Virus record (IMG/VR): IMGVR_UViG_2711768014_000006
Strand: one strand, 5' to 3'
Length of the DNA: 44,064 nt
From: a virus
Taxonomy: Duplodnaviria > Heunggongvirae > Uroviricota > Caudoviricetes
Part shown: piece by piece, positions 1 through 44,064 of the stretch
How the letters are laid out: the number at the start of each line of letters is the position of its first letter
How positions within the stretch are numbered: the stretch's first letter is position 1
Notes under the pieces: generated by a model
Seen by the model: the letters and a program-made list of their open reading frames with translations, nothing else
What the model was told of the DNA's origin: nothing
The model's database searches: none
Position numbers and translations under genes: made by a program

Positions 1-73
1 CTCGTCTGGGGAATATCTCCCCGGCAGCCTTCAGGGAAAAATATCATCAGATGGCTGCTTAAAAAAAGAACAA

Positions 74-304
74 ATGGTAGTGTCCGCTATTGCCAGTACA
101 CCTCAGCTATTACCTTCTTCAGAGAGCCCCCAGCTACTTCCTGTGACTCTCGATGCAGCTGCCGAACAGCCAGAATCGCTCGCAGAGGACCCGAAAACCC
201 TCAGTATCAGCTGTGAGGTAACGTTCCGGCACGGGACGCTCCGCTTCAATGGCAATGTCAGCGAAAAGCTCCTGACTCTGCTGATACAGGAACTGAAGCG
301 ATGA
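74..304 (+). CDS. IS66-family accessory protein TnpA-like (orf1), possibly truncated at the window edge
   Basis: ORF immediately upstream of and overlapping the IS66 TnpB-like ORF by ATGA. Confidence 0.5.
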   Translation: MVVSAIASTPQLLPSSESPQLLPVTLDAAAEQPESLAEDPKTLSISCEVTFRHGTLRFNGNVSEKLLTLLIQELKR

Positions 305-624
305 TCCCGTTACCTTCCGGGATCAAAATTTGGCTGGTTGCCGGTATCACCGATATGAGAAATGGCTTCAACGGCCTGGCTGCGAAAGTACAGACGGCGC
401 TGAAAGACGATCCCATGTCCGGCCATGTTTTCATTTTCCGGGGCCGCAGCGGCAGTCAGGTTAAACTGCTGTGGTCCACCAGTGACGGACTGTGCCTCCT
501 GACCAAACGGCTGGAGCGTGGGCGCTTCGCCTGGCCGTCAGCCCGTGATGGCAAAGTGTTCCTTACACAGGCGCAGCTGGCGATGCTGCTGGAAGGTATC
601 GACTGGCGACATATAACCAGGTGA
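301..624 (+). CDS. tnpB: IS66-family accessory protein TnpB (orf2)
   Basis: 107-aa product MIPLPSGIKIWLVAGITDMRNGFNGL...GRFAWP matches the conserved IS66 Orf2 family as I recall it; the C-terminus ends exactly at the prophage junction. Confidence 0.8.
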   Translation: MIPLPSGIKIWLVAGITDMRNGFNGLAAKVQTALKDDPMSGHVFIFRGRSGSQVKLLWSTSDGLCLLTKRLERGRFAWPSARDGKVFLTQAQLAMLLEGIDWRHITR

Positions 625-628
625 ATCA

Positions 629-785
629 TTTGATACCGACAAGGGGTTTAGTGAAAGGAGGTGAAATCACCTGTAAGATACTGAAATAAAACAGGTGATG
701 GCTAGATGTGCGGATAAGGTCTATTTGATACCGATTGTGCAATAATTAGTCATTTATTATAAAATCGGCAACTCATTTGATACTG
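629..785 (+). repeat. Left-end transposase binding sites (three copies of TTTGATAC[CT]G at 629-639, 724-734, 776-785)
   Basis: Spacing of ~95 and ~52 bp resembles the L1-L2-L3 arrangement of the Mu left end; the same motif occurs inverted at the right end. Confidence 0.5.
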
Positions 786-857
786 TGGTTTTAGTCTTTT
801 AAGGCGTTCCAAACAATGCGAAATACTCGATATAGTGCAAAATGCGGGCTAATGCTA

Positions 858-1403
858 TTAACCCGCTTTTGGTTCTACCGCGTTAGATTTGCGACTTCTC
901 TCAGTTTCTTCCAAAATCTCTCTGACGCGTTCGTCAGACATACCTTCAAGCTGTAATGCAGCTATTCTTTTCCTTCCTTCTAAGCGGATTAGATCTTGAT
1001 TTTCAGGCTCTAACAACCGAGCTAAGTACTTGGCTCCATTCAGAACCAAATTTTTCGATAGCTGCTCTAAGTCTTTTTCATCAAGTGCGCTGATAATCGT
1101 CATAATTATCTTCTTGCTTTCATCTTGATTTTCCTTGATCTCACACCGATTCACTTGTGATGCATCACTGAATCCACATAGCCACTCAACACTTACTCCT
1201 TCGATAGACGCAATCTGAAGGGCGACACTTAAGGATGGCTCAGTGCCACGAGACAGATAATTGTTTAGTGTTGAAAATGAAAGCCCCCAATCTCTTGCTG
1301 CAGCTCTGACGCTGCGGGAGCCAATCAGCCTTTTCAGACGCTCAGCAATGCTTTCTTTTCTACCACCAGGAAAAGAAAGAGATGTTGTTGTTTGCTTGTT
1401 CAT
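858..1403 (-). CDS. Mu-like repressor (c)
   Basis: 181-aa ORF on the opposite strand at the left end, divergent from ner/A/B across an operator-rich intergenic region; position matches Mu c. Confidence 0.6.
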   Translation of the reverse strand: MNKQTTTSLSFPGGRKESIAERLKRLIGSRSVRAAARDWGLSFSTLNNYLSRGTEPSLSVALQIASIEGVSVEWLCGFSDASQVNRCEIKENQDESKKIIMTIISALDEKDLEQLSKNLVLNGAKYLARLLEPENQDLIRLEGRKRIAALQLEGMSDERVREILEETERSRKSNAVEPKAG

Positions 1404-1588
1404 TTTCTTTTCTTCCTATCAATTTGAAATTATTAACTTTTAGTGTTGTCAGCAACCATTGATCCACAATAGACAAAAGAAAGATGTTTTTTTTGCTTTA
1501 CATGAAGCAGAAGTGGATCAATACTTATATCAAACTTGATAACTAAGTTTAGTTATCAAATTTCGTAACTTTTTAGGATAGATGAATC
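1404..1588. promoter_or_regulatory. Early operator/promoter region between repressor and ner
   Basis: AT-rich 185-bp divergent intergenic region with a perfect palindrome TTGATAACTAA-GT-TTAGTTATCAA (1536-1559) and inverted repeats TTGATCCAC/GTGGATCAA (about 1461-1469 and 1513-1521). Confidence 0.5.
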
Positions 1589-1819
1589 ATGGCGAGAAAT
1601 GAAGTTAAGCCTGATTGGCATCCTCAAAGAATTTTGGGGGAAGTCAGAGCCAGAGAAGGAAGCATGAGGGCGCTGGCCCGTAAAGCTGGCGTGGGTCAGA
1701 ACAATCTGTACAACGCGGTATACCGCCATGTTCCCAAGTATGAGGGGATTATCGCGGAATGCCTGGGGGTGCCGCCCGAGGAGATTTGGCCCAGCCGCTA
1801 CATTCGTAAGGTCGCGTAA
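1589..1819 (+). CDS. ner: Ner-like DNA-binding transcriptional regulator
   Basis: 76-aa product with ...DWH...LSRKAG...NNLYNA...PEEIWPSRY, strongly resembling Mu Ner as I recall it. Confidence 0.85.
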   Translation: MARNEVKPDWHPQRILGEVRAREGSMRALARKAGVGQNNLYNAVYRHVPKYEGIIAECLGVPPEEIWPSRYIRKVA

Positions 1820-1821
1820 TT

Positions 1822-3909
1822 ATGTTTGCTTCAGTTAAAGAACTGGTTGGATTACCGGGGATGCCGGGAACGGAGCAAGGCGTTCGCTATTCAATCAGGA
1901 AGTATGCAACCAGCGAAACCAGCAGACGCCGCAAGAAAGGCGCTAAAGGTTTTGAATACAGCATTGACTGTTTACCTGAAGTGACACAGCAGGCATTACG
2001 CGAACGTTATGCCCTGCAACTGATGACGCAAAAAGCCGATGAATCACCGGCTCCGGTGGTGACAAAGGCCAGACGCTCGTCTGCCGTGGTTGATGCGGTG
2101 GAGGCATATCGCGGATCACCACAACTGATGGTCGAACGCCTCAATGCCCTGACTGAAAACCAGCGCCAGGTGGCAGACGCACGCATTGCGATCGTCAGTG
2201 AGGTGCTGAAATTCACGCAACAACCCGGTTTCAGCTGCGCTAAAGCTATCCGGTTCCTCGTTAACAGCCTGGCACGATCACAACTGGACGAGCGCATTGT
2301 GGCAATGGTTGAGACGGCGAACGCCAAAAAGGGAAACAGCCGCGCGTTGAGTGAAATCACGCTGAAACGCTGGATTGCGGCCTTTAACAAGGCACAGAAC
2401 GCCGCTGAACGCCTGCTTTTACTGGCACCGGGTAAACGCCAGGAAATAAAAGCCGAAGATATTAACTGGCTGCCCGAATTTCTGGCGCAGTATCGCCAGT
2501 CAAACGGCCGACCAATGACCGAGGCTTACGAGGATTTTGTTGCTGAATGGCAGCACCGGCACGCTGATGAGCCTTATATGCTCGATATCATGCCCTCTTA
2601 TGACACCATTCGCCGCGCAATGAAGAAACTGCCGGAAGTGGTGAAACAAAAAGGCCGGGTAACTGGCAGTGAATACCGTCAGCTTGAGGGATTCACGCGC
2701 CGCGACTGGTCCAGAATGCCGGTGAATTATGTCTGGATTGGTGACGGTCACGGCATGAAGCTGAAATGCGCGCACCCGGTTCACGGGCGGCCATTCGCAC
2801 CGGAAGTGACCTTTGTTATCGACGGTGGCACGCGCTTTGTGGTGGGCTGGAGCCTTGACCTGGCTGAAAATGTTTTCGCCGTAGCCGGTGCCATACAGCA
2901 CGGTATTCGCCATCATGGCAAACCGTTTCTGTATTACTCGGATAATGGCTCCGGGGAAACCGCCGACGTCCTGGATAAGGAGATTGTGGGGATACTGCCA
3001 CGACTGGGGATTAATCACCCGACAGGGATTGCCGGTAATCCGCAGGGACGGGGCATTATCGAACGGCTTAACCGCACATTACCGATGCGCATAGCCCGTA
3101 AATACCGCACCTATTTCGGGAAAGGAGCAGATCGCGAGACGTTACGTAAAACCAACCGCGATTTACGCTCGGCATTCAGTGCCCTGCAACAGGGCAAACG
3201 GCTGAACGCCCGGCAGCAGTCAGCGATGCGTGATTTACCGTCCTGGTCTGAACTGATTGATGCCATTCGTGACGGTGTTGAGTGGTACAACAACCGGCCG
3301 CACGATGAATTACCCATGAAGCCGAACGGTAAACATTACAGCCCGGCGGAGTTCAGAAAAAAACGCCTGGCGGAAGAGGACACGGAAATTGAATGGCTGT
3401 CCGATGTTGAACTGCGGGATATGTTCCGGCCGATGGTGGAGCGCCCTGTAAGACGCTGTGAAATACGCTGGCTGAATAATATTTACTACGCGCCCGAGCT
3501 GCGTGACGAGCATGGCCGTAAGGTACTTATCAGCTATGACATTCATGATGCCGAACGAATTACCGTGCGCCGCCCGGATGGCAGCGTGATTTGCGAGGCG
3601 GTATGGGACGGCAATAAACGCGAAGCCTTCCCTGTCAGCGCGGAATACTACAAACAGCAGCAGCGCCTTAAAGGCATGCGTAAACGCGCAGAGGAAAAAA
3701 TCCGTGATGCCGAGGATGAGGTTGTCAACGTGCTGGAGCACAAGCCGCAGGAGCCCTGGCTGGAAAACATATACCGCCCTGTGGGTAATACGGTGACCGT
3801 TCAGCAACCGGTCGCTGACGATGAACCTGATGAAGAATACGAGCGTAATTTCCAGCGGGGATTGCAACTGCTCGAAGCGAAATTAAAAGAAAGTGATCCG
3901 CTGGCCTGA
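1822..3909 (+). CDS. Mu-type DDE transposase A
   Basis: 695-aa ORF directly after ner; length and position match MuA. Confidence 0.9.
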   Translation: MFASVKELVGLPGMPGTEQGVRYSIRKYATSETSRRRKKGAKGFEYSIDCLPEVTQQALRERYALQLMTQKADESPAPVVTKARRSSAVVDAVEAYRGSPQLMVERLNALTENQRQVADARIAIVSEVLKFTQQPGFSCAKAIRFLVNSLARSQLDERIVAMVETANAKKGNSRALSEITLKRWIAAFNKAQNAAERLLLLAPGKRQEIKAEDINWLPEFLAQYRQSNGRPMTEAYEDFVAEWQHRHADEPYMLDIMPSYDTIRRAMKKLPEVVKQKGRVTGSEYRQLEGFTRRDWSRMPVNYVWIGDGHGMKLKCAHPVHGRPFAPEVTFVIDGGTRFVVGWSLDLAENVFAVAGAIQHGIRHHGKPFLYYSDNGSGETADVLDKEIVGILPRLGINHPTGIAGNPQGRGIIERLNRTLPMRIARKYRTYFGKGADRETLRKTNRDLRSAFSALQQGKRLNARQQSAMRDLPSWSELIDAIRDGVEWYNNRPHDELPMKPNGKHYSPAEFRKKRLAEEDTEIEWLSDVELRDMFRPMVERPVRRCEIRWLNNIYYAPELRDEHGRKVLISYDIHDAERITVRRPDGSVICEAVWDGNKREAFPVSAEYYKQQQRLKGMRKRAEEKIRDAEDEVVNVLEHKPQEPWLENIYRPVGNTVTVQQPVADDEPDEEYERNFQRGLQLLEAKLKESDPLA

Positions 3910-3991
3910 AATAAAAAAATAACCCGAGGGGTGACTCAGGTTATTTGAGGTTTCAGTCTCGGAGAATGCTGTCTCAAGCGAGGTGAATAAT

Positions 3992-4924
3992 ATGACCGAT
4001 ATTAACGATGTAATCAAGACCATTGATGAACTTATTGATGGCGGCGTACTGACGCAGTATGCCATCGCCAGAGAGGCGGGAATTTCCGACGGCACATTAT
4101 CGGCTTTCCGTAAGGGAAAATATAAAGGCGATAACGCTGCTGTGGCTGCTTCCCTGCGCTCCTGGTATGAGAACTGGAATAAACAAAGCGCACTGCCGGA
4201 ACCGCCGCAGTTTGTGGAAACTCAGACAGTCCAGGAGCTGCGCGCACTGTTTCAGGCGGTTCGCCTGATGGGCTGTATTAACGTTATTGTGGGCGTACCG
4301 GGTGTGGGTAAAACGGCCACTGCCCGTAATTACTGCCAGGAGCAACCAAACACCTGGATGATCACCCTGTCACCCGCGCACTCCAGCGTCACGGAGTGTC
4401 TGCTGGAGCTGGCCGATGCGCTGGGGATTGATTACACCCGCGCGAACAAAGGGGCATTATCCCGCGCCATCCGCCGTCGCCTGATGGGAACGCGTGGACT
4501 GGTGATTGTGGATGAGGCGGATCATCTTGGTATTGACGGTCTGGAGCAACTCCGGGCAATTCAGGACGCCACGGGGATCGGGATGGTGCTTATTGGTAAC
4601 CCGCGCGGATTGTTTAAAGGTGGACGCCGCGCCTTTGATGATTTATCGCGCCTGTTCAGCCGTCTTGCCCGTACAAAACAACTTCGCAAGGCCAAAAAGG
4701 CGGATGTGCTGGCCATTGCCATGGCGTGGGGGATCAGTGGTGAGGCCGAGCTGGCCGTCATGCAGGCTATCGCTGAAAAGCCGGGAGCGTTACGCGTTCT
4801 GACACATACGCTTAACCAGGCGTGGCTCACCGCCAGCGGTGAAGGCGCGGCGCTGACAGAAAAACATATTAATGCGGCCTTTAAAGAGGTTTATACCAAC
4901 CCTGAATTACTCTCACAGGTGTGA
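3992..4924 (+). CDS. Mu B-like ATP-dependent target DNA activator
   Basis: Walker A motif GVPGVGKT; N-terminal HTH region resembles MuB; ATG at 3992 preceded by GAGG. Confidence 0.85.
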   Translation: MTDINDVIKTIDELIDGGVLTQYAIAREAGISDGTLSAFRKGKYKGDNAAVAASLRSWYENWNKQSALPEPPQFVETQTVQELRALFQAVRLMGCINVIVGVPGVGKTATARNYCQEQPNTWMITLSPAHSSVTECLLELADALGIDYTRANKGALSRAIRRRLMGTRGLVIVDEADHLGIDGLEQLRAIQDATGIGMVLIGNPRGLFKGGRRAFDDLSRLFSRLARTKQLRKAKKADVLAIAMAWGISGEAELAVMQAIAEKPGALRVLTHTLNQAWLTASGEGAALTEKHINAAFKEVYTNPELLSQV

Positions 4925-4926
4925 TT

Positions 4927-5148
4927 ATGGCGGTATTTAATATTCCTGATATTTACGGACGCTTTTACCTGGTTAATTTCGATAACGTGAAGGTGATTTC
5001 ACTGGCCGAAAATAAAGAATGTGGCGATTTACTTTTTGAATTTAATGACCGCACACGAATGGTGATATCTGCCGGACTTGATCGCGAAGGTGCGACAGAA
5101 GTTTACAGCGGAATATGCCGTTCTGTTGGTGCGAAACAAGTCAGCTAA
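4927..5148 (+). CDS. Hypothetical early protein (Mu kil position)
   Basis: 74-aa ORF immediately after B, translationally coupled. Confidence 0.45.
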   Translation: MAVFNIPDIYGRFYLVNFDNVKVISLAENKECGDLLFEFNDRTRMVISAGLDREGATEVYSGICRSVGAKQVS

Positions 5149-5160
5149 ATGAGGTGTTAT

Positions 5161-5415
5161 ATGAATATGCAATCCTGCGGTAACAAAATGAATTTATTCG
5201 ACTCCCTGAACAGCGCGCGCCGTCTGACCGAACTTGCCGGTGCGGTACTGGAACGCAGTAAGCGCTATCCGCAACGTTTTGCACTGAAAACCACGCCGCC
5301 GGTAGGCAACGTGCAGGGAACCGGTGAAATTGAAATCACCATACAGACCAACGGCCTGCGCCGCCGTGTGAAGGCCACCCGCATCAGCGGCTGCACGGTT
5401 TACTGGGAGGTGTGA
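5161..5415 (+). CDS. Hypothetical early protein
   Basis: ORF with ATG at 5161 following AGGTG. Confidence 0.4.
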   Translation: MNMQSCGNKMNLFDSLNSARRLTELAGAVLERSKRYPQRFALKTTPPVGNVQGTGEIEITIQTNGLRRRVKATRISGCTVYWEV

Positions 5416-5416
5416 G

Positions 5417-5698
5417 GTGAAAAAAAATCTCATTGCATGGGCGTGGTCGAGTGGTCTTATTGAGTTTGGTTACGTCCTGCCGGAAGGTGCATTGCCGATA
5501 GTTGCCGGAAAGCCTGCCACGGTACGGCATGTGATTGAGGTTATGGCGCGTCATGGACGTGATGAACAGGAGCAGTTACTGGTTCCGGGGATACCGGAAG
5601 CGGTGACGGAGGAAGAAGCCTTTAATGCCATGATTCGGTTCTGCCGTGAGGTTAGACGCCGGGTCAGTTATCCAAACAGAACGAGGACCAGAGGATGA
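5417..5698 (+). CDS. Hypothetical early protein
   Basis: GTG start 6 nt after GGGAGG; 93 aa. Confidence 0.45.
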   Translation: MKKNLIAWAWSSGLIEFGYVLPEGALPIVAGKPATVRHVIEVMARHGRDEQEQLLVPGIPEAVTEEEAFNAMIRFCREVRRRVSYPNRTRTRG

Positions 5699-5967
5699 GT
5701 AAAGTCGTACGCATTATTTTCGAATACAAGGAAGATGTTATCTGCAAAAACTCTGATGGCAGCACGCACAGAGGGGTAAGTCTGGATATACGTTCAACCG
5801 GAATAAAGAAGAAAGATAATGGACCCGCCATGATTTTTGGGGTGGTTATGCTGGCAGAAAGCAGAAACTTCGCAGAGTTTGTGGCAATGAAAGCCAGTGC
5901 ATTCATGAAAGACAGAGGCATGGCTTCCGGGGTTATTAACGGTAATGAATTTAATCAACAGGGGTAA
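5695..5967 (+). CDS. Hypothetical early protein (tandem paralogue 1)
   Basis: Starts MSKVVRIIFEY; resembles the next ORF. Confidence 0.45.
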   Translation: MSKVVRIIFEYKEDVICKNSDGSTHRGVSLDIRSTGIKKKDNGPAMIFGVVMLAESRNFAEFVAMKASAFMKDRGMASGVINGNEFNQQG

Positions 5968-5971
5968 TTCC

Positions 5972-6265
5972 ATGAGCAAAGTACGCGTTATTTTTGAATT
6001 TAATCATGTTTCGCATGACGAAAAGTTGGCAGGCAATGACTGTGTTGAAGTGCATGAAAAGATTGGAGTGGATGTGAAAACAGAACGTGATACGGATAAC
6101 AGGCCGACGTCACTCTGTGACGTTTATGCAAGTATTCTCCAGTATCACAGTCCTGCAATTATTCAGTTTCTCTCAGCGGAATTTCAGGCATCTGCACAGT
6201 CTTTTGGAGCGGATGCCATCATTAAACGCCACCGCGTGCATAAAGCATCAGGCACACTGCAATAA
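5972..6265 (+). CDS. Hypothetical early protein (tandem paralogue 2)
   Basis: Starts MSKVRVIFEF; resembles the preceding ORF. Confidence 0.45.
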   Translation: MSKVRVIFEFNHVSHDEKLAGNDCVEVHEKIGVDVKTERDTDNRPTSLCDVYASILQYHSPAIIQFLSAEFQASAQSFGADAIIKRHRVHKASGTLQ

Positions 6266-6276
6266 GGAAAAACAAA

Positions 6277-6807
6277 ATGGCTAAACGCGTTACAAAATTA
6301 AAGGCCGCAGCCGAGGCGGCACCGCAGACCCGGGAAGAAGTCAGCCGTGATATCCGCACCCTGGGAGATATTCAGCGAGAGGCGCTGCGCCTGGAAACGG
6401 CGATGAATGACGAAGTGGCAGAAATCACCGCCCGTTATACGCCGCAGATTGAAAATCTTAAAAAGCAAATCAAAGTGCTTTTTAAAGGGATTCAGGACTG
6501 GTGCAAAACCAACCGTGATGAGCTGACGAACGGCGGCAAAACCAAAACAGCCAATCTGACCACCGGAACGGTGTCATGGCGGCTGGGAACGCCATCATGC
6601 AGCGTCAGCCGTGATGTGGAAGGTGTGATTGAAATGCTGCGCCGTATGGGGCTTGAGCGTTTCATCCGCACGAAAGAGGAAGTGAACAAGGAAGCCGTCC
6701 TGGCGGAGCCGGATGCTGTGAAAGGCATTGCCGGTATCAAGGTGAATAAAGGCGCTGAAAGTTTTTATGTCGAGCCTTTTGAACAGGACGCCGGACTGAA
6801 TAAATAA
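6277..6807 (+). CDS. gam: Gam-like host-nuclease inhibitor (DNA end-binding protein)
   Basis: 176-aa product with Mu Gam-like sequence and position. Confidence 0.85.
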   Translation: MAKRVTKLKAAAEAAPQTREEVSRDIRTLGDIQREALRLETAMNDEVAEITARYTPQIENLKKQIKVLFKGIQDWCKTNRDELTNGGKTKTANLTTGTVSWRLGTPSCSVSRDVEGVIEMLRRMGLERFIRTKEEVNKEAVLAEPDAVKGIAGIKVNKGAESFYVEPFEQDAGLNK

Positions 6808-6952
6808 CACCGCATTAATCAATTAAATATCACTTCATTTTAATTATGGCGCTCGCGTCAGGGGACTGCTTGCGCCTGAAAACAGAAAATAAGGGTTAAG
6901 AAATATGAAATACGTTTATATCGTCATTAATAATGTGGTGGGGAAATAAATC

Positions 6953-7486
6953 ATGATTGATGCAAAAGTGCTTGAAGGGGTTAAAAACTGGCTGTGTATT
7001 TATGGCCGCCTGACCTGCGGTGTACTGGCTGAAAAAATGAATATGCCGCCATCCTCCATGGTTTATTTTCTGCGTGATGCGGTTGATGCAGGCGTGCTGA
7101 CGGAATGTAACGGTTTTTATGATATTCCGCGTCCCCGCCCGGTGCAGCCGGTTCGTCGCAAATGCAGCCAGGAATCTGCGGCTGATGATGTTCAGTGGTG
7201 CGGCTTCAGAAAATCCCTGCCATGGATTGAGGGGCATGATATTCCGTCGATGGCGTGGGAATTTGCTCAGGGCGTTCTGACCTGTGAAACCGTTTATGTG
7301 GTGGCTGAAGTTGATGAGCAGGCCATGAAAGAAGGCGTGCCCCAGTTTGTGATGGCGTATATCGACATACGCCTGGGCGTCATTATCTGCGGTTTAAGCG
7401 GCTGGAATATCACTGAACATGTTCTGCGCTACCTGATTGTTGACCGGACAGCAGCGCCTGCCGGGATATCTGCGGAGGTGGCGTAA
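6953..7486 (+). CDS. Hypothetical protein
   Basis: 177-aa ORF with RBS, after a 145-bp AT-rich intergenic gap. Confidence 0.5.
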   Translation: MIDAKVLEGVKNWLCIYGRLTCGVLAEKMNMPPSSMVYFLRDAVDAGVLTECNGFYDIPRPRPVQPVRRKCSQESAADDVQWCGFRKSLPWIEGHDIPSMAWEFAQGVLTCETVYVVAEVDEQAMKEGVPQFVMAYIDIRLGVIICGLSGWNITEHVLRYLIVDRTAAPAGISAEVA

Positions 7487-8001
7487 TGTTCTTTAAAACA
7501 TCAAACCCTTCCGCGCTGGCTGCGTGGCAAAAATACCAGCAGGACTGCCAGAAAGTTAAGGATGAGGCAAAACGCCTTGAGGCCGTGCTGAATGTTGCGT
7601 GCCGGTCGGTATTTGTATCCGGTATCAGTGGATTTTACTTTAAGGGACTGCGTTTTACGGAGGACAAATATCCTTTTCATCGCGACTTATGGCGAAAACC
7701 GACTGCGTCGAATGGCTGGAGCTGCACACCGCGCACATCACGTATCCCTAAAACCCTGCGTGTTGCCTCTGATGAACTGAACAGTCTGTGGCGTGAATAT
7801 TCGCCCGTCACGTATGCCAGAACCGATGCGCTGTTGTTCTGGTTGGGTATTGATTTCTCGGCAATCCTGTTTGGCCCTGTGAAGTGGTTCTGCGTTGACG
7901 ATGTGATTTACCTTCAGTGCGGCGTAAAACCCGCAAAACAGAAAATGACCGAAATACTGTCTGATGAGTTTTATGCTGCTGAAAAGCGAGTCAGGGGGTG
8001 A
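7486..8001 (+). CDS. Hypothetical protein
   Basis: 171-aa ORF, translationally coupled. Confidence 0.5.
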   Translation: MFFKTSNPSALAAWQKYQQDCQKVKDEAKRLEAVLNVACRSVFVSGISGFYFKGLRFTEDKYPFHRDLWRKPTASNGWSCTPRTSRIPKTLRVASDELNSLWREYSPVTYARTDALLFWLGIDFSAILFGPVKWFCVDDVIYLQCGVKPAKQKMTEILSDEFYAAEKRVRG

Positions 8002-8004
8002 TGC

Positions 8005-8556
8005 ATGATGAAATTACAACCCATGGGACTAAAAGGTCGCGCCCCCGCTCATGTCCGTCCGTGGACACCTGAAGAAGATGCGCTGCTGATTGCGCTTTAT
8101 TCATCCACCCCGGTTAAGGATATTGCTGCCAGAATAAAAAGAACTGTCTGGGCTGTATATAACCGGACTGGTGTATTGCGCAGTTCATACCCGGAGTTAC
8201 TGAAATATAAACACCCAAGATTTACACCTGATGAAGATAAGTTTATTCGAAAAAATGCCAGAACAATGACCTGCCAGCAAATGGGAGAATATCTCGGACG
8301 TAATAAAGATTCTGTCAGATGTCGGGCAGGAATGATTGGTGCTGGATTAACAAAGTGCGGAGAGTTACGCCCCGGCACGCGCATATCTGATGATGATGTA
8401 CGTCTTATACGTGAGCTGCGTGATTCCGATTACCCACGCCGTCTGTCATTCCGGGAAATTGGCGAAAAGTTTGGAATATCTGAACATTCTGCTCACGCAG
8501 TTTATTACCGTCGCCGGACTGCCGAGGACGCTGTATTACGGGAGTTAACGCCATGA
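8005..8556 (+). CDS. Putative DNA-binding protein (two Myb/SANT-like W/F-TP-E-ED repeats plus C-terminal HTH)
   Basis: Motifs WTPEEDALLIALY and FTPDEDKFIR, then LSFREIGEKFGISEHSAHAVYYRR. Confidence 0.5.
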   Translation: MMKLQPMGLKGRAPAHVRPWTPEEDALLIALYSSTPVKDIAARIKRTVWAVYNRTGVLRSSYPELLKYKHPRFTPDEDKFIRKNARTMTCQQMGEYLGRNKDSVRCRAGMIGAGLTKCGELRPGTRISDDDVRLIRELRDSDYPRRLSFREIGEKFGISEHSAHAVYYRRRTAEDAVLRELTP

Positions 8557-8885
8557 TAACGACCTTATTTGTTGAATCAGATGAACCTCTTGTGTGTGCC
8601 GCCGGAATGCCGCTCTGTGGCGGAACGCTGACCGGCGTTTATTTCGGGGATTTGCGCGGTTATCCCTGGCATTCACTGGATGACGCATTTCCGCCTGATA
8701 TGGAGGCTGTCGTGCTGATTGTTCAGTATGGTGACCAACAGGAACTGCGCATCGGCCATATGGGGTATGAAGGCTTTTTTATTGATGAAGAAACCGGAGC
8801 CTGCCTTGAAGATGAGGACGGACAGGTGACGCACTGGTGCCATCTTTCGGCCTTGCCGGAATTACAGGGGATACATAATGGATGA
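8553..8885 (+). CDS. Hypothetical protein
   Basis: 110-aa ORF overlapping neighbours. Confidence 0.5.
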   Translation: MITTLFVESDEPLVCAAGMPLCGGTLTGVYFGDLRGYPWHSLDDAFPPDMEAVVLIVQYGDQQELRIGHMGYEGFFIDEETGACLEDEDGQVTHWCHLSALPELQGIHNG

Positions 8886-9021
8886 GCAAATTGTTGAATG
8901 TCCCACCTGTGGAAATGAGGACCCGGAGTATCTGAAAGAGTGCCCACATTGTGGTGAGATAAAATGTAACCACTGCGATATGGGCGACGACACTGCATGT
9001 ATAAATTGTGAGGATGAATAA
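8878..9021 (+). CDS. Small zinc-ribbon protein (four CxxC pairs), 47 aa
   Basis: MDEQIVECPTCGNEDPEYLKECPHCGEIKCNHCDMGDDTACINCEDE; start overlaps the previous stop (ATGGATGA); below the ORF-track length cutoff. Confidence 0.4.
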   Translation: MDEQIVECPTCGNEDPEYLKECPHCGEIKCNHCDMGDDTACINCEDE

Positions 9022-9022
9022 T

Positions 9023-9310
9023 ATGGAAAAAGAAATCAAATTTGCGCCTAAATCTATCGACGAAGAACTGGCTAAAATCGGCATGCTTGAACGTATGCGG
9101 GACATTATCGAATATGCGATAAAAGAAAATCTTGCAGCCAGAGAAGCCCTTTTGATAATGGAGCGGGAGATTAACCTGATTAAGGATGCTGTATCTCTGG
9201 ATAATAAAATAGCCCGCGAGGAATACGTTCGCCGTAGGCTCGGTGTTGATGGTTCAGCAATTCTTACATCTGAACATTATGCAAAAATTTTTAATCTTTT
9301 TCAGCGGTAA
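9023..9310 (+). CDS. Hypothetical protein
   Basis: ATG at 9023 preceded by GAGGA; 95 aa, predicted helical. Confidence 0.45.
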   Translation: MEKEIKFAPKSIDEELAKIGMLERMRDIIEYAIKENLAAREALLIMEREINLIKDAVSLDNKIAREEYVRRRLGVDGSAILTSEHYAKIFNLFQR

Positions 9311-9530
9311 TCCCCATACAGGCCCGGAGATTGTCGAAATGCCAGTCGGTATTAATATATGAGCCATCCTGGATATCTTCTGCATTTTCCGGGGTAGAGT
9401 TTTTTTGAGCGAGATTGATAATATGTATTGCCTCCTCACGGGAAATCAGCCCCTTATCGAACAGGGTTACCATAAGATTTCCAGCCATTGTGAATGCGGC
9501 AACATCAAGTGCATTTTTTATATCTGACAT
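9291..9530 (-). CDS. Hypothetical protein encoded antisense to the early operon
   Basis: 79-aa minus-strand ORF with AGGA RBS; its 3' end overlaps the 3' end of 9023..9310 by 20 bp. Confidence 0.4.
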   Translation of the reverse strand: MSDIKNALDVAAFTMAGNLMVTLFDKGLISREEAIHIINLAQKNSTPENAEDIQDGSYINTDWHFDNLRACMGITAEKD

Positions 9531-9600
9531 AGATTTTTCCTTTTATGTTAATTGACATGGCGGTGCGGTAACACCGCCCATTTTTTATGGAGCCACGATA

Positions 9601-10113
9601 ATGAATCGCGCTTCCCTGATTACCTTAATACATGTCGCAAAACGCGATCTACAGCTTGACCATGATACCTATACATCCGCGCTGCTGGCAGCCACCGGCA
9701 AATCCAGTTGCCGTGATATGTCACCCGGTGAGTTATCCCGCGTGCTGGATGTTTTCAAAAAACGCGGTTTTAAAGTGCGTCAGAAGCCGGTTAACCGGGC
9801 CTTAAAACCGGGTACGGTGACCGCCAAAATTCGCGCCATCTGGAAAGTGATGCACCGGCAGGGATTTATCTCTGATGGCGGGGAAACGGCCCTTAACCGC
9901 TGGGTGAAATCGCAGACGGCCGCGCAGAACGACGGCGAAGGTGTGGCTAACTGGCAGTGGCTGGAGCAACAACCCGCGCTGGCCTCTGATGTGCTGGAGC
10001 GTCTCAAACGCTGGCACCGCCGCAAAATGCTGGCAGCCCTGGATATGTCGGAACGTGCAGTGATGAGTTATGAGCGTGTTTGCAGGCTGTATGAAAAATC
10101 ATTCCCCCGTTAA
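9601..10113 (+). CDS. GemA-like regulatory protein (Mu gp16 family)
   Basis: 170-aa ORF at the end of the early operon, position and sequence consistent with Mu GemA. Confidence 0.65.
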   Translation: MNRASLITLIHVAKRDLQLDHDTYTSALLAATGKSSCRDMSPGELSRVLDVFKKRGFKVRQKPVNRALKPGTVTAKIRAIWKVMHRQGFISDGGETALNRWVKSQTAAQNDGEGVANWQWLEQQPALASDVLERLKRWHRRKMLAALDMSERAVMSYERVCRLYEKSFPR

Positions 10114-10118
10114 CCCCA

Positions 10119-10148
10119 AATCCCGCCACAGCGCGGGATTTTTATTTT
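10119..10148 (+). terminator. Rho-independent terminator at the end of the early operon
   Basis: Hairpin TCCCGC-CACAGC-GCGGGA followed by TTTTTATTTT. Confidence 0.6.
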
Positions 10149-10183
10149 AAACTTGCCCTGTGTAATGATGACCGGAGGCGGGT

Positions 10184-10606
10184 ATGGCTGAAACACAGAT
10201 GAGCATGTTTGGTGACAGCGAACAGCTGCACGCGCTGATTGACCGTCTGGATGATATTCCTGATGATGAGCTGAAAAAGAACTGGCCCGGCACGCTGCGG
10301 GACCTGGTTGATGTGATCAGTGCTGAACTGCACCGTCAGGGGATTGAACCTGCTCAGGCGGGAATGCTTGCCCGTAAGGTTGCAGCCGCACAGGCCGGGT
10401 ACATGGGCGGGCGTGGTTATTATCTCCCGGTCGGTGAATCCCTTTTCACCGAACTGCGCAATAATGAAATTTTTTCCCGCTGGAGCCAGGGCGAAAAAAT
10501 TGAAACCCTGCGCCGCCACTACCAGATGTCAGAGACGCAGATTTACTCCGTTATCCGCAACCAGCGTCGCCTGCATCAGGAACGCACGCAGCCACGGCTT
10601 TTCTGA
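10184..10606 (+). CDS. Mor/C-family transcriptional activator
   Basis: 140-aa product with Mor/C-like sequence; only one family member is present. Confidence 0.8.
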   Translation: MAETQMSMFGDSEQLHALIDRLDDIPDDELKKNWPGTLRDLVDVISAELHRQGIEPAQAGMLARKVAAAQAGYMGGRGYYLPVGESLFTELRNNEIFSRWSQGEKIETLRRHYQMSETQIYSVIRNQRRLHQERTQPRLF

Positions 10607-10677
10607 TATTCCGCAAATCCTGCCCCCTTTTCCTCACGGTTACGCTGACTCAGAGAACACCATGAGACAGCGTAACA

Positions 10678-11178
10678 ATGCCAAAACTCCCCGCACCCCT
10701 GCGTAAAAAGCTGATTGCCCTTGTTCTGGCCGGAGCCGGGACGTTCACCATTGCCACGCACTACACCGGCTACTGGGAAGGGAAAGAAAACACCACGTAC
10801 ATTGATCCCACCGGCACCCCCACCATCTGTTACGGCCATACCGGCCCGGATGTGAAACCGGGGATGACAAAAACTGATGAAGAGTGTCTGGAGCTGCTGG
10901 AAAAGGACATGAAATGGGCCTTTGCGGCTATCGATCGTCATGTTCAGGTGCCGCTTACCCGTGGTCAGACGGTGGCGCTGGCCTCCTGGATTTTCTGGGC
11001 CGGTGAAACGAACTTTCGCAACTCCACGCTCCTGCGCCTTATCAATGCCGGGCAGATGCCCGCGTCCTGTAAGCAGTATATCCGCTGGATTTATTCAAAG
11101 GGGGTAAAACTCCCCGGTCTTGAGGCCCGCCGTTCGGCGGATGAATGGTTATGTCGTTACGATTTGCCGAAAGTCTGA
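10678..11178 (+). CDS. Endolysin (phage lysozyme, probable signal-anchor-release type)
   Basis: N-terminal hydrophobic segment LIALVLAGAGTFTIA followed by an E...D...T lysozyme catalytic region (EGKENTTYIDPTGTPTICYGHT). Confidence 0.85.
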   Translation: MPKLPAPLRKKLIALVLAGAGTFTIATHYTGYWEGKENTTYIDPTGTPTICYGHTGPDVKPGMTKTDEECLELLEKDMKWAFAAIDRHVQVPLTRGQTVALASWIFWAGETNFRNSTLLRLINAGQMPASCKQYIRWIYSKGVKLPGLEARRSADEWLCRYDLPKV

Positions 11179-11251
11179 ACCGCTTCTGGCGACCGCTCAT
11201 GATTGCGCTGCTGTGTGCCGTTGTGCTGCTGCGGGGTGTGCTGTGTCTGCG

Positions 11252-11641
11252 GTGAACAATCCCTTACCGGCCCTGATTGCCGGAGGCTGTATGGCGGCGC
11301 TGGGGGTGATGAGCGTGCTGGCTGCCGTGGTATGGGGAATGCACCAGAAGACGCAGCGCCTTGAGGACAATAATCATGTGCTTGTGCGTGAACGGGACGA
11401 AGCCCGTCTGGTGCTGGCAAACCAGCAACGCACCCTGCAACTCATTTCACAAATCAGCAAGGCGGCCACGAATGAAAAACAGCAGAACATGCAGCACAGC
11501 GAGGAACAGCAGAGCATTGTCCGCCGGTCACTGGCAACGGTGCCTGCTGCCGCTGTGCCTGTGCCTGATGATGTGGCTGACCGGGTGCGGCGGGCCGTCT
11601 GTGAAATACGTGCCGGTGAAGCCGGTGCCGATCCCCGCTGA
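11252..11641 (+). CDS. Putative i-spanin (Rz-like); start uncertain
   Basis: Transmembrane segment LPALIAGGCMAALGVMSVLAAVVWGM followed by a predicted coiled coil. Confidence 0.4.
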   Translation: MNNPLPALIAGGCMAALGVMSVLAAVVWGMHQKTQRLEDNNHVLVRERDEARLVLANQQRTLQLISQISKAATNEKQQNMQHSEEQQSIVRRSLATVPAAAVPVPDDVADRVRRAVCEIRAGEAGADPR

Positions 11642-11843
11642 ATGGCTGGCTGACTGCCTGGTCCCTCCCGCGCCGCAGCCGTTCACGTTTGGTGCATCGG
11701 TCACTTACAACCTGCAACTGCTGGCGGTGATTAAAAACTGCAACGTGGACAAGGCCAGCATCCGCCGTCTGGAGACACAGCGACAGCATGAATTTACTGA
11801 TATGGCCGGAACGACTGCTGTTCCGGCAGGAAAGACGAAGTAA
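11472..11843 (+). CDS. Putative o-spanin (Rz1-like lipoprotein), starts inside the i-spanin gene in the +1 frame
   Basis: Signal-peptide-like region ending in lipobox LTGC, proline-rich mature part. Confidence 0.45.
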   Translation: MKNSRTCSTARNSRALSAGHWQRCLLPLCLCLMMWLTGCGGPSVKYVPVKPVPIPAEWLADCLVPPAPQPFTFGASVTYNLQLLAVIKNCNVDKASIRRLETQRQHEFTDMAGTTAVPAGKTK

Positions 11844-11853
11844 GGAAAAAGGT

Positions 11854-12081
11854 ATGGATGATTCAGATTGTGCTCAGGCAGTCATGGAGCGTGCAACAGA
11901 ACGCGCCCTTTGTGACCGGCTGACACGTAAGCGCCGGGTGGCGGAGACACCGGGCAGGCGTGTATGCGCGGACTGCGGGGGTGACATTCCGGCTGCCCGT
12001 CTGGTTGCCGTGCCGGATGCCATCCGTTGTGTGAACTGCCAGAACATCATGGAGGCCGGTCATGTGGGTCAGCATCGTTAA
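11854..12081 (+). CDS. TraR/DksA-family C4 zinc-finger protein
   Basis: CADCGGDIPAARLVAVPDAIRCVNCQ motif; ATG at 11854 after AAGGAAAAAGG. Confidence 0.6.
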   Translation: MDDSDCAQAVMERATERALCDRLTRKRRVAETPGRRVCADCGGDIPAARLVAVPDAIRCVNCQNIMEAGHVGQHR

Positions 12082-12373
12082 AGATTATGTCGTGCCGATC
12101 CTGTCGGCAACGGCCACAGCCGGGGGGATCTTCATGGCGCTGATGCGCAAAACCTTTGTCCCCCGCGAGGCCTTTGAAAAACTCTCCGACCGGGTTGAGC
12201 GGGTGGAGAGCCGGATTTCCGGCCTGCCCACGCAGCAGGAGGTGAACAGACTCAATATCGAAATCACCACCCTGCGCGGTGAGCTTAAGGCCACCAATGC
12301 CACCCTGAAATCCGTCTCCCATCAGAACGAACTGCTGCTGGAGCAGGCTGTAAGGAAAAAACACAATGAGTGA
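12062..12373 (+). CDS. Hypothetical membrane/coiled-coil protein
   Basis: N-terminal hydrophobic segment, GGAGG RBS. Confidence 0.5.
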   Translation: MWVSIVKDYVVPILSATATAGGIFMALMRKTFVPREAFEKLSDRVERVESRISGLPTQQEVNRLNIEITTLRGELKATNATLKSVSHQNELLLEQAVRKKHNE

Positions 12374-12656
12374 TTTCATTACTGAAGATCAGCGTCTTGT
12401 CATTCTGCGGTCGCTGGCGGATTACAACGGCGAACTGGGCGAATCCGTGCTTCAGGACTGCCTGGATGATTACGGTCACCGCGTGTCCCGCGACACCGTT
12501 CATACCCACATTGCCTGGCTTGCCGAGCAGGGACTGGTGCGTAAGCGCACGCTTGTTAACGGTTATTTCATCGCTGAACTGACCGGCCGGGGTCAGGATG
12601 TGGCGGAAGGCCGCGCCACCGTTCCGGGTGTGAAGAAACCACGCGCAAGGGGGTAA
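12366..12656 (+). CDS. Mu gp26-like protein
   Basis: 96-aa ORF in conserved position before gp27 and terminase. Confidence 0.5.
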   Translation: MSDFITEDQRLVILRSLADYNGELGESVLQDCLDDYGHRVSRDTVHTHIAWLAEQGLVRKRTLVNGYFIAELTGRGQDVAEGRATVPGVKKPRARG

Positions 12657-12658
12657 CG

Positions 12659-13240
12659 ATGGATAAGCCAGCGCGTGGCCGTGTACGCAAGGTGGATTTG
12701 CTCCCCGACAGCATCCGTAAGCCGCTGCTGGAAATGCTGCGTGAAAAACGTCTGACGCAGGTCCAGATCCGCGAGGAAATCAACCGTCTGATCCGTGAAG
12801 CAGGTCTGCCGGAAGAGCAGCAGCTCTCACCGGCGGCCATCAGCCGGGAAGCCTCCCGTAATGAGCTGATTGCCCGTAATCTGCGTGATTTACGCGAGCA
12901 GACAAAAGCCATGATGGCCGAACTGGGGGATAAGCCGACCGGTGAAACCACGGCACTGATTCTGGAGATGTCCCGTGCCCTGATGTACCGCCGTCTGCGT
13001 GCCGCCACCGAATCCCTGAACAGCGACAGCGATGTGGATATGCGCCTTATTAAGGACATCCTCCTGTCGGCACAGCGTGCAGAAAGTGCCGCCGAGCGCA
13101 GCATTAAGCGTGAAAAAGAAATCCGGGCCGCATTTGCTGAAGAGATGGCGAATGCGGTCACCGATGAGTTGCGCGGCGTGGATGGCATGAGCGAGCAGAT
13201 CGAATTCCGTATCAGGCAGATGCTGCTGGGTAAGGCGTAG
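12659..13240 (+). CDS. Mu gp27-like protein (putative DNA-binding/small terminase-like)
   Basis: 193-aa ORF immediately upstream of the terminase region. Confidence 0.6.
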   Translation: MDKPARGRVRKVDLLPDSIRKPLLEMLREKRLTQVQIREEINRLIREAGLPEEQQLSPAAISREASRNELIARNLRDLREQTKAMMAELGDKPTGETTALILEMSRALMYRRLRAATESLNSDSDVDMRLIKDILLSAQRAESAAERSIKREKEIRAAFAEEMANAVTDELRGVDGMSEQIEFRIRQMLLGKA

Positions 13241-13250
13241 GAGGTGAATC

Positions 13251-13499
13251 ATGGCAACAGATAACCGCTCACTGATGAGCAGTGCCCATCAGAAAGCATT
13301 CAGTCTTGCAACACAGTTACCTCCTGAAACCATAAAGGTATGTCGTGAGTTGACTGAACTCAGCATTGCCGGGGAAATATCCCTGGAACAACTGCATTCG
13401 CTGCTGGCAGAGGCTGCCACTGATGAGTTGAGCGGCGTGGACGTGATGACTGAAGAGCTTGAGTCCCGAATCAAAAGCATTCTGACAGGTAAAGCATGA
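13251..13499 (+). CDS. Hypothetical protein; C-terminus duplicates the C-terminus of 12659..13240
   Basis: ...ELSGVDVMTEELESRIKSILTGKA versus ...ELRGVDGMSEQIEFRIRQMLLGKA. Confidence 0.45.
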   Translation: MATDNRSLMSSAHQKAFSLATQLPPETIKVCRELTELSIAGEISLEQLHSLLAEAATDELSGVDVMTEELESRIKSILTGKA

Positions 13500-15163
13500 T
13501 GAACAAAGCCAGAGAAACGTCGCCTTCACTGATGCAAATGACGCCTCCCCGCAAAATTGATCTGTCAGGTGAAAAAGCCCTGCTGGGCGTGGATGTGCCG
13601 GACAGCCTTGATTTGCCCGGTGATATGCCGGTGTTTCTGGATTATCAGGCCCGCTGGTTTGCAGATGAAAGTCAGGTCTGCATCGCGGAGAAATCCCGCC
13701 GCACCGGTCTTACCTGGGCGGAAGCCGGGCGTAACGTCATTACTGCTGCAAAACCGAAGCGTCGTGGTGGCCGCAATGTGTTTTATGTGGGATCAAAGCA
13801 GGAGATGGCGCTGGAATATATTTCTGCCTGCGCGCTGTTCTCCCGTGCCTTTAACCAGCTGGCAGATGCTGATGTGTATGAGCAGACATTCTGGGATCGG
13901 GATAAAAAAGAAGAAATTTTGACCTACATGATCCGCTTTCCGAACAGTGGATTCAAAATTCAGGCATTGTCTTCCCGTCCGTCAAACCTGCGCGGCCTTC
14001 AGGGGGATGTGGTGATTGATGAAGCCGCGTTCCACGAGTCACTGGATGAGCTTCTCAAGGCGGCAATGGCGCTCACTATGTGGGGCGCGCGCGTGCGTAT
14101 TATCTCCACGCATAACGGCGTCGATAATCTGTTTAATCAGTACATTCAGGAAGCCCGCGAGGGGCGCAAGGATTACAGCGTCCACCGCATAACCCTGGAT
14201 GATGCCATTGCGGACGGGCTGTACCGTCGTATCTGTTACGTCACCGATCAGGAATGGTCACCGGAAAGCGAGCAGAAATGGCGTGATGATCTCTACAAAA
14301 ACGCCCCGACCCGTGAGGATGCCGACGAGGAATACGGCTGTATCCCGAAAAAATCCGGCGGTGCCTATATCCCCCACGCGCTTATTGAAATGGCGATGAT
14401 CCGCGACATCCCGATTCTGACGTTTGAAGCCCCGGACAACTTCATCAGCCGTGCCGCATGGCTGCGTGAATCGGAAGTTTTAACCTGGTGTGAAGAACAT
14501 TTAAAACCGCTTTTAGAGAAATTAAATCCCCGTTCCCGCTTCAGCTTCGGGGAAGACTTTGCCCGCACCGGTGACCTGTCCTGCTTTGTGCTGCTGGAAA
14601 TCACCGAATCCCTGGCAAAGCGCGAGGTGTTTCGCGTGGAGCTGCGCAACCTGCCGTATGCCCAGCAGGAACAGGTGATGATGTACATCCTGACCCGCGT
14701 TCCGGCGCTGGTCGGTGCGGCGTTCGACGCCACCGGTAACGGCGGCTATCTGGCAGAGGCCGCACTGCTGGCCTTTGGCCCGGACATCATCGACTGCGTG
14801 ATGTTGTCGCCGAAGTGGTACGGCGAGTGGATGCCAAAACTGAAAGCCGAGTTTGAAGATCAGAATATCCTCGTCGCCCGCCATCAGACCACGCTTGATG
14901 ATTTGCGCCATGTGAAGGTAGTGAATGGTATCCCGCAAATCGACAAGGGGCGCACGAAGGACCAGAACGCAACGGCTGCGAACGCCCGCCGCCATGGTGA
15001 TTTTGCCGTGGCGCTCTGTATGGCAAACCGGGCGTCATACATGGAGGGCTTCATCCTGGATGAATCAGCCTGTCAGGCGCTACAGGAGCGGTCGCGGGCA
15101 ATGGAGGGCGGTTATCGTGATGACGATGAGGCATATCATGAATTTGATCGGGGGGGCTGGTAG
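13496..15163 (+). CDS. Terminase large subunit (Mu gp28-like)
   Basis: 555-aa ORF in conserved position before the portal gene. Confidence 0.85.
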   Translation: MMNKARETSPSLMQMTPPRKIDLSGEKALLGVDVPDSLDLPGDMPVFLDYQARWFADESQVCIAEKSRRTGLTWAEAGRNVITAAKPKRRGGRNVFYVGSKQEMALEYISACALFSRAFNQLADADVYEQTFWDRDKKEEILTYMIRFPNSGFKIQALSSRPSNLRGLQGDVVIDEAAFHESLDELLKAAMALTMWGARVRIISTHNGVDNLFNQYIQEAREGRKDYSVHRITLDDAIADGLYRRICYVTDQEWSPESEQKWRDDLYKNAPTREDADEEYGCIPKKSGGAYIPHALIEMAMIRDIPILTFEAPDNFISRAAWLRESEVLTWCEEHLKPLLEKLNPRSRFSFGEDFARTGDLSCFVLLEITESLAKREVFRVELRNLPYAQQEQVMMYILTRVPALVGAAFDATGNGGYLAEAALLAFGPDIIDCVMLSPKWYGEWMPKLKAEFEDQNILVARHQTTLDDLRHVKVVNGIPQIDKGRTKDQNATAANARRHGDFAVALCMANRASYMEGFILDESACQALQERSRAMEGGYRDDDEAYHEFDRGGW

Positions 15164-16752
15164 TGGGACGCATCATTGATACTGACGGAAAACCTTTCTC
15201 CTTTGACCCGGAGATGCAGAGTGCCGCGCTGGATATTCCGCAGATTGCCAGCCGTTATATTGAACATCCGGCTTCGGGTATCACCCCGAACCGGGCGGCG
15301 CAGTGCCTTCGCGGGGCTGAACGTGGCGATCTGATTGCCCAGTCCGATCTGGCCGCTGATATTGAAGAAAAGGACACCCACCTTTTTGCGGAGCTGGGCA
15401 AGCGACGTCTTGCCATTCAGGGGGTGCCATGGAGTATTGAGCCGCCACCGAACGCCAGCGCGAATGAGAAAAAGGACGCGGAAATGCTCGACGAATATCT
15501 GCATTCCGCAGACTGGTTTGATGCCATGCTGTTTGACGCCACGGATGCCATCCTGAAGGGCTATTCCTGCATGGAAATTGAGCACGGGATGCTCGGTAAA
15601 ATGCACATCATCCGCGCCATCCGCTGGCGTGACAGCGGGCATTTCTGCCTTAACCCGGATGATTTGAGCGAACTGCGGCTGCGTGACGGCAGCCATGCCG
15701 GGGTGGCGTTTCAGCCCTTTGGCTGGATAGTGCATCAGTCGCGTTCACGCACCGGCTACGGTGGTGCGACGGGGCTTGTCAGAACGCTTATCTGGCCGTT
15801 CATTTTCAAAAACTATTCCGTGCGCGATCTGGCGGAATTTCTGGAGGTGTACGGCCTGCCAATGAAGGTCGGGAAATACCCGTCCGGGGCAACACCGGAG
15901 CAGAAAAGTGCCCTGATGCGGGCGGTGATGGATATCGGGCGACGTACAGGCGGGATCATCCCGGCCGGGATGTCGCTGGAGTTTCAGGCGGCAGCGAACG
16001 GTCAGGCCGATCCGTTTGAAACCATGATTTCGTGGGGTGAGCGTTCCATCTCCAAAGCAATACTCGGCGGCACGCTGACCACAGAAGCCGGAGACAAAGG
16101 CGCGCGCTCGCTGGGTGAGGTGCATAACGAGGTGCGCCGGGAAATCAGGGATTCTGATTTACGCCAGCTGGCTGCAACCCTGAACCGCGATCTGGTGTAT
16201 CCGCTGTATGCCCTGAACACCGCCCACGCCATTGATATCCGTCGCCTGCCGCGTATCTGTTTCCAGACCAAAGAACCGGGGGATATCACCAAAATAGCCA
16301 GTGCGGTGATGCAACTCAGTGCGGGGATGGATATTCCTGATCCCTGGGTACGGGATCAGACCGGTATTCCACAGCCCACGCCCGGTGAAGCCATATTCCG
16401 TGTCCGTCAGAGCAGTAATGAACCGGCCATGCCTGACAGGGAAACGCTACCGGAAAAACAGGAAAAGACAGAACAGACGGCGCTTTCAGCCCGACTGCCG
16501 GAAGCGAAAAACACGCCGCGTGATGAACTGGACGACATGGGGGACGCGGTGCCTGCCCGCCGCTTACAGGAGGCCATCGATCCGGTGCTGGAGCCGGTCA
16601 TTGATGTCATCAGAACGCGGGGGCTGGCGGAGGCACTGGCAGACCTGCCTGCCCTTTACCGTGAAATGGATGATTCCCGCCTGATGACGCTGCTCAGTGA
16701 TGCCATGTTTGCTGCGGAAATGAAGGGGATGCTGGATGGCTCAGGGGATTGA
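15163..16752 (+). CDS. Portal protein (Mu gp29-like)
   Basis: 529-aa ORF after terminase. Confidence 0.85.
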   Translation: MGRIIDTDGKPFSFDPEMQSAALDIPQIASRYIEHPASGITPNRAAQCLRGAERGDLIAQSDLAADIEEKDTHLFAELGKRRLAIQGVPWSIEPPPNASANEKKDAEMLDEYLHSADWFDAMLFDATDAILKGYSCMEIEHGMLGKMHIIRAIRWRDSGHFCLNPDDLSELRLRDGSHAGVAFQPFGWIVHQSRSRTGYGGATGLVRTLIWPFIFKNYSVRDLAEFLEVYGLPMKVGKYPSGATPEQKSALMRAVMDIGRRTGGIIPAGMSLEFQAAANGQADPFETMISWGERSISKAILGGTLTTEAGDKGARSLGEVHNEVRREIRDSDLRQLAATLNRDLVYPLYALNTAHAIDIRRLPRICFQTKEPGDITKIASAVMQLSAGMDIPDPWVRDQTGIPQPTPGEAIFRVRQSSNEPAMPDRETLPEKQEKTEQTALSARLPEAKNTPRDELDDMGDAVPARRLQEAIDPVLEPVIDVIRTRGLAEALADLPALYREMDDSRLMTLLSDAMFAAEMKGMLDGSGD

Positions 16753-18067
16753 TTTAGGTTATGCCGCCACGCTTCCCTCAAAAGAGACGGTGGCATACTT
16801 CCGCGCCAAAGGGGCGCATATCAGCTGGAACTGGTTCGAAACAGACGCGGATGTTCATGCCCGCTCATTCACGGCAGCAAAAACGGCACGGCTGGATGTG
16901 GTAACCACATTACAGGCCGAAGTGCAGCGGGCCATTGATGAGGGGATTTCACAGAAAGAATTTATCCGCACACTGACGCCACGCCTGCAAAAGCTGGGAT
17001 GGTGGGGAAAGCAGATTGTGGTGGACAGCGACGGTAACGCGGAAGAAGTGCAGCAGGGCAGTCCCCGTCGTCTGGCGCTGATTTACAACGTGAACACCCG
17101 TGTGGCTTACAATGCCGGGCGTTACACGCAGATGATGAACAACACGGACACGCATCCGTTCTGGCAGTATGTGGCGGTCATGGACAGCCGTACCCGCCCG
17201 TCGCATTCCGCCCTTAACGGTCTGGTATTCCGCTATGACGATCCGTTCTGGAAAACACACTACCCGCCCAATGGCTGGAACTGCCGCTGCCGTGTGCGGC
17301 CATTGTCTCAGGCCCGTCTGGATGCAATGGGGTTATCCGTTTCATCCGGTGAGGATCATCTCTCCACCCGCAATGTTGAGGCTGGCGTGGATAAACAGAC
17401 CGGAGAAGTCAGAGAAATGCCGGTGACCACATATTCAGATGGCGCCAGAACCATGACACCGGATGTGGGCTGGTCATATAACCCCGGCTCGGCAGCGTTC
17501 GGCACAGACCAGGCGCTGATCCGCAAACTGATCGAGGTGAAAAGCCCGGCGTTACGGGAAATGGTGGTTCAGGAGATGAACAACAGCCCGGAGCGGCAGC
17601 TGGCGTTCCGCATCTGGGCAAAAAACATCATGCAGACCCGGCGAGGTGGTAACGATATCCGCACGCTGGGCTTTATGACTGAAAGCATTGCGCAGGCAGT
17701 GGAAAGCCGGACGGGAACGCCACCGGCCCGCCTGCTGGCGATGAGCGGTAAAAATGTGCTCCATGCGGACAGTGTGAAACATCAGAATGACGGCATCGCT
17801 CTGACGCCGGAGGACTTCGGGCGCTTACCGGCAATGCTGGCAAGGCCAAAAGCGGTACTGTGGGACAAACGGCACAACAATCTGATGTATATCGTGGAAA
17901 ATCAGGATGGCAGTGTGCAGATTGCCGTTAATGCACCGTACAGTCTGAAACGTCAGCCCGACAAACTGGATGTGATTGTGAATGCTTACCGGGTTATCAA
18001 TATGGATAAGCTGAAATCGGATATCCGGGGCGGAATGCTTGAGGTGCTGGAAGGACAAATTGATTAA
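16736..18067 (+). CDS. Head morphogenesis protein (Mu F / gp30-like)
   Basis: 443-aa ORF after portal. Confidence 0.8.
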   Translation: MAQGIDLGYAATLPSKETVAYFRAKGAHISWNWFETDADVHARSFTAAKTARLDVVTTLQAEVQRAIDEGISQKEFIRTLTPRLQKLGWWGKQIVVDSDGNAEEVQQGSPRRLALIYNVNTRVAYNAGRYTQMMNNTDTHPFWQYVAVMDSRTRPSHSALNGLVFRYDDPFWKTHYPPNGWNCRCRVRPLSQARLDAMGLSVSSGEDHLSTRNVEAGVDKQTGEVREMPVTTYSDGARTMTPDVGWSYNPGSAAFGTDQALIRKLIEVKSPALREMVVQEMNNSPERQLAFRIWAKNIMQTRRGGNDIRTLGFMTESIAQAVESRTGTPPARLLAMSGKNVLHADSVKHQNDGIALTPEDFGRLPAMLARPKAVLWDKRHNNLMYIVENQDGSVQIAVNAPYSLKRQPDKLDVIVNAYRVINMDKLKSDIRGGMLEVLEGQID

Positions 18068-18068
18068 C

Positions 18069-18150
18069 GGTCAGTGGCGGGGGTCGAACCCGCATACATG
18101 ATCCACCCGGAGGCAGGCACCGACTTTACCAGTTAAGCGTACACTGACCG
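18069..18150 (-). other. tRNA-like element (acceptor helix, canonical D-arm and T-arm, no anticodon stem)
   Basis: Minus strand: 9-bp helix CGGTCAGTG/CACTGACCG, D-arm GCTT-AACTGGTA-AAGT, T-arm GCGGG-TTCGACC-CCCGC; the 29 nt in between cannot form a 5-bp anticodon stem. Confidence 0.3.
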
Positions 18151-18188
18151 CCTGTTTATTTTATATTCATCCTTTATGCGGAGGCAAT

Positions 18189-18662
18189 ATGTCATCCATT
18201 GATGCAGCTGTCGTTGTTGACGTTACGCGTCTCCAGCGAGTGTTTGCCCGGCTTCAGTTTGTGGGCGGCGGAAAAGACCTGGCCCGCAGTGTGGCGGCGA
18301 GTCTTCTGTCATCGTCAGAAATGGCGTTTGAGCAGGAAAAAGAGCCGGATGGTGAACGCTGGCATGACTGGTCAGATCCTTACCGTGAGTGGCGTACCCG
18401 TAAGGGATACACGCCCGGCAAAATCCTGACGCTGAACGGCGATCTGGCCCGCCGCCTGACCACGGATTATGGCGATACCTGGGCGCTGATTGGATCAAAT
18501 GAACCTTATGCAGCCATTCATCAGTGGGGTGGCCTGCCTGGTATGCCACCGGGACCGGCGGCCATTGGCGCACGTCCGTATATGGGCTTTGATCAGGTGG
18601 CAGAACAGGAGATCATGGACGAAATCAGAAAACGCTTTAAAAAGGCCACAGAAACGCCGTAA
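18189..18662 (+). CDS. Virion morphogenesis protein (Mu G-like)
   Basis: 157-aa ORF with GGAGG RBS in conserved position. Confidence 0.75.
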   Translation: MSSIDAAVVVDVTRLQRVFARLQFVGGGKDLARSVAASLLSSSEMAFEQEKEPDGERWHDWSDPYREWRTRKGYTPGKILTLNGDLARRLTTDYGDTWALIGSNEPYAAIHQWGGLPGMPPGPAAIGARPYMGFDQVAEQEIMDEIRKRFKKATETP

Positions 18663-18839
18663 TGGTTTAAGGTATGCAAACGTATTACCTTACCCCCTTC
18701 AGGCGCGTGTCGTGATTTTCTAACCTGTATTTAACGGGCTTTAAAATCTGCGTGAAGCGCCTTTCTCATTCCCCCCCTGTCAGCACTTTCTGAAGTCCCG
18801 CAAAACCAGCCCCAAAAATACCCGGCTTATGCTGCCGGT

Positions 18840-19973
18840 ATGAAGACAGAAAATCACCCAAAAGACGCAAATCGCCCCTCCGGTTTAGCCGTGCTTTCAG
18901 CTTCGCTGACTGCATCCGGCGACGGATGGTGTCAGTTACTGCCAGCCGGTCGGGTAAAGGCCCGTGACGGTCGCCCGGAAAAACCGACTGAAGGCTGGCT
19001 GATTAACGAATCCGCCTGTAACCGGATGAAAGCCGGGCTTTCCGCCCTGCATCAGCCGTTACTGATTGATTATGACCATCACTCCGTGAATGCGCAGAAA
19101 AACGGATTCAAGGCTATTGCTGCAGGATGGGTTAAGCCGGAAAACATCGAATGGCGTGAGGGTCAGGGGATTTTCATTAAACCTGAATGGACACCACAGG
19201 CACAAAAACATATTGATGACCGTGAATATGCCTATCTGTCTGCATATATGCATTATTTCGCTGACACCGGGGAACCCTACCTGTTGCGCATGGCTTCCCT
19301 GACGAATGATCCGGGTATTACGGGTATGAACCCTGTCGCGGCACTCAGTGCTGATGATCTCTATGTCGTTTCCCCTTCTCAGGAGCAATCCCCCATGAAT
19401 GAGCAATTACGCCAGTTGCTGACGGCGCTCGGTCTGACCGTGGCTGACGGTGACGAATTTACACCGGAACTGGGCACGGCGGCGCTGTCTGCCCTTACCG
19501 GGATCAAAACCCGTGCGGATGCGCACGACACCCTGAAAACGCAGGTTGCCAGCCTGTCGGCAGAACTGGAAACCGCAAAAGGCACACCAACTGGCGGCAC
19601 TATTGATCTGACGAAATATGTGCCCGTTGAGACGTATAACGCCCTGCGTACCGAATATGCCGCGCTGTCGGCACAACACGGCAGCACCACGCTGGAGCAG
19701 TTGCTGGATAAGGCCGAGTCCGAAGGACGCATTTTCAAAAGCGAACGCGGATACATGGAAGGACTCGGACAACAGATTGGCGTCGCGGCACTTTCTGCAC
19801 AGCTTGACGCCCGCCAGCCGGTTGCGGCTCTGACCACTCTTCAGACCGACACCGTAACCGTGCCGGATAAAAAGACCGCCACCGCTGTGCTGTCGGCTGA
19901 AGATATCGCCGCCGCACGTCTGTTGGGTAAAACCGAAGCCGAGTTCCTGAAAATGAAAGAGGAAATGCAATAA
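18840..19973 (+). CDS. Head maturation protease/scaffold (Mu I-like)
   Basis: 377-aa ORF directly upstream of the major head gene. Confidence 0.7.
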   Translation: MKTENHPKDANRPSGLAVLSASLTASGDGWCQLLPAGRVKARDGRPEKPTEGWLINESACNRMKAGLSALHQPLLIDYDHHSVNAQKNGFKAIAAGWVKPENIEWREGQGIFIKPEWTPQAQKHIDDREYAYLSAYMHYFADTGEPYLLRMASLTNDPGITGMNPVAALSADDLYVVSPSQEQSPMNEQLRQLLTALGLTVADGDEFTPELGTAALSALTGIKTRADAHDTLKTQVASLSAELETAKGTPTGGTIDLTKYVPVETYNALRTEYAALSAQHGSTTLEQLLDKAESEGRIFKSERGYMEGLGQQIGVAALSAQLDARQPVAALTTLQTDTVTVPDKKTATAVLSAEDIAAARLLGKTEAEFLKMKEEMQ

Positions 19974-20920
19974 TGCCTACCCCGATTACACCGGCGATGA
20001 TCACCGCCCTGATGACGGGCTACCGTTCTGATTTTCAGGCCGGGATGTCCATGGCTCCGTCGCAGTACCAGAAAATTGCGATGACCGTGCCGTCCACCTC
20101 GAAATCCAACACCTACGGCTGGCTGGGGCAGTTCCCGCAGTTCCGTGAGTGGATCGGCTCCCGCGTCATCGAGAAGATGAAAGCCTATGGCTACGCCATC
20201 GTGAACAAAACCTTTGAAGGCACCGTTGCCATTAGCCGCGATGACTTTGAAGACGACAATCTCGGCATCTACTCCCCGTTATTCCAGGAAATGGGTCGTG
20301 CCGCTGCGGCACAACCGGATGAACTGGTCTTTGCTGCACTGCGTGATGGTCTGAATGCGGCCTGCTATGACGGCCAGAACTTCTTTGATACCGAACACCC
20401 TGTTTACCCCAAAGTGGATGGCTCCGGTGATGCACAGATGGTCAGCAATATGTTTGTGGCAAAAACCGGCTCTGTCGGTGCACAGGCGGATTACAGCGGC
20501 CCGGCCTGGTATCTGCTTGACTGCTCCCGCGCGGTAAAACCGCTGATTTATCAGGATCGCCGCAAAGCCGAACTGGTTGCCCAGACAAAAGTCGATGAAG
20601 GCCGTGCGTTTACTGATAACGAGTTTGTGTTCGGTGCTTCCGCCCGTCGCAATGTGGGCTACGGCTTCTGGCAGATGGCCTACATGATGCAGTCACCGCT
20701 GACGCTGGATGCGCTGTGGCACGGCTGGTCAGCCATGCGTGACTTTAAGGCTGACGGTGGCCGCAAACTCGGCATCAAACCCACCCATATTGTTGTCCCC
20801 ACCTCGCTGGAAAAACAGGCGGTGCAGCTGCTGGAGCGCGAGCTGTTCGCAGACGGTAACGCCACAGTCTCTAACGAGATGAAGGGCAAGCTGGAGCTGG
20901 TTGTCGCGGATTATCTGTAA
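19973..20920 (+). CDS. Major head subunit (Mu T-like)
   Basis: 315-aa ORF, followed by a GC-rich hairpin at 20928-20946. Confidence 0.85.
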   Translation: MPTPITPAMITALMTGYRSDFQAGMSMAPSQYQKIAMTVPSTSKSNTYGWLGQFPQFREWIGSRVIEKMKAYGYAIVNKTFEGTVAISRDDFEDDNLGIYSPLFQEMGRAAAAQPDELVFAALRDGLNAACYDGQNFFDTEHPVYPKVDGSGDAQMVSNMFVAKTGSVGAQADYSGPAWYLLDCSRAVKPLIYQDRRKAELVAQTKVDEGRAFTDNEFVFGASARRNVGYGFWQMAYMMQSPLTLDALWHGWSAMRDFKADGGRKLGIKPTHIVVPTSLEKQAVQLLERELFADGNATVSNEMKGKLELVVADYL

Positions 20921-20963
20921 ACGGTGAGCCGGGCTTACGGCCCGGCCCCTGCGGAGGGCAAAT

Positions 20964-21323
20964 ATGAATGAACATCACACTGTGGCAGCAACAGATGATT
21001 CAGGCCTTCAGGTCAGTGGTGACAGTCCTGTCACGGTACTGGCAGAAGTGCGTTGCAGTCGTACGCATTTTCGTCGTGCGGGGTTCCTGTTCATGCGGGG
21101 ACGCCAGCAGGTTGACGTCACCCCGGAGCAGCTTGCCCGACTGGAAGCGGAGCCATGCCTCACTGTACGAATACTACAGACGCCTGGTGATGATGCGGGA
21201 GCCGTGGCGGGTGTGGTTCATGCAGAGACCGGTGCAGATTTAGCCGAAGCCGAAACCGTACAGGATGCTCCCCGGAAAAAGACCGGCAATAACGCCAGAC
21301 AGGCGAAAAAGGCGCGCGCATGA
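20964..21323 (+). CDS. Hypothetical head-region protein
   Basis: 119-aa ORF between major head and gp36-like genes. Confidence 0.45.
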   Translation: MNEHHTVAATDDSGLQVSGDSPVTVLAEVRCSRTHFRRAGFLFMRGRQQVDVTPEQLARLEAEPCLTVRILQTPGDDAGAVAGVVHAETGADLAEAETVQDAPRKKTGNNARQAKKARA

Positions 21324-21739
21324 ATTACGCCACCGAAACCGATATGCGGGCACGTTACCGCGAGGATTTGCTCAGGCCATTACTGGCCGTGCCCCGTTCG
21401 GATGAACCGGACACGCGCAAGCTGAACCGGGCACTGACGGACGCGTCTGCCCTTATCGACAGCTATCTGTCTTCCCGTTACACGCTGCCGCTGGCGGTGG
21501 TTCCGGCGGTCCTTGTTCAGCATTGCTGCACGATTGCCTTTTATTACCTGTGCGATCAGCGGGCATCCGATCAGGCGCGTGACCGTTACCGTGAGGCGCT
21601 GGCCTGGCTGAAAGATGTCATGAACGGTAACGTGCCGGTCGGCGTGGATACAGACGGTGCGGCCCCTGAATCCGGGGATTTACCGCAGGTGCAGTCTGAT
21701 GCGGCGGTGTTCGGGCGCAACCAGAAGGGCTTTATATGA
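21320..21739 (+). CDS. Mu gp36-like protein
   Basis: Conserved position, overlapping starts/stops. Confidence 0.6.
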   Translation: MNYATETDMRARYREDLLRPLLAVPRSDEPDTRKLNRALTDASALIDSYLSSRYTLPLAVVPAVLVQHCCTIAFYYLCDQRASDQARDRYREALAWLKDVMNGNVPVGVDTDGAAPESGDLPQVQSDAAVFGRNQKGFI

Positions 21740-22299
21740 TTACGGAAACCGAGCAGGCGTACATCGCCCGTATCCGTGAGTATTTCGGGAATGAACTGGT
21801 GTCTGTTGACACACATCCCGGCGACTGGAGCGACAGCGTACTGCGCACCATGCTGATTAACGCCCCGGCTATCTATGTTGCCTGGCTGGGTGCCGGTGAA
21901 GGGCGTACCCGTGGGCGTCTGGTCAGTCACTGGGTGTTCTACGTCATCGGCGACATGCTCAATGGCCGTGAGGTCAGCCGTCCCGGGCTTTATCAGATTG
22001 TGGCCCGCCTGATTACCGTGCTGGACGGCTTCAGAGCAGAAAAAACCTCACCGCTTTACTTTGAAAAGGCGGTCAACGGTTACACCGAAACGCAGGCAGG
22101 CAGCGGTGCCGTGATGTACGCCCTGTATTTCTCATGCGAGGAAATGATCGACCCGCTGACGGATATCAGCTCGCTGGATGATTTCCTGCGCCATTACGAA
22201 ACCTTTACCGAACCGGAAGGCACGCCGGAATTTAAGGCACACATCCGTCTGCCTGGTGCAACTGCCGCCGGTGAAAACGCCGGACTGTCAGAGGAATAA
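21736..22299 (+). CDS. Mu gp37-like protein
   Basis: Conserved position. Confidence 0.6.
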   Translation: MITETEQAYIARIREYFGNELVSVDTHPGDWSDSVLRTMLINAPAIYVAWLGAGEGRTRGRLVSHWVFYVIGDMLNGREVSRPGLYQIVARLITVLDGFRAEKTSPLYFEKAVNGYTETQAGSGAVMYALYFSCEEMIDPLTDISSLDDFLRHYETFTEPEGTPEFKAHIRLPGATAAGENAGLSEE

Positions 22300-22302
22300 C
22301 AG

Positions 22303-22581
22303 ATGACAACCATTTTTATTAAACCTGCGCCGGGATGCCTGATCCGCGATCCCGACACGATGACTCCGCTCTCTCAGGACGGGGAAGAGAAACCCTTCAC
22401 TCCGTTCTGGTGCCGCCGTCTTAATGATGGCGACGTCATTGTGGTGGATAAAACGGCGGAGCCTGCCCCGGCTGCCACAACTGCTAATACCGGCGCGGCG
22501 GCAAAACCAGCGGGAGCGGTAGCAGAAAAAACTGCGGCGGTGGCTGAAAAAACCGCAGCATCAGATAAGGGGACGTCCTGA
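22303..22581 (+). CDS. Mu gp38-like protein
   Basis: 92-aa ORF upstream of sheath with Ala-rich repeat AVAEKTAAVAEKTAA. Confidence 0.5.
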   Translation: MTTIFIKPAPGCLIRDPDTMTPLSQDGEEKPFTPFWCRRLNDGDVIVVDKTAEPAPAATTANTGAAAKPAGAVAEKTAAVAEKTAASDKGTS

Positions 22582-24083
22582 TGATTAACTTTGATTATAT
22601 CGGCGATAACAATCGCATTCCGCTGGTACAGATTGAAATCAATAATTCAATGGCCGTGACCGGCACTCCACCACAGCGTCAGGCGGTACTGTTGTTTGGT
22701 CAGGCTGCAATGAAAGACACTACCATTCAGGGGCGCGGTCAGCTTGATGTACCAGTACGTATTACCCGAGCTTCACAAGCAAGAGAACTCTGGGGGCGAG
22801 GTTCCATGATTGCACTGATGGTAGAGGAATTTATCGCCATTAACCCTGACACAGAGTTATATGCCATTGCACAGGGGGCTGGAACAGGTCAGTCCAGGGC
22901 ATGCGTGATGAATATCATTGGAACAGCATTGGCAGACGGGGTGTTAAGTGTTTACATCGGCGGTCGCCGTTACCTCCTGCCCGTCAGTAAGGGGAAAAAA
23001 GGTAAAGAGCTTGTGGAAGAGCTGGCTAAGGTCATTAACGCTGACACTGATGCGCCATTCACTGCTATCGCAGCTGAAGTCAGTGGTGATAATGCTGAAG
23101 GACTTAAAGGCAGCATGGGGGTTAACGCCCGCTTTATCGGTGAATGCTCAGCTCATGATTTACGGGTGAACTATTATGACGGTGAAACTACACCGGCCGG
23201 TCTTACGCTGGAGCTCGTCGCGCCAACACAGAAGGCAACAAACCCCGATATCACCCGTAGCGTCTCAGGGATGGGGAATCGTCAGTACAACTACATCGTC
23301 ATGCCCTATAAGGATGCGGCAAATCTCAAAATTCTGGCGGATGAACTGCTGAAACGCTGGGGACCGGTAAAAATGTCGGACGGTATGGTCTGGATGGCGC
23401 ATACCGGCACCTTCGGTACGGCAACCAGTTTTGGTGAATCCCGTAATGACTTCCTGTTTACCTGCACTTCTATTCCTAAAGCACCAGAGCCGGATTATGT
23501 CTGGGCTGCCTCCATTTGTGCGGTCTGTGCGCCCTCCCTGTCAACGGATCCGGCCCGACCATTACAGACACTGGCGCTGCCTGCCCGTATGGCACCTGAA
23601 GCACCGGATCGTCTGACGCGGGAAGAGCGAAACAGCCTGCTTTATACCGGCATGTCCACGGTGACCGTCGCGGCCGCGGATGTGGTGCAGATTGAACGTC
23701 AGGTGACGATGTACCGTCAGAATGCATACGGCGAAATCGATCCCAGCTATCTGGATGTGGAAACCATCTACACCCTGTCATATCTGCGTTATTCCCTGCG
23801 CACCTTTATCACGCAGCGTTTTCCGCGCCATAAACTGGCTGATGACGGGACGCCCGTTCGTGCCGGTCAGAATATCGTGACACCGGAGATCATGAAACTT
23901 CAGTTAATTTCGCTGGGGGAAGAATGGGTGGATCTGGGACTGGTCGAAAATCTGGACACCTTTAAAAAGAATCTGCTCGTGGAGCGCAACACAAAAGACC
24001 GTAACCGTCTGGATGTGATGTGTACACCGGATCTGGTTAACCAGTTCCGCTTCATGGCCGCGCAGATCCGTTTCATTTTGTGA
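22581..24083 (+). CDS. Tail sheath protein (Mu L-like)
   Basis: 500-aa ORF followed by the tube gene. Confidence 0.85.
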   Translation: MINFDYIGDNNRIPLVQIEINNSMAVTGTPPQRQAVLLFGQAAMKDTTIQGRGQLDVPVRITRASQARELWGRGSMIALMVEEFIAINPDTELYAIAQGAGTGQSRACVMNIIGTALADGVLSVYIGGRRYLLPVSKGKKGKELVEELAKVINADTDAPFTAIAAEVSGDNAEGLKGSMGVNARFIGECSAHDLRVNYYDGETTPAGLTLELVAPTQKATNPDITRSVSGMGNRQYNYIVMPYKDAANLKILADELLKRWGPVKMSDGMVWMAHTGTFGTATSFGESRNDFLFTCTSIPKAPEPDYVWAASICAVCAPSLSTDPARPLQTLALPARMAPEAPDRLTREERNSLLYTGMSTVTVAAADVVQIERQVTMYRQNAYGEIDPSYLDVETIYTLSYLRYSLRTFITQRFPRHKLADDGTPVRAGQNIVTPEIMKLQLISLGEEWVDLGLVENLDTFKKNLLVERNTKDRNRLDVMCTPDLVNQFRFMAAQIRFIL

Positions 24084-24091
24084 GGTAAGGC

Positions 24092-24457
24092 ATGAGCGGA
24101 AAACAGTATCAGGGCACGGCCACCATCCGTGTGAACGGGCAGGAGTACGACACCCTTGAGGGGGCCACGTTCTCCCCGTCCGGCTTTGAGCGTGAAGTGG
24201 TGAAAGGCGCGAAAGTTTACGGCTATCGCGAGAAACCCCGTGAGGCGACGCTGGACTGTAAATTCCCGGCGGGCGGAGAAGGTTCACCGGCTGCCGATGA
24301 AATCAACACCTGGACTGCGGTCACGATTGAGTTCGTGGCCGATACCGGTGAAGTCCACATGATGACGAAGGCCTGGAGCAGTGAACCGGCCTCGCTTGAC
24401 GGTGGTGGTGATATCTCCGCGAAGTTCGCCAGCGCCACCAGTACCCGTGTCCAGTAA
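24092..24457 (+). CDS. Tail tube protein (Mu M-like)
   Basis: 121-aa ORF after sheath. Confidence 0.8.
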   Translation: MSGKQYQGTATIRVNGQEYDTLEGATFSPSGFEREVVKGAKVYGYREKPREATLDCKFPAGGEGSPAADEINTWTAVTIEFVADTGEVHMMTKAWSSEPASLDGGGDISAKFASATSTRVQ

Positions 24458-24471
24458 TCAGGAAAAATGTA

Positions 24472-24948
24472 ATGAGCACACGTAAGAAAAAAACGGCGGT
24501 TTCTGACGAGGCCGTGATGGAGGCTATCCGGGATGCACTTGAAGACGGCGATCCCCGCACCGCCGGGCTGGCTGAACAACTGGCGAACGGCTATGTGGAT
24601 CTGCTCGACGGTCTGCCGTTCGGGGAATCCCGTGAATACCGCGTCACCTTCCGCGAACTGACGGCAAAAGACAGCATTGATGCGGAGAGCGAGGCCGAGC
24701 GTCTTATGGAAACCCGAAACGGTCCGGTTCTTGTGGCCTCACCGGCACTGCGCGGCATTGCGCTGCTGCGCCGTCAGATTGCCGCTGTCGGCCAGATTGA
24801 GGGGCCATTGTCTCCGCGTCAGATAGGACAGCTCAGCGAGCGCGATCTCTCCCGACTGATGGCGGCAGTAAGCCTGCTTGATTCCGCGATGGCCGGAAAG
24901 CTGGTCGCTGAACGGGGGCGACCAGATGCAGTGCCGGGATCAGATTGA
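24472..24948 (+). CDS. Tail assembly chaperone (Mu gp41-like)
   Basis: 158-aa ORF immediately upstream of the tape measure gene. Confidence 0.6.
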   Translation: MSTRKKKTAVSDEAVMEAIRDALEDGDPRTAGLAEQLANGYVDLLDGLPFGESREYRVTFRELTAKDSIDAESEAERLMETRNGPVLVASPALRGIALLRRQIAAVGQIEGPLSPRQIGQLSERDLSRLMAAVSLLDSAMAGKLVAERGRPDAVPGSD

Positions 24949-25075
24949 AGAAGCCGCAATTGTGCTGGGGATGGTGACAAAAAGCGGCCCGGAGTGGGCG
25001 CTTAACCTCCCCTTATCGCAGCTTTACCGGCACTGCCGACAGACCGAAAAAATTCTCAGAACGAAGCAGTAACCC

Positions 25076-27133
25076 ATGGCAAAAAACCTGAAAGCCTCCC
25101 TGATTGTCGATTTACTCGGCAATATTTCTGCCAAATCCCGCCAGTGGTCACAGGAGCTGGGGGCATTCTCCCGTTCCGGCAGGACGGGGCTGGGTGGTCT
25201 TGGAAATGCAGCACGTCGTGCCGGTCAGGAGACAGAACTTGTCGGCTCCCGTATGCAGCGAACGCTTGCCGGTGTTCGTGGCAGTATCCGCACGGTGACG
25301 TCAGATTTTGACCGCCTTCAGGGCAGCATTACCGGCACCATCGGGCGGATAAGCAACCTTTACGGGATGCTGGCGGGAGGGGCTGCGGTCTACGGGTTTA
25401 ATAAAGCCTTTATCCGCCCGGCCGCAGAGATGGAGAACTATATTCTGCGTCTCAACGCCATTAATCATGGCGATACGGCAAAAACGGAAGCAGTGAAAGC
25501 CTGGGCGGTACAGAACGCCAAAGACACCACCTGGGGGCTGGCGGGGGTTATGCAGGAATACGCCTCCAGTCGCGGGTTCGGTATGAGTGACAGGGAAGCC
25601 CGTCGCTTTATTACCATGCTTCAGGATCAGGGCGGCTATCACGGCTGGTCACTGTCAGATGCACAGGGTGCGTCCCTGCAACTCAAACAGATGTTTGCCC
25701 GCCAGAGTATCCAGGCAGCGGACGCCAATATTCTGACCGGATACGGGATTAACGTTTACCAGTTGCTGGCCGATAAGCTGGGTGTAAACCAGAAGATCAT
25801 CCGTGAGAAAGGCGAGAAAGGAAAACTGGGACCGGACAGCATTCGCCTGTTATTTCAGGTGATGGCCGAACAGGCAAAAGGTGCCCAGAAAAACGCCATG
25901 AATTCCTGGACGGGAATGACGTCCATGATGGGCGATGTCTGGGACGGATTTGCCCGCGAGGTGATGGCAAAGGGACCGTTTGACAGCCTGAAAAAGAGCC
26001 TGAAAGGCTTTCTGGATTATGCTGATGCGGCACAGAAAAGCGGCTTACAGGATAAGCTGGCCACACAGACGGCCTCAGCCCTGAATCAGGGATTTGAGTA
26101 TGCCAGAGACGCTGCGACCGGCTTTTACCGGGTCATTCAGAAAGTCAGGGAAACGCTTCAGGCACTGCGCGACGCCGGTTATGGCGATGCGCTGGATCGC
26201 ATTGGTCAGGGTGCGCAGACCGCCGCAAAGTACCTGATGTATATGTATCTCGCCTCCCGTGCGCTGAAGGTGCTCAGGTTTGCGGGGACGGGGGCATTAC
26301 GTCTCGGCGCAACCCCCTTACGCTATGGCATGGCGATGACCTCCGTGCTGACGTCGCCCTTCCGCAAACCGCAGACCACTGTACCGGGAACGCAGCCCGG
26401 ACGCGCTGGCCGGTTCCTGAATTTCCTTACCGGGGTAAATCCGGCTGCCGTTCAGCCCGTGCTGGTCACCAATTGGCCTGCGGGTGGCCTGGCCTCAGGT
26501 GGCGGGGATGTGGTGGTCAGCGGTGACGGCAAAACCGTGCGCGGCCGTAAAAAACGCGGCCCCGGACGTGGACGGGGTGTCACGACCGTCGTGACTGCCG
26601 GTGAGCAACTGGCGGAGAGTGCCGGTAAACAGGGCTTCTTCGGTCGTATGATGAGCCGTGCCGGTGGTCTGCTAACGGCGGCCGGAAACCGCATGGGGCT
26701 GGGGCGTTTTGCCGGGCTGTTCCGTGGTGCCGGTCGGCTGGGTGGTGGTGCCCTGTGGGCCGGTGCCATGGCGGCTCCTGTACTGCTGGACAGCAGCGCC
26801 AGTGCAGCCGATAAAGCCGGTGCCGTGGGTTCCCTTGCCGGAAGTATCGCCGGTGGCGCGCTGGGGGCGGCTGCCGGTCCGGTCGGGGTTGCCATTGGTT
26901 CCACGGTGGGCAGCTATCTCGGTGATTATCTGGGGGGCTGGCTGACGCAGGCCTGGCAGAAACTGCGTGGCGGCAGTGACGAAAACGGCGGACAGGCCAC
27001 CGCGAAAACCGCCGCACGGGTGGAGCTTGTTGCCCCTGAAGGCTGGCGGGCGCGCAGTATTGATGTGGATGATACCGCACAGCATGGCCTGGATGTGAAC
27101 GTCTGGAACGGAGGGAACTATGGCCTCTACTGA
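25076..27133 (+). CDS. Tail tape measure protein
   Basis: 685-aa ORF with Gly/Ala-rich C-terminal repeats, after the chaperone. Confidence 0.85.
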   Translation: MAKNLKASLIVDLLGNISAKSRQWSQELGAFSRSGRTGLGGLGNAARRAGQETELVGSRMQRTLAGVRGSIRTVTSDFDRLQGSITGTIGRISNLYGMLAGGAAVYGFNKAFIRPAAEMENYILRLNAINHGDTAKTEAVKAWAVQNAKDTTWGLAGVMQEYASSRGFGMSDREARRFITMLQDQGGYHGWSLSDAQGASLQLKQMFARQSIQAADANILTGYGINVYQLLADKLGVNQKIIREKGEKGKLGPDSIRLLFQVMAEQAKGAQKNAMNSWTGMTSMMGDVWDGFAREVMAKGPFDSLKKSLKGFLDYADAAQKSGLQDKLATQTASALNQGFEYARDAATGFYRVIQKVRETLQALRDAGYGDALDRIGQGAQTAAKYLMYMYLASRALKVLRFAGTGALRLGATPLRYGMAMTSVLTSPFRKPQTTVPGTQPGRAGRFLNFLTGVNPAAVQPVLVTNWPAGGLASGGGDVVVSGDGKTVRGRKKRGPGRGRGVTTVVTAGEQLAESAGKQGFFGRMMSRAGGLLTAAGNRMGLGRFAGLFRGAGRLGGGALWAGAMAAPVLLDSSASAADKAGAVGSLAGSIAGGALGAAAGPVGVAIGSTVGSYLGDYLGGWLTQAWQKLRGGSDENGGQATAKTAARVELVAPEGWRARSIDVDDTAQHGLDVNVWNGGNYGLY

Positions 27134-28478
27134 CACGCCGGGGCGTGGCTCCTTTCGTGGCGTACCGTTCCTGGTTTATCAGGAGCAGCGGGAACGGGGC
27201 GGACGTAACATTGTGCGCCGTGAATACCCACTGCGTGAAAGCGGCGGTGCGGATGATCTGGGGCCAAAACTCCCGGAGTTCACATTCACGGTTCTGGTGA
27301 CCGGAGACGATCTTCAGACACAGCGAAGCCGCCTGCGTGATGCGCTGCGTGCACCCGGTGCCGGTGAACTGATGCACCCGGATTACGGCACGTTAAACGT
27401 GCTGATAAACAGCTTTGAAAGCCGTTATAACGCCAGCGAGCAGGGAACGGTTGAGTTCACGATCAACGTGATCCCCGCCAGTGACGATACCGCCCCTGCG
27501 GTGGCAGAAGATACGGCAGCTGCGCTGGAGCAGAAAAGCGGCTCAGCAATGAATCAGCTGTTTAACACGCTTTCAGACGGCTGGACGGTGATTTCAGACG
27601 GTCTGCATGATGTACAGGCCATGACCGACACCATCAGCGATAAGATTGATGCACTGGAGAATGCCGTTTCGGGGATGGGGATTGTGCAGGATATCAGTGC
27701 CTTTACGGCCAGTTTTACTGCCCTGAAAGGCAATGCCGCCGCCCTGATTAATGCGCCCCGTCGCATGGCTGAATCGCTGGCCGGAATGTTTGCCGTGCTG
27801 ACCGGGCTGCCCGGCGATCCTTCCCTGTCTCTGACCGGAAAAGCCGGAACGCCGTCCGGCAGCCTGACCACAAACCGTGACAGCATGGCAGAGCAGGCCA
27901 TGCCGCAGCTGTACCGCACACTTTCCTCCCTGCGTTACACCCTCAGCGAACAGGATGATCCACAGCGCCTGATTGGCCTGACGCCTGCGGCACAGAAAAA
28001 TATCCGTCTGCTGCGGAGCGTGATGCAGAGTGCAACCCTGGTGTCGCAGGCACAGACGCTCGGAAAACTGCTGGATCAGGTCATCCGGCAGAATACGACG
28101 CACGTTCAGGATACTGACCGTTCGGGCGGACTGGCCTGGCTGGAAAGTTCTGCTGATGTGCAGCGTATCAACCGGGATTTGAGCGATGCCATGGAACAAC
28201 AGGTGCTGGATCTGTCCGCACAGGGCTATACCGGGACTGCCCTTGCATTACGTGATGCAGGGCTTGCGCTGACAGAAGATTTAACCACACGGAGCGTGCA
28301 TCTTCCCGGTGCTTTTCAGGTCATGGTTCGCACCACCGAACCGGCACTGGTCACGCTGTACCGTGCCACCGGCAACAGCAGTCGCTGGCAGTATTTTGTC
28401 CGCAGAAACAATATCCCCGATCCGGTTTTTGTTCCGGGTGGCCGCAGCGTGGAGGTGATCAGTGAGCAGCAGGATTGA
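27120..28478 (+). CDS. DNA circularisation protein (Mu N-like)
   Basis: 452-aa ORF after the tape measure gene. Confidence 0.75.
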   Translation: MASTDTPGRGSFRGVPFLVYQEQRERGGRNIVRREYPLRESGGADDLGPKLPEFTFTVLVTGDDLQTQRSRLRDALRAPGAGELMHPDYGTLNVLINSFESRYNASEQGTVEFTINVIPASDDTAPAVAEDTAAALEQKSGSAMNQLFNTLSDGWTVISDGLHDVQAMTDTISDKIDALENAVSGMGIVQDISAFTASFTALKGNAAALINAPRRMAESLAGMFAVLTGLPGDPSLSLTGKAGTPSGSLTTNRDSMAEQAMPQLYRTLSSLRYTLSEQDDPQRLIGLTPAAQKNIRLLRSVMQSATLVSQAQTLGKLLDQVIRQNTTHVQDTDRSGGLAWLESSADVQRINRDLSDAMEQQVLDLSAQGYTGTALALRDAGLALTEDLTTRSVHLPGAFQVMVRTTEPALVTLYRATGNSSRWQYFVRRNNIPDPVFVPGGRSVEVISEQQD

Positions 28479-29586
28479 ACTGTATATCGGTGGCAGTATT
28501 TTTTCCGGCTGGCTGACGGTCAGCGTCCGTCGCTCGCTGGAGCATCTGGCCGGGTCGTTTGAACTGGGGCTGATGCTGCCCGGTGAGCGCATCCCCTCAG
28601 CCCTGCGAACCGGTCAGTCCCTGACGCTCAGAATTAACGGGCAGACGGTCATCAGTGGCTGGCTGGATCAGGTCAGTCAGCGGATCAGTGCAACCCGTCA
28701 TCAGATCAGCATCAGCGGTCGGGATAAAACCGGCGACCTGGTGGACTGTGCCGCCATCCATCCCGGCAGCCAGTGGCGCAACCGGACGCTGGCACAGATT
28801 GCCGCAGATTTATGTGCGCCCTTCGGGATAGCCGTGCGCTGGCAGGTTAACGACGACACGGCTGCACGCCCCTTCAGCTCTTTTACGCTGGAAAACTCAG
28901 AAACCGTGGCGGATGCGCTGACCCGTGCTGCCCGGCATCGCGGGGTGCTGGTGACCAGTAATGCTGACGGCGATCTGGTGTTCACCCAGGCAGGAAGCCA
29001 GCAGACGGACAGACTGGTGCTGGGAGATAACCTGCTTGATGCCGATTACAACACGGACTGGCGAGGACGATACAGCGAATACCGTGTCCGGGGACACGGG
29101 CGCGGTGGTGGCAAACGGGGAGACAGCGAATCCGCCGCCCGTCTGGCAGCACCTGTGGGCGTCATCAGTGATGAGCAGATCGGCCGCTACCGGTCGAAAA
29201 TCATCCTCGCCGATCAACAGACAGACACCACCGGTGCACGGCAGCGTGCCCTGCGTGAAATGCGCCGTGCGATTGCCCGTTCAGAACGGTTTTCTGCCAC
29301 CGTGCGTGGCTGGTTCCGGGATGATGGCCGGTTATGGGATGTCAATCTGCTGACCGGTGTTTCAGCCCTGCGTTTCGGTATAGAACAGACTGAACTGCTG
29401 GTCTGTCAGGTGGAGTTTTTACTTGATGAACATAACGGGGAAGTCACCCGGCTGGTACTGGCACCGCGTGACGGCTTTATCGTTCCGGCAGAGCCGGACA
29501 GTAAGGGCCGGGGTGGTTCCGGTGACGATGTTGATGCCTTTATTCGCCAGCAGATGAAAAAACAGGGGATCAGCTTTGATGAATGA
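28462..29586 (+). CDS. Tail/baseplate hub protein (Mu P-like)
   Basis: 374-aa ORF in conserved position. Confidence 0.75.
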   Translation: MSSRIELYIGGSIFSGWLTVSVRRSLEHLAGSFELGLMLPGERIPSALRTGQSLTLRINGQTVISGWLDQVSQRISATRHQISISGRDKTGDLVDCAAIHPGSQWRNRTLAQIAADLCAPFGIAVRWQVNDDTAARPFSSFTLENSETVADALTRAARHRGVLVTSNADGDLVFTQAGSQQTDRLVLGDNLLDADYNTDWRGRYSEYRVRGHGRGGGKRGDSESAARLAAPVGVISDEQIGRYRSKIILADQQTDTTGARQRALREMRRAIARSERFSATVRGWFRDDGRLWDVNLLTGVSALRFGIEQTELLVCQVEFLLDEHNGEVTRLVLAPRDGFIVPAEPDSKGRGGSGDDVDAFIRQQMKKQGISFDE

Positions 29587-30190
29587 TGAAGTGTTCAGCC
29601 GCCTGATTGCCCCGGTAACGCGCGGTATTCGCCTGTTGTTTGGCCGGGGCGTTCTGACCGGCACACATGACGAACTGAAAATGCAGAATGTGCAGCTCAC
29701 CGGCATGGACGGCGAAACCTTTGATGATGTGGAGCGTCCCCAGCAGTACGGGCAGATCAGCGTTCCCCTGCCGGGTGCGGAAACCTTTTTTGCCTGTCTG
29801 GGCGGACAGCGGGATCAGACTGTGGTGCTTGTGGTGGAAGACCGGCGCAGCCGCCCGACCGGACTCACAGCCGGAGATACGGGGGTGTATCACCATGAGG
29901 GGCACCGGATACGGTTAACAAAGGATGGTCGCATTATTGTGACATGCAAAATGCTGGAGATTTACGCCGATGAGGGGATGCGGGTGGATACGCCGGAGGC
30001 CACCTTTACGGGCAATGTGACGGTGGATAAAAACCTGCATGTTAAGGGTAATTTCGTGCTTGATGGTACAGGTAAATCAGACGGGCTGTTCACGATGTCT
30101 GATGCCGTTATTGCCGGGATCACCTATTCCGGCCATGTGCATCAGGATAACGGCAAAGGCAGTAAGACAGGAGCGCCGGAGAATGGCTGA
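29576..30190 (+). CDS. Baseplate assembly/spike protein (Mu gp45-like)
   Basis: 204-aa ORF in conserved position. Confidence 0.7.
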   Translation: MMNDEVFSRLIAPVTRGIRLLFGRGVLTGTHDELKMQNVQLTGMDGETFDDVERPQQYGQISVPLPGAETFFACLGGQRDQTVVLVVEDRRSRPTGLTAGDTGVYHHEGHRIRLTKDGRIIVTCKMLEIYADEGMRVDTPEATFTGNVTVDKNLHVKGNFVLDGTGKSDGLFTMSDAVIAGITYSGHVHQDNGKGSKTGAPENG

Positions 30191-30620
30191 TATTGCAATT
30201 GTATGGGATCAGGGGTGCGGTTCGCTGCAACTGAACGGTGCCGACTTGCTGACGGATGACAGTCTGCTGACGGCCGTTCTGATTTCGCTGTTTACTGACC
30301 GCCGGGCGCTGGCATCGGATGAAATCCCTGACGGTACGCGCGACCGCCGGGGATGGTGGGGAGACAGTTTTCGCCCGCGCCCCATTGGCTCCCGTCTGTG
30401 GCTTCTCAGCCGGGAAAAAACGCTGGCCTCGGTGATAAGCCGTGCCCGTGCTTACGCGGATGAGGCGCTGGGCTGGCTCAGTCAGGATGGCGTGGCGTCA
30501 TCCGTGGTCTGTCATGCAGAACGTGTGGGACACGCGCGGCTGGCGCTTTCGGTGCGCATAACCCTGCCTGATGGTTCAGTGAGGCCCATGATTTTTTATG
30601 CTGATCTTAAGGGGGAGTAA
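30183..30620 (+). CDS. Baseplate protein (Mu gp46 / GPW-like)
   Basis: ATG at 30183 overlapping the previous stop; MADIAIVWDQ... Confidence 0.7.
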   Translation: MADIAIVWDQGCGSLQLNGADLLTDDSLLTAVLISLFTDRRALASDEIPDGTRDRRGWWGDSFRPRPIGSRLWLLSREKTLASVISRARAYADEALGWLSQDGVASSVVCHAERVGHARLALSVRITLPDGSVRPMIFYADLKGE

Positions 30621-31702
30621 TGCCTTATCAGCCTTTACCGCTGGCACAGTTAATCACGCAGACACAGCAGGATATCAGCCAGCGCCTGCCCGGCTCGCAG
30701 CCGGGTGTGAATGAAACCACCCTGAATGCCATTGCTTACGCTCAGGCAGGGTTATCTGCTCAGGAGCATGAGCATCTGGCCTGGATTGCGCGTCAGATCA
30801 TCCCGACCGAAGCCGATGAAGCCGAACTGCTGAAACACTGTGCATTCTGGGGCGTCATGCGTAAGCCTGCCTCTCGGGGGGACGGGCCGGTTCAGCTGAT
30901 GCTGACCACGGATGCGGGGATCAAGGAAGGTGTGCTTCTCCAGCGAAGTGATGGCGTGGTTTACCGTATCACCACCTCCCTGACCGGTAAGGCCGGTACG
31001 CTGAATGTCAGTGTGGAAGCCGAAAGTGCCGGTCGTGCGGGGAATGCCCCGGCAGGGACAAAACTGACATTTATCACACCGCAGGCGGGGATCAACCAGA
31101 CGGCCACGGTGACCGGAACGGGGATCACCGGTGGTGCGGATGTGGAAACCGTGCCGGAGCTGCTTTCCCGTCTGGTTTTCCGGGTGCAGAATCCACCGTC
31201 CGGCGGCACGCAGTATGATTTTGAACGCTGGGCGCGTGAAGTGCCGGGCGTGACGCGGGCATGGTGCCGCCCGGAATGGCCGCAGGCGGGCAGCGTGGGG
31301 GTAACGTTTGTTCAGGATAATAACCCGGATATTTTCCCCGGTGACGGTGATGTTCAGCGGGTGGCGGATTATATCCGCAGTCATGATGATCCGGCGACCG
31401 GCCAGCCTGTCGGACAGCCTCTGGGGCCGACGGTGACCGTGTTTAAACTGACCAATAAGCCGGTGCCCTTCAGCATCAGGATCATCCCGAAAACACCGGA
31501 GAATCAGGCGGCCGTAAAACAGGCGCTGACCGACCTGTTGTATAACGAATCCCGGCCCGGCGGTCTGGTTCTGCCGTCGTCTTTCTGGCGGGCGGTGGCA
31601 GGGGTGAAAAATCTGGAGGATTTTGAAGTGCGCAGTCCGCTGACGTCAGTTCAGGCGGGAGACAGTGAGCTGCTGACGGTAGGAGAAATCACATGGCTGT
31701 AA
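30620..31702 (+). CDS. Baseplate J-like protein (Mu gp47-like)
   Basis: 360-aa ORF. Confidence 0.8.
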   Translation: MPYQPLPLAQLITQTQQDISQRLPGSQPGVNETTLNAIAYAQAGLSAQEHEHLAWIARQIIPTEADEAELLKHCAFWGVMRKPASRGDGPVQLMLTTDAGIKEGVLLQRSDGVVYRITTSLTGKAGTLNVSVEAESAGRAGNAPAGTKLTFITPQAGINQTATVTGTGITGGADVETVPELLSRLVFRVQNPPSGGTQYDFERWAREVPGVTRAWCRPEWPQAGSVGVTFVQDNNPDIFPGDGDVQRVADYIRSHDDPATGQPVGQPLGPTVTVFKLTNKPVPFSIRIIPKTPENQAAVKQALTDLLYNESRPGGLVLPSSFWRAVAGVKNLEDFEVRSPLTSVQAGDSELLTVGEITWL

Positions 31703-32253
31703 CCCTGACCCCGCATCAGCGCGCCCTGTTGCAGTTACTGCCTGACGGGCTGGCATGGGACAAGCGTCCGTCATCCGTACTGGCATCATTATGTCTGGGC
31801 CTCAGTCATTCGACAGCGCGTGTATCCTGGACGGGTAAACAGCTGCTTGCCGAGCGTTTCCCTGACACGTCGCGCCTGCTGCTGGAAGACTGGGAGCGTT
31901 ATCTCGGGCTTCCCGAGTGTGATATGGCCGGAGCCACCCTCACGGAGCGACAGCGTTATGCCGGAAATAAATACCGGATGAAGCCCTCGCTGAACCGTGA
32001 ATTTTATATCCGGTTTGCGGCGGAGTTTGGTTATCAGATTGACATTCAGCCCTCACCGGATTCGCAGTGGGTCAGTATTGTCACGATTAACAGTGAAACC
32101 GGCTACCGGAATATGAATGTGCTGGATGATATTCTCACGCCGCTGCGTATTTATGAAGGCGGTGCGCTGGAATGTATTCTGAACCGTTATAAGCCTGCAT
32201 GGCAGACGTTTATTTACGTTTATGCAAACAGCCATGAAGAGGAGACTATTTAA
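31693..32253 (+). CDS. Tail protein (Mu gp48-like)
   Basis: 186-aa ORF before the tail-fibre gene. Confidence 0.7.
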
Positions 32254-33134
32254 TGTTTCATGTTGATAATAATTCCGGCGTGGCGAATATGCCTGCGCTG
32301 GCACCGGCGCAGAGTAATACCACCACCTGGTTTACCGAAGGTGACGGACAAAAAGGTATCAGCTGGATTGGTCAGGACTGGCTGAATATTCTCCAGGCCG
32401 AACTGCTGAATATTCTGGCTGAAGCCAGTATTCAGCCGGATAAGGCGCAGTTAAACCAGCTTACGCTGTCCATTAAAGCCATTATCGCTGCGAATGCCTT
32501 TTCCCGGAAAAATAACCTGAAAGAAATTGCTGATGCCGGTGCGGAGGCCCAGCGTCTGGCCCGTGGTTATCTTGGTCTGGGGACGCTTGCCACAAAAAAC
32601 AGTCTTGGTCCCGCTGACGTTAATGCCCTGGCGAAGGATCAGAATCTCGCCGACCTGGAGAATAAGGGAACCGCCCGTAATAATCTGGATGTTTACAGCA
32701 AAAGCGAAGGTGATAACCGTTACCTGCGCAGGGAGCAGAACGGCGCAGACATTCCGGATAAAGGGGCTTTTATCGATAACGTCGGTTTACGGGAAACGGT
32801 AAACAGGGCGGCGAATGCCCTGCCATCGGACGGCACCGCCGTTGCCGCGAACAGGCTGGCAAATGCCCACACAATTAATGGTGTTCCCTTTGACGGGACG
32901 CAGGATATCACTATCTCATCAGGAACAGTAACCGCCATAAGACTGGGGTCGGTGACCGCACATATGCCCGGAACATGGGAAAGCTGGGATCTGAATCTGG
33001 GGGGCGGCAATGTTCTTACCGGAATTAAAGTACAGGATGTCGGTAAGAATACGGCAGATAACGTCGGCGGCGTGTATTACCGGCCGTTGCAGTATCTGTT
33101 AAATGGAGCATGGGTGACGGCTGCAAGTATATAA
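32253..33134 (+). CDS. Tail fibre protein S (constant part plus the currently expressed variable part)
   Basis: 293-aa ORF; its 3' portion from about 32783 lies inside the invertible segment. Confidence 0.75.
32783..32851 (+). repeat. Left inverted repeat of the invertible tail-fibre segment (contains the recombination site)
   Basis: 69 bp, identical except one mismatch to the reverse complement of 34031..34099. Confidence 0.65.
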
Positions 33135-33143
33135 TGATATTCA

Positions 33144-33167
33144 GAAGGCCTTCCGGCCTTCTTTATT
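33144..33167. terminator. Bidirectional terminator hairpin between convergent S and tail-fibre-assembly genes
   Basis: GAAGGCC-TTCC-GGCCTTC followed by TTTATT. Confidence 0.5.
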
Positions 33168-33687
33168 ACTGTGGCTGCTCAGGCCATTTAATGGCGTTAA
33201 ATTCAGCTTCTGTTTTAATGGCGGGTAGTTCCATTTTCTTCACCTGACTGATGTATGCCATCCATTGGGTAAGTGCTGCTCTGTCTTCATCGCTGATGGT
33301 GCCCAGTTGTAGCTCCGTTCTCCAGTCATTAATTTTTTCATATGCCTGATTAAGATATGACTGGCGCATTGCTTCCAGTTTTCTTGCGTAGTTAACCGGA
33401 ATACGGGAGATTATGCCATTATCAAACTTCCAGTTTCCTGAAATATCCGTGCCTTCAGGGAGTTCATCGACCTCAACCACAGAAAACCCCGCAGGATACA
33501 GCGCCGAGGCGTCCTGTGATATTGAGCAGATAACGCCGCTGTCAGGTGTTATGCAAAGTTTATATTTTTTGGTGAATAATGGCAGGGATTCGTAGAAATC
33601 CTTACCATCTTCACTCTGGAAATACTGAACATTATTACCATATGGCATATTTTCAGGATAATAACGGGTTATATTTTTTAGTTCCAT
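33166..33687 (-). CDS. Tail fibre assembly protein (U'-like) inside the invertible segment
   Basis: 173-aa minus-strand ORF with AGGAGG RBS. Confidence 0.75.
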   Translation of the reverse strand: MELKNITRYYPENMPYGNNVQYFQSEDGKDFYESLPLFTKKYKLCITPDSGVICSISQDASALYPAGFSVVEVDELPEGTDISGNWKFDNGIISRIPVNYARKLEAMRQSYLNQAYEKINDWRTELQLGTISDEDRAALTQWMAYISQVKKMELPAIKTEAEFNAIKWPEQPQ

Positions 33688-33740
33688 AAAATCCTCCTGG
33701 AAATAAATCTGTTTTAAAATATATTATTTACTGACTATTT

Positions 33741-34099
33741 ATAACTGAGATACCGTAATCCATGTACCTCCGACTAATTTTTGCAGGGGTCTGAATGCTA
33801 TAAAATCGTTTGAAGCATCAACTTTACTGTCAATCTGCAGGCCTGCCATAACATTACCGTACGCAGAGTAATATGCCCCACCGTACATTACCTGCCTGTT
33901 CTCTGCTCCCAGCCTGATATCCTGGATATATCGGGAATCCGCATCCTGCTGTGTTATACCAGAAGTGATGTTTATGTCCTGCGTCCCGTCAAAGGGAACC
34001 CCATTAATATTTCTTGGGGTGGCGAGTCTATTCGCGGCAACGGCGGTGCCGTCCGATGGCAGAGCATTCGCCGCCCTGTTTACCGTTTCCCGTAAACCG
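33741..34099 (-). CDS. Alternative tail-fibre variable segment (S'v), no start codon of its own
   Basis: Minus-strand reading frame continuous with the S frame through the inverted repeat, ending ...GTWITVSQL at a TAA (plus 33741-33743); would be fused to the S constant part after inversion. Confidence 0.4.
34031..34099 (-). repeat. Right inverted repeat of the invertible tail-fibre segment
   Basis: Reverse complement matches 32783..32851. Confidence 0.65.
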
Positions 34100-34177
34100 A
34101 GGTTTTCAGGAAAGCCAGGATTAACTCTGTTTTATTCCTCATGCGACAATTCCGGCTTTTTATAATAAGGAAATCGT

Positions 34178-34750
34178 ATGCTGATTGGGTATATCAGGGT
34201 GTCAACAAATGACCAGAATACGGCGCTACAAAGAAATGCGCTGGAATGTGCAGGATGTGAGCTGTTTTTCGAAGACAGAATAAGCGGTAAGACAAGGGAG
34301 CGTCCCGGACTTAAACGCGCATTAAAGCGACTCCGGCCAGGGGATACCCTGCTGGTCTGGAAACTGGATCGCCTTGGACGCAGTATGCAGCACCTTGTCC
34401 TTTTAACAGAAGAACTCCGGCAACGCGGCGTTAACTTCCGCAGCATTACGGACAATATTGATACATCCACTCCCATGGGACGTTTCTTTTTCCATATAAT
34501 GGGCGCGCTGGCGGAAATGGAGCGGGAACTCATTATTGAACGTACACGCGCGGGTCTTGCTGCTGCCCGTGCTCAGGGGCGTCATGGCGGCAGACCTCAG
34601 AAACTGACAGAGAAAGAGCGGGAGCAAATCGCCCGTTTGCTGGCTAATGGCGAGTCCCGTAAACAAATCGCACTGATATTTGATATTGGCCTTTCCACCC
34701 TTTATCGTTATTTTCCTGCCTCACCAGCTCCGTCACCAAAAGTACCGTGA
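34178..34750 (+). CDS. gin: Serine DNA invertase (Gin/Hin/Pin family)
   Basis: MLIGYIRVSTNDQNTALQ... with catalytic Ser and C-terminal HTH; sits just outside the right inverted repeat. Confidence 0.9.
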   Translation: MLIGYIRVSTNDQNTALQRNALECAGCELFFEDRISGKTRERPGLKRALKRLRPGDTLLVWKLDRLGRSMQHLVLLTEELRQRGVNFRSITDNIDTSTPMGRFFFHIMGALAEMERELIIERTRAGLAAARAQGRHGGRPQKLTEKEREQIARLLANGESRKQIALIFDIGLSTLYRYFPASPAPSPKVP

Positions 34751-34835
34751 CGCTTTTTTGAATTTCCGCAAAACACATATTTTTCAGCGGTCGCTATTCT
34801 GACTCTGTTTAATTCAGAAACAGGCAGAAAAGACG

Positions 34836-36890
34836 ATGTCAGACTCCAAGTGGAAAATGCTCTCCGCCATGCCCGGAGAGTTTTCAGTCAAGGTTGCCGG
34901 TGGCACGGTGGCATTTATTGAAAGCCCTTTCCGCCCTTCGGGTAATAAAGGGGGGATCACCTTCGCAGACTGCGTGATCCGCTTCAGCACGAAAGAGCCA
35001 TTATGGGTAATGCCGGTATCCGGTAATCCCAGTGCAGAAATCACCAGTTCAGGCGTGACTGGCATCATTCCAATCACATCTGACGTGGCCGGAACGCTCA
35101 CGCCCTCCGACTGGAATGCACCGGATAACGCCGGGCCTTCCGGTAGCACGAATGGCAGCAGTTCAGAGCCGGAATATTACTTTGTTGTCATTCTCGCGGG
35201 TCAGTCAAATGGCATGGCCTACGGCGAGGGGCTGCCGTTACCGGATTCGTTTGACCGCCCGGACCCACGCATTAAGCAACTGGCACGCCGCAGTACGGTA
35301 ACGCCCAACGGTACGTCGTGTACATACAACGACATCATTCCGGCAGACCACTGCCTGCATGATGTTCAGGATATGAGCGGGATAAACCACCCGAAAGCTG
35401 ATCTGGCAAAAGGCCAGTACGGGACTGTCGGTCAGGGGTTGCATATTGCCAAAAAACTGCTTCCCTATATCCCACAGAATGCCGGGATACTTCTGGTGCC
35501 CTGTTGTCGTGGCGGGTCAGCATTCACCACTGGAGCCGACGGCTCATTCAGTGAGGCCAGCGGTGCTTCCGCTGATTCTTCACGCTGGGGGGCCGGTAAA
35601 CCTCTGTATCAGGACCTGGTAAGCCGCACCAAAGTCGCGCTGGCGAAAAACCCGAAAAACAAACTTCTGGCTGTGGTCTGGATGCAGGGAGAGGCAGACC
35701 TTGCCTCAGGAAGCCAGCAGCATAATAGTTTATTCACGGCCATGGTTCAGCAGTTCAGAACTGACCTGGCTCCGCTTGCTGCGCAGTGCGTGAGTGGAAA
35801 TGCCACCACGGTGCCGTGGATTTGCGGTGATACCACGTATTACTGGAAAAACGCTGGCACCGATAAATATGAGGCAGTATACGGTGGCTACAAAGGCAAG
35901 GAAGCACAGAAAATTTTCTTTGTACCGTTCCTGACGGATGAGAATGGACAGAGCACGCCAACGAATGCTCCGGCGGAAGACCCGGATATTGTGGCTGTCG
36001 GGTATTACGGTGCAGCATCCCGAACCCAGGGCAGTTTTGTTTCGACACAGCGTGACAGCCATTTCAGCTCATGGGCACGCAGGGGCGTCATTTCAGACCG
36101 TCTGGCCTCAGCTATTATGCTCCATGCAGGGCGCACGGCTGAACTGATGCGTGGGCAGACCGTGACACCACCGGATGAGAAGCCGTCACCTGATACACCA
36201 TCAAAACCGTCCACGCCACCCGCAGACACCACGACGATGAGTACGCTATTTGCTTACCGGGCATCTGAGTCTGAAGGACGGTTGACACCACAGGGTTGGG
36301 CTGCCGGAGGTGGCAAGGCTCAAATCGTGGATGATGCCGGAGCCAGCGGGGGTAAGGCAATGAAACTGACCAAGGAAACAGGAAGAGCCCCCTGGTACCT
36401 TGAGCATGATGCTGGTAATGGTGCGGACCTGCTGGGTAAAGGTGGTCTTGTCAGTTGTCGTTTTAAACTCGATGGCGCGCTTACGGCTAATCAGTACGCA
36501 CTGGCGCTGTACTGGCCGGTTTCTGCCCTGCCGCAAGGGGTTACTCTGGAAGGAAATGCCGGTCATAACCTGCTGGCATCGTTCTACGTACAGAGCGATG
36601 CCACAGACCTTAACGTGATGTATCACAAAGGAAACACGGCGCAGAACACGAAGCTGGGGTCATTCGGCGCATTTAATAACGAATGGCATACGCTGGGCTT
36701 CCGTTTTGCCGGTAACAACAGTATTGAGGTGACGCCGGTCATTGATGGTAAGGACGGGACACCATTCATGCTGTCGCAGTCTCCGGTCGGCACGTTTACG
36801 GCAGACAAGTTGCGCGTGACCGATATCACTAAAAATGCGACTTACCCGGTACTGATTGACAGTATCGTGGTGGAAGTGAATAACGCGTAA
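34836..36890 (+). CDS. SGNH/sialate-O-acetylesterase-domain protein with N- and C-terminal extra domains (NanS-p-like prophage esterase candidate)
   Basis: Motif YFVVILAGQSNGMAYGEGLPLPD (GQSN esterase motif) about 130 aa in; Pro/Thr-rich linker then a C-terminal beta-rich domain; 684 aa. Confidence 0.6.
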   Translation: MSDSKWKMLSAMPGEFSVKVAGGTVAFIESPFRPSGNKGGITFADCVIRFSTKEPLWVMPVSGNPSAEITSSGVTGIIPITSDVAGTLTPSDWNAPDNAGPSGSTNGSSSEPEYYFVVILAGQSNGMAYGEGLPLPDSFDRPDPRIKQLARRSTVTPNGTSCTYNDIIPADHCLHDVQDMSGINHPKADLAKGQYGTVGQGLHIAKKLLPYIPQNAGILLVPCCRGGSAFTTGADGSFSEASGASADSSRWGAGKPLYQDLVSRTKVALAKNPKNKLLAVVWMQGEADLASGSQQHNSLFTAMVQQFRTDLAPLAAQCVSGNATTVPWICGDTTYYWKNAGTDKYEAVYGGYKGKEAQKIFFVPFLTDENGQSTPTNAPAEDPDIVAVGYYGAASRTQGSFVSTQRDSHFSSWARRGVISDRLASAIMLHAGRTAELMRGQTVTPPDEKPSPDTPSKPSTPPADTTTMSTLFAYRASESEGRLTPQGWAAGGGKAQIVDDAGASGGKAMKLTKETGRAPWYLEHDAGNGADLLGKGGLVSCRFKLDGALTANQYALALYWPVSALPQGVTLEGNAGHNLLASFYVQSDATDLNVMYHKGNTAQNTKLGSFGAFNNEWHTLGFRFAGNNSIEVTPVIDGKDGTPFMLSQSPVGTFTADKLRVTDITKNATYPVLIDSIVVEVNNA

Positions 36891-37034
36891 GCAGGATAAA
36901 AAAATGCCGCCGGTAAGGGAAAACAAGAAACCGGCGGCAAAAAGATCGTTATATCCAAAGCAAAAAATGCAGTGCACCTTTTTACCTAACAGATATTACC
37001 GGTGTCAACACCATGTCAATAATTGGGAGGGATA

Positions 37035-37217
37035 ATGACATTTTTACAGCTTATTTTATTGTATTTCTGCACGGCAGTATGTGCGTTATATCTGGTGAGT
37101 GGTGGTTATAAGGCCATCAGAAATTATGTTCGCCGCAAAATTGAGGACGCAGCAGCTGAAAAACTCAGTAAAACAGCGCAGGTAACTCCGCTCCCAAAAG
37201 ACCCGACCCAGCCCTGA
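37035..37217 (+). CDS. Small membrane protein
   Basis: ATG at 37035 after GGGAGGG; N-terminal hydrophobic helix FLQLILLYFCTAVCALYLV. Confidence 0.4.
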   Translation: MTFLQLILLYFCTAVCALYLVSGGYKAIRNYVRRKIEDAAAEKLSKTAQVTPLPKDPTQP

Positions 37218-37252
37218 TTGCAGGGCTTTATTCCCGCATAAGGAGGATATAC

Positions 37253-37507
37253 ATGCCAGAAATTAAAGGCACCGTCACTGAAGACCTGGTAAAACAGGCA
37301 CTGTATTCCGGTGAAGTAAATAAGTTGCTGAAAGCGCAGGTCCGCAAGGATTTTGAGGCACAAATCGACACTTACGTTGATGAAGTGCTGGCAAAACTTA
37401 TTGGGCCAGCAGTTGCGGCCAGTGATGCTGATAATGAGCCGAAAACCGACGCGCAGCCAGAGCAACCAGACCCGGCTCAGCCCGGAACTGACAGTACCAT
37501 GATGTAA
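37253..37507 (+). CDS. Small acidic hypothetical protein
   Basis: AAGGAGG RBS; 84 aa with Pro/Asp/Glu-rich tail. Confidence 0.45.
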   Translation: MPEIKGTVTEDLVKQALYSGEVNKLLKAQVRKDFEAQIDTYVDEVLAKLIGPAVAASDADNEPKTDAQPEQPDPAQPGTDSTMM

Positions 37508-37513
37508 CAATAC

Positions 37514-37539
37514 AAACCGGTGGTGTCCTCTGCCGGTTT
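37514..37539. terminator. Possible bidirectional terminator hairpin between convergent small genes
   Basis: AAACCGG-TGGTGTCCTCTG-CCGGTTT between the plus gene ending at 37507 and the minus gene ending at 37675. Confidence 0.35.
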
Positions 37540-37674
37540 GACACTAATGAAAACATCTTTGCCGCTATCCAGCCATATGTAATCGCTGGATAGTATTTCG
37601 TATTCAGAAATATAGCTGCTTATGGAGCAGTCAATCCTGCTTCCCCATCCGGGCAGGCAAATGAACCGGTATCA

Positions 37675-37968
37675 TTAGTCCGATTCACGCTTTTGTAGAA
37701 TCGTTCCCAGAATGCTATACAGCTCATTAGCCTGTTGCTCCATCATTGAGACGGAGGCTATACGGTGCAAAGTGATTTCAGGAGGTGGCACACCTCCATC
37801 TTCTTGCTGTGGAGGAAAAACATAAGATTTAATAAAAAAGTTGAAGCATATGAACTCTCCCGCACTCGAACTGTATTTGCAGGCATCTGAATAATCGGAA
37901 AAATAATCATTATAGATTTCCGCATTTTCAATCATTTTTCGATTTCTCGTCGTTACATGATTGTCCAT
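37675..37968 (-). CDS. Hypothetical protein (minus strand, AT-rich)
   Basis: 97-aa ORF with AAGAGG RBS, divergent from com-mom. Confidence 0.4.
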   Translation of the reverse strand: MDNHVTTRNRKMIENAEIYNDYFSDYSDACKYSSSAGEFICFNFFIKSYVFPPQQEDGGVPPPEITLHRIASVSMMEQQANELYSILGTILQKRESD

Positions 37969-38091
37969 AGCAGCCTCTTACGCTGGCAATTAACCAATTG
38001 ACTTCTATAAATTAGTTGATTTGTTTGCTTTGCGGTATTCAAATGTACAATCATTCAGCACTTATGCGTTACAGCACCGTTTAAAATTAGT

Positions 38092-38177
38092 GATCAAACT
38101 CATAAATTTTCGCTAATGACATTTCGTGTTATTTGTTGTATCAATTAAATAAATCAAATCGATCGTTTTTGTCGATC
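38092..38177 (+). promoter_or_regulatory. Three GATC sites upstream of com-mom (candidate Dam-methylation-sensitive control region)
   Basis: GATC at 38092, 38161 and 38174 in an AT-rich divergent intergenic region; parallels the Mu mom control region. Confidence 0.35.
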
Positions 38178-38224
38178 GATTGAGTGATAAAGATATCAAC
38201 AACAAAGCAGGAGGTTATGCGGCC

Positions 38225-38425
38225 ATGTATCGAAACATACGGTGCCGACATTGTAACAAGCTACTGGCACGAGCCAGCTTCAGTTATCTGGAAGTTAAAT
38301 GTCCGCGCTGTAAAACCCTCAATCAAATCACATCTCAGAGCGCCACAGAGCACCCCACATACACAAGGAAATCCTGTCGTGGGGAACAGAAAGCAAGTTA
38401 CATCCCGTATCATCAGCACGCCTGA
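38225..38425 (+). CDS. com: Com-like zinc-finger translational activator
   Basis: [35 protein letters not shown]... closely resembles Mu Com (IRCKNCNKLL...IRCPRCK); AGGAGG 10 nt upstream of the ATG. Confidence 0.7.
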
Positions 38426-39116
38426 ACTTATTCACTATAACGACAATATCGTCGGTTATGGCTCCCGTGAGTTACGGGTTGAGACAATAAGTTGCTGGCT
38501 GGCCCGGCTGGTCGTCGTCAATAAACATTACAGCCATCGTTTCGTAAATAATTCCTACCTTCATCTGGGCATATTTTCAGAACGGGAGCTGGTTGGCGTA
38601 ATGCAATGGGGTTATGCCCTTAATCCAAACAATGGTGCACGCGTCGTAACTGGCACGCAGAACCGCGAATATATGGAGCTTAACCGGTTATGGCTGCATG
38701 ACTGTATGCCGAGAAACTCCGAATCAAGGGCAATCAGTTACGCGCTCAAACTAATCAGACAACTTTATCCGCAGGTGCAGTGGGTTCAGTCGTTTGCAGA
38801 TGAGCGTTGTGGCTGTCTTGGTGTCGTGTACCAGGCAAGCAATTTTGATTATGTAGGCAGTCATGAAACAACATTCTATGAACTTGATGGCGAGTGGTAT
38901 CACGAGATTTGCAAGAATGCAATCAAACGAGGAGGACAGCGAGGTGAACATCTGCGGGCTAATATCGACAGAGCCAGTGTTCATAAATTCCGTCAGTTTC
39001 GTTACATCCGGTTTCTGGACAAGAGAGCCAGAAAACGCCTTAACACAAAGCTATTCAAAGTCCAGCCTTACCCAAAACCACAAACAGTTAAAACTGGTTT
39101 GAAAGAGAGTGAATGA
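38379..39116 (+). CDS. mom: Mom-like DNA modification protein; start uncertain (the open frame extends upstream to 38184)
   Basis: Frame overlaps the 3' end of com as in Mu; a GTG at 38379 gives about 245 aa, close to the ~241 aa I recall for Mu Mom. Confidence 0.55.
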
Positions 39117-39161
39117 ACGCTTAAAAACTCATTCTAAAACTCAAAAGAAAAGCGCCGATTT

Positions 39162-39230
39162 AGTATCAAATAAGTTGCGTATCGGCGTTTTTCAGCGGTA
39201 TCAAATGAAATGCAAATCGGTATCAAAAAA
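39162..39230 (-). repeat. Right-end transposase binding sites (three contiguous inverted copies of the TTTGATAC motif)
   Basis: AGTATCAAA (39162-39170), CGGTATCAAA (39197-39206), TCGGTATCAAA (39218-39228); contiguous like Mu R1-R3. Confidence 0.5.
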
Positions 39231-39274
39231 ATCGCCGCGCTATAGACAGCCTAAGCGGCTGCTGACCTCCCTGA

Positions 39275-39830
39275 CCATGCTGTAAATCTCTTTATCCTGG
39301 TTGTCACAGAATAAGCCCGGTAAAATACGGGCTTATGAACGACATCTCTTCTGACGACATCTTCCTGCTGAAACAGCGCCTTGCCGAACGTCAGTTGAAA
39401 ACGAAACCGCTGCTGAAATCCCTGGAAAGCTGGCTGCGTGAAAAGATGAAAACCCTGTCGCGACACTCAGAACTGGCGAAAGCGTTCGCATATGCCCTGA
39501 ACCAGTGGCCGGCGCTGACGTACTATGCAGATGATGGCTGGGCTGAGGCGGACAATAACATCGCTGAAAATGCGTTGCGGATGGTCAGTCTGGGCCGCAA
39601 AAACTACCTGTTCTTCGGTTCGGATCATGGAGGAGAGCGGGGAGCGCTGCTGTACAGCCTGATCGGGACGTGCAAACTGAACGGAGTGGAGCCAGAAAGC
39701 TACCTCCGCTATGTCCTTGACGTCATAGCCGACTGGCCGATAAACCGGGTCGGCGAACTGCTCCCCTGGCGCGTAGCACTGCCGACTGAATAACACATTC
39801 CCGTCAATACGGTTCTTGCTGCACGCTTAC
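39275..39830 (+). mobile_element. IS66-family element, right portion, ending at the IS terminus
   Basis: Reverse complement of 39813-39830 is GTAAGCGTGCAGCAAGAA, the GTAA-type terminal repeat of IS66-family elements as I recall it. Confidence 0.55.
39335..39793 (+). pseudogene. IS66-family transposase TnpC, C-terminal fragment (about 150 of ~520 aa)
   Basis: ...ADDGWAEADNNIAENALRMVSLGRKNYLFFGSDHGGERGALLYSLIGTCKLNGVEPESYLRYVLDVIADWPINRVGELLPW matches the conserved C-terminus of IS66 transposases; the N-terminal two thirds are absent. Confidence 0.75.
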
Positions 39831-39846
39831 GGTAAACACCCCGGAA

Positions 39847-40875
39847 GTGGTGATGCACACTGTTGCTGATGTGATGACAGGAAACGATGGTGAATACTGT
39901 TTCCATGCGCGGACTGGAAAATATGGTGTGTATCTGAAACCGGGCTGGCACAACGAGTACAACGTTGGCGACATTGCTGTATACGACGACTCAAAGCCCG
40001 GCACGCTGAATGACTTTCTGATTGCTCCTGATGAGGGCGACCTGAAACCGGATGTCGTCAAACGCTTTGAGGAAATGGTGGCGCAGGCGCAGCAGAGCGC
40101 CGGGGCAGCAGGCGAAAAGGCACAACAGAAGTCCCGGGATAATCTGGGGCTGAAAAGTGCGGCCACGATGGAAGCACAGAGCGACATTTACGACCGGACA
40201 AAAGGCCGTCTGGCGATACCCGGCGCATTCGGCTTTGGGTGTGCTTTTCTGCCTGAAGATGTTATCCGTTTTGACACTAAGAGTGATTTCCTGGCCTGGG
40301 TAAGGAATGCGCTGCCAGGTGAATATTCCGTTGCTGGCCCCTACGACATCATCATACCCGACACACGGTTTGAAGGGGTGCTCAGCATCCGGTGGACTGA
40401 TGCACGCCCTGAGACAACAGAACCGAGGTACAGAGCCAAATCCCTTACTTTTTACGGCATTAACGGCCCCATTTATCACACCCGCTACTGCTACTGGCCC
40501 ATATCCAGACTGACTGGCTGGGTGAAAATAAATATAACCACAGAAGATATTATTTACAGAATCGTGGCGAGCTCTGTCTGCAACAGATGGGGAGACCCTG
40601 ACATTGGCGGGCTGATTATTGCTGCGTACCAGGGAGAAGCTGACGGTGATAAAGTCATCAGACTTGTCAGGGGGCAGTCATACAGAGGCTCACGACTGGG
40701 ACCGGTGGGGATTTCAGTGCCCAGTACTCCCACCGGAACGTATATAGCATCCCCACAATTTTTCATTACGGGATGTTCAGAGCATTCATTACCGGGGTCA
40801 TATTGCGCCCTGTCCGGGGTGCCGGATGCTCATGTCTCTGGCGCAATGCCCGGGCTTTTTATTCGCACATCGTGA
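39847..40875 (+). CDS. Phage tail-fibre-like protein, probably a C-terminal fragment truncated by the IS66 insertion
   Basis: 342-aa ORF beginning 17 bp after the IS66 terminus, followed by a chaperone-like gene. Confidence 0.4.
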   Translation: MVMHTVADVMTGNDGEYCFHARTGKYGVYLKPGWHNEYNVGDIAVYDDSKPGTLNDFLIAPDEGDLKPDVVKRFEEMVAQAQQSAGAAGEKAQQKSRDNLGLKSAATMEAQSDIYDRTKGRLAIPGAFGFGCAFLPEDVIRFDTKSDFLAWVRNALPGEYSVAGPYDIIIPDTRFEGVLSIRWTDARPETTEPRYRAKSLTFYGINGPIYHTRYCYWPISRLTGWVKINITTEDIIYRIVASSVCNRWGDPDIGGLIIAAYQGEADGDKVIRLVRGQSYRGSRLGPVGISVPSTPTGTYIASPQFFITGCSEHSLPGSYCALSGVPDAHVSGAMPGLFIRTS

Positions 40876-40885
40876 GGAATGCACC

Positions 40886-41798
40886 GTGGAAATTAAAAAA
40901 ATCATTAATCCCCGTTATACCGAAAGTGGCGCAGTAGACTGTGACGTTTTTTTTGACGACAGGGACCAGGCAGTCCCCTACACAGCCACCGCTGATGATG
41001 TCGCACCGACGGGTCAGCGAATCTGGCAGGAACTGCAAAGTGGCAAATGGGGTGAGATAGCCCCATTCACTGTGACACCAGAAATGCTGGAAGCGGCCAG
41101 AGAGGCCAGACGTCAGGAAATTGAAGCATGGCGCACAGAACAGGAGGCGAAGCCGTTCACGTTTGAATGGAATGGTCGTATCTGGAATGCTGGCCCCGAC
41201 TCACTGGGCCGCCTGTCCCCGGTAGTCATGCTGGCAAAATCTGTCACAGCACAAACNNNNNNNNNNNNNNNNNNNNNNNNNNNNNNNNNNNNNNNNNNNN
41301 NNNNNNNNNNNNNNNNNNNNNNNNNNNNNNNNNNNNNNNNNNNNNNNNNNNNNNNNNNNNNNNNNNNNNNNNNNNNNNNNNNNNNNNNNNNNNNNNNNNN
41401 NNNNNNNNNNNNNNNNNNNNNNNNNNNNNNNNNNNNNNNNNNNNNNNNNNNNNNNNNNNNNNNNNNNNNNNNNNNNNNNNNNNNNNNNNNNNNNNNNNNN
41501 NNNNNNNNNNNNNNNNNNNNNNNNNNNNNNNNNNNNNNNNNNNNNNNNNNNNNNNNNNNNNNNNNNNNNNNNNNNNNNNNNNNNNNNNNNNNNNNNNNNN
41601 NNNNNNNNNNNNNNNNNNNNNGATGCCGATAATCAGCAGGTGAAACTGTCGATGCCGGAACTGGAAGAACTGGCGGCAGCAATGGTGCAGGCGCAGGTCG
41701 ATCGCAACGATGAGATTTATCGCCGTCAGCGTGAAATGAAAGAGGAGCTGAGTGGTCTGGAGGATTTGGGAACAATTAGAGCGTTTGATGTTACGTAA
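40886..41798 (+). CDS. Tail-fibre assembly/chaperone-like protein, interrupted by the assembly gap
   Basis: GTG start after GAGGAA; coding resumes after the N run and ends at TAA 41796-41798; frame continuity across the gap cannot be checked. Confidence 0.35.
41257..41621. other. Assembly gap (365 N)
   Basis: Run of N characters. Confidence 0.99.
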
Positions 41799-41844
41799 TT
41801 GGTAAGCTGCATCGTGTTAAATTGTTACCCTTATTTACAACTAG

Positions 41845-41878
41845 AAAAGCCTCTGACTTCATAATCAGAGGCTTTTTT
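41845..41878 (+). terminator. Rho-independent terminator
   Basis: AAAAGCCTCTGA-loop-TCAGAGGCTTTTTT. Confidence 0.6.
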
Positions 41879-41996
41879 GAAATGCACGTGCATTTTGCGT
41901 GTATATTTTTGTCTTTTTCTGGTCCGCTTACTGTCTGGTCAGTGTCCGTAAGTGACTGTTTTTATAGTCTCTGTCCGGTTGCAGTCCTGTCAAAAG

Positions 41997-42359
41997 TGGT
42001 GGAGCTGGCGGGAGTTGAACCCGCGTCCGAAATTCCTACATCCTCGGTACTACATGCTTAGTCAGTCTTTACATTCGCTTGCCAGCTGCGGACGGACACG
42101 CCACTAACAAACTAGCCTGATTAAGTTTTAACGCTTCAACCCCAGGCAGGGCTTCCACGCGATCTCTTTTGGGTTTGACCTCTCTTGATCCCCGTCCTAA
42201 GAGCGGAGGCTAGGGAGAGAGGGCTCTAAGCAGGTTATTAAGCTGCTAAAGCGTAGTTTTCGTCGTTTGCGACTATTTTTTGCGGCTTTTTACGAGGCCA
42301 ACCGCCCCTCGGCATGCACCTTGGGTTTCGCAAATCCCGTCGAATCCAGAATCAGCCCC
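41997..42359 (-). ncRNA. ssrA: tmRNA (SsrA), 363 nt
   Basis: Reverse complement reads GGGGCTGATTCTGGATTCGACGGG...tag-peptide region...GGACGCGGGTTCAACTCCCGCCAGCTCCACCA, the enterobacterial ssrA sequence. Confidence 0.95.
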
Positions 42360-42573
42360 AATGTGTAAAGGTAAGTATACCAGATTTATGAGCGCCATGA
42401 CCAGCCTCAATGGCGTTATCGTTAAAGATTTAGCACCCATGTAGCCTGATTTTTATTCGATTAAGCAATGGGATGGCAACATTTGTGTCGGATGTGATAG
42501 CCAATAAGATGTTCATTCGCGCCGCCGGAGAGGGAGGCGCGGTGAGGAACTGGTCAATAATTGGAGTGCAGGT

Positions 42574-43056
42574 TTAACGGTGGGCGTTTTTCATGATACG
42601 TGCTTTATCCACCTGCCATTCGCGTTCTTTGATATCTGAACGTTTATCGTGCTGTTTTTTACCTTTGGCGACGCCGATTTTCACTTTGCACCAGGCATTT
42701 TTCCAGTACAGGGAGAGCGCCACTACGGTATAGCCTTCTCGATTGACGCGACCGTACAATGAGTCCAGTTCGCGCTGGTTGAGAAGTAACTTGCGGGTAC
42801 GGGTAGGATCGCACACCACATGCGTGGAGGCCACGGCCATTGGCGTGATGTTAGCGCCAAACAGAAATGCCTCTCCGTCACGCAGAAGGACGTAGCTGTC
42901 GCTGATATTGGCTTTTCCTGCGCGCAGGGATTTAACTTCCCAGCCTTGCAGGGCAAGTCCCGCTTCGAACTCTTCTTCGATAAAGTATTCGTGACGGGCG
43001 CGCTTGTTAAGCGCGATGGTCGCTGAACCAGGTTTATGTGCTTTTTTCTTCGTCAT
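42574..43056 (-). CDS. smpB: SsrA-binding protein SmpB
   Basis: 160-aa product [44 protein letters not shown]...; upstream of ssrA on the same strand. Confidence 0.95.
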
Positions 43057-43187
43057 AAGCGTCGTGAATCATCGGTAATCTGAAATCGAAAACACCCCAT
43101 ATCAATCCTGCGGGGGACAAGGCTCTATCTTAGCATGAACCCGATGTTACCCAGCGCCGGGATAGCGTTTTTTTTACAGCAGGATAA

Positions 43188-43664
43188 ATGATATTATTTG
43201 TTGGATTTTTGTTGATGGAAATAGTTATGCCTCAGATTAGCCGGACCGCACTGGTACCCTACAGCGCGGAGCAAATGTATCAGTTAGTGAATGACGTTCA
43301 GTCTTATCCTCAGTTTTTGCCGGGTTGTACCGGAAGTCGGATTCTGGAGTCCACTCCTGGGCAGATGACTGCGGCGGTAGATGTCTCTAAGGCTGGGATC
43401 AGCAAAACGTTTACTACCCGCAACCAGTTGACCAGTAACCAAAGTATTCTTATGAATCTGGTGGATGGGCCGTTCAAGAAATTGATTGGTGGATGGAAGT
43501 TTACGCCGCTGAGCCAGGAGGCGTGTCGTATCGAGTTTCATCTCGACTTTGAGTTTACCAATAAGTTGATTGAACTCGCCTTTGGTCGCGTGTTTAAAGA
43601 GCTGGCGTCTAATATGGTCCAGGCTTTTACGGTTCGTGCGAAAGAGGTTTACAGTGCTAGGTAA
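43188..43664 (+). CDS. ratA: Ribosome association toxin RatA (YfjG, SRPBCC family)
   Basis: 158-aa product, divergent from smpB as in E. coli. Confidence 0.85.
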
Positions 43665-43944
43665 AATTGCCGTTGAGGTGGCTTATGCGCTACCTGAGAA
43701 GCAGTACCTGCAGCGCGTGACGCTGCAGGAGGGCGCGACGGTTGAAGAAGCTATTCGCGCCAGTGGCTTGCTGGAATTGCGTACCGATATCGATTTAACT
43801 AAAAACAAAGTCGGCATTTACAGCCGTCCGGCAAAACTAAGCGATAGTGTGCATGATGGCGATCGGGTGGAGATTTATCGCCCTCTCATTGCCGATCCGA
43901 AAGAGCTTCGCAGGCAACGAGCAGAAAAATCAGCGAATAAATAA
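43654..43944 (+). CDS. rnfH: RnfH/RatB (YfjF) family protein
   Basis: GTG start overlapping the ratA 3' end; 96-aa product [27 protein letters not shown]... Confidence 0.8.
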
Positions 43945-44019
43945 CAGACAGAAAAAAGGTGCTCATTGAGCTAATGCCGATCAGTTAAGGATCAGTTGAC
44001 CGATCCAGTGGCTGTGTAA

Positions 44020-44054
44020 GAATCCGGAAACGCTCACTTGTTTCCGGATTTTTT
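44020..44054 (+). terminator. Rho-independent terminator
   Basis: ATCCGGAAAC-loop-GTTTCCGGAT followed by TTTTTTT. Confidence 0.55.
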
Positions 44055-44064
44055 TATGCACATT

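Follow-up and report, generated by a model that had tools for sequence, protein, structure and literature searches.

A complete Sp18-type Mu-like prophage with a 4-bp target-site duplication inside tnpB of an already decayed IS66 element

In the window, that is the whole stretch of 44,064 nucleotides analysed here, a complete Sp18-type Mu-like prophage of 38,633 bp (612-39244) was identified inside the tnpB gene of an IS66 element, after nucleotide 311 of 348 and within codon 104 of 115. With a probability of roughly 93%, the arrangement arose when an intact Sp18-type phage entered, by simple transposition, the 3′ end of tnpB of an IS66 copy that was already dead. An earlier note on this DNA had recognized a Mu-like prophage interrupting one IS66-family element, and a Mu-family prophage does lie between two IS66 pieces; its placing of the insertion at the tnpB/tnpC junction has to be corrected. 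The features on which this reading is built are as follows.

1..105, plus strand: terminal 3′ part of an IS3-family (IS600-like) element, cutting off IS66 tnpA (100% over 105 nt to an IS3-family pAA plasmid fragment)
106..611, plus strand: left piece of the IS66 remnant, with the tnpA 3′ portion (106-304) and tnpB nt 1-311 (301-611) (pAA IS66 match; Pfam TnpB_IS66, E=1e-37)
608..611, unstranded: GACA, left copy of the 4-bp target-site duplication (both junctions read directly)
612..39244, plus strand: complete Sp18-type Mu-like prophage, termini 5′-TATAACCAGG...GCGCTATA-3′ (cross-genome homology edges; end-to-end alignment)
39245..39248, unstranded: GACA, right copy of the duplication (direct junction reading; IS66 homology resumes at 39245)
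39245..39285, plus strand: displaced tnpB 3′ end (..QPKRLLTSLTML, stop 39283-39285; pAA IS66 match, compared with the intact TnpB translation)
39335..39793, plus strand: tnpC lacking codons 19-378 through an in-frame internal deletion, so that 152 of 512 aa remain (full-length comparison; Pfam)
39372..39389, plus strand: deletion junction, sole remaining copy of the 18-bp repeat AACAGCGCCTTGCCGAAC (aligned base by base to the two sides of the full-length element)
39794..39830, plus strand: right-hand end of IS66, closing with ..GCACGCTTAC at 39830, where ISEc22 and pAA IS66 homology stops
39847..41632, plus strand: older-prophage remnant into which IS66 had inserted, with an N-terminally truncated tail fibre and DUF4376 (Pfam phage_tail_N from profile position 34; RefSeq annotation of matching loci)
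41997..42359, minus strand: ssrA (tmRNA), chromosomal anchor of the older prophage (ARAGORN; Rfam RF00023, 296 bits)

IS66 homology ends at 611 and is picked up again at 39245, while homology to the prophage, seen at unrelated sites of about a dozen E. coli genomes, starts at 612 and ends at 39244; the comparison with related Mu-like phages that had been proposed for defining the termini gave these two positions. Although no target duplication had been thought visible, GACA stands on both sides of the prophage, and the intact target, GACTGGCGACAGCCTAAGCGG, carries a single GACA in 10 empty-site loci. Junctions taken by BLAST-anchored extraction showed perfect 4-bp duplications in all 10 independent insertions of the prophage lineage, and the annotation of GenBank LC727895.1 includes a 4-bp “duplication due to insertion”. 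The lack of a 5-bp repeat is therefore to be expected at this prophage, and the 4-bp duplication, where 5 or 6 bp is the usual mark of Mu-like phages, is a trait of the lineage and no argument against transposition. Three other placements were tried and rejected; 1- a 5-bp duplication with one mismatch (CGACA versus AGACA), as only 2 of the 10 insertions agree at the fifth base, 2- termini moved by one base, from which direct repeats never result, and 3- a true end at the internal TG (622), since copies at different sites are homologous from 612 onwards. The prophage termini are TA...TA, those of Sp18-type relatives TG...TA and those of Mu TG...CA.

Near-identical copies of the prophage reside in sgrR, a MASE1/diguanylate cyclase gene, bcsA, elyC/ydcF, paaA, xdhA, an ABC transporter gene and Stx phages, besides the IS66 tnpB described here; such unrelated sites are those of transposition rather than of site-specific integration. 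IS66 is highly repeated, in up to 43 places per genome, and some draft contigs differ upstream of window position 106, which would be in keeping with a contig misjoined through repeated IS66 sequence. Such an artefact is nevertheless extremely unlikely, as both junctions show the lineage-typical duplication and the left junction recurs in a closed 4.9-Mb chromosome (99.97% identity) as well as in 110 index blocks. Since the chimeric 107-aa TnpB created by the insertion recurs in these 110 blocks of the exact-protein index, including closed chromosome CP176614.1, the insertion is genuine and inherited.

On the left side, window 106-611 differs from the full-length pAA IS66 by 2 mismatches in 506 nt (99.6% identity). 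The IS66 homology begins at 106 (pAA position 401), behind IS3-family sequence; about 61 tnpA codons are lacking, as is the left inverted repeat. Matching E. coli loci of window 1-105 are assigned to the IS600 family by RefSeq, and in Shigella loci the IS3-family element is contiguous with 100-aa and 272-aa HTH_Tnp_1/rve ORFs. The earlier note was thus right in seeing IS66 tnpA/tnpB sequence at the left, yet its “orf1”, though made of tnpA sequence, is 5′-truncated and fused to the end of the IS3-family element. Neither does tnpB stop exactly at the junction, as had been stated; its homology breaks off at 611 in codon 104, phage DNA supplies the stop codon (622-624), the last 12 codons are replaced by 4 phage-encoded ones, and the native 3′ end lies beyond the prophage at 39245-39285. 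In draft contigs L028 and L029 this chimeric tnpB is preceded by a tnpA of full length; they may represent a second context, or their assembly may have run through another IS66 copy.

On the right side, where window 39245-39389 is 98.6% identical to the pAA IS66, the tnpC ORF retains its native start and first 18 codons and then continues with codon 379. The sequence read earlier as the C-terminal third of tnpC plus the IS terminus (39335..39830) does hold a short ORF and a terminus at 39830, but the ORF is internally deleted and not deprived of its start. The missing segment, previously put at about 1.1 kb, measures exactly 1080 bp and lay between 18-bp direct repeats at tnpC nt 38-55 and 1118-1135; with it the LZ and zinc-finger domains and DDE domain profile positions 1-194 (Pfam) were lost. 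Plasmid matches (H26-H28) taken for the same deletion were discarded, being really tandem ISEc22 and ISEc8 copies. A functional IS66 has both terminal inverted repeats and intact tnpA, tnpB and DDE tnpC, and is flanked by an 8-bp target duplication. Here the right terminus is present up to 39830 and reads as the reverse complement of GTAAGCG, the left inverted repeat; the left end itself is no longer present at the locus and tnpC is without most of DDE_Tnp_IS66. The copy is a non-functional remnant.

Adjacent deletions are a known outcome of Mu transposition, and with about 1.1 kb of tnpC absent near the prophage, the earlier note had considered a Mu-type insertion at the tnpB/tnpC boundary in which an adjacent deletion removed the tnpC N-terminus. 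We give this scenario almost no credence. The deletion does not touch the prophage but starts 128 bp from its end (39244), with 127 bp of uninterrupted IS66 between them (from the tnpB 3′ end across the intergenic region to tnpC codon 18) and its endpoint at 39372-39389; the target duplication is perfect where this scenario requires none; and the same deletion occurs in ten prophage-free loci. Precise excision would not rescue it, since it would not leave behind both the deletion and a lone GACA, and Mu-type phages are not known to excise precisely at appreciable frequency.

Indeed, the deleted 152-aa TnpC was found with exact identity in 457 index blocks, and in each of the 10 loci displayed an intact 115-aa TnpB precedes it with the prophage absent, the same IS3 element lying upstream in nine of these loci and the same tail-fibre remnant downstream in all ten. 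When the two window flanks were joined, nine prophage-free loci aligned to them without gaps over 1492 bp (99.4-99.7%), and the tenth (L025) from base 106 over 1,387 bp. The decayed IS66 is present without the prophage in Shigella genomes including S. sonnei 53G, as a 5′-truncated tnpA, the intact TnpB and the deleted TnpC; the empty sites, known only via the exact-protein index, are Shigella assemblies. Among 5,426 complete E. coli genomes, none had a single-piece match to a synthetic empty site or to the tnpC deletion junction. Searched for as an exact 44-mer, the deletion junction had 0 matches in GTDB representative genomes and 0 in JGI metagenome contigs, and the right junction predicted for the S. 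sonnei 53G tail-fibre insertion had 0 matches in a metagenome scan. Beyond about position 41256 the window is unlike the Shigella loci, with no ipaH and an indel of ~120 bp in the tail-fibre remnant, so that these comparison genomes are relatives and not the direct ancestor. Since an identical tnpC allele adjoins intact tnpB in ten prophage-free loci, the tnpC deletion is older than the prophage insertion, and the missing segment is unrelated to the arrival of the phage.

Against type references, the two pieces do look different: the left is 97.9% identical to type ISEc8 and 83.7% to ISEc22, whereas the right is 99.6% identical to ISEc22 and 86.7% to an ISEc8-like copy. The earlier note had named such a difference as something that would refute its reading. 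It would be in keeping with rearrangement between two IS66 copies, the other origin considered there, with the prophage segment placed between pieces of different origin by recombination or replicative transposition. Yet the natural full-length IS66 of pAA is the same ISEc8/ISEc22 mosaic, with its switch within the interval deleted here, and fits both pieces (99.6%, 98.6% and 98.9% identity). GACA is duplicated at the two junctions, and in the prophage-free loci both pieces are contiguous, within an ungapped alignment and between the same outer flanks, which leaves this origin very improbable; any inter-copy recombination at the tnpC junction would be earlier than, and independent of, the phage. 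Aligning the flanks to an intact IS66 did map the breakpoint (611/39245), but the subfamily difference expected to be diagnostic was misleading. IS66 copies are mosaics, and a subfamily-mismatch test can therefore falsely signal rearrangement.

Simple transposition into a dead element would then have followed two earlier, unrelated lesions. In one, the IS3-family (IS600-like) element would have taken away the left inverted repeat together with the initial ~61 codons of tnpA; in the other, slippage or short-homology recombination between the 18-bp direct repeats may have produced the 1080-bp in-frame tnpC deletion. The MuA-type transposase would have linked the two phage ends (TATA...TATA) to the target at phosphates with a 4-bp stagger, and subsequent repair would have given the GACA/GACA duplication. 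Beyond the change of the tnpB end, the insertion would have had no further consequence for a non-functional IS, and the prophage may still be inducible.

The prophage itself is complete and collinear with its relatives; that of E. coli 600029 aligns to it end to end in one alignment (99.74%). Its content comprises the following.

612..786, plus strand: left attachment end, three transposase-binding repeats (ATTTGATACCGA) at 628-639, 723-734 and 775-786 (terminal site in register with the right-end site)
858..1403, minus strand: c-like HTH repressor (weak Pfam HTH_3, below cut-off; RefSeq relatives are transcriptional regulators)
1589..1819, plus strand: Ner-like early regulator (Pfam HTH_35, E=1e-21)
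1822..3909, plus strand: MuA-type transposase, 695 aa (Pfam Mu-transpos_C 2e-17, HTH_Tnp_Mu_1 1e-8)
3983..4924, plus strand: MuB-type AAA+ transposition protein (Pfam Phage-MuB_C, AAA_22)
6277..6807, plus strand: Gam host-nuclease inhibitor (Pfam Phage_Mu_Gam, 5e-42)
10184..33134, plus strand: Mor, lysis, head and tail morphogenesis genes, every ORF uninterrupted (ORF list; collinear with annotated relative L033)
32775..34107, unstranded: invertible tail-fibre segment (86-nt inverted repeats 32775-32860 / 34022-34107)
34178-34750: invertase adjoining the invertible segment (Pfam Resolvase, 2e-51)
34836..36890, plus strand: cargo gene not in Mu, coding for a 684-aa protein with SASA esterase and DUF6645 (Pfam; conserved in Sp18-type relatives)
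38225..39116, plus strand: com (38225-38425) and mom (38379-39116) (Pfam Mom 2e-77; RefSeq annotation of a 99.7% identical relative)
39163..39244, plus strand: right attachment end, three transposase-binding repeats (39163-, 39198-, 39220-; GTATCAAA...)

The Mu-type character is seen in a MuA-type DDE transposase and its MuB-type AAA+ partner beside a c/ner early region, and in a late set of Mor, DUF935 portal, gpF, gpT head, sheath, tube and baseplate genes along with Gam, the Gin segment and com/mom, recognized by Pfam (Gam, Resolvase, Mom), by collinearity with the annotated 99.74% relative and by the inverted repeats of the invertible segment. The transposase-binding repeats are inverted between the ends (three at 628-786, three at 39163-39235); the terminal sites of the two ends, being in register, agree at 29 of their first 50 positions.

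Sp18 of E. coli O157:H7 Sakai and Sp18-like STEC phages (e.g. Mu_JNE122137, LC727895.1; PMC10132054, PMC2669165) share the gene order (c, ner, then A, B, then gin, the DUF6645 gene, com and mom), the right end ..GCGCTATA, the transposase-binding repeats and the 4-bp duplication with the window prophage, whose lineage is described as Sp18-like (PMC10132054). They differ in the left terminus (TGTAACC, against TATAACC in the window) and in the immunity region, which is about 79% identical over the first 370 bp, with a repressor of 176 aa instead of 181 aa. Nucleotide identity to the window prophage is 77-96% in the aligned blocks of one Sp18-type copy (L012), ~93% in Stx-phage-borne copies and 99.6-99.9% within the window's own sub-lineage, found in several non-O157 E. 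coli. With Mu (NC_000929) the prophage has in common a transposable temperate lifestyle, MuA- and MuB-type proteins, three transposase sites per end, Gam, Mor, the Gin invertible segment, com/mom and effectively random insertion sites, but its transposase is only 23% identical to MuA (BLASTP, E=1e-13) and its B protein 48% identical to MuB (E=6e-97), the end-binding sites are unrelated in sequence, cargo absent from Mu lies between gin and com, and TA..TA with 4 bp replaces TG..CA with 5 bp. The 5-bp duplication of Mu is documented (PMC8705779), as is one of 6 bp in the transposable Pseudomonas phage B3 (PMC8705779), which departs from Mu in the opposite direction and belongs to another host and lineage. 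As for the IS66 family (ISEc8, ISEc22 and the O104:H4 pAA copy), the tnpA-tnpB-tnpC order and right inverted repeat are kept, with 98.6-99.6% identity to pAA, whereas the left inverted repeat, the tnpA 5′ end and tnpC codons 19-378 are gone and tnpB is split by the prophage.

The prophage type is already known and the arrangement is ordinary, one mobile element inside the wreck of another; it matters little, and the exact insertion is already in public Shigella/E. coli-type assemblies. The 4-bp duplication with TA termini, against 5 bp and CA in Mu, is the sole mildly notable side result. A published 4-bp duplication in Mu-like phages was not found in the searchable literature, duplication data are absent from the SfMu paper, and the trait appears in the annotation of one GenBank record. 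Perhaps, at somewhat less than even odds, the Sp18-type lineage, with a transposase ~23% identical to MuA, uses a 4-bp target stagger and TA 3′ termini in transposition; if this is true, it departs from the rule of 5/6 bp and CA by which transposable prophages are recognized. Sp18-type Mu-like prophages leave a 4-bp scar with TA ends and no 5-bp scar, and pipelines or readers seeking 5-bp duplications and TG/CA ends will misplace their boundaries or infer spurious rearrangements.

The window holds two pieces of one IS66-family element on either side of a Mu-like prophage, next to an older and decayed prophage, in the following order:

1-105: last 105 bp of an IS3-family (IS600-like) element
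106-611: left piece of the IS66-family element
612-39244: Mu-like prophage, 38,633 bp
39245-39830: right piece of the same IS66 element
to the right of IS66: older decayed prophage, with an N-terminally truncated tail-fibre gene and a DUF4376 gene
41997-42359, minus strand: ssrA (tmRNA)

In a megablast search of 5,426 complete E. coli genomes, the IS66 homology of the left flank stops at base 611 (..GACTGGCGACA) and that of the right flank resumes at 39245 (GACAGCCTAAGCGG..). About 12 E. coli genomes carry a near-identical prophage (99.5-100%) at unrelated loci, and there the homology extends from 612 to 39244. The junctions of four such insertions were read; their termini, 5'-TATAACCAGG...GCGCTATA-3', are identical, and each insertion sits between perfect 4-bp direct repeats (AACA, TACG, GACG and TAGA). 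The repeat of the window prophage is GACA, at 608-611 and 39245-39248, and five more divergent relatives, fetched whole, likewise have 4-bp repeats (GTGA, TGTG, GGCG, ACAT and AGAG). Thus, 4-bp duplications were seen in 10/10 insertions of the lineage resembling Sp18 of O157:H7 Sakai (the window and comparison loci L002-L009 and L012-L016), and the fifth base matches in just two of them, which is the level expected by chance. The earlier note was right that a 5-bp duplication is absent, yet a target duplication is present; none of 5 bp could be seen because this lineage duplicates 4 bp. A modest by-result concerns the scar left by transposition: these ten insertions support 4-bp rather than 5-bp target duplications for the Sp18-type lineage. 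No paper discussing a 4-bp scar for Mu-like phages came up in full-text literature searches; such a scar is recorded in the GenBank annotation of LC727895.1, where two 4-bp repeat regions labelled “duplication due to insertion of Mu_JNE122137” give independent support.

The insertion point was mapped against the full-length IS66 copy of plasmid pAA of E. coli O104:H4, which matches the window at 99.6% over 106-611, 98.6% over 39245-39389 and 98.9% over 39372-39833. The phage had been placed at the tnpB/tnpC boundary, with tnpB stopping exactly at the junction. Neither placement holds, because the native tnpB tail (..QPKRLLTSLTML*) picks up at 39245-39285; the insertion lies inside tnpB, after nt 311 of 348 and within codon Q104 of 115, and the stop codon at 622-624 is phage DNA (product end ..DWR-HITR*). 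The resulting chimeric TnpB of 107 aa, made of IS66 sequence and four phage codons, occurs in 110 blocks of an exact-protein index of assemblies, including the closed chromosome CP176614.1, whose copy is 99.97% identical to the prophage over its initial 3 kb. The junction is thus genuine and has been inherited clonally. In two draft contigs (L028 176-556 and L029 73-462), the tnpA upstream of this chimeric junction is full-length (126-129 aa), and the sequence parts from the window before base 106; this reflects either an assembly routed through a different IS66 copy or a second context in the genome.

On the right, the ORF at 39335-39793 has the authentic tnpC start and its initial 18 codons (MNDISSDDIFLLKQRLAE), followed by codon 379. 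The reported loss of about 1.1 kb of tnpC was confirmed, base by base, as an in-frame deletion of exactly 1080 bp (360 codons), but what remains is not the C-terminal third alone. The deletion takes out the leucine zipper, the zinc finger and roughly two-thirds of the DDE domain. Two 18-bp direct repeats, AACAGCGCCT(G/T)GCCGAAC, bound the deletion at tnpC nt 38-55 and 1118-1135, and one copy is left at 39372-39389; such scars point to slippage or short-homology recombination as the probable cause. The nearer deletion edge lies 128 bp from the prophage end, and the IS66 sequence between them is unbroken.

Alignment of the two IS66 pieces to different subfamilies had been named in the earlier note as a refutation of its reading. 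Against type references the pieces do differ, the left being 97.9% identical to an ISEc8-like copy vs 83.7% to ISEc22 and the right 99.6% to ISEc22 vs 86.7% to the ISEc8-like copy. Yet the natural pAA element is mosaic in the same way and changes type at about tnpC nt 740-890, within the deleted interval; the comparison would therefore lead to a false refutation or a false call of rearrangement. In alignments of the pAA element (L001 and L011 vs L010), the ISEc8-like stretch (97-100%) reaches to around tnpC nt 740, and the ISEc22-like one (99-100%) starts at around nt 890.

The order of events was read from loci lacking the window prophage. The 152-aa deletion product, a unique marker, was returned in 457 index blocks by exact-identity lookup. 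In all 10 loci listed (L017-L026), including HE616528.1 of Shigella sonnei 53G (PMC5447701), an intact 115-aa TnpB lies directly upstream of this product and a tail-fibre remnant as in the window lies to its right. The IS3-family element is at the left in 9 of the 10 listed, L025 having different ORFs there, and ipaH-type genes are nearby in 8, with a Mu-like prophage in their place in 53G. A synthetic empty site (window 1-611 joined to 39249 onward) aligns ungapped across the junction over 1,492 bp at 99.4-99.7% in nine loci, and in L025 over 1,387 bp, starting at base 106; each of the ten has an intact target with a single GACA. Therefore, both the tnpA 5' truncation and the tnpC deletion are older than the prophage, which made a clean simple insertion. 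The earlier note tied the tnpC loss to an adjacent deletion at phage insertion or to rearrangement between two IS66 copies, whereas these loci place the tnpC junction before its arrival, whatever made that junction; what the note observed was partly confirmed, and its interpretation was largely wrong.

We propose that an IS66 element entered the tail-fibre gene of the ssrA-linked prophage, that its left end was then lost to an IS3-family element, and that 1080 bp of tnpC may have been deleted between the 18-bp repeats, by slippage or short-homology recombination. In one lineage, an Sp18-type phage would then have transposed into the tnpB remnant; the scars suggest a 4-bp stagger. The first three steps are earlier than the last, because the empty-site loci have them without the window prophage.

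Over 39847-41996 the window differs from the ten loci: its tail-fibre remnant is shorter than theirs by about 120 bp of a repeated segment. Near 41257-41621 it has some 365 bp more than they do, and it continues into ssrA with no ipaH gene, which in those loci comes after DUF4376. The source genome is thus related but not identical to those Shigella strains. In 53G (L019), the prophage is a different one of Sp18 type, in the tail-fibre remnant about 1.1 kb right of the tnpB site. Its uninterrupted target reads GCGCTG followed by CCAGGTGAAT (L019 5119-5140; window 40309-40324). The 10-mer CCAGGTGAAT equals positions 6-15 of the phage left end and occurs only twice in the window (617-626 and 40315-40324), vs 0.08 expected by chance.

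Among the prophage gene products are a transposase of MuA type (Mu-transpos_C, HTH_Tnp_Mu_1), an ATPase of MuB type, Ner, Gam, an invertase of Gin type, Com and Mom. Each end has three transposase-binding repeats, and an invertible tail-fibre segment lies between 86-nt inverted repeats. The copy in E. coli 600029, for which RefSeq annotates a full set of Mu-type genes, gives a single end-to-end match (38,634 columns, 99.74%, one gap). The closest deposited phage relatives of the window prophage (~93%) are regions labelled “inserted Mu-like phage” in Stx phages; their similarity to Sp18 has been described (PMC10132054), and Sp18 itself is predicted intact and is packaged (PMC2669165). At the DNA level, Mu, D108 and SfMu are related to it only remotely, where “it” is the window prophage. 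The transposase (1822-3909) is 23% identical to MuA and the B protein (3983-4924) 48% to MuB, a strikingly uneven divergence that agrees with unrelated end-binding sites and a different duplication length. The Mu record ends in TG..CA, whereas the window prophage has TA termini; within the Sp18-type lineage the right end is TA-3' and the left start is TA (window type) or TG (Sp18 type). The recognisable scar in reviews is 5 bp for Mu and 6 bp for B3 (PMC8705779). The 4-bp duplication and TA termini are the sole departure from textbook Mu; the arrangement is ordinary, the phage lineage is already known, and interest is low.

The spacer at ~18068-18150 (minus strand), between the head-morphogenesis (F-like) and virion-morphogenesis (G-like) genes, received no call by ARAGORN or Rfam, and its fold is no more stable than shuffled sequence (z = -1.05); it has a long terminal stem and a canonical GGUUCGA T-loop arm, and RefSeq relatives annotate it as “tRNA-OTHER”. 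Between gin and com/mom, a cargo block that Mu lacks (34836-37968) contains a 684-aa protein with SASA (sialate O-acetylesterase-like) and DUF6645 domains, two small ORFs of DUF1378 and DUF826 type, and a minus-strand 97-aa ORF with no Pfam match. The DUF6645, DUF1378 and DUF826 genes are conserved among Sp18-type phages.

What the first reader, a model, noticed from the sequence alone, without database searches (positions are those of the whole stretch)
4927..8885. Large block of unannotatable early (semi-essential region) genes, including a Myb/SANT-HTH protein
Between B and gemA, apart from gam, lie at least eleven ORFs with no recognisable family. In Mu-like phages this region holds host-takeover and anti-defence functions. 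The 183-aa protein (8005..8556) has two Myb/SANT-like repeats plus an HTH, suggesting a DNA-binding regulator. A 145-bp AT-rich non-coding gap at 6808..6952 may hold an internal promoter or small RNA.
Basis: partly seen in the sequence, partly recalled or inferred. Interest (0 to 1): 0.55.

Follow-up and report, generated by a model that had tools for sequence, protein, structure and literature searches.

The report
Mu-like prophage semi-essential early genes
This is the ordinary "semi-essential" early gene block of a Mu-like prophage that is common in E. coli: about half of its small genes are orthologues of phage Mu genes, the rest belong to known but uncharacterised phage families, and the only mildly new points are a conserved hairpin after gam that marks a variable gene slot and a mislabelled gene family.

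Summary
The ORFs, the 145-bp AT-rich gap and the 183-aa Myb/SANT-HTH protein are all at the stated coordinates. "No recognisable family" is wrong. All twelve non-gam ORFs between B and gemA fall in PHROG families. Four are clear Mu orthologues: gp11 (68% identity), gp12 (55%), gp13 (88%) and gp14 (49%). One is a weak Kil relative. The 183-aa protein belongs to the Mu gp9 family with one extra repeat, and an AlphaFold model shows three tandem three-helix HTH modules. Five plus-strand ORFs and one minus-strand ORF are absent from Mu, but each is found on more than 1000 E. coli/Shigella contigs. Functions remain unknown: no defence-model matches, and no PDB or fold matches for those tested. The label "host nuclease inhibitor" on the 93-aa ORF traces to a frameshifted D3112 gam annotation. 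The gap shows no convincing promoter or known RNA. It holds a hairpin conserved directly after gam in the enterobacterial Mu-like phages examined, without covariation support. It also holds a 14-codon stub where relatives carry a hypervariable DUF5420-type gene. Verdict: an ordinary Mu-like early region, low to moderate interest.

The parts
4927..5148 (+). O1, 73 aa, acidic (pI 4.9). Lineage-specific early gene placed directly after B, with no Mu homologue.
   Evidence: phrog_3375 at E 1.2e-46, function unknown. No Pfam, NCBIfam or PADLOC match. No Mu match. Distant 70-aa relatives occur upstream of gam in some Mu-lineage loci. Found on more than 1000 contigs. Third-position bias in substitutions.
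5161..5415 (+). O2, 84 aa, basic. Probable distant Kil homologue.
   Evidence: phrog_2679 ('Kil') at E 6.6e-46, plus Mu Kil's own family phrog_2743 at E 9e-4. Mu Kil hits phrog_2679 in return at E 9.3e-5. BLASTP to the Mu Kil C-terminus gives 33% over 39 aa. hhalign probability is only 23.6%. One RefSeq record names it 'Kil protein family'.
5417..5698 (+). O3, 93 aa. Member of a large uncharacterised ~80-aa domain family, mislabelled 'host nuclease inhibitor'.
   Evidence: phrog_1518. 546 clusters at 50% identity match at E <= 1e-3. No Pfam or PDB match. hhalign to Gam gives probability 0.2%. The label traces to the frameshifted D3112/MP38 'gam' ORF. O3 is absent from many close relatives.
5695..5967 (+). 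O4, 90 aa, function unknown. Its start overlaps the O3 stop.
   Evidence: phrog_4107 at E 1.7e-54. No Mu homologue. Alleles go down to 79% identity.
5972..6265 (+). O5, 97 aa, function unknown. Possible remote relative of Mu gp7.
   Evidence: phrog_2230 at E 1.8e-38. A gp7-like protein of L007 hits phrog_2230 at E 4.7e-13. Mu gp7 itself hits it only at E 0.009. hhalign between the O5 family and the Mu gp7 family gives only 11.8%.
6277..6807 (+). Gam, the Ku-like DNA-end-binding protein.
   Evidence: Pfam Phage_Mu_Gam at 143.7 bits. 57% identical to Mu Gam over the full length.
6823..6881 (+). Conserved non-coding element just 3' of gam. It is an AT-rich stretch followed by the hairpin GGCGCTCGCGTCAGGGGACTGCTTGCGCC (6848-6876), with no T-run after it.
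   Evidence: Conserved in the window lineage, the Mu lineage and Kluyvera/Enterobacteriaceae loci. Present once in the window. In viral contigs, every match with the AT-rich flank lies after gam where enough sequence was held. Hairpin free energy is -15 to -19.5 kcal/mol. 89% of cells are paired, but there are no compensatory changes. No Rfam match in 4500-10500.
6905..6949 (+). 14-codon stub ORF (MKYVYIVINNVVGK). Probable remnant of a deleted phrog_2260/DUF5420-type cargo gene.
   Evidence: Its ribosome-binding region and first codons align with the start of the 180-aa gene of L006. Relatives carry a 167-196-aa gene at this position.
6953..7486 (+). O7, orthologue of Mu gp11.
   Evidence: 68% identical to Mu gp11 over the full length. 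Pfam Gp11_C at 139.2 bits against a cut-off of 27. phrog_1949.
7486..8001 (+). O8, orthologue of Mu gp12. Its start overlaps the O7 stop.
8005..8556 (+). O9, 183 aa, basic (pI 9.9). Three tandem three-helix HTH modules: two Myb/SANT-like and one sigma-70 region 4 / AsnC-type. Belongs to the Mu gp9 family.
   Evidence: AF2 model with pLDDT 84.6 and helices at 22-59, 75-110 and 129-169. Homologues carry precomputed PF00249, PF13921 and PF04545. phrog_323 is shared with Mu gp9. BLASTP of O9 residues 66-168 to gp9 residues 1-92 gives 27%, E 3e-6. Pfam Myb is below threshold for the window protein itself, 19.7 against 24.4 bits.
8553..8885 (+). O10, 110 aa, very acidic (pI 4.05; 19 D/E against 2 K/R). 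DUF551-like at sub-threshold level.
   Evidence: phrog_6925 at E 2.1e-51. Pfam DUF551 at 14.6 bits against a cut-off of 22. Composition.
8878..9021 (+). O11, 47 aa, with four CxxC motifs (zinc ribbon). Orthologue of Mu gp13; not annotated in RefSeq.
   Evidence: 88% identical to the Mu gp13 C-terminus. phrog_5584. No CDS at this position in the RefSeq record. Third-position bias.
9023..9310 (+). O12, orthologue of Mu gp14.
   Evidence: 49% identical to Mu gp14. phrog_6075.
9291..9530 (-). O13, 79 aa, the only gene on the opposite strand. It sits in a second variable slot between gp14 and gemA.
   Evidence: phrog_32893. No Mu homologue. Replaced by other genes, including a minus-strand DUF2513 gene, in L002.
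9559..9587 (+). Terminator-like hairpin with a T-run just upstream of gemA.
   Evidence: Consensus scan only.

Best explanation
The block is the semi-essential early region of a Mu-like transposable prophage lineage that is common in E. coli and Shigella. By analogy with Mu, it is read rightward from the early promoter as the continuation of the ner-A-B operon; this is inferred, not shown.

It is a mosaic. A core is shared with Mu: a Kil-like protein, Gam, the overlapping gp11-gp12 pair, the zinc-ribbon gp13, and gp14. Between these lie lineage-specific small genes (O1, O3, O4, O5, O10, and the reverse-strand O13). These are kept under purifying selection but come and go between close relatives.

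The 183-aa protein is an enlarged member of the Mu gp9 family. It has three tandem helix-turn-helix modules and a basic charge, so it most likely binds double-stranded DNA sequence-specifically. I infer that it acts as an early regulator of phage or host transcription.

The only real intergenic gap has two parts. The first is an AT-rich stretch plus a GC hairpin conserved directly after gam in the enterobacterial Mu-like phages examined. I think it acts on the early mRNA, as a 3'-end stabiliser, processing site or pause site that separates the A-to-gam part of the transcript from the distal part. It also marks the left edge of a gene-cassette slot. The second part is a 14-codon stub left where relatives carry a fast-diverging DUF5420-type gene.

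My estimates for the separate steps:
- Identity of the region and the orthology calls: about 0.9.
- O9 binds DNA: about 0.85. O9 is a transcription regulator: about 0.5.
- The stub is a deletion scar: about 0.7.
- The hairpin works at the RNA level: about 0.4.
For: Synteny and Pfam matches for B, Gam, GemA and Mor. Full-length similarity to Mu gp11, gp12, gp13 and gp14. Every ORF is in a PHROG family. There is only one gap longer than 12 bp between plus-strand genes. Third-position substitution bias in all ORFs.

The same block occurs in 233 of 5426 complete E. coli genomes, and each of the ten proteins looked up is on more than 1000 contigs. Presence or absence of O3 and O11-O13, and distinct allele classes of O4, O5 and O9, vary among loci whose Gam is at least 93% identical.

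O9: AF2 model with pLDDT 84.6 and three three-helix bundles. Myb and Sigma70_r4 Pfam domains in homologues. Same PHROG as Mu gp9. Its nearest folds are multi-HTH DNA binders.

Gap: the conserved element aligns between the window, its relatives and Mu. The motif is unique in the window. Where an upstream ORF could be read, it always follows gam. The hairpins are stable. In 66 non-redundant contexts after the hairpin, 29 hold a DUF5420-type gene, 20 run directly into gp11, 8 hold an 88-91-aa gene, 7 hold the stub, one holds an 80-aa gene and one looks like a false motif match. The slot proteins are only 22-100% identical within the window lineage.

Against: The hairpin has no compensatory base changes, so RNA structure is not proven; its conserved loop and stem could equally be a DNA or protein recognition site. 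The middle of the stub does not align with any cargo gene, so the deletion scenario is inferred. Kil homology rests on about 38 C-terminal residues. Transcription from Pe was not tested.
Confidence: 0.8

Rival explanations
1. Anti-defence island. One or more of the lineage-specific small proteins (O1, O3, O4, O5, O10) directly inhibit host immune systems. The very acidic O10, for example, could act as a DNA mimic.
For: These are small early genes with presence/absence and allelic variation between near-identical prophages. O10 has pI 4.05. Mu-type Gam proteins of other phages have been reported to block or trigger defence systems (10.1101/2024.04.14.589459; abstract of PMC12407980). Small early proteins of Pseudomonas Mu-like phages (Tip, Aqs1) bind host targets (PMC11656802).
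Against: There is no sequence or fold similarity to any characterised inhibitor. PADLOC, Pfam and NCBIfam give nothing, although PADLOC models defence proteins rather than inhibitors, so its silence says little. Variation is equally expected for any dispensable accessory gene. Nothing was tested experimentally.
Confidence: 0.3
2. The 145-bp gap carries an internal promoter or a small RNA gene.
For: The gap is AT-rich at 35.9% G+C. It contains a strongly conserved element. One weak sigma-70-like match lies at 6905-6934.
Against: That match scores only 9 of 12 and lies inside the non-conserved stub. The region holds 6 such matches against 7.0 expected by chance. The conserved AT-rich part has no acceptable -35/-10 pair on reading the sequence. 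No Rfam match. The hairpin has no T-run on either strand.
Confidence: 0.12
3. The conserved post-gam hairpin is a DNA-level site, not an RNA element. It could be a protein-binding or recombination site that promotes exchange of the downstream cassette.
For: The stem ends and loop are conserved in sequence, with no compensatory changes. Sequence homology between lineages stops right after GCGCCTGAA, where different genes follow.
Against: No recombinase or binding protein is known for it. Slot proteins of the Mu lineage and the window lineage are only distantly related (mean identity about 44%; the near-identical pairs come from two loci whose lineage I mis-assigned because their gam is frameshifted), so there is no sign of recent cassette transfer between lineages.
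Confidence: 0.25
4. O3 works together with Gam as a second host-nuclease inhibitor, as its database name implies.
For: O3 homologues lie next to gam in Pseudomonas Casadabanvirus phages (the gam stop and the next gene's start are one base apart), in L007, and near gam in L018.
Against: The name comes from a 266-aa 'gam' ORF in D3112 and MP38. That ORF is one base shorter than the two-gene arrangement in JBD26 and DMS3, and it loses the conserved Gam C-terminus. There is no homology to Gam (probability 0.2%). The early region is small, so proximity to gam means little. BcepMigl has an O3 homologue with no annotated gam within 2.5 kb on either side.
Confidence: 0.15

Closest known systems
Semi-essential early region of Escherichia phage Mu (genes 5-14, AF083977)
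   Same: Same position between B and gemA, and the same strand. Shared genes are gam (57% identity), gp11 (68%), gp12 (55%), gp13 (88%) and gp14 (49%), with a Kil-like gene near B. The same hairpin follows gam.
   Different: Mu gp6 and gp8 have no counterpart here, and gp7 only a doubtful one (O5). The window has O1, O3, O4, O5, O10 and O13 instead. The gp9-family gene has three repeats instead of two and sits after gp12 rather than before gam. An extra gene, O1, lies between B and the Kil-like gene.
Mu gp9 / PHROG 323 tandem-HTH proteins
   Same: O9 residues 66-168 align with the whole of gp9 (27% identity, E 3e-6). Both match phrog_323.
   Different: O9 has an additional N-terminal Myb/SANT-like repeat, residues 19-59. 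Neither protein has a known function.
DMS3 gene 12 / JBD26 gp14, and the C-terminal part of the D3112 and MP38 'gam' ORFs (Pseudomonas Casadabanvirus)
   Same: Same ~80-aa domain as O3, 43-50% identity.
   Different: In those phages the gene directly follows gam; here it lies two genes upstream. The 'host nuclease inhibitor' name is an annotation artefact.
Tip (D3112) and Aqs1 (DMS3), small early proteins of Pseudomonas Mu-like phages
   Same: Small proteins of Mu-like phages that act by binding host proteins (PMC11656802). That they are encoded in the early region is from my own knowledge. They serve as a functional analogy for what the orphan ORFs may do.
   Different: No sequence relationship was looked for or found. 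This is analogy only.
PeSL (promoter-early stem-loop) elements that flank variable ORFs in T4-like phages (from my own knowledge, not checked here)
   Same: A conserved AT-rich stretch plus a stem-loop at the edge of a slot where different small genes are found.
   Different: There is no promoter consensus here, one copy per genome rather than many, and no evidence of recombination between copies.

Membership tests
Mu-like semi-essential early region | Lies between the transposition genes A/B and gemA/mor, on the same strand, and includes gam | tested here: met
   Pfam Phage-MuB_C, Phage_Mu_Gam and GemA; gene order.
Mu-like semi-essential early region | Orthologues of Mu gp11, gp12, gp13 and gp14 | tested here: met
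   BLASTP gives 68%, 55%, 88% and 49% identity. hhalign probability is 100% for each pair.
Mu-like semi-essential early region | Transcribed as part of the early operon from Pe | not testable with these tools
   Inferred only from tight gene spacing and the Mu literature (PMC3820752).
Kil (Mu gp5) | Sequence homology to Mu Kil | tested here: inconclusive
   Reciprocal weak PHROG cross-hits at E 9e-4 and 9.3e-5. 33% identity over 39 C-terminal residues. hhalign probability 23.6%.
Kil (Mu gp5) | Kills the host or alters cell shape when expressed | not testable with these tools
   Needs an expression assay.
SANT/Myb-like DNA-binding domain (PF00249, PF13921) | Pfam score above the gathering threshold | tested here: not met
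   The window protein scores 19.7 against 24.4 bits and 16.5 against 22.9 bits. Homologues of 44-62% identity do carry precomputed PF00249 and PF13921 assignments.
SANT/Myb-like DNA-binding domain (PF00249, PF13921) | Three-helix bundle repeats with the W/F-[ST]-x-x-E-D motif in helix 1 | tested here: met
   The AF2 model has three three-helix modules. The motifs are WTPEEDALL at residues 20-28 and FTPDEDKFI at residues 74-82.
SANT/Myb-like DNA-binding domain (PF00249, PF13921) | Binds DNA | not testable with these tools
   Inferred from the fold, pI 9.9, and multi-HTH DNA binders as the nearest folds.
Phage Mu Gp11 (PF25754 Gp11_C) | Pfam score above threshold | tested here: met
   139.2 bits against a cut-off of 27.
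Mu-Gp12 family (PF26885) | Family assignment of close relatives, and homology to Mu gp12 | tested here: met
   All 46 relatives found carry a precomputed PF26885 assignment. 55% identity to Mu gp12. The model itself is not in the local Pfam copy.
Gam / host-nuclease inhibitor (as a label for O3) | Homology to Phage_Mu_Gam | tested here: not met
   No Pfam hit. hhalign probability 0.2%. The name is traced to a frameshifted ORF.
DUF551 (as a label for O10) | Pfam score above threshold | tested here: not met
   14.6 bits against a cut-off of 22, E 0.062. There are weak PHROG cross-hits over the same residues 39-103.
Intrinsic terminator (for hairpin 6848-6876) | GC-rich stem followed by a T-run | tested here: not met
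   The stem is followed by TGAAAACAG. The terminator scan does not report it.
Structured RNA element (for hairpin 6848-6876) | Base pairs maintained by compensatory changes | tested here: inconclusive
   89.4% of cells are paired, against 26-60% when the partner strand is slid. No pair changes on both sides, and shuffles do equally well.
Known Rfam families | Covariance-model match | tested here: not met
   No relevant match in 4500-10500 at E <= 1.

The most novel reading that the evidence does not exclude
At least one of the lineage-specific early proteins is a new kind of host-takeover or anti-defence factor. The best candidates are the very acidic O10 and the widespread, Pfam-less O3 domain family. 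In addition, the conserved post-gam hairpin could be a dedicated element that controls expression of, or exchange at, a hypervariable cassette slot shared by enterobacterial Mu-like phages.
Probability: 0.25. Interest if true: 0.6.

Novelty: new member of a known kind. Interest (0 to 1): 0.3.

Why it matters
In practice this corrects the picture for annotators. Roughly half of the block can be named by orthology to Mu: gp11, gp12, gp13, gp14, a gp9-family tri-HTH protein and a Kil-like protein. The 47-aa gp13 gene is missed by RefSeq. The label 'host nuclease inhibitor' on the O3 family should be dropped.

Biologically, the useful leads are modest but concrete:
- An ~80-aa domain family with at least 546 sequence clusters has no Pfam model and no known structure.
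- A non-coding hairpin is conserved directly after gam from Mu to Kluyvera prophages.
- Next to it is a slot whose DUF5420-type occupant diverges to 22% identity while the neighbouring Gam stays at least 93% identical. That is the signature expected of a gene in an arms race.

None of this changes what is known about how Mu-like phages work.

Tried and rejected
1. O1 and O3 as paralogues. hhalign gave 99% probability, but this came from one locus (L065) in which a deletion fuses the O1 N-terminus to the O3 C-terminus and contaminated both alignments. With a clean O3 alignment the probability falls to 6.7%.

2. Gam-O3 fusion in D3112 and MP38 as 'Rosetta stone' evidence for a shared function. 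Rejected: the fused ORF is one base shorter than the two-gene version in JBD26 and DMS3, and it replaces the conserved Gam C-terminus with out-of-frame residues.

3. O4, O5 and Mu gp7 as one family. Only the first ~15 residues resemble each other (hhalign 40% for O4 against O5, 11.8% for O5 against gp7). PHROG cross-hits are weak. Left as 'possible'.

5. Whole-chain Foldseek of O9 against the PDB gave no significant hit, as expected for modules joined by flexible linkers. BFVD gave 27 hits, nearly all uncharacterised.

7. Repeats in 4800-10300 as candidate O9 binding sites: only short matches that look like chance.

8. PADLOC and NCBIfam: no hits.

9. Literature searches on DUF5420, on Mu gp11/gp12, and on terminators or attenuation in the Mu early operon found nothing relevant. 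The Pe* promoter of Mu lies inside gene A, not in this gap.

10. Recent exchange of the slot cassette between the Mu lineage and the window lineage: not supported.

Full report
**What the window is.** The first 11 kb carry, in Mu order, a repressor gene on the minus strand (858-1403), then ner, A (1822-3909), B (3983-4924), a run of small plus-strand genes, gemA (9601-10113), mor (10184-10606) and a lysozyme gene. Pfam confirms MuB (Phage-MuB_C), Gam (143.7 bits) and GemA. The stretch 4800-9600 is 100% identical to an E. coli chromosome, and related sequence occurs in 233 of 5426 complete E. coli genomes. In RefSeq the genes are 'hypothetical protein', apart from Gam and a 'SANT/Myb-like DNA-binding domain-containing protein'. 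Each of the ten proteins I looked up is found on more than 1000 contigs of E. coli or Shigella. This is therefore a common, already sequenced Mu-like prophage lineage.

**Checking the observation.** Between B and gemA, apart from gam, there are eleven plus-strand ORFs:
- O1 4927-5148
- O2 5161-5415
- O3 5417-5698
- O4 5695-5967
- O5 5972-6265
- O7 6953-7486
- O8 7486-8001
- O9 8005-8556
- O10 8553-8885
- O11 8878-9021
- O12 9023-9310

There is also one minus-strand ORF, O13 at 9291-9530. The finding's coordinates (4927-8885) cover nine of them. Spacing between plus-strand genes runs from an 8-bp overlap to a 12-bp gap everywhere except between gam and O7, where the gap is exactly 145 bp with 35.9% G+C. 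Among related prophages, substitutions in every ORF fall mostly on third codon positions. These are therefore real protein-coding genes, including the 47-aa O11 that RefSeq leaves out.

**Are they unannotatable?** No, at the level of family; yes, at the level of function. Every ORF matches a PHROG family at E <= 1e-26. Direct comparison with phage Mu (AF083977) gives these results:
- O7 matches gp11 at 68% identity.
- O8 matches gp12 at 55%.
- O11 matches gp13 at 88%.
- O12 matches gp14 at 49%.
- Gam is 57% identical to Mu Gam.
- O9 residues 66-168 align with the whole of gp9 (27%, E 3e-6).

O7 hits Pfam Gp11_C at 139 bits. All relatives of O8 carry a precomputed PF26885 assignment, and one RefSeq record calls a near-identical relative of O8 'Mu-Gp12 family protein'. 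O2 and Mu Kil give reciprocal but weak cross-hits between their PHROG families (E 9e-4 and 9.3e-5) over about 38 C-terminal residues (33% identity). hhalign gives only 23.6%, so Kil homology is plausible but not established.

O1, O3, O4, O5, O10 and O13 have no Mu counterpart. O5 may be a remote gp7 relative. O10 looks DUF551-like below threshold (14.6 against 22 bits). NCBIfam and PADLOC give nothing.

**The 183-aa protein.** The window protein itself scores below the Pfam Myb thresholds. Its homologues at 44-62% identity in Salmonella carry precomputed Myb_DNA-binding, Myb_DNA-bind_6 and Sigma70_r4 domains. An AlphaFold2 model built on 22 sequences has mean pLDDT 84.6. It shows three consecutive three-helix bundles at residues 22-59, 75-110 and 129-169, plus a C-terminal helix. 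The first two begin with the Myb/SANT helix-1 motifs WTPEEDALL and FTPDEDKFI. Mu gp9 falls in the same PHROG (323) and corresponds to modules 2 and 3, so O9 is a gp9-family protein with one extra N-terminal repeat.

Whole-chain Foldseek against the PDB gives no significant hit. The top of the list consists mostly of multi-HTH DNA binders: the CRISPR-repeat-binding protein 2lvs, SNAPc, DUX4, Tc3 and Mos1 transposases, and Pax. Against predicted viral structures there are 27 hits at E <= 1e-3. Nearly all are uncharacterised phage proteins, and some are annotated as endonucleases. The protein is basic, with pI 9.9. DNA binding is a strong inference; a regulatory role is a reasonable guess; no target was found.

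**The gap.** A consensus scan finds one weak promoter-like match (9 of 12) at 6905-6934. The region as a whole holds fewer such matches than shuffled sequence does, and the terminator scan reports nothing in the gap. Rfam finds nothing relevant.

Comparison with relatives is more informative. The first ~75 nt after the gam stop are conserved not only in close relatives but also in Mu itself. This part is an AT-rich stretch followed by GGCGC-N-CGTCAGGGGA-N-GCGCCTGAA. It is also conserved in prophages of Kluyvera and an unnamed Enterobacteriaceae bacterium. The motif occurs once in the window and once per locus. A scan of viral contigs found that 33 of the 35 matches with the AT-rich flank have a Gam ORF just upstream. 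One of the other two lies at a contig end, and no Gam ORF was detected for the other. All remaining matches are chance hits in GC-rich contigs.

Each variant folds into a hairpin of -15 to -19.5 kcal/mol. Across 19 variants 89% of cells pair, against 26-60% in slid controls. No pair changes on both sides, and shuffles do as well. RNA structure is therefore not demonstrated, and no T-run follows the stem.

Homology between lineages ends right after the hairpin. In 66 non-redundant contexts the next gene is:
- a 167-196-aa protein of the phrog_2260/DUF5420 type in 29 contexts;
- gp11 directly, as in Mu, in 20;
- an 88-91-aa gene in 8;
- a 14-codon stub, as in the window, in 7;
- an 80-aa gene in 1;
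- and one context looks like a false match of the motif.

These counts come, with family assignments. The ribosome-binding region and first codons of the window's stub align with the start of the 180-aa gene of a 98%-identical relative. It is therefore most likely a deletion scar. Within the window lineage the slot proteins are as little as 22% identical, although Gam next door is at least 93% identical. The slot is thus hypervariable, and in this prophage it is empty.

**The mislabelled ORF.** O3 is called 'host nuclease inhibitor protein' in GenBank and PHROGs. An exhaustive HMMER search finds 546 clusters (at 50% identity) of an ~80-aa domain. Most are stand-alone and some carry extensions. 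None of the proteins tested has a Pfam domain or a relative in the PDB. A profile of the family has no similarity to Gam (probability 0.2%).

Among isolated phages the family is found mainly in Pseudomonas Casadabanvirus. In D3112 and MP38 the annotated 'gam' is a 266-aa ORF. In DMS3 and JBD26 the same DNA is one base longer and encodes a 172-aa Gam with the conserved C-terminus (...IEDFAIVPFEAEVQ), followed one base later by a 93-aa O3-like gene. The name therefore spread from a frameshifted ORF. It carries no functional information, and the apparent fusion cannot be used as evidence of a shared function.

**Variation.** Among about 45 loci of the window lineage, O3 is often missing. O11-O13 are replaced by other genes in some loci (for example a minus-strand DUF2513 gene). 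O4, O5 and O9 occur as distinct allele classes. The block is thus a conserved Mu core interleaved with exchangeable accessory genes.

**Mechanism and comparison.** The best-supported reading is the semi-essential early region of a Mu-like prophage, co-transcribed with A and B. This follows from the tight spacing and from Mu, where the early transcript runs from ner to C and the functions of the semi-essential genes are 'largely unknown' (PMC3820752). Gam protects DNA ends. The Kil-like protein may affect the host cell. O9 probably binds DNA. The rest cannot be assigned.

The idea that some are anti-defence or host-takeover factors is reasonable by analogy. Mu-type Gam proteins of other phages have been reported to interact with defence systems (10.1101/2024.04.14.589459). 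Tip and Aqs1 of Pseudomonas Mu-like phages bind host PilB and LasR (PMC11656802). Nothing in this analysis tests that idea.

**Verdict.** It is a new member of a known kind, already present in hundreds of genomes, and most ORFs can be placed in families. Three by-products deserve a note: the conserved post-gam hairpin with its hypervariable slot, the large Pfam-less O3 family with its mistaken name, and the unannotated gp13 orthologue.

Noticed in passing
window 301-624 and about 622-790: An IS66-family TnpB ORF (Pfam TnpB_IS66, 128 bits) ends at a stop codon at 622-624, right where three copies of a repeat (ATTTGATACCGA or ATTTGATACTG, at about 629, 724 and 775) begin. These repeats look like transposase-binding sites of the prophage left end. 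From memory, full-length IS66 TnpB proteins continue past this point, so the prophage appears to have inserted into an IS66 element and truncated tnpB. The 100%-identical early region in NZ_CM128582.1 sits next to an incomplete sgrR gene instead, so that is an independent insertion.
   Followed up: partly
window 8878-9021: The 47-aa ORF with four CxxC motifs is 88% identical to the C-terminus of Mu gp13 and shows third-position substitution bias. It is not annotated in the RefSeq record of the identical sequence.
   Followed up: yes
window 9291-9530 (minus strand) and 9559-9587: O13 is the only reverse-strand gene in the early region. It overlaps the end of the gp14-like gene by 20 bp and lies in a second variable slot; other prophages carry, among other genes, a minus-strand DUF2513 gene there (L002 7778-8125). 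A plus-strand terminator-like hairpin with a T-run (9559-9587) sits between it and gemA. This looks like a prophage-expressed moron.
   Followed up: partly
L065 5171-5422: One related viral contig carries an in-frame fusion of the O1 N-terminus to the O3 C-terminus, with the Kil-like gene deleted. This single sequence produced a false 99% hhalign match between the O1 and O3 families.
   Followed up: yes
L229 1976-2776 (D3112), L232 676-1476 (MP38), against L231 675-1476 (JBD26) and L230 1975-2776 (DMS3): The 266-aa 'gam' ORFs of D3112 and MP38 are one base shorter than the two-gene arrangement (Gam of 172 aa plus a 93-aa gene) in JBD26 and DMS3. This is either a sequencing error or a real frameshift, and it is the source of the 'host nuclease inhibitor' name of the O3 family.
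   Followed up: yes
L004 3593-4084, L005 3391-3969, L006 3605-4147 and Mu-lineage loci such as L070 and L094: The gene that fills the post-gam slot in relatives (phrog_2260, partly Pfam DUF5420) comes in at least three very different types (starting MSIKYRYFKMNE, MAYFYFKLDRV or MKACAYFKLSD). It is far more divergent than its neighbours, and no paper in the library mentions DUF5420.
   Followed up: partly
L132 (IMGVR_UViG_2690316161_000025): A viral contig of exactly the window's length (44064 bases) turned up in the motif scan. It carries the Mu-type hairpin variant, not the window's variant, so it is not the same sequence at this position. The equal length may be coincidence.
   Followed up: no
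window 5033-5046 and 5991-6004: An exact 14-nt repeat, TTTTTGAATTTAAT, encodes 'FEFN' in both O1 and O5. O4 has the similar 'FEYK' near its N-terminus. This may be chance or a trace of a shared origin.
   Followed up: no

Follow-up and report, generated by a model that had tools for sequence, protein, structure and literature searches.

Small genes around a convergent overlap in a Mu-like Escherichia coli prophage are homologues of Mu genes 13, 14 and 15

The closest described relatives of the locus analyzed here lie in bacteriophage Mu, where genes 13, 14 and 15 form a block at the far end of the early region, in its dispensable ("semi-essential") portion directly ahead of gemA and mor. In the RefSeq record of Mu (NC_000929) the gene order is Mup13, Mup14, Mup15 (complement) and gemA, with an overlap of 62 bp and a spacer of 70 bp. 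Mup15 (7896..8162, complement; NP_050619.1) encodes an uncharacterized protein of 88 aa, is convergent with gene 14 and is located directly upstream of gemA. The same layout is present in SfMu (SfMu_16) and Mu_3F6. No function is assigned to Mu gp13, gp14 or gp15 in the literature that was searched. The records of Mu are in conflict over this interval, with the updated GenBank entry AF083977.1 annotating a 55-aa plus-strand ORF (Mu_54, 7960..8127) that is antisense to gp15. AF083977 also places a "semi-early promoter" at 8151..8217, within the gp15-gemA spacer. By the title of Paolozzi and Ghelardini (1992; cited in PMC3820752), the gem operon is constitutively expressed in lysogens. A second described case is the olg1/gene 10 locus of the Pseudomonas transposable phage Fc02, where there is an opposite-strand overlap with an early gene and one overlapping gene is transcribed in the lysogen (PMC9936078).

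We have analyzed a stretch of viral DNA of 44,064 nucleotides (IMG/VR record IMGVR_UViG_2711768014_000006, hereafter the window) that contains a Mu-like E. coli prophage of 38.6 kb at 609..39250. The prophage ends were placed by comparison with strain 600029, and a search for Mu terminal sequences gave no match within the window. An earlier note on this DNA had described three small ORFs at 8878..9021 (plus), 9023..9310 (plus) and 9291..9530 (minus), and all three are found exactly there. Their reading frames are open across the six sequence variants that constitute our comparison set, in which 74 of 901 sites are variable overall. Blastn matches the gp13-gp14 stretch to Mu, D108 and SfMu, and blastp, PHROG and hhalign searches give clear Mu counterparts of all three ORFs in the same order. 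These matches identify the ORFs as homologues of gp13, gp14 and gp15 of Mu, and the genes are termed gp13-like, gp14-like and gp15-like below. The earlier note had regarded the minus-strand gene as a departure from a Mu early operon that is transcribed in one direction, and had named clear Mu orthologues of all three genes in the same arrangement as the observation that would count against its reading. Such orthologues exist in the form of gp13, gp14 and gp15, and RefSeq Mu, SfMu and Mu_3F6 carry the same backward-facing gene; by the note's own standard this counts against its reading. The three-gene arrangement is real but ordinary, as it is the standard and already known Mu 13-14-15 layout. 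In E. coli genomes PGAP lists the 95-aa and 79-aa proteins as hypothetical proteins (WP_000409993.1 and WP_001280088.1) and omits the 47-aa ORF. With identical proteins already in RefSeq as hypothetical, the arrangement as first reported matters little.

The gp13-like gene (8878..9021, plus strand) encodes a protein of 47 aa (MDEQIVECPTCGNEDPEYLKECPHCGEIKCNHCDMGDDTACINCEDE) that does contain the four CxxC motifs attributed to it. It is 88% identical over 41 aa to gp13 of Mu, D108 and SfMu, in which all of its eight Cys are conserved (8/8 aligned), and it matches phrog_5584 (E 3e-26). Pfam returns only sub-threshold zinc-ribbon matches (Zn_ribbon_LapB, E 0.005; DZR, E 0.03) and dN/dS is 0.26 across the six variants. 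Its Cys pattern marks it as a predicted double zinc-ribbon mini-protein with eight Cys. The window version differs from Mu gp13 (E14) in being without the 19-aa N-terminal extension and in its upstream neighbor, which is a 110-aa DUF551-like ORF in the window and gp12 in Mu. The start of gp13-like overlaps the stop of this 110-aa ORF (ATGGATGA). The gp14-like gene (9023..9310, plus strand) encodes a helical protein of 95 aa from an ATG at 9023 that is 1 nt past the gp13-like stop, with an alternative GTG at 9008 giving 100 aa. This protein exhibits 49% identity to Mu gp14 over 94 aa and 56% to D108 gp14, matches phrog_6075 (E 5e-44, 95/100 positions), has a dN/dS of 0.18-0.23 among the six variants and is modeled by AF2 as four helices (pLDDT 86). 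Comparison of gp14-like with the PDB gave no fold match and no sequence match. Both gp13-like and gp14-like belong to the rightward early operon and have their start and stop codons closely coupled, and the same order and coupled starts are seen for gp13 (E14) and gp14 (E15) in the Mu semi-essential early region.

The gp15-like gene (9291..9530, minus strand) encodes an acidic, all-helical protein of 79 aa (pI 4.5, net charge -7). As had been claimed, it converges on gp14-like with a 3' overlap of exactly 20 bp (9291..9310) and is preceded by a ribosome-binding site of its own, a plausible Shine-Dalgarno sequence (AAAGGAAAAATCT) before the ATG. An AF2 model (pLDDT 80) is a soluble-looking helical bundle, and the longest hydrophobic run that can be read from the sequence is ~15 residues and is broken by N and T. 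The protein matches phrog_32893 over its full length (E 1.3e-45, 79/82 positions), and among 1.84 billion representatives its homologues form nine clusters at 37-87% identity, all with D9, F13, N18, L23, G27 and H64 in common. They share a conserved helical hairpin at the N-terminus and vary in the C-terminal half. dN/dS of the gene is 0.23-0.28, in the range of its neighbors, versus 0.55-2.0 for the three antisense plus frames, which contain stops. Because of this dN/dS, the open frame in all variants, the nine homologue clusters and the full-length PHROG match, the minus-strand ORF is, on comparative evidence, a genuine gene under purifying selection. The gene can also decay, since some database variants are frameshifted (P0005, P0008-P0010). 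A tblastn search of a phage collection with the 79-aa protein found only one Mu-like insert, in a Stx phage record, and a profile search of genome contigs with alignment A2 gave no match. Comparison of the gp15-like model with PDB and BFVD folds gave nothing below E 0.4; the matches from these searches, and those from the PDB search with gp14-like, were rejected as generic helical (best E 0.4). A profile search of PDB sequences with gp15-like gave weak, repeated matches to the Hsp70 helical lid that are not significant (best E 0.027). Of the comparisons that the note proposed, remote homology leads back to Mu gp13, gp14 and gp15, and structure prediction gave no fold match for gp14-like or gp15-like.

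Direct BLASTP of gp15-like against Mu gp15 gives no significant similarity. Profile comparison by hhalign (alignment A1) relates the two with a probability of 93% (E 3e-7), and relates gp15-like to a 119-aa ORF of D108 with a probability of 95%. The homology to Mu gp15 covers its N-terminal ~50 residues, and Mu gp15 cross-matches phrog_32893 at E 6e-4. Mu gp15 also has the same position, orientation and convergent 3' overlap with gene 14, and its spacer of ~70 bp to gemA carries the same stem-loop as the window. However, the C-terminal half of Mu gp15 is unrelated to that of the window type, in which a WH(L/F)DNL motif is conserved; the overlap with gene 14 is 20 bp in the window versus 62 bp in Mu, and the PHROG families differ (32893 versus 8747). 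gp15-like is a diverged allele of Mu gp15. Mu-type gp15 is found in two prophages that are otherwise window-like (L054, L055). The 119-aa minus-strand protein of D108 and Mu_3F6 (VUD37876.1, phrog_38610) constitutes an additional type, with the slot, orientation, stem-loop and spacer (69 bp) as in the window, a 53-bp overlap with gene 14 and 36% identity to gp15-like over the N-terminal helical hairpin. It differs in a 30-aa acidic N-terminal extension and a C-terminal half that is unrelated to gp15-like, and its ORF is absent from the annotation of D108 records. A minus-strand gene between gene 14 and gemA that overlaps gene 14 is present in the window, Mu, SfMu, D108, Mu_3F6, L013, L016 and L049-L054; in L051 and L052 the divergent neighbor is not gemA itself. 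Since it is kept together with gp14 in Mu, D108 and SfMu, gp15 is an old resident of this site and not a recent insertion.

Comparison of close relatives indicates that the content of the slot is exchangeable. For example, homology of the window to prophage L017 (97-99.6%) ends at 8868 and restarts at 9582, which defines an exchange cassette at 8869..9581 composed of gp13-like, gp14-like, gp15-like and the stem-loop. A smaller exchange unit, composed of the gp15 allele plus the overlapping gp14 tail, is defined at 9269..9534 by L054 and L055, which are 88-96% identical to the window up to ~9268-9270 and again from 9535, with a Mu-type gp15 of 92 aa in between. Among the IMG/VR relatives whose GemA is 85-100% identical, three types of slot occur. 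Close relatives have the gp15 allele alone swapped, have the whole cassette replaced, or are without a minus-strand gene. The replacement cassette contains a minus-strand DUF2513 gene with a stem-loop of its own, and L024 has other minus-strand cargo, a 140-aa ORF, between gemA and mor. The cassette has a GC content of ~41-46% versus 50-59% in its flanks. The window-type allele is found in 14 of 5426 complete E. coli genomes; ~212 E. coli genomes match some part of the query 8800..9700, mostly just the gemA end or the left end. By these sequence comparisons the 13-14-15 unit is accessory and exchangeable, and the pattern of allele swapping suggests an exchangeable accessory or specificity factor that possibly works with gp14.

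What is exchanged also behaves as a linked unit, as each of the lineages examined (12/12) combines a homologue of gp14 with a gp15-like gene and a GC-rich stem-loop. In every case (contexts examined: P0011-P0017, P0022, P0024) the gene that converges on gp15-like is homologous to gp14, and the convergent overlap is present in all 12 of the lineages at a length of 4-98 bp. In the window the divergent starts of gp15-like and gemA are separated by a spacer of 70 bp (9531..9600) that contains both Shine-Dalgarno sequences and the stem-loop. The spacer aligns with those of Mu, D108 and SfMu, has no variable site among the six variants (0/70) and is 68-74 bp in length in 10/12 lineages; in most of the 12 the distances from the stem-loop to the starts of gp15 and gemA are ~30 nt and ~20 nt, respectively. 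The terminator scan and RNA folding place a GC-rich, intrinsic-terminator-like stem-loop on the early (plus) strand at 9559..9588. It is composed of GGCGGTG-CGGTAA-CACCGCC (9559..9578), in which a 7-bp stem (6 GC pairs) closes a loop of 6 nt, followed by a tail (CATTTTTTAT); it folds at -12.4 kcal/mol and has the GC-rich stem, short loop and T-tract of an intrinsic terminator. The stem GGCGGTG/CACCGCC is invariant in nine of the 12 lineages (window, Mu, D108, SfMu, L013, L016, L049, L053, L054) while the loop varies; in L050, L051, L052 and the L017 cassette the stem sequence differs and its position is the same. A strong T-tract follows the stem-loop in the window, L054, L016 and L052 and a weak one in Mu, D108 and SfMu, and L049 has its T-rich tail on the opposite side. 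Given that the T-tract is this uneven, terminator function and orientation may not be general. A search of Rfam with 8400..10700 gave nothing relevant. Downstream of the spacer are gemA (9601..10113, plus; Pfam GemA, E 2e-28; a "gp16 family protein" in PGAP), divergent from gp15-like, and a gene for a Mor-family transcription activator (10184..10606, plus; Pfam Mor, E 7e-31). A second terminator-like hairpin is located ahead of the Mor gene at 10118..10141 (fold z-score -3.2).

Because gp15 faces the early promoter it could not be expressed from there and would need a leftward transcript of its own. Since a promoter would not fit into the part of the 70-bp spacer that separates the stem-loop from the Shine-Dalgarno sequence, this transcript probably starts at the stem-loop or to its right, in the 5' end of gemA. 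Searches of the spacer and its surroundings, both manual and automated, turned up no convincing sigma-70 promoter for gp15-like or gemA; a weak site within gemA (9691..9662, 9/12 matches) is the only candidate for the minus-strand gene, at counts not above those of shuffled sequence, and the terminator scan found no minus-strand terminator. The note had proposed that antisense transcription would interfere with the early transcript, and that convergent transcription units interfere with each other is a reasonable expectation. In our model, strong rightward early transcription during the lytic cycle would silence gp15 by polymerase collision and antisense RNA, and as a result gp15 would be produced chiefly under repression of the early promoter, i.e. 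in the prophage. Together with its T-rich tail, the stem-loop may be a partial terminator or attenuator before gemA-mor, a 5' element of the divergent mRNAs, or both; a fully efficient terminator at this position would block expression of Mor from the early promoter. The full explanation, a Mu 13-14-15 block with a leftward gp15 that is silenced early and a stem-loop with one or both of these roles, is the one we lean towards, at slightly better than an even chance.

Other explanations of the minus strand and of the spacer have to be weighed against this model. That the minus-strand ORF is no gene, with coding on the plus strand as in GenBank Mu_54 or with no coding at all, draws on the antisense annotation in AF083977.1 and on a codon-position test of Mu against SfMu that has five differences only and separates neither strand. 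We consider it very improbable, as 9311..9530 contains no ATG-initiated plus-strand ORF of at least 30 aa and has stops in all three plus frames, the dN/dS values given above favor the minus frame, Mu, D108, the window type and seven more clusters all have homologous products on the minus strand, and Mu_54 has no PHROG family while the Mu minus-strand ORF matches phrog_8747 at 88/88 positions (E 7e-60). A genuine gp15 could instead regulate the divergent gemA-mor genes, with the palindrome GGCGGTG-N6-CACCGCC serving as an operator for gp15 or another phage protein and not as an RNA structure. Divergent genes with a fixed spacer of ~70 bp are typical of a regulator and its target, the spacer is without variation among the variants, the "semi-early promoter" of the Mu GenBank record covers exactly this stretch, and 7-bp half-sites that stay invariant in nine lineages while loop and flanks diverge also fit a protein-binding palindrome. 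However, gp15-like proteins are acidic (pI 4.3-5.8) with no HTH or other DNA-binding signature, and the C-terminal halves of the window, Mu and D108 types are wholly different, yet face the same palindrome. Additionally, L050, L051, L052 and the DUF2513 cassette have other stem-loop sequences at the same place, which argues for structure over sequence, and we regard a regulatory gp15 as decidedly unlikely.

The earlier note had instead pointed to toxin-antitoxin, abortive-infection or anti-defence morons, of which it regarded convergent overlapping small genes as typical. On such a reading one product of gp14-like and gp15-like (with or without gp13-like) would be toxic or inhibit a defence, the other would neutralize or regulate it, and convergent transcription would set their ratio. 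Several observations are in keeping with such a system: gp14 and gp15 are always together and their alleles change jointly where the genes overlap, near-identical prophages differ in the slot, which can also carry other cargo on the minus strand (DUF2513, the 140-aa ORF of L024), the segment is richer in AT than its flanks, and gp15-like is small and acidic as are many anti-defence proteins. Overlapping opposite-strand genes by the early operon of a Pseudomonas transposable phage also give superinfection exclusion (PMC9936078). However, the three proteins have no match in PADLOC, Pfam, PDB or BFVD that would support this assignment; PADLOC-DB 2.0 at E <= 0.1 gave none when queried with the three window proteins, with Mu gp15, with the D108 ORF and with the DUF2513-like alternative, and Pfam found no toxin or antitoxin domain in the 95-aa or 79-aa protein. 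A type II system needs co-directional, co-transcribed genes, and these are convergent on opposite strands; a type I system needs a short hydrophobic toxin, while both of these proteins are charged and helical, with gp15-like modeled as a soluble bundle. The co-occurrence of gp14 and gp15 may merely reflect their physical overlap, and the pair is present in Mu itself, where no addiction or abortive-infection phenotype is known to map to the gp14-gp15 interval. With nothing found in support of a toxin-antitoxin or defence role, we consider this reading unlikely. A related and similarly improbable possibility is a self-contained accessory switch of Mu-type phages that is made up of two proteins, gp14 and gp15, and the stem-loop. 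In such a switch gp15 would be expressed leftward in the prophage and would have its allele-matched gp14 or a host target as binding partner; its effect would be either to exclude or counter something, be it superinfecting phage or host defence, or to gate early read-through into gemA-mor. If so, gating by gp15 would time the lytic cascade, and the exchange of alleles around the overlapping 3' ends would be a sign of diversifying selection acting at a specificity interface.

Three side results of the analysis are of some use. The comparative evidence favors minus-strand gp15 over plus-strand Mu_54 in the conflict between the RefSeq and GenBank records of Mu. The conserved but exchangeable unit of gp14, gp15 and stem-loop provides a handle on the uncharacterized end of the Mu semi-essential early region and on how expression of gemA-mor is separated from the early operon. 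In Mu-like prophages of E. coli the neighborhood of gemA is a hot spot of backward-facing cargo genes and a reasonable place to seek functions expressed in lysogeny. Among described systems, Fc02 resembles the window in being a Mu-like phage with an opposite-strand gene that overlaps an early gene; however, olg1/gene 10 are located at the beginning of the early operon, next to the repressor and ner, while gp15-like is located before gemA, and exclusion activity is shown for the Fc02 genes, to which gp15-like is likened by gene arrangement alone and not by sequence (PMC9936078). No promoter or downstream terminator of its own, as morons have, was identified for gp15-like in a scan whose counts were not above those of shuffled controls. 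Of the proposal that the genes are a moron, the toxin-antitoxin or defence identity finds no support, while an accessory, exchangeable slot that is richer in AT than its flanks is borne out. As in the morons of temperate phages, the unit is present, absent or replaced among close relatives, has a lower GC content, contains a gene oriented independently of the operon and is flanked by a hairpin.

The 79-aa minus-strand ORF analyzed here belongs to a compact block in the early region of a Mu-like prophage, downstream of homologues of Mu transposase A and B and of Gam. The block opens with the gp13-like ORF (8878..9021, plus strand), which encodes 47 aa with four CxxC pairs, and the ATG of the 95-aa gp14-like ORF (9023..9310, plus strand) is located one base past its stop. 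The gp15-like ORF occupies 9291..9530 on the minus strand, is preceded on its own strand by AAAGGAAAAATCT-ATG, and overlaps the 3' end of the gp14-like ORF by 20 bp. All three ORFs and the convergent overlap of the latter two, which an earlier note had described, were confirmed by reading the window. Downstream are genes for GemA (9601..10113, Pfam E 2e-28) and a Mor-family activator (10184..10606, Pfam E 7e-31). Lysozyme and lysis genes lie directly 3' of the latter (10606..10678) with no Mu-style middle operon or C gene between, an absence also remarked for Mannheimia Mu-like phages (PMC4553209).

Selection was analyzed with Nei-Gojobori estimates on six variants of a 901-bp region that contains 74 differing sites. 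All three ORFs are open in each variant, with dN/dS values of 0.26 for the gp13-like ORF, 0.18-0.23 for the gp14-like ORF and 0.23-0.28 for the minus-strand ORF, while the three plus frames over the DNA of the latter exhibit values of 0.55-2.0 and 1-6 stops per frame. A non-coding or plus-strand reading of 9291..9530 is rejected on the basis of this analysis. Searched exhaustively with HMMER, 1.84 billion representatives additionally yielded nine clusters of the 79-aa protein at 37-87% identity that have in common D9, F13, N18, L23, G27, H64 and a C-terminal WH(L/F)DNL motif. As judged from sequence comparison, the minus-strand ORF is a real gene. Some database copies of this gene are frameshifted mid-way; for example, variants P0005, P0008, P0009 and P0010 shift near residues 43-53 into the frame of a 61-aa ORF at 9254..9439, which could reflect gene decay or sequencing errors in a short homopolymer stretch. 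PGAP leaves the gp13-like ORF unannotated in E. coli genomes that carry the prophage, though it is conserved and under the constraint noted.

Public records of Mu itself conflict over this gene. The updated GenBank entry AF083977.1 replaces gp15 with Mu_54, a 55-aa plus-strand ORF (2933..3100 of locus L001), whereas RefSeq NC_000929.1 has gp15 antisense to it on the minus strand (497..763 of locus L010). Mu_54 has no PHROG family and no ATG-initiated counterpart of at least 30 aa in the window. The comparative evidence thus favors the minus-strand gene over Mu_54 as the conserved one.

The surroundings of this gene were compared in 12 lineages, drawn from the window, Mu, D108, SfMu and the genomic contexts of nine diverged proteins (seven gp15-like, two gp14). 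In every one of them the gp15-like gene is the sole gene on its own strand, converges with a gp14 homologue (blastp) with an overlap of 4-98 bp, and diverges from the next early-strand gene. That neighbor is gemA in eight lineages, and also in L053 as judged from the first codons present within the spacer. The spacer between gp15 and the next gene measures 68-74 bp in 10 of the 12 and contains a GC-rich stem-loop at a distance of 28-33 nt from the start of gp15 (L052: 50 nt) and 18-22 nt from that of the following gene; L051 has a 149-bp spacer with the stem-loop farther from either start. Nine lineages have the stem GGCGGTG/CACCGCC with CGGTAA, CGGCAA or TTGCAG as the loop, while L050, L051 and L052 have a different stem sequence. 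Consequently, it is the structure that is conserved and not sequence alone. In the window, CATTTTTTAT follows the stem-loop, which a simple scan classed as an early-strand intrinsic terminator; Mu, D108 and SfMu have few T residues in this tail. Among the six variants the 70-bp spacer has 0 variable sites versus ~6 expected at the regional rate. The gp13 gene is separable from the gp14-gp15 pair, as other genes are found upstream of gp14 in L013 and L016, and an additional gene intervenes between 13 and 14 in SfMu.

The segment immediately 5' of gemA was also typed in 32 IMG/VR loci with GemA 84-100% identical to that of the window. One type carries the 79-aa gene with its stem-loop. A second carries a 136-aa minus-strand DUF2513-like gene (DUF2513 by PGAP; Pfam E 7e-5) in convergent overlap with a plus-strand gene and with its own stem-loop of other sequence, and a third lacks both a minus-strand gene and a stem-loop, with plus-strand ORFs abutting gemA. 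In the relative prophage L017, for example, the DUF2513-like gene (1526..1936, minus strand) shares 39 bp with a convergent plus-strand gene of 102 aa and has its own GC hairpin before gemA, and this cassette is carried by prophages whose GemA is 100% identical to that of the window. Alignment of the window with a prophage of the second type loses homology at 8868 and regains it at 9582. The difference from L054 and L055, prophages that are window-like elsewhere and have in the gp15 slot an evident 92-aa relative of Mu gp15, is confined to 9269..9534, that is gp15 plus the overlapping gp14 tail. Of 5426 complete E. coli genomes, 14 have the window-type allele and 6 the DUF2513 type; the 8800..9700 query has partial matches in ~212, mostly just to its gemA end or its left end. 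Cassette GC content is 41-46% versus 50-59% in the flanks. Based on the slot types, exchange breakpoints, genome counts, GC contrast and frameshifted copies, we conclude that the gp14-gp15-stem-loop unit is accessory and moron-like in its population behavior, though an old resident of Mu-type genomes.

The strict linkage of gp14 to gp15 and the swapping of alleles are the main grounds on which a toxin-antitoxin, abortive-infection or anti-defence pair, as had been proposed, is possible though unlikely. Sequence and structure provide no positive support for it, and the organization is unlike both type I and type II toxin-antitoxin systems. Neither protein has a significant match in Pfam, PADLOC, PDB sequences, PDB folds or BFVD folds, and the gp13-like protein has sub-threshold zinc-ribbon matches only. 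The predicted models contain four helices each, one of 35 residues in gp14-like (pLDDT 86), with gp15-like at pLDDT 80 and pTM 0.67. The latter is acidic (pI 4.5, net charge -7; family pI 4.3-5.8), which together with two features of the spacer weakens the alternative that gp15 is a regulator that binds the palindrome as its operator: an identical palindrome is faced by unrelated C-terminal halves, and different stems are faced by related proteins.

The location of these genes suggests how they might be expressed. Since gp13 and gp14 are in the early operon with coupled starts, both would be made from the early transcript. In contrast, gp15 faces the early promoter and so would need a leftward transcript of its own. 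Only ~30 nt, Shine-Dalgarno included, separate the stem-loop from the gp15 start, which would place this promoter no further left than the stem-loop, within the 5' part of gemA; a scan there gave one weak candidate only (9691..9662). Rightward early transcription would run antisense across all of gp15, so gp15 expression should oppose lytic early transcription, with the gene expressed in the prophage and silent once the prophage is induced. The stem-loop follows ~290 nt of untranslated early-strand RNA and directly precedes the gemA ribosome-binding site. Given its T-rich tail, the preferred interpretation is a partial terminator or attenuator, which would decouple gemA-mor from the early operon, a reading that fits the "semi-early promoter" annotated over the same spacer in Mu as well as constitutive expression of the gem operon in lysogens, as claimed in the title of a report cited in PMC3820752. 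The gem operon has been described as uncharacterized at the molecular level (PMC12407980). Early-strand RNA (9536..9596) offers a further potential pairing around the stem-loop, between the gemA Shine-Dalgarno and the complement of the one of gp15; in L050 (2427..2500) this outer helix comprises 8 bp (GUGUCUCC/GGAGAUAC). Read-through transcripts may thereby have their gemA ribosome-binding site masked, or the pairing may be an incidental by-product of two divergent ribosome-binding sites.

Several other features of the prophage were observed. It extends from ~609 to 39250, and E. coli strain 600029 has a 99.7% identical copy at a different chromosomal site, where an SgrR-family gene is split; the element is thus a transposable, Mu-like prophage that has moved recently. 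Repeated (C/T)ATTTGATAC(C/T)G motifs near both ends (620..800 and 39130..39250) look like putative transposase-binding sites, and classical Mu end sequences are absent from the window. The gemA and mor genes overlap in Mu, whereas in the window a second, well-formed terminator-like hairpin lies between them (10118..10141; AAATCCCGC-N6-GCGGGATTT then TTATTTT; fold z-score -3.2). At this point L024, a relative, has a ~690-bp insertion (2508..3296) with a minus-strand 140-aa ORF and flanking copies of the hairpin region; backward-facing cargo has a second hot spot at this junction. Inverted repeats (32765..32908 and 33974..34116, 87% identity) flank tail-fibre and tail-fibre-assembly genes and adjoin a recombinase-family gene (34178..34750), a layout reminiscent of an invertible host-range switch of the G-segment kind. 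The interval from the invertase to com/mom (34836..37510) contains genes for a DUF6645 protein of 684 aa and for small DUF1378 and DUF826 proteins, possible right-end cargo. A few kb from the prophage, the host flank has the tmRNA gene ssrA (41997..42359, minus strand; tag ANDENYALAA) and a 160-aa, smpB-sized ORF (42574..43056, minus strand). PGAP annotates a minus-strand "tRNA-OTHER" between head-morphogenesis genes in record L056 (18069..18148, coordinates equivalent to those of the window), where ARAGORN finds no tRNA in the window.

Comparison with phage genomes by blastn indicated that 8896..9243 is ~72% identical to Mu 7528..7875 and to D108. The matching interval of RefSeq Mu has the order Mup13, Mup14, Mup15, gemA, with Mup15 on the complement (7896..8162), overlapping Mup14 by 62 bp and located 70 bp from gemA. 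SfMu (minus-strand gene SfMu_16) and Mu_3F6 share this layout, and D108 has in the corresponding slot a 119-aa minus-strand ORF that is unannotated in its records. The gp13-like protein is 88% identical to Mu gp13 across the 41-aa Cys core, and gp14-like is 49% and 56% identical to gp14 of Mu and D108, respectively. For the 79-aa protein, phrog_32893 gives a full-length match (E 1e-45); the minus-strand proteins of Mu (phrog_8747) and D108 (phrog_38610) each cross-hit this family, and a profile built from the 79-aa family aligns with residues 1-54 of Mu gp15 (probability 93%, E 3e-7) and also with the D108 protein (probability 95%). The Cys core additionally matches the C-terminal 41 residues of the 231-aa family phrog_6418 (E 2e-20), so the ribbon is fused to a larger protein in some phages; the size of the fusion is close to that of Mu gp12 and gp13 combined, and in Mu these two genes share 14 nt. 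Mu thus has clear orthologues of the three genes in the same arrangement, which by sequence homology is the canonical gene 13-14-15 layout. The backward-facing gene is consequently not a departure from Mu, and the earlier interpretation is largely unsupported: of the moron reading, the accessory and exchangeable character stands in view of the swaps among relatives, while the remainder gives way to the known layout. What our comparison adds to that layout is modest, namely a linked unit, a structurally conserved stem-loop, boundaries of allele exchange and a settled annotation conflict in Mu.

Follow-up and report, generated by a model that had tools for sequence, protein, structure and literature searches.

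Colicin D and colicin E5 cut tRNAs in the anticodon loop, and the colicin D immunity protein (ImmD) mimics tRNA, which provides a precedent for the inhibition of an RNase by a look-alike of its tRNA substrate. In type III toxin–antitoxin systems (ToxIN-like), which are phage-associated, a small structured RNA encoded beside an endoribonuclease neutralizes the RNase; the RNA gene is a tandem repeat array that lies upstream of the toxin gene on the same strand and is processed by the toxin. Viruses also encode non-decoding RNAs with tRNA-like ends, including transcripts of murine gammaherpesvirus 68 (MHV68), the stable RNAs ‘species 1 and 2’ of phage T4, and the CI RNA of P4 and C4 RNA of P1, which are processed by RNase P. 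To our knowledge, none of these viral RNAs is the partner of a virion RNase domain, and we know of no RNA inhibitor of an RNase of the Barnase–EndoU–ColicinE5/D–RelE (BECR) fold.

Candidate BECR RNases have been predicted in phage heads. Profile analysis assigned MuF-C, the C-terminal domain of the Mu F family, to a phage branch of the BECR RNases that is colicin D-like and has a characteristic catalytic histidine within the N-terminal helix (Iyer et al. 2017, PMC5512222). The copy in Mu gp30 was predicted to be inactive, and its orthologues to be probably active RNases (PMC5512222).

Here we analysed 44,064 nucleotides of a Caudoviricetes genome (IMG/VR record IMGVR_UViG_2711768014_000006; the whole stretch is referred to as the window) and describe, beside a gene F with a MuF-C domain, a gene for a tRNA-shaped RNA with no anticodon loop. 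Sequence comparisons show that, among the phages, this RNA gene occurs only together with an intact predicted RNase motif in F, and this suggests a previously undescribed partnership between an RNA and an RNase. The closest working analogies are type III toxin–antitoxin systems and the colicin D–ImmD pair, although the parts differ in nature from those of both. If the pairing is functional, this would be the first BECR-fold RNase found to be inhibited by an RNA, and the first immunity molecule that consists of a tRNA body whose anticodon loop is closed. It would also make the C-terminal domain of the classical Mu F family, so far unexplained, accessible to experiment; account for the fact that the module never came to light in laboratory Mu, from which both parts have been lost; and bear on the attack of host RNA by injected phage proteins and on the self-protection of lysogens and satellites.

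The RNA gene between F and G

The window contains the head genes of a Mu-like prophage on its plus strand (Table 1). F has the Pfam domains Phage_Mu_F and MuF_C, is 59% identical to Mu gp30 and is labelled in RefSeq as a head and DNA pilot protein. The RNA gene is located on the minus strand within the 121-bp spacer between F and G, and the F stop codon abuts its 3′ end. In loci without the RNA gene, F and G abut or overlap; phage Mu, in which the RNA gene is absent, has overlapping F and G genes. We searched phages without the RNA gene for a degenerate remnant and saw none, with F and G directly adjoining.

Table 1 Positions in the window of the RNA gene, its parts and the surrounding features
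Feature	Position	Strand	Description	Basis
Portal gene	15163–16752	+	Mu-like prophage gene	ORF list
Gene F	16736–18067	+	443 aa; MuF family minor head/DNA pilot protein	ORF, Pfam
H-A-D-S-V-K-H codons	17762–17782	+	F residues 343–349; putative catalytic motif, start of the MuF-C (PBECR) domain
77-codon ORF	17825–18058	−	Opposite strand to the last part of F; begins 10 nt downstream of the RNA 3′ end
Variable cassette	17836–18236		Last ~230 nt of F, RNA gene and promoter	Sliding identity
RNA gene	18068–18150	−	Anticodon-less, tRNA-shaped	Sequence; Rfam tRNA; family model; NCBI annotation
T arm	18077–18093	−	GCGGG, loop UUCGACC, CCCGC
Variable loop	18097–18094	−	4 nt, GUAU, after the central arm
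Central arm	18098–18120	−	At the anticodon-arm position	Folding
Hairpin of central arm	18116–18103	−	CUGCC/GGUGG (two G·U pairs), UCCG tetraloop	Folding
D arm	18121–18139	−	Stem CGCUU/AAG(U)CG, one bulged U; loop AACUGGUA
Sigma-70-type promoter	18158–18187	−	TTGCCT-18 nt-TAAAAT; predicted start a few nt before the acceptor helix
Gene G	18189–18662	+	Virion morphogenesis, Phage_tail_S family (Pfam); downstream neighbour	ORF list
G–I spacer	18663–18839		177 nt
Gene I	18840–19973	+	Protease/scaffold	ORF list
Gene T	19973–20920	+	Major head protein	ORF list
tmRNA gene	41997–42359		Tag ANDENYALAA	ARAGORN; RF00023
smpB-positioned ORF	42574–43056

The RNA is 80 nt in length and has the acceptor stem, D arm, T arm and conserved loop nucleotides of a tRNA. 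In 7-bp numbering the acceptor stem spans 18148–18070, with the discriminator C at 18069, and it extends to 9 bp at 18150/18068. The resulting terminal helix, in which CGGTCAGTG (18150–18142) pairs perfectly with CACTGACCG (18076–18068) on the minus strand, is the one noticed in an earlier reading of the sequence alone (the sequence-only reading). U8–A9 is present. The T arm is canonical, as that reading stated. The D arm, which it also called canonical, is so in its loop, AACUGGUA, which carries A14, G18G19 and A21, but not fully in its stem of 5 bp with a bulged U. The middle segment, which that reading judged unable to form an anticodon stem, does fold, into a closed hairpin above a possible 3-bp basal stem (GUG/CAU); what it lacks is the 7-nt anticodon loop. 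There is no 5-bp stem that bears a 7-nt loop with U33 and an anticodon, and no CCA is encoded, as C-G-U-U comes after the acceptor strand.

Compared with canonical tRNAs (RF00005), the element is alike in its 7-bp acceptor, U8, G18G19 D loop, 4-nt variable loop, T arm with a GTTCGA loop and length of ~80 nt. It differs in that a closed hairpin, with a loop of 4 nt here and 3–14 nt in relatives, replaces the 7-nt anticodon loop; the 5-bp D stem has a defect, the acceptor helix is 9 bp and CCA is lacking. It is also rejected by ARAGORN, which found no tRNA at the element in the window or in loci L001–L004 and reported only the tmRNA in the window. Comparison with Rfam, a check that the sequence-only reading had proposed, gave a divided result. 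In a permissive small-window search, the Rfam tRNA model matched 18069–18148 at 31.0 bits (gathering score, 29; E = 9.4 × 10−5) by skipping the anticodon arm through a local end, but the default gathering run on the whole window did not report the element as a tRNA.

The tRNA-like domain of tmRNA and the Y RNA (YrlA) module also keep the geometry of the acceptor and T arm without a decoding anticodon. However, tmRNA lacks a D stem, encodes its CCA and contains pseudoknots and a reading frame, and the tRNA-like part of YrlA is embedded in a Ro-binding stem; the Rfam models for tmRNA and Y RNA had no match at the element. The RNAs of MHV68, T4, P4 and P1 resemble it in being virus-encoded, in their tRNA-like ends and in not being for translation, but they have no sequence or family relationship to it.

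Other identities were considered and rejected. The element is only ~80 nt in length and the tmRNA model RF00023 matches only the tmRNA gene further along the window, so it is not a tmRNA; a 19-nt T-arm match is all that the two genes have in common, and the sequence-only reading was correct in stating that the element does not copy the ssrA 3′ end. A histidine-tRNA-like identity (G−1:C73) was also rejected, as the −1:73 pair is always complementary but varies (G:C, G·U or U:A) and merely lengthens the helix. The tmRNA gene itself and the smpB-positioned ORF are ~7 kb past the apparent right end of the prophage (about 34.8 kb), and the intervening genes (34836–41775) could be part of an ssrA-linked island.

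We searched viral contigs, and one genome per species, by pattern and by protein anchor and obtained a family of more than 60 distinct sequences, which have a common position and strand in Mu-like prophages throughout the Gammaproteobacteria. A strict DNA pattern scan of one genome per species had no matches, and a relaxed pattern was required. The element is present in 230 of 5,426 complete Escherichia coli genomes, and many of these carry the NCBI pipeline label ‘tRNA-OTHER’ at the identical site, antisense to F and G. If the pairing with F is functional, this label in hundreds of E. coli, Salmonella, Photorhabdus and Pasteurellaceae genomes would stand for a distinct family of non-coding RNAs, a candidate for Rfam.

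A covariance model built from 16 family members (R1) scores the window copy at 89.2 bits (E about 2 × 10−24); the element is far beyond chance. In Mu-like phages whose G proteins are only 40% identical to that of the window, the model finds a single match with unchanged position and strand. It separates the family (40–94 bits, best copy per locus) from real tRNAs in the same loci (20–35 bits), with the exception of two extra tandem copies in a distant Mu-like phage (L107), which score about 20 bits. Among 37 sequences, 93.7% of cells are paired, compared with 40–47% when the partners are slid by 1–3 columns, and compensatory (both-sided) changes are found in 17 of 19 pairs; none of 500 shuffles reached the observed values. 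The T arm is paired in 100% of cases, and both it and the D stem have compensatory changes in 4 of their 5 pairs. A model-independent run with MAFFT and RNAalifold recovered the same three helices, with compensatory changes in 16 of 18 pairs. On the minus strand, G·U pairs outnumber A·C pairs by 33 to 3, and the minus strand is therefore the RNA strand. The sequence-only reading had named a lack of helix covariation or a random covariance-model score as evidence against it and had proposed to look for conservation in related Mu-like prophages. Covariation, score and conservation all came out in its favour, and its core idea of a minus-strand tRNA-like RNA without a decoding arm is upheld by the strand bias, the covariation of the helices and the conserved promoter described below.

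Across the family, the 7-bp acceptor helix is always lengthened by one or two pairs, the discriminator is C, U or A, and no member encodes CCA; the D stem is 4–5 bp with a conserved G18G19 loop, and a 4-nt variable loop precedes the T arm. The central arm begins directly after the D arm and forms a closed hairpin in every member, with sequences that are unrelated between lineages: a basal stem of 3–5 bp, usually an internal loop, a distal stem of 3–8 bp and a loop of 3–14 nt that is often UUCG, UCCG, UCAG or AACA. In L107 (2126–2437), three tandem anticodon-less tRNA-like genes are situated between F and G; each has an acceptor stem and a central hairpin unlike those of the others, and the promoter-like site is strong in all but the middle copy, where it is weak.

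The sigma-70-type promoter of the window copy is the sole promoter-like site in 17700–18500; on the opposite strand, its −35 hexamer coincides in part with the ribosome-binding region of gene G. A sigma-70 promoter about 5 nt upstream of the RNA stem is conserved across the family: 58 of 64 distinct upstream regions contain a −10 hexamer that ends 0–14 nt ahead of the start of the model (34% of shuffles), and 52 of 64 reach a combined promoter score of at least 8 out of 12 (12% of shuffles). In AT-rich relatives (Photorhabdus, Gilliamella and Pasteurellaceae), an intrinsic terminator directly follows the 3′ acceptor strand; the enterobacterial copies end at the F stop codon and no terminator was seen in them. 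On the basis of its own promoter, the terminator in AT-rich relatives and the conserved anatomy, the element is, as judged from sequence, an independent gene for a non-decoding tRNA-shaped RNA. Read-through from the promoter would take in the 77-codon antisense ORF, which is probably spurious. According to the Mu annotation, the late promoter of gene I lies in the Mu spacer that is equivalent to the G–I spacer, along with a terminator and the strong gyrase site.

The C-terminal domain of F and its coupling to the RNA gene

The C terminus of F matches Pfam MuF_C (PF18819) at 29.8 and 32.9 bits (cut-off, 27.6), and relatives of F have weak matches to the Pfam families PBECR2 and PBECR3. In RNA-bearing phages, H30, K35–H36 and Y105 of the domain are invariant and D32, S33, N86 and N103 are nearly so; these residues are deleted or replaced in Mu and in other lineages without the RNA gene. 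The H-x-D-S-x-K-H motif, which is deleted in phage Mu, comprises both invariant histidines and the lysine. An AlphaFold model from a 23-sequence alignment (pLDDT 75) has helices followed by four strands, where a BECR fold would have an N-terminal helix and then 4–5 strands; a single-sequence model (pLDDT 52) was too poor for use. Sequence searches with the F C terminus against solved structures returned only noise, and searches of protein databases with the domain found few relatives, all of which are close. The BECR fold of MuF-C is thus a prediction that derives mainly from the published profile analysis (PMC5512222) and that our data fit.

The motif is located ~100 residues before the F C terminus in RNA-bearing loci, accompanied by a conserved NAP...KRQPD.LDV.INAYR segment, and it is so close to the RNA gene (~300 bp) that physical linkage inflates any count of their co-occurrence. 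With that effect included, all RNA-bearing loci among 70 found through G encode H-x-D-S-x-K-H in F (in L107 as the variant HANRPKH), and in all of those without the RNA gene the motif is deleted or degenerate. Forty further loci were found through an intact-type C terminus, and the RNA gene directly follows the F stop codon in 38 of them. The exceptions are L173, in which F is disrupted, and L225, which has a mutated motif (HADSQKH to DASSPTS), no RNA gene and abutting F and G genes; a close relative of the latter, L213, has both parts. Among genome loci with an adjacent F-type ORF, the motif is present in 21 of 22, and the ORF of the remaining locus (L152) is cut by the locus edge before the motif.

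In a tree of F residues 1–325, lineages without both parts (the Mu group, L065, L068, L092/93, L100/105 and L109/114) are interspersed among lineages with both. Each degenerate C terminus is closest to the intact C termini of its own neighbourhood and not to other degenerate ones. These patterns, together with L225, indicate at least seven independent coupled losses. The cultured phages Mu, D108, SfMu and the Yersinia Mu-like phages are all of the type that is missing both the RNA gene and the F motif, and this probably explains why the module stayed undescribed. Among phage GenBank records with a matching F-type C terminus, Pasteurella phage Pmp9 is the only isolated-phage record with the RNA gene, which it carries unannotated (L234 1892–1976; OR544140.1 about 10103–10187). 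We found no published description of the RNA in the literature on Mu-like phages, PBECR RNases, tRNA-like antitoxins, colicin D and tRNA mimicry, or Pmp9. It appears that neither the family nor its strict link with an intact MuF-C motif has been described.

As toxin and immunity pairs do, the end of F and the RNA gene diverge jointly and so behave as a single cassette. Between E. coli prophages that are 93–100% identical on both sides, the cassette is only 64–83% identical, and G proteins are 97–98% identical where the spacer is only 73–74% identical. In one locus (L059) the RNA is 89% identical, compared with about 73% for its flanks.

Copies without F

Orphan copies of the family, with neither an F nor a PBECR gene, are found in an E. 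coli island and in chromosomes; no PBECR protein was found near any of them. By analogy, they would resemble orphan immunity genes. The island is 8 kb in length and is integrated beside tRNA-Ile (L115 1505–9394; NZ_AP045176.1 about 744.5–752.4 kb; the same region as L004). It encodes an integrase, an HTH regulator, ash, Icd-like genes, DUF4222, a RepA-type helicase, SSB, PerC and a Mor-family activator, and ends in two tandem family copies that represent the two cassette types. The island resembles a satellite or parasite of Mu-like phages. One island copy is labelled ‘tRNA-Tyr’ by NCBI, which is probably wrong given that its central hairpin is a palindrome with a 6-nt loop.

Single chromosomal copies occur in Klebsiella, Rheinheimera, Marinobacterium, Gallibacterium and others. 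In two species the copy sits right at the trailer end of a type I-E CRISPR array: Klebsiella spallanzanii (L121 3100–4138), in which 19 nt separate it from the last repeat, and Enterobacteriaceae bacterium G50 (L116 2391–4600), in which this distance is about 150 nt and the RNA gene is flanked by the array and the iap peptidase gene. Both copies converge with array transcription and have their own promoter-like site. This type of orphan was not found in E. coli genomes. As PBECR RNases have been speculated to target CRISPR RNAs (PMC5512222), the placement may not be accidental.

Candidate roles of the RNA

The observed structure, strand, promoter and distribution of the RNA, and its co-occurrence and co-variation with the F motif, leave several roles to be weighed. 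The one that we favour, although we would put it slightly short of an even chance, is that the RNA is an uncleavable tRNA look-alike that binds and neutralizes the F RNase and so acts as an immunity factor or antitoxin; RNase activity, binding and inhibition are what we infer. A constitutive sigma-70 promoter dedicated to the RNA would drive its synthesis in antisense to the head operon; the product, small, stable and non-decoding, would form a two-part module with the adjacent MuF-C (PBECR, colicin D-like) domain. F is a head protein and is believed to enter the next host along with the DNA. The RNA would present the acceptor, T and D body that the RNase recognizes, and with the anticodon loop zipped shut this pseudo-substrate would block the enzyme. 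It could thereby protect the tRNA pool of the producing cell while F is synthesized and assembled, and protect lysogens, and elements with orphan copies, from the F of related phages.

An anticodon-less tRNA body is the expected appearance of a non-cleavable inhibitor, because colicins D and E5 cut anticodon loops and ImmD mimics tRNA. The predicted place of MuF-C in the colicin D branch of the BECR RNases (PMC5512222) makes the likeness closer; the inhibitor of colicin D is a protein, whereas here it would be an actual tRNA-like RNA. As in type III toxin–antitoxin systems, an RNA gene is adjacent to a gene for a (here predicted) endoribonuclease and strictly co-occurs with it, and the proposed logic would be the same. 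However, the predicted RNase in this case is not a ToxN/Kid-like enzyme but one domain within a virion protein, for which a BECR fold is predicted, and the RNA is tRNA-shaped, single-copy, on the opposite strand, downstream of F and under its own promoter. There is no same-strand tandem array upstream of the putative toxin gene; only L107 has three copies.

A wider version of this proposal, which we advance more tentatively, is an effector–immunity pair with matched specificity cassettes. Virion F would deliver a colicin D-like tRNase with the DNA, and the phage, its lysogens, the putative Mu satellite island and some chromosomes would encode the RNA immunity factor. The sequence-only reading had suggested a mimic that titrates a tRNA-binding host factor. 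Its idea of tRNA mimicry comes closest to the immunity proposal, but strict co-occurrence indicates the phage’s own F as the partner and not a host factor.

Some considerations weigh against immunity. Transcription of the RNA converges with that of the late operon, and its synthesis could drop just as F is made. The highly variable central arm might carry specificity for a target other than F. Co-occurrence suits equally well an RNA that is a substrate, cofactor or cargo of the F RNase domain and not its inhibitor, a role that we consider rather unlikely. F could bind or cut the RNA, in 3′ maturation or to give fragments, or an RNA–protein complex could be packed in the head and the RNA act in the next host. 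The co-variation of the cassette fits this as it fits immunity, enterobacterial copies without a terminator would need 3′ processing, the three tandem copies of L107 recall the repeat arrays that are processed by type III toxins, and the RefSeq name of F is that of a DNA pilot protein. However, orphan copies with no F or PBECR gene nearby are hard to explain for a cofactor of F, the promoter is of a constitutive type and not under late-operon control, and relatives with a terminator directly after the stem have no obvious need for a dedicated nuclease. The constitutive-type promoter, the orphan copies and the co-variation of the cassette are our reasons for preferring immunity to a cofactor role.

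We think it improbable that the RNA is an independent accessory gene (a ‘moron’) that serves as a decoy for tRNA-attacking or tRNA-sensing enzymes of the host or of competitors—such as anticodon nucleases, toxins that modify the acceptor end, and bacteriocin or contact-dependent tRNases—and is associated with the F motif through linkage only. Its own promoter, its antisense orientation, its precise insertion between genes that abut in Mu, the orphans in chromosomes (two of them beside CRISPR arrays) and a rapidly diversifying central arm, which an arms race would be expected to produce, would all suit a decoy. Linkage alone, however, fails to account for at least seven coupled losses in which the intervening F sequence is kept and the conserved polar residues decay, and without an anticodon loop the RNA would not compete as a substrate of anticodon nucleases.

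The remaining readings are contradicted by covariation, strand bias and the promoter. That the element is a cis-acting structure of the late mRNA between F and G, for processing or stability (as the sequence-only reading had suggested) or for translational coupling, is very improbable: it does lie inside the late transcript and its reverse complement also folds, but this requires the wrong strand, on which the fold is no better than that of shuffled sequences (z = −0.05), the 33 G·U pairs would turn into A·C mismatches and the tRNA signature loops, like the conserved promoter, read in the other direction. Least credible of all is a decaying tRNA pseudogene or a remnant of a tRNA-type attachment site, the latter also raised in the sequence-only reading; although the Rfam score is borderline, CCA is not encoded and the NCBI label is noncommittal (tRNA-OTHER), the cloverleaf body and the promoter are under selection, the site is uninterrupted in all homologues, compensatory changes keep every helix across phages with G proteins as little as 40% identical, the central hairpin is always kept despite its unrelated sequence, and the RNA is sometimes better conserved than its flanks, as in L059.

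What the first reader, a model, noticed from the sequence alone, without database searches (positions are those of the whole stretch)
32253..34750. Gin-type invertible tail-fibre segment with asymmetric content
69-bp inverted repeats (32783..32851 and 34031..34099) flank about 1.3 kb, with the invertase immediately outside. In the present orientation S is complete and ends at a hairpin with no plus-strand assembly chaperone. The other strand carries an alternative variable segment (ending at 33741) followed by a tail-fibre assembly gene (33166..33687). Only one orientation therefore couples fibre and chaperone, unlike the symmetric Sv-U / U'-S'v layout of Mu.
Basis: partly seen in the sequence, partly recalled or inferred. 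Interest (0 to 1): 0.5.

Follow-up and report, generated by a model that had tools for sequence, protein, structure and literature searches.

The report
Invertible tail-fibre switch, one chaperone
This E. coli Mu-like prophage flips a 1.3-kb DNA segment to swap the tip of its tail fibre, but unlike phage Mu it carries one fibre-assembly chaperone gene for the two tips, so the orientation seen most often in sequenced genomes leaves that gene pointing against the fibre operon.

Summary
Two 26-bp gix-like sites (32770-32795, 34087-34112) lie at the outer ends of about 150-bp inverted repeats and bound a 1,316-bp segment. A Gin homologue (72% identical to Mu Gin) sits just outside it. Two near-identical E. 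coli genomes differ over 42.5 kb only by an exact reverse complement of this segment, so it does invert.

S (293 aa) is a short Mu-S homologue. Inside the segment are tip A (now fused to S), a hairpin, one tfa gene on the other strand, and tip B upstream of tfa.

The asymmetry is not local decay. All 24 complete Sp18-like loci surveyed have one tfa, as does a Citrobacter braakii prophage, whereas Mu, a closer Mu relative and P2-like phages have two. Tip A is under strong purifying selection, and the tfa-uncoupled orientation predominates in assemblies. "Locked" derivatives that lost tip B and gin keep an intact convergent tfa and sit at four different chromosomal sites.

Favoured reading (about 0.5): one generalist chaperone serves both tips and is transcribed independently of the late operon. 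No convincing promoter was found in this window. The main rival is a chaperone-independent tip A.

Sp18's invertible region was noted in 2009, so this is a new variant of a known kind.

The parts
31693..32253 (+). Baseplate wedge gene (Mu gp48 homologue) immediately upstream of S
   Evidence: Pfam Phage_Mu_Gp48, 7.5e-22. The gp47 homologue (Baseplate_J) is at 30620-31702.
32253..33134 (+). Tail-fibre gene S as now assembled (293 aa): constant part Sc, shared repeat-encoded stretch, then tip A
   Evidence: ORF. Residues 1-190 match Mu S in PDB 5yvq_A / 8ju3_A at E about 1e-46. The tip matches the phiTE short tail-fibre tip (9cuy_c, 4.7e-11) and more weakly the Mu S' tip.
32770..32795 (+). Left gix-like recombination site, central dinucleotide TC at 32782-32783
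   Evidence: TTATCGATAACGTCGGTTTACGGGAA against Mu gixL TTATCCAAAACCTCGGTTTACAGGAA, 22/26 identical.
32775..32923 (+). Left inverted-repeat arm. It codes for S residues about 175-224, which both fibre versions share.
   Evidence: 86-nt arm at 93% plus 50-nt arm at 84%. Base-by-base comparison.
32924..33134 (+). Tip A: variable receptor-binding tip with no co-oriented chaperone gene
   Evidence: The motif ADN(V/I)GGVYYRP is conserved in all alleles. dN/dS is about 0.05-0.11.
33143..33162 (.). Hairpin (AGAAGGCC TTCC GGCCTTCT) between the two convergent stop codons; terminator-like for transcripts arriving through tip A
   Evidence: Terminator scan. A different hairpin sequence occupies the same place in other alleles.
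33166..33687 (-). The only tail-fibre assembly (Tfa, U'-like) gene, 173 aa
   Evidence: Pfam Caudo_TAP 4.8e-19. Matches Mu U in PDB 5yvq_B at 4e-16. Only Tfa homologue in the prophage.
33688..33738 (-). 51-nt A+T-rich spacer with a strong AGGAGG ribosome-binding site upstream of tfa
   Evidence: Sequence. Spacers are 51-121 nt in single-tfa systems against 0-20 nt in two-tfa systems.
33739..34086 (-). Tip B (Sv'): silent alternative fibre end, an open frame without a start codon; it becomes fused to Sc after inversion
   Evidence: Translation. Matches the Mu S tip at 5e-10. Expressed as a 296-aa S in FORC_043, NCCP 13983 and CI5.
33959..34107 (-). Right inverted-repeat arm
34087..34112 (+). 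Right gix-like site, central dinucleotide GA at 34099-34100
   Evidence: TTCCCGTAAACCGAGGTTTTCAGGAA against Mu gixR TTCCTGTAAACCGAGGTTTTGGATAA, 21/26 identical.
34178..34750 (+). Gin-family serine DNA invertase, 190 aa
   Evidence: Resolvase 1.6e-51 and HTH_7 4.9e-15. 72% identical to Mu Gin, with Ser9 in RVSTNDQ conserved.
33805..33833 (-). Weak candidate promoter for tfa inside tip B (TTGACA-17-AACGAT); not statistically supported
   Evidence: Best sigma-70 weight-matrix score in the 300 nt upstream of tfa, but p = 0.16 against shuffles. Not conserved in allele CI5.

Best explanation
**Shown.** The window holds an Sp18-like (Mu-like) transposable prophage of E. coli. A Gin-family serine invertase recombines two inverted 26-bp gix sites and flips a 1,316-bp segment. 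The flip replaces the last 70-odd residues of the short tail fibre S (tip A or tip B; about 115 codons lie inside the segment, the first 45-50 of them shared repeat sequence), which presumably changes receptor specificity as in Mu. The segment holds one tfa gene, arranged as tip A -> hairpin <- tfa <- tip B. tfa is therefore part of the late operon only when tip B is joined to S.

**Inferred.** This is the normal design of the lineage, not decay. The single Tfa is a generalist chaperone whose fibre-binding N-domain barely varies while the tips vary. Tip A fibres are functional and are probably the form that infects E. coli. tfa is most likely also needed for tip A and is transcribed on its own when it lies convergent to S. 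In the 'locked' derivatives that transcription could come from a sigma-70-like promoter created at the deletion junction. In this window the promoter has not been identified.
For: **Inversion**
- FORC_029 and NCCP 13983 are identical over 42,498 bp except window 32801-34081, which is an exact reverse complement.
- Both orientations occur among complete E. coli genomes.
- The gix sites and invertase match Mu's.

**Lineage-wide single tfa**
- 24 of 24 complete Sp18-like loci have one tfa between two tips.
- A C. braakii Mu-like prophage also has one.
- Mu, locus L052 and P2-like phages have two.

**Tip A is functional**
- dN/dS is 0.05-0.11 between invertible alleles.
- Exact S-tipA proteins were seen on 997 and at least 1000 contigs. 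The matching S-tipB proteins were seen on 41 and 7.
- Complete genomes show 20 against 6 for this allele, and roughly 125-175 against 25 for the Sp18 allele.

**tfa is needed with tip A**
- Homologous tips elsewhere (phiTE-like CR3, POP15, Av-05; C. braakii L008) are each followed by a co-oriented tfa.
- Locked derivatives lack tip B and most of gin but keep an intact convergent tfa with dN/dS 0.1-0.2.
- In M1 the late-gene half through mom is annotated without pseudogenes, and in the other three strains the tail half through mom is too. They sit in four different host genes in four strains (flgL, xdhA, citF, bcsA). They therefore spread after the deletion.
- Their junction forms ATGATA-17-TATAAT upstream of tfa.

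**Generalist chaperone**
- Tfa residues about 20-95 are nearly invariant across alleles carrying tips B1, B1', B3, A1 and A2. The Sp18-type Tfa (allele T3) is the exception, at about 61% identity to this window's Tfa.

**Uncoupling**
- tfa has its own strong ribosome-binding site.
- The spacer upstream of tfa is 51-121 nt, against 0-20 nt in two-tfa systems.
- In C. braakii the only two promoter-like hits in 2 kb fall in that spacer.
- Best promoter scores upstream of tfa are higher in single-tfa than in two-tfa systems.
Against: - No sigma-70-like site (9/12 or better) lies on the tfa strand anywhere in 32200-34900.
- No copy of the phage's putative late-activator box (TTYTG-N8-CAAAA) lies upstream of tfa.
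- The best weight-matrix candidate in this window (TTGACA-17-AACGAT) is not significant (p = 0.16) and is not conserved between alleles.
- The spacers of different alleles are not homologous to each other.
- The promoter-score contrast rests on few, related loci and may reflect A+T content.
- Diversity of tfa among locked variants could come partly from recombination with invertible alleles rather than from selection in the locked state.
- The orientation counts are not phylogenetically independent; O157:H7 is clonal.
- Exact-protein counts depend on the allele. S-tipB3 was seen on 205 + 25 contigs.
- Mu-like fibres without any chaperone exist: Sf14, as reported in PMC11821841.
Confidence: 0.5

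Rival explanations
1. Tip A folds and trimerises without any Tfa. The single tfa serves tip B only and is silent in the window orientation. Inversion then toggles between a bare fibre and a chaperone-capped fibre.
For: - No promoter was detected for tfa in the window orientation.
- The slot without tfa always holds the same tip family (ADNxGGVYYRP), whereas the tfa-linked slot holds at least three different tip types. This fits tip A having a special property.
- Mu-like fibres without chaperone homologues are reported for Sf14.
- Tip A is clearly functional and its orientation predominates.
Against: - Every homologous tip checked in another context is followed by a tfa. This includes the same tip family in C. 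braakii, where it is the tfa-linked tip.
- Tip-A-locked phages have kept tfa intact under purifying selection, with a junction-made promoter, while spreading to four insertion sites.
Confidence: 0.25
2. The chaperone reaches tip A in trans. The source would be either the minority of phage genome copies that flip during lytic replication or Tfa proteins of other resident prophages.
For: - The Tfa N-domain is generic across tip types.
- Several genomes carry two copies of the prophage in opposite orientations (DLI.5a, TOE17, AST46), and CI5 carries an invertible copy plus a locked one.
- From my own knowledge, lambda Tfa can substitute for T4 gp38.
Against: - Most genomes have one copy (median of 1-2 matching places per genome).
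- Locked phages cannot flip yet keep their own tfa.
- Other prophages' late genes are not expressed during a Mu-type lytic cycle (inference).
- Flipped copies would also make competing S-tipB subunits (inference).
Confidence: 0.1
3. The asymmetry is decay. A second tfa (U) was lost, so the window orientation is an OFF state that gives fibre-defective particles.
For: - The closest well-studied systems all have two tfa genes.
- Some copies show decay: tip A is frameshifted in FORC_043, tip B in L059, and the invertase in STEC2017-197.
Against: - All 24 complete loci, spanning several diverged alleles, share the layout.
- Tip A has dN/dS about 0.1.
- The supposedly defective orientation is the commoner one for the window-type and Sp18-type alleles.
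- Phages locked in it have spread to new hosts and sites.
Confidence: 0.05

Closest known systems
Phage Mu G segment with Gin (S-U / U'-S')
   Same: - The S constant part is homologous (E about 1e-46).
- Both tips are homologous to the Mu S/S' tip domain.
- Tfa is homologous to Mu U/U'.
- The invertase is 72% identical to Gin.
- The gix sites are 21-22/26 identical, at the same place in S (after ...FI(D/Q)N(V/L)GL).
- The invertase gene lies just right of the segment.
   Different: - The segment is 1.3 kb rather than 3 kb.
- S is 293-296 aa rather than 504 aa; the middle shaft is missing.
- There is one tfa rather than two.
- tfa is separated from its fibre gene by 51-121 nt rather than 2 nt.
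- The inverted repeats are about 150 bp rather than 34 bp.
- A DUF6645/SASA esterase gene is inserted between gin and com-mom.
Sp18, the Mu-like prophage of E. coli O157:H7 Sakai, and its relatives (C. rodentium Mu-like prophages CRP28/49/99)
   Same: - It is the same phage lineage and the same segment layout.
- Flanking genes are 80-99% identical.
- Asadulghani et al. [quoted passage not shown]
- A Tfa from C. rodentium is in the same 90%-identity cluster as this one.
   Different: - This window carries other tip and tfa alleles (tip A1, tip B1; Tfa 61% identical to Sp18's).
- I found no published description of the single-chaperone arrangement or of its consequences.
P1/P7 C segment with Cin, P2-like phages with invertases (pro483, P88, Shae_phiSM), e14 P segment with Pin
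   Same: They use serine invertases of the same family (about 72-79% identical for the myovirus ones). These flip the 3' end of a tail-fibre gene between alternative tips.
   Different: The ones examined here carry two back-to-back tfa genes, each tightly coupled to its own tip. For e14 this rests on my recollection of the K-12 annotation (stfP-tfaP / tfaE-stfE) and was not tested.
Citrobacter braakii ATCC 51113 Mu-like prophage (locus L008)
   Same: It has a single tfa convergent to the expressed S, a 69-nt spacer before tfa, and a Gin homologue outside the segment. It is an apparently independent second case of the one-chaperone layout.
   Different: - S is long (472 aa) and Tfa is long (229 aa, with a C-terminal extension).
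- The ADNIGGVYY-type tip is here the tfa-linked one.
- There are three gix-like sites, so probably more than one invertible unit.

Membership tests
Gin/Hin/Cin/Pin serine DNA invertase system | Resolvase-type catalytic domain with the active-site serine near residue 9-10, plus a C-terminal HTH | tested here: met
   PF00239 at 1.6e-51 and PF02796 at 4.9e-15. Ser9 in RVSTNDQ is invariant in the alignment with Mu Gin, to which the protein is 72% identical.
Gin/Hin/Cin/Pin serine DNA invertase system | Two 26-bp recombination sites in inverted orientation with the same central dinucleotide | tested here: met
   Sites at 32770-32795 and 34087-34112. The inner half-sites are identical (GGTTTACGGGAA). 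The core is TC/GA. They are 22/26 and 21/26 identical to Mu gixL/gixR.
Gin/Hin/Cin/Pin serine DNA invertase system | The segment actually inverts | tested here: met
   FORC_029 and NCCP 13983 show 0 differences in 42.5 kb apart from an exact reverse complement of 32801-34081. Both orientations occur in many genomes. Not tested in the strain the window comes from.
Gin/Hin/Cin/Pin serine DNA invertase system | Fis-dependent recombinational enhancer in the 5' part of the invertase gene | tested here: inconclusive
   The gin 5' region is about 80% identical to Mu's. One Fis-consensus-like 15-mer sits at +71 in the window, Mu and Sp18, and at +74 in C. braakii. The second one seen in Mu at +34 is not matched. 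The pattern is degenerate and I could not verify the published enhancer coordinates.
Mu G-segment-type tail-fibre switch | Constant 5' part of the fibre gene outside the segment, alternative 3' parts inside on opposite strands | tested here: met
   Sc is 32253-32782. Tip A is on the + strand and tip B on the - strand, both in frame with Sc across the gix site.
Mu G-segment-type tail-fibre switch | Each alternative tip followed by its own assembly gene (U and U') | tested here: not met
   There is one Tfa homologue only, co-oriented with tip B. The same holds in 24/24 related loci.
Caudo_TAP tail-fibre assembly proteins (Mu U, P2 G, lambda Tfa) | Sequence membership of PF02413 and homology to a Tfa of known structure | tested here: met
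   PF02413 at 4.8e-19, above the curated cut-off. Matches Mu U in 5yvq_B at 4.2e-16 over residues 18-153.
Caudo_TAP tail-fibre assembly proteins (Mu U, P2 G, lambda Tfa) | Required for folding of, and bound to, the cognate fibre tip | not testable with these tools
   This needs co-expression or knockout experiments, or multimer modelling. Only a single-chain predictor was available.
Mu-like transposable phage (Sp18 group) | Mu-type gene order: baseplate gp44-48, S, gin, com-mom at the right end, and random insertion sites | tested here: met
   Baseplate_J and Phage_Mu_Gp48. Mom domain at 38184-39116. The annotated relatives share the full Mu-like late-gene order from gp27 to mom (M1, FORC_029) or the tail half of it (CI5, JE86-ST02, S1-CAM-01-A), and the prophage interrupts a different host gene in each strain.

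The most novel reading that the evidence does not exclude
The lineage has reduced the Mu scheme to one orientation-independent, generalist chaperone sitting in the middle of the invertible segment. Alternatively, its main E. coli-directed tip needs no chaperone. Either way, inversion changes the fibre tip and also whether the chaperone is made with it from the late operon. In Mu the Tfa stays on the fibre tip and is reported to bind the host surface itself (North & Davidson 2021, cited in PMC11915804; I could not read it). So this could be a two-layer host-range switch, and a natural test case for what Tfa proteins are really required for.
Probability: 0.3. Interest if true: 0.6.

Novelty: new variant of a known kind. 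Interest (0 to 1): 0.4.

Why it matters
Every textbook invertible tail-fibre system pairs each alternative tip with its own assembly chaperone. This lineage does not.

It is common: related sequence occurs in 236 of 5,426 complete E. coli genomes, including O157:H7, and on thousands of contigs. It uses a single chaperone gene, and its commonest orientation leaves that gene antisense to the fibre operon.

Working out how tip A is assembled would answer three questions:
- Are Tfa proteins specific or generic?
- Can they be dispensed with for this widespread tip fold?
- How can a gene inside an invertible segment be expressed in both orientations?

This bears on engineering phage and tailocin host range with swapped tips. 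It also bears on reading prophage tail-fibre loci, which annotation pipelines now label as 'incomplete' or 'hypothetical'.

Tried and rejected
- **Sigma-70 consensus scan.** Run on both strands of 32200-34900. Nothing was found on the tfa strand.
- **Late-activator box.** I looked for a late-activator (Mu C-type) box. The Mu dyad TTAT-N6-ATAA gave no meaningful sites. A dyad derived from this phage, TTYTG-N8-CAAAA, marks three plausible late promoters at 10601, 18788 and 34756. The last has a -10 at the spacing expected from the Mu geometry given in PMC2582627. None lies upstream of tfa, and the palindromic 34756 site has no -10 on the leftward side.
- **Apparent box near tfa.** A 'CCGCAAAAC'-like box upstream of tfa was a chance resemblance.
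- **Promoter inside the long inverted repeat.** This would make inward transcription independent of orientation. By eye I found only TTGACG-16-TATCTC on the left arm and nothing usable on the right arm (sequences).
- **Weight-matrix promoter scoring.** Single-tfa systems scored higher than two-tfa systems. No individual site beat its own shuffles at p < 0.05.
- **Genome-collection scan with the constant part of S.** It returned only four loci. The viral collection gave 62.
- **Contigs ending at the repeat.** Many IMG/VR contigs end exactly there. I do not count this as evidence of mixed orientations, because a 150-bp inverted repeat breaks short-read assemblies anyway.
- **Co-variation of Tfa type with tip type.** It is uninformative, because tfa lies physically between both tips.
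- **Literature.** No paper in the searchable library describes the single-chaperone layout. North & Davidson 2021 could not be opened.
- **Structure prediction.** Not used. Only single chains can be modelled, and the question concerns a trimer-chaperone complex.
Full report
**What is there**

The region 32253-34750 is 100% identical to several complete E. coli chromosomes, and related sequence occurs in 236 of 5,426 complete E. coli genomes. The surrounding genes are those of a Mu-like transposable phage:
- Baseplate_J (gp47) at 30620-31702 and gp48 at 31693-32253.
- A Mom-family gene at 38184-39116.
- The full Mu-like late-gene order in annotated relatives.

The closest named relative is prophage Sp18 of O157:H7 Sakai.

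**The observation**

The repeat finder gives inverted arms at 32775-32860 / 34022-34107 (86 nt, 93%) and a second block at 32874-32923 / 33959-34008 (50 nt, 84%).

The outermost 26 bp of each arm are gix-type sites:
- Left, 32770-32795: TTATCGATAACG-TC-GGTTTACGGGAA.
- Right, 34087-34112: TTCCCGTAAACC-GA-GGTTTTCAGGAA.

The inner half-sites are identical and the central dinucleotide is the same. The sites are 22/26 and 21/26 identical to Mu gixL and gixR, and lie at the same place in the fibre gene. Crossover to crossover is 1,316 bp.

The ORF at 34178-34750 has Resolvase and HTH_7 domains. It is 72% identical to Mu Gin and keeps the catalytic serine.

**Content of the segment**

S (32253-33134, 293 aa) matches Mu S over residues 1-190 (PDB 5yvq_A and 8ju3_A, E about 1e-46). 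It lacks about 200 residues of Mu's shaft.

Its last 70 or so residues, which I call tip A, match two solved fibres:
- The tip of the phiTE short tail fibre (9cuy_c, 4.7e-11).
- The Mu S' tip, more weakly.

S ends 9 nt before a hairpin at 33143-33162.

On the minus strand lie tfa and tip B:
- tfa is at 33166-33687. It matches Caudo_TAP at 4.8e-19 and Mu U at 4e-16.
- Upstream of tfa, after a 51-nt spacer, is an open frame without a start codon. It runs from the right gix site to a stop at 33739-33741. This is tip B.
- Tip B matches the Mu S tip at 5e-10.

Both tips end in the same motif (RPxQ...G.W.T), so they are versions of one fold.

tblastn with ten different Tfa proteins finds no second tfa in the prophage.

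**It really inverts**

E. coli FORC_029 and NCCP 13983 carry the prophage in the same host gene. Over 42,498 bp they are identical, except that window positions 32801-34081 are an exact reverse complement with 0 mismatches.

In the flipped genomes, annotation shows a 296-aa S followed on the same strand by tfa.

**The asymmetry is the design of the lineage**

I fetched 62 related loci from viral contigs and added loci from E. coli genomes. I then mapped Sc, the tips, tfa, the invertase and the downstream gene on all of them.

All 24 loci that contain the complete segment have exactly one tfa between two tips. This holds even though the tips and tfa fall into several diverged alleles.
- The slot without a co-oriented tfa always holds one tip family, marked by the motif ADN(V/I)GGVYYRP, in subtypes A1 and A2.
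- The tfa-linked slot holds at least three different tip types.

A Mu-like prophage of Citrobacter braakii (L008) also has a single, convergent tfa.

Other systems have two tfa genes, each 0-20 nt from its own tip:
- Mu.
- A closer Mu relative (L052).
- The P2-like phages Shae_phiSM, pro483 and P88.

In the single-tfa systems the gap before tfa is longer:
- 51 nt (this allele), 79 nt (Sp18 type) or 121 nt (L005 type) in the Sp18-like group.
- 69 nt in C. braakii.

**Tip A is not a relic**

Between invertible alleles, tip A has dN/dS of about 0.05-0.11. For example, dN is 0.136 and dS is 1.22 for the window against L027.

The orientation that joins tip A to S is the commoner one in most counts:

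| Source | Tip A joined to S | Tip B joined to S |
|---|---|---|
| Surveyed loci | 17 | 7 |
| Complete genomes, this allele | 20 | 6 |
| Complete genomes, Sp18 allele | roughly 125-175 | 25 |
| Contigs, exact protein, this allele | 997 | 41 |
| Contigs, exact protein, Sp18 allele | at least 1000 | 7 |

One tip-B type is also common in the fused state, on 205 + 25 contigs. These counts are not phylogenetically independent.

Inversion leaves the recombination sites unchanged, so the two flip directions should be equally fast. A lasting bias therefore points to one of two things (inference):
- A founder effect, in which tip-A particles are the ones that lysogenise E. coli.
- Selection acting in lysogens.

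**Does tip A use the chaperone?**

Five lines of evidence say it probably does.

1. Homologous tips are followed by a co-oriented tfa in every other context checked. These are the Vequintavirinae phages POP15, CR3 and Av-05, and C. braakii, where the ADNIGGVYY-type tip is the tfa-linked one. In phage 19-1-2 an unannotated ORF occupies the same position and matches the window's tfa only weakly (E = 0.44).

2. The Tfa N-terminal domain is reported to be the part that binds the fibre in Mu (North et al. 2019, from my recollection of that paper). It is almost invariant across alleles whose tips differ. The Sp18-type Tfa is the exception. This fits a generalist chaperone.

3. There is a family of 'locked' derivatives:
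 - They comprise seven viral contigs and the E. coli strains CI5, M1, M3, M18, JE86-ST02 and S1-CAM-01-A.
 - In all of them, tip B and all but the last 55 bp or so of gin are deleted at one shared junction, while S-tipA and the convergent tfa remain.
 - Their tfa is intact, with dN/dS 0.1-0.2.
 - In M1 the prophage from gp27 to mom is annotated without pseudogenes, and in CI5, JE86-ST02 and S1-CAM-01-A the tail half through mom is too.
 - The prophages interrupt four different host genes in four strains: flgL, xdhA, citF and bcsA.
 - The locked phage therefore kept spreading after the deletion.

4. The deletion junction creates a sigma-70-like promoter on the tfa strand, ATGATA-17-TATAAT. It matches the consensus at 10 of 12 positions, and the -10 hexamer spans the junction. 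In one sub-lineage (L028) the -35 is weaker.

5. In C. braakii the only two promoter-like hits in 2 kb lie in the spacer before tfa.

**What argues against**

In this window I could not find how tfa would be transcribed.
- There is no sigma-70-like site on its strand.
- There is no copy of the phage's putative late-activator dyad. I derived that dyad from sites at 10601, 18788 and 34756, using the Mu geometry described in PMC2582627.
- The best weight-matrix candidate is TTGACA-17-AACGAT at 33833-33805, inside tip B. It has p = 0.16 against shuffles and is not conserved in other alleles.

Best promoter scores upstream of tfa are higher in single-tfa systems (8.7-12.7) than in two-tfa or lytic systems (5.2-10.0). 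The loci are few and related, and base composition may explain the difference.

Chaperone-free Mu-like fibres are reported for Sf14. So a chaperone-independent tip A remains a serious rival.

**Verdict**

The system is a member of the Gin/gix invertase family and works like the Mu G segment. It fails one defining feature of the Mu layout, the pairing of each tip with its own tfa.

The existence of an invertible host-specificity region in Sp18 was published in 2009. I found no description of the one-chaperone arrangement, of the predominance of the uncoupled orientation, or of the locked derivatives.

I rate it a new variant of a known kind, of moderate interest.

My probabilities for how tip A is assembled:

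| Explanation | Probability |
|---|---|
| One shared chaperone, expressed independently of orientation | about 0.5 |
| Chaperone-independent tip A | about 0.25 |
| Chaperone supplied in trans | about 0.1 |
| Defective or OFF orientation | about 0.05 |
| Something not considered | the remainder |

Noticed in passing
window 34836-36890 (promoter region 34751-34835): A 684-aa gene lies between gin and com-mom, in a region that also holds small DUF1378 and DUF826 genes. It has a sialate-O-acetylesterase-like SASA domain and a C-terminal DUF6645 domain (7e-68). It is present in all Sp18-like relatives. It is preceded by a perfect dyad, TTTTGAATTTCCGCAAAA (34756-34773), with a -10-like TATTCT at the spacing expected for a Mu C-type late promoter. 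It could be a virion-associated or surface-modifying carbohydrate esterase.
   Followed up: partly
window 10601-10618, 18788-18805, 34756-34773: Three copies of TTyTGA-N-yCCGCAAA(A/T) lie upstream of late-gene blocks. They are candidate binding sites for the phage's C-like late activator. A fourth, expected before the tail/baseplate operon, was not found with one mismatch or fewer.
   Followed up: partly
loci L024-L026, L028, L031, L033, L040; E. coli CI5, M1, M3, M18, JE86-ST02, S1-CAM-01-A: 'Locked' derivatives of the phage share one deletion that removes tip B and most of gin. They keep S-tipA and a convergent tfa, carry either the A1 or the A2 tip, and sit at four different chromosomal sites. 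The junction forms a TATAAT -10 hexamer.
   Followed up: yes
locus L008 7000-10400 (Citrobacter braakii ATCC 51113): This second single-tfa invertible fibre locus has three gix-like sites (near 7819-7852, 9780-9856 and 10190-10223). There is unannotated sequence between the last tip and the invertase, so there may be more than one invertible unit.
   Followed up: partly
window about 18069-18150, minus strand: RefSeq annotates a 'tRNA-OTHER' at the equivalent place in FORC_029 and M1, between the head-morphogenesis and virion-morphogenesis genes. The window sequence there has a T-arm-like GGGTTCGACCCCCGCC. ARAGORN and Rfam at gathering threshold report nothing.
   Followed up: partly
window 39335-43056: The right flank of the prophage holds:
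- an IS66 transposase fragment;
- a lambdoid 'prophage tail fibre N-terminal' fragment (39847-40875);
- a DUF4376 fragment resembling the C-terminal extension of long Tfa proteins (about 41039-41792);
- a run of N (about 41270-41600);
- tmRNA (41997-42359, minus strand) and smpB.

The Mu-like phage appears to lie next to, or inside, the remains of another prophage at ssrA.
   Followed up: partly
loci L002 (FORC_043), L020, L059, L005 (STEC2017-197): Scattered decay occurs in individual copies. The silent tip A is frameshifted in FORC_043 and L020. Tip B is frameshifted in L059. The invertase is frameshifted in STEC2017-197.
   Followed up: no
loci L022, L029, L037, L041-L047 (IMG/VR contigs): About ten contigs end inside the inverted repeat, at S residues 169-220. 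The repeat breaks short-read assemblies, so this locus is often fragmented. Annotation pipelines also call tip B an 'incomplete' tail protein and S 'hypothetical'.
   Followed up: no

Follow-up and report, generated by a model that had tools for sequence, protein, structure and literature searches.

The window, by which we mean the whole 44,064-nucleotide stretch analyzed, is a Mu-like (Sp18-type) E. coli prophage with an esterase cassette at its far end. Very probably, this cassette is a Mu-like variant of a known esterase cassette that is shared by two unrelated phage architectures, here late-promoted and with its N-terminal domain swapped. The cassette is already known from Shiga-toxin-type lambdoid phages and is not a new kind of system. 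What is new is a beta-domain in place of DUF1737, a late-promoter-like element, and a conserved minus-strand small RNA (sRNA)-like gene with a predicted RNA product.

The esterase open reading frame (ORF; 34836..36890, plus strand) encodes a 684-amino-acid NanS-p-type sialate O-acetylesterase, as identified by homology and catalytic residues. Residues 110-428 matched E. coli NanS/YjhS (PDB 3pt5) with an E-value of 1.8e-117, the Pfam SASA model scored above its cut-off (E 1.5e-13), and the SGNH type II sialate O-acetylesterase core was placed at residues 113-430 (35172..36125). A lectin-like jelly-roll C-terminal domain (DUF6645) follows at residues 469-684 (36240..36887), with matches to the NanS-p C-terminal domain (PDB 6yp6, residues 469-683, E 7e-98) and to Pfam DUF6645 (E 7e-68). 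The sequence-only reading of this DNA had proposed an SGNH/SASA esterase with a lectin-like C-terminal domain, and these matches bear it out: the protein is a true NanS-p homologue. Its GQSN motif (residues 122-125) contains the nucleophile Ser124 and the oxyanion Gln123, and RDSH (residues 406-409) contains the predicted catalytic base, His409. That reading had also counted the lack of a Ser-His-Asp triad as a ground for refuting it. Ser124 and His409 are present, but the call for Asp was mistaken because NanS, from which these catalytic roles are taken, acts by a Ser-His dyad without Asp (PMC9063846). RDSH is a further variant of the last block, known elsewhere as RSSH, RASH, or RPTH, and is common to the window protein and lambdoid allele P0030.

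The window protein and NanS have in common the SGNH type II fold, the GQSN block, the Asp-free dyad, and the oxyanion-hole Gln. Chromosomal NanS, however, belongs to the nan regulon and is periplasmic, with a single domain, whereas the window protein is phage-borne, has an extra N-domain and the lectin-like C-domain, and lacks a signal peptide. Lambdoid NanS-p proteins have the same core and lectin-like domain and are 65-89% identical to it over window residues 98-684, and this identity to characterized relatives suggests that sialic acid is the substrate. We mapped the lectin-domain sugar site, as defined in PMC10462455, by alignment to 933W NanS-p, and all four aromatic residues were kept (Y554, Y559, Y584, and F654, corresponding to Y510, Y515, Y540, and F611).

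The window protein departs from its lambdoid relatives at the N terminus. This region is not the DUF1737 domain of prophage NanS-p, for which the sequence-only reading had suggested a profile search: the 684-amino-acid protein has no Pfam match to PF08410 (DUF1737), it bears no relation in N-terminal sequence to alleles of the DUF1737 type, and its predicted N-domain fold is all-beta, as opposed to the helix and three strands of DUF1737. Residues 1-82 (34836..35081) instead form a small beta-domain of ~80 residues, which was found with Mu-like prophages only. Three lineages carry it, namely the window type, the O157 Sp18 type (59-63% identical), and a prophage outside E. coli (L017; 28-30% identical), and it is under purifying selection (dN/dS 0.04-0.23). 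A homologue search returned no stand-alone copies and no homologue among tail proteins. The domain is joined to the core by a Ser/Gly/Pro low-complexity linker (residues 83-112; 35082..35171), with pLDDT <50 at residues 82-107, and DNA homology with lambdoid alleles begins at 35166. In phage phi24B, the NanS-p protein gp84 is abundant in the virion, and its DUF1737 binds the capsid, sitting as a hexamer on capsid hexons, with the enzyme cut off later; a SISSP motif is the proposed processing site, and DUF1737 is mostly met as single-domain proteins (bioRxiv 10.64898/2026.04.10.717836). The window linker ends in SSSEP, leading into EPEYY at the core start, and this ending is reminiscent of the gp84 motif.

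We then placed the cassette in its genomic context. In the window, gin occupies 34178..34750, com starts at 38225 (38180 for an ORF starting with TTG), and mom ends at 39116. Since gin ends 94 bp before com in phage Mu, the earlier figure of ~3.4 kb of extra DNA between gin and com-mom is correct, and our recheck likewise reproduced the ORFs, the GQSN motif, the hairpin and inverted repeat positions, and the location of the esterase block outside the tail operon. Assignment as a tail spike or O-antigen deacetylase is not borne out, as gin separates the gene from the tail genes, it has a promoter-like element of its own, and its N-domain has no homologue among tail proteins.

Two small plus-strand genes follow the esterase. 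The product of the DUF1378 gene (37035..37217; 60 amino acids from ATG, or 64 from an alternative TTG at 37023; Pfam PF07125, E 1.2e-31; PHROG 494) is a basic single-pass membrane protein (pI 9.3; N-terminal 19-residue hydropathy mean ~2), with its first 16 residues of the lambdoid type. DUF826 (37253..37507; Pfam PF05696, E 6.4e-16; PHROG 311) is an acidic soluble protein of 84 amino acids (pI 4.2). On its right, the conserved block is bounded by a plus-strand hairpin at 37514..37539 (−16.7 kcal/mol, z −3.5), with similarity ending at 37539 against related locus L007 (99.4%) and at 37536 against L002. It has no U-tail except the UUU of its own stem, and it could be the end of an esterase-DUF1378-DUF826 transcript.

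The same gene order is found in lambdoid prophages, which are the carriers of known NanS-p, as opposed to the transposable, myovirus-type Mu-like prophage of the window. Phage 2851 has the order stx2, nanS-p, DUF1378, DUF826, holin; locus L010 has Q, methylase, NanS-p (DUF1737), DUF1378, DUF826, holin; and in 933W, DUF1378 comes directly after L0105. Lambdoid NanS-p genes lie in the late region, between stx or Q and a holin gene, whereas the window cassette lies between gin and com-mom and keeps DUF1378 and DUF826 but no holin. Exchange with lambdoid alleles shows at the DNA level, where 35166-37093 matches L010 at 88% identity. Over residues 98-684, the esterase body shares 89% identity with lambdoid P0030 but 66% with the O157 Mu-like allele, which itself shares 74% with 933W.

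To put the cassette in a wider setting, we surveyed 5,426 E. coli genomes. The com-mom of the window type was present in 226 of these, and the two N-domain alleles in 28 and 205 genomes. Within the Sp18-like Mu lineage (~230 of the 5,426 genomes), the esterase, DUF1378, and DUF826 appear to be fixed; they come in two alleles that share no more than 66-74% identity. The block is absent from Mu and from the two other E. coli Mu-like prophages examined, where gin leads straight to com-mom, and indirect evidence suggests that it is also absent from D108 and SfMu. A distant Mu-like prophage outside E. coli has the same esterase type after its gin. The sequence-only reading had held its case to be undone if the module belonged to a fixed tail gene set in all Mu-like phages, and this holds only by half because the module is fixed in one lineage and is not the tail set of all Mu-like phages.

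Recent acquisition, which had been proposed from the AT-richness of the small-gene region, fits only the slot at 37540..38115 and not the esterase, DUF1378, or DUF826, which appear fixed and of which the esterase has a counterpart in the distant relative. This slot has no similarity to L007 or L002, which have different genes annotated there, while the flanks match at 95-99% (L007) and 78-95% (L002). It holds the 9-bp inverted repeat (37565-37593; −15 to −17 kcal/mol, z −4 to −5.3) and a minus-strand gene for an acidic orphan protein of 97 amino acids (37675..37968). RefSeq gives this protein as 86 amino acids; the longer version is better supported because Met1, and not Met12, is conserved in a 79%-identical homologue and because a Shine-Dalgarno sequence, AAGAGG, lies 5 nt before the ATG at 37968. 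Homologues are confined to E. coli and Shigella (79-99% identical), and the protein has no Pfam domain and no PHROG, NCBIfam, or PADLOC match. Compared with L013 (82.6% identical), the frame is intact with dN/dS of 0.40, and the AF2 model is poor (pLDDT 63). The 97-amino-acid gene is a separate exchangeable moron outside the conserved cassette, and it alone occupies a truly variable slot. GC content fell from 0.52-0.58 over the esterase to 0.42-0.52 over the two small plus-strand genes and 0.35-0.41 over 37650-38250. The AT-richness earlier ascribed to the whole small-gene region is therefore mainly that of the mom control region and of the ORF on the minus strand.

Convergent with the esterase gene is the sRNA-like gene (36898..37008, minus strand), which has both promoter and terminator signals. 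From a −35 TTGACA (37008 to 37003) and a −10 TAAAAA (36984 to 36979), a predicted RNA of ~75 nt would run roughly from 36972 to 36898 and close with a GC-rich stem of 10 bp (36905-36914 paired with 36930-36939) followed by U7. The hairpin, directly after the esterase stop codon (36905-36939), has a folding energy of −20 kcal/mol (z −4.6 to −5.0), with its U7 on the minus strand, and the fold of the sRNA-like gene reaches −23 kcal/mol (z −4.2). Both this hairpin and the promoter-like element before the esterase had been overlooked in the sequence-only reading. The A7 run, the hairpin, and TGTCAA are kept in six Mu-like and lambdoid loci, and 92% of stem cells pair, with three compensated pairs, against 24-60% for slid partners, so the terminator is conserved. 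Rfam returned weak, full-length, Esr41-like matches below threshold at the same place and on the same strand in the window, 2851, and 933W.

Place and strand are also those of the PasA sRNA in EPEC E2348/69 (locus L018), for which coordinates and the "> < >" arrangement are given in Table S6 of PMC8550237. PasA and PasC (EPEC/EHEC prophages; homologues EcOnc51/52) likewise lie directly after the esterase and convergent with it, and have a GC-rich stem and a U-tract; a minor 3′ end of PasA falls at the esterase stop codon, where the window terminator also lies. In sequence, seed included, blastn-short found 9-12-nt matches to PasA/PasC in the terminator tail only, and the body of the window element did not align with PasA by blastn. 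A convergent sRNA-like element is common to lambdoid NanS-p loci and the window. Upstream of the window esterase, we found no STnc100/PasD or AsxR/AgvB sRNA, whereas these are present with the lambdoid cassette.

Upstream of the esterase, we identified a late-promoter-like element (34755..34800, plus strand) consisting of a putative activator (C) site and a −10 hexamer, with no −35. The 20-nt site (34755-34774), TTTTTGAATTTCCGCAAAAC, lies 61 nt before the esterase gene, and the −10 hexamer TATTCT (34795-34800) gives a predicted transcription start near 34807. The pattern was derived solely from the sites before lys (10600-10619) and I (18787-18806), which account for two of its three matches in the 44-kb window; the third, with one mismatch, occurs only before the esterase, against 0.11 matches expected by chance. 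It agrees with the lys and I sites at 17 of 18 specified positions, with a spacing to the −10 of 20 nt (21 nt at lys and I) and a span of −52 to −33 if +1 is 34807 (−53 to −34 at lys and I). The element is kept in related prophages (L001, L006, L007, and L013-L015), also among relatives without gin, and in the O157 type it has diverged beyond the 3-mismatch cut-off. A loose resemblance to the motif is all that is seen upstream of P and of com. A gene of the Mor/C family (10184-10606) lies directly upstream of the lys site.

[quoted passage not shown] This site has an imperfect dyad, TTTTG-N8-CAAAA, and occupies the position at which C binds in Mu; it is centered near −43, a geometry that fits the −43.5 reported for the Mu C site (PMC2582627). 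Its sequence is lineage-specific, unlike that of Mu, and control by C is a prediction. Mu has four C promoters, none of them between gin and com, whereas the window has a further, predicted one for an accessory gene. Lambdoid nanS-p is under pR′/Q antitermination, in contrast to the apparent C-type late promoter here, and is tied to the late phage program, with expression going up on induction in Stx phages (PMC10462455). Because the 20-nt element matches the lys and I sites and is followed by a −10, it points to late, C-dependent expression of the esterase, on motif evidence.

We can thus postulate how the cassette works. The upstream elements of the lambdoid version (STnc100/PasD and AsxR sRNAs, pR′-Q control) would have been swapped for a Mu-type late promoter, and the capsid-binding DUF1737 for an unrelated beta-domain, in the Mu-like lineage. 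The late activator encoded by the Mor/C homologue would turn on the esterase along with the lysis and head genes. The enzyme would exit the cell at lysis because, unlike chromosomal NanS, it has no signal peptide. Outside, it would take 9-O-acetyl groups off mucin sialic acids, making the deacetylated sugars usable by surviving lysogen kin. Alternatively, if the enzyme is tethered to the virion by the N-domain, the particle itself might benefit in mucus.

Other roles can be weighed against this scheme. The sequence-only reading had suggested lysogenic conversion or exclusion, and neither gains direct support: the gene is preceded by a late-promoter-like element and no sigma-70 promoter, and PADLOC gave no credible match. 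In classical lysogenic conversion, a resting prophage would make the esterase and the lysogen would grow on O-acetylated sialic acids, a role that has been proposed for lambdoid NanS-p (reviewed in PMC10462455). Some esterase expression in lysogens could also come from read-through of a constitutive gin transcript, as only a weak hairpin (z −1.3) follows gin. Release would nevertheless need lysis, because the protein lacks a signal peptide and no export gene is present in the cassette; a sigma-70 scan gave four promoter-like sites in 5.4 kb (6.9 expected), none placed for the esterase, which has the late-type element instead; and in Stx phages, expression follows induction. We consider this role unlikely. 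We regard as similarly improbable an exclusion or defense module expressed in the lysogen from the small genes, above all the 97-amino-acid ORF. That ORF is indeed moron-like, being AT-rich and on the opposite strand, with its own ribosome-binding site and in a slot that varies in sister prophages, and DUF1378 is a small membrane protein. PADLOC, however, had no significant match among the cassette proteins (the best was DUF826 to PbeC; E 0.0076, 12.9 bits), and neither Pfam nor PHROG supplied a function. DUF1378 and DUF826 lie on the strand of the late genes, accompany the esterase in two types of phage, and do not vary, and the 97-amino-acid ORF is an orphan of E. coli and Shigella under mild constraint only.

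A tail spike or fiber accessory that deacetylates O-antigen or capsule for host access is very improbable. The body is 65-89% identical to NanS-p/NanS, characterized on sialic acid, it keeps the lectin-domain sugar-site residues, and it lies far from tail genes in lambdoid phages; moreover, the phage has its own S/U fiber set with an invertible segment. These points outweigh the position of the gene after the tail-fiber and gin region, a weak match of residues 211-312 to a PHROG "tail protein" family (E 1.2e-6), a weak match to an Arthrobacter minor tail protein (29% identity), and an N-domain with no assigned partner. Somewhat more plausible, though still short of an even chance, is that the N-domain anchors the enzyme to the capsid or tail for virion display, which would refine our preferred explanation more than oppose it. 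The precedent of gp84 in the phi24B virion argues for this, as do a different domain at the DUF1737 position in Mu-like prophages only, purifying selection on that domain, exchange of the enzyme body with lambdoid alleles, the disordered Ser-rich linker with its gp84-like ending, and a predicted late promoter like those of structural genes. On the other hand, the link to Mu-like prophages could be plain ancestry, with one fusion and exchange limited to the shared part, and no stand-alone N-domain copies were found, in contrast to DUF1737.

Returning to the late-promoted cassette shared by two phage architectures, we tentatively raise a broader idea, somewhat less probable than virion display in this phage: NanS-p proteins may be modular, virion-displayed mucin enzymes with an N-terminal plug matched to the particle, in a cassette that is mobile as a whole between phage types. 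If so, the DUF1737 plug would fit lambdoid capsids and the beta-domain plug Mu-like particles, and the esterase body, a convergent Hfq-type sRNA, DUF1378, and DUF826 would make up one functional unit. The cassette would then travel by homologous exchange and be joined each time to the local late regulon.

In phage Mu, 94 bp separate the end of gin from com, whereas in the window gin (34178-34750, a resolvase/HTH_7 invertase) is followed by about 3.4 kb of extra DNA before com (from 38225, with a TTG ORF variant further upstream) and mom (38379-39116), as the sequence-only reading had proposed. The four ORFs placed there by that reading were all found: a 684-aa esterase (34836-36890), a DUF1378 protein (37035-37217) and a DUF826 protein (37253-37507), all on the plus strand, and a 97-aa ORF on the minus strand (37675-37968). 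Two structures described alongside them also fold better than shuffled sequence, namely a hairpin at 37514-37539 (z of -3.5), which has no U-tail except the UUU belonging to its own stem, and a 9-bp inverted repeat at 37565-37593 (z of -4 to -5.3). In the composition profile, GC was 0.52-0.58 across the esterase gene, 0.42-0.52 across the two small plus-strand genes, and 0.35-0.41 across the minus-strand ORF and the mom control region. The block is bordered by the gin 3' end on one side and by the mom control region on the other; tandem or IS-mediated insertion was considered as its origin and rejected, with neither repeats nor a transposase found at these borders. Directly upstream of the TTG com ORF, a palindrome at 38157-38181 (AATCGATCGACAAAAACGATCGATT) contains two CGATCG (Dam GATC) sites and may be linked to the Dam/OxyR control of mom known in Mu.

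Comparison of gin-mom junctions, suggested by the same reading, found the block absent from Mu and from two other E. coli Mu-like prophages, in which gin or fibre genes lead directly to com-mom. In SfMu, gin probably also runs straight to com-mom, since its gin-mom PCR product is 1.5 kb, and the same is probable for D108, as its genome is Mu-sized with mom at its end. Among 5426 complete E. coli genomes, 226 contained com-mom of the window type (at least 80% coverage), 28 contained DNA for the window-type N-terminal domain of the esterase, and 205 contained DNA for the O157-type domain, the Sp18-like Mu prophage allele of O157:H7. Essentially every Sp18-like prophage therefore carries the block, and the cassette appears fixed in this transposable-phage lineage, which is present in ~4% of complete E. 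coli genomes, including most O157:H7. Insertion sites vary by genome (beside cmoM/mukF, within flgL, within a motility gene), as expected because the phage transposes, and two related prophages that lack gin (L006 and L013) retain the block.

Lambdoid prophages also carry DUF1378 and DUF826 after nanS-p, just before the holin gene, as in phage 2851 and in lambdoid locus L010, arranged as Q-methylase-NanS-p(DUF1737)-DUF1378-DUF826-holin. In the Stx-type phage 933W, an unannotated DUF1378 immediately follows L0105. This neighbourhood of nanS-p is mentioned merely in passing in the literature (PMC10462455). Window residues 98-684 are 89% identical to P0030, a lambdoid DUF1737-type NanS-p allele, and 66% identical to the O157:H7 Mu-like allele, which is itself 74% identical to 933W. 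At the DNA level, a tract at 35166-37093 is 88% identical to L010; it starts at an EPEYY junction and stops within DUF1378, of which the first 16 residues are of lambdoid type and the remainder of Mu-lineage type. This remainder is 74% identical between the two Mu-like types versus 53-57% to lambdoid sequences, and DUF826 is 72% identical between the Mu-like types versus 39% to lambdoid; both are Mu-lineage alleles. The block is therefore a long-standing resident exchanging sequence with co-resident lambdoid prophages, and the recent acquisition earlier suggested for the small-gene region does not hold for the esterase, DUF1378, and DUF826 genes.

Recent acquisition is apt solely for a variable slot further downstream, where similarity to sister prophages ends at 37539 and restarts at ~38116-38130. 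The slot holds the minus-strand ORF in the window and in the related loci L001, L006, and L013, and other DNA in L007 and the O157 type. The 97-aa ORF is an orphan with homologues confined to E. coli and Shigella; its reading frame is intact and preceded by a good Shine-Dalgarno sequence, and its dN/dS is 0.40 at 82.6% DNA identity. No family or defence-model match was found in Pfam, NCBIfam (where the search gave nothing useful), PHROG, or PADLOC, and its structure model was of low confidence (pLDDT 63). This ORF is a moron.

The enzymology of the 684-aa protein is ordinary and that of a known family. Its GQSN motif occupies residues 122-125, Pfam places SASA at residues 117-312 and DUF6645 at residues 533-650, and searches against solved structures matched residues 110-428 to E. 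coli NanS/YjhS (3pt5, E 1.8e-117) and residues 469-683 to the NanS-p C-terminal domain (6yp6, E 7e-98). Of the two profiles that had been put forward for this protein, SASA/SGNH was thus recovered and DUF1737 was not, with residues 1-82 giving no Pfam match. A Ser-His-Asp triad had also been set as a criterion, which is inapplicable here because NanS, an SGNH type II esterase, works by Ser19/His301 with a Gln in the oxyanion hole and without a catalytic Asp (PMC9063846); the counterparts Ser124, Gln123, and His409 are all present. The four aromatic residues of the sugar site proposed for the lectin-like domain of NanS-p (PMC10462455) are retained as Y554, Y559, Y584, and F654. Relatives sharing 50-69% identity across residues 94-684 are encoded in around 350 phage records, nearly all of them from Stx or other lambdoid phages.

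Residues 1-82 lie in the place of DUF1737. An exhaustive HMMER search of 1.84 billion representatives with this N-terminal domain returned three matches, comprising two fragments of the same protein and the 30%-identical protein P0126, and a word-indexed protein search returned fragments only. In P0126, the domain is joined via a Pro/Ser linker to a GQSN esterase, as in the window protein, and the gene sits at the edge of a contig from another Mu-like prophage, one outside E. coli (L017), preceded by baseplate and fibre genes, an invertible segment, and a gin-like resolvase. Two small ORFs (L017 7426-7910), one of 58 aa with a C-terminal hydrophobic stretch and the other of 87 aa, lie between the gin-like gene and the esterase gene, within which the contig stops. 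Three Mu-like lineages are thus known to have the domain, and no lambdoid phage is. It is under purifying selection, with dN/dS of 0.04 and 0.23 against close alleles (against the O157 allele, dN was 0.29 with dS saturated). AlphaFold2 (AF2) predicted a small all-beta domain, with a block-mean pLDDT of 70-87 over residues 1-70, that leads into a disordered linker, and fold searches gave generic cupin/jelly-roll matches only.

In phage phi24B, the NanS-p protein is abundant in the virion, where a DUF1737 hexamer sits on capsid hexons, with later cleavage freeing the enzyme (2026 preprint, bioRxiv 10.64898/2026.04.10.717836). The Mu-type domain may analogously tether the enzyme to Mu-like particles, though the case is circumstantial: common ancestry would account for the N-terminal domain data equally well, as would a second sugar-binding role.

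A promoter scan of the region found no sigma-70-like promoter positioned to serve the esterase gene. The endolysin gene (10678) and the protease/scaffold gene I (18840) are preceded by regions that correspond to Mu Plys and PI and have a 20-nt element in common (TTTCTGAWNTYCCGCAAAWC). With up to three mismatches allowed, the window contains three instances of this pattern against a chance expectation of 0.11: at the two defining sites, lys and I, and with one mismatch at 34755-34774, 61 nt before the esterase ATG. A 12-nt core pattern (TYCCGCARAAWC) was not above chance and was dropped, leaving the 20-nt pattern alone as informative; a hairpin with T6 after gin, first taken for a terminator, was rejected as not significant (z of -1.3). 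At all three sites, a TAnnCT hexamer lies 20-21 nt past the element, a spacing that would put the element at about -53 to -33. This putative position is where C binds in Mu; the promoters concerned possess a -10 and lack a -35, and the dyad that the activator recognizes in them has its centre at -43.5 (PMC2582627). The gene at 10184-10606, just upstream of the lys site, belongs to the Mor/C family. The element at 34755-34774 is kept in all window-type prophages, including those without gin, and is recognisable though diverged in the O157 type (TGAATTAACGCAAAAT ... TATGAT). We infer that the esterase is a late gene, probably with DUF1378 and DUF826 late together with it, in agreement with the induction-dependent expression of nanS-p in Stx phages (PMC10462455). 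Loose resemblance only to the element was seen upstream of baseplate gene P (28398-28409, GTCCGCAGAAAC) and of com (38110-38125, TTTTCGCTAATGAC); should these regions be the counterparts of PP and Pmom, much variation would be tolerated in the activator site.

Directly 3' of the esterase stop is a 10-bp GC-rich hairpin (36905-36939), a putative intrinsic terminator for the minus strand because A7 precedes it on the plus strand. The A7, the hairpin, and, ~65 nt on, TTTTTA and TGTCAA are kept in six loci that span both phage types and otherwise share 65-70% identity; read on the minus strand, the latter two give a predicted -10 (TAAAAA) and -35 (TTGACA). Stem pairing held in 92% of cells, with three compensated changes, versus 24-60% with the partners slid. 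Rfam gave full-length Esr41-like matches at the same spot and strand in the window, 2851, and 933W, all sub-threshold (22-30 bits against a family threshold of 102) and taken as a positional clue only; Esr41 proper is located on SpLE1. In EPEC E2348/69, the Hfq-dependent sRNA PasA lies on the minus strand just past the esterase gene, its minor 3' end falling at the esterase stop codon (PMC8550237), and PasA and PasC are reported between esterase and holin. The window element shares its position, strand, and architecture with PasA, but the two bodies could not be aligned; this putative sRNA gene is a likely member of a loosely conserved PasA/PasC set. At the E2348/69 locus (L018 2365-2640), the terminator-body-TGTCAA unit occurs twice in tandem downstream of the esterase gene, PasA being the distal one of the two, and the annotation of this locus includes neither DUF1378 nor DUF826. 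In lambdoid loci, STnc100 (PasD-like) and the AsxR/AgvB anti-sRNAs precede the esterase gene (L003 2921-3180; L004 1502-1713; L010 4600-4856); none of these was found upstream of the window esterase.

The right end of the Mu-like prophage is at 39244, where similarity to sister prophages stops. The DNA beyond this point contains two gene fragments, one from the C-terminus of an IS66-family transposase (39335-39793) and one of the lambdoid "prophage tail fibre N-terminal" type (39847-40875), placing the phage in or beside the remains of another prophage in this genome. A run of 365 N (41257-41621), a masked stretch or assembly gap within a tail-fibre-like ORF of this neighbouring element, accounts for a GC near 0 in the composition profile. 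The invertible tail-fibre segment (33739-34165, 32720-33010) looks reduced relative to Mu, with one complete fibre-assembly gene (33166-33687, minus strand), an S'-like gene present as a truncated remnant only and marked incomplete in RefSeq, and a ~100-bp repeat at 34001-34107 that is inverted relative to the S gene region in relatives.

To our knowledge, work on NanS-p has been confined to Stx and other lambdoid prophages, with the enzyme viewed as an EHEC fitness factor in mucus. Our literature search found nothing linking it to Mu-like phages, and the esterase goes unmentioned in papers on Sp18 and SfMu. The enzyme family and the three-gene block were already known; new are the Mu-like prophage setting, the N-terminal domain, the predicted Mu-type late promoter, and the conserved convergent sRNA-like gene. 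The carrier strains, most O157:H7 among these, have one more esterase copy than is usually counted, and the cassette acts as a unit recombining across phage types. The predicted fifth late promoter would extend the Mu late regulon to an accessory gene. The cassette is also a natural experiment on the recent claim that the NanS-p N-terminal domain anchors the enzyme to the capsid: should the Mu-type domain bind Mu-like particles, the esterase would be primarily a structural accessory of the phage and only secondarily a factor in bacterial nutrient acquisition. The findings bear moderately on phage modularity and on the emerging view of NanS-p as a virion accessory.
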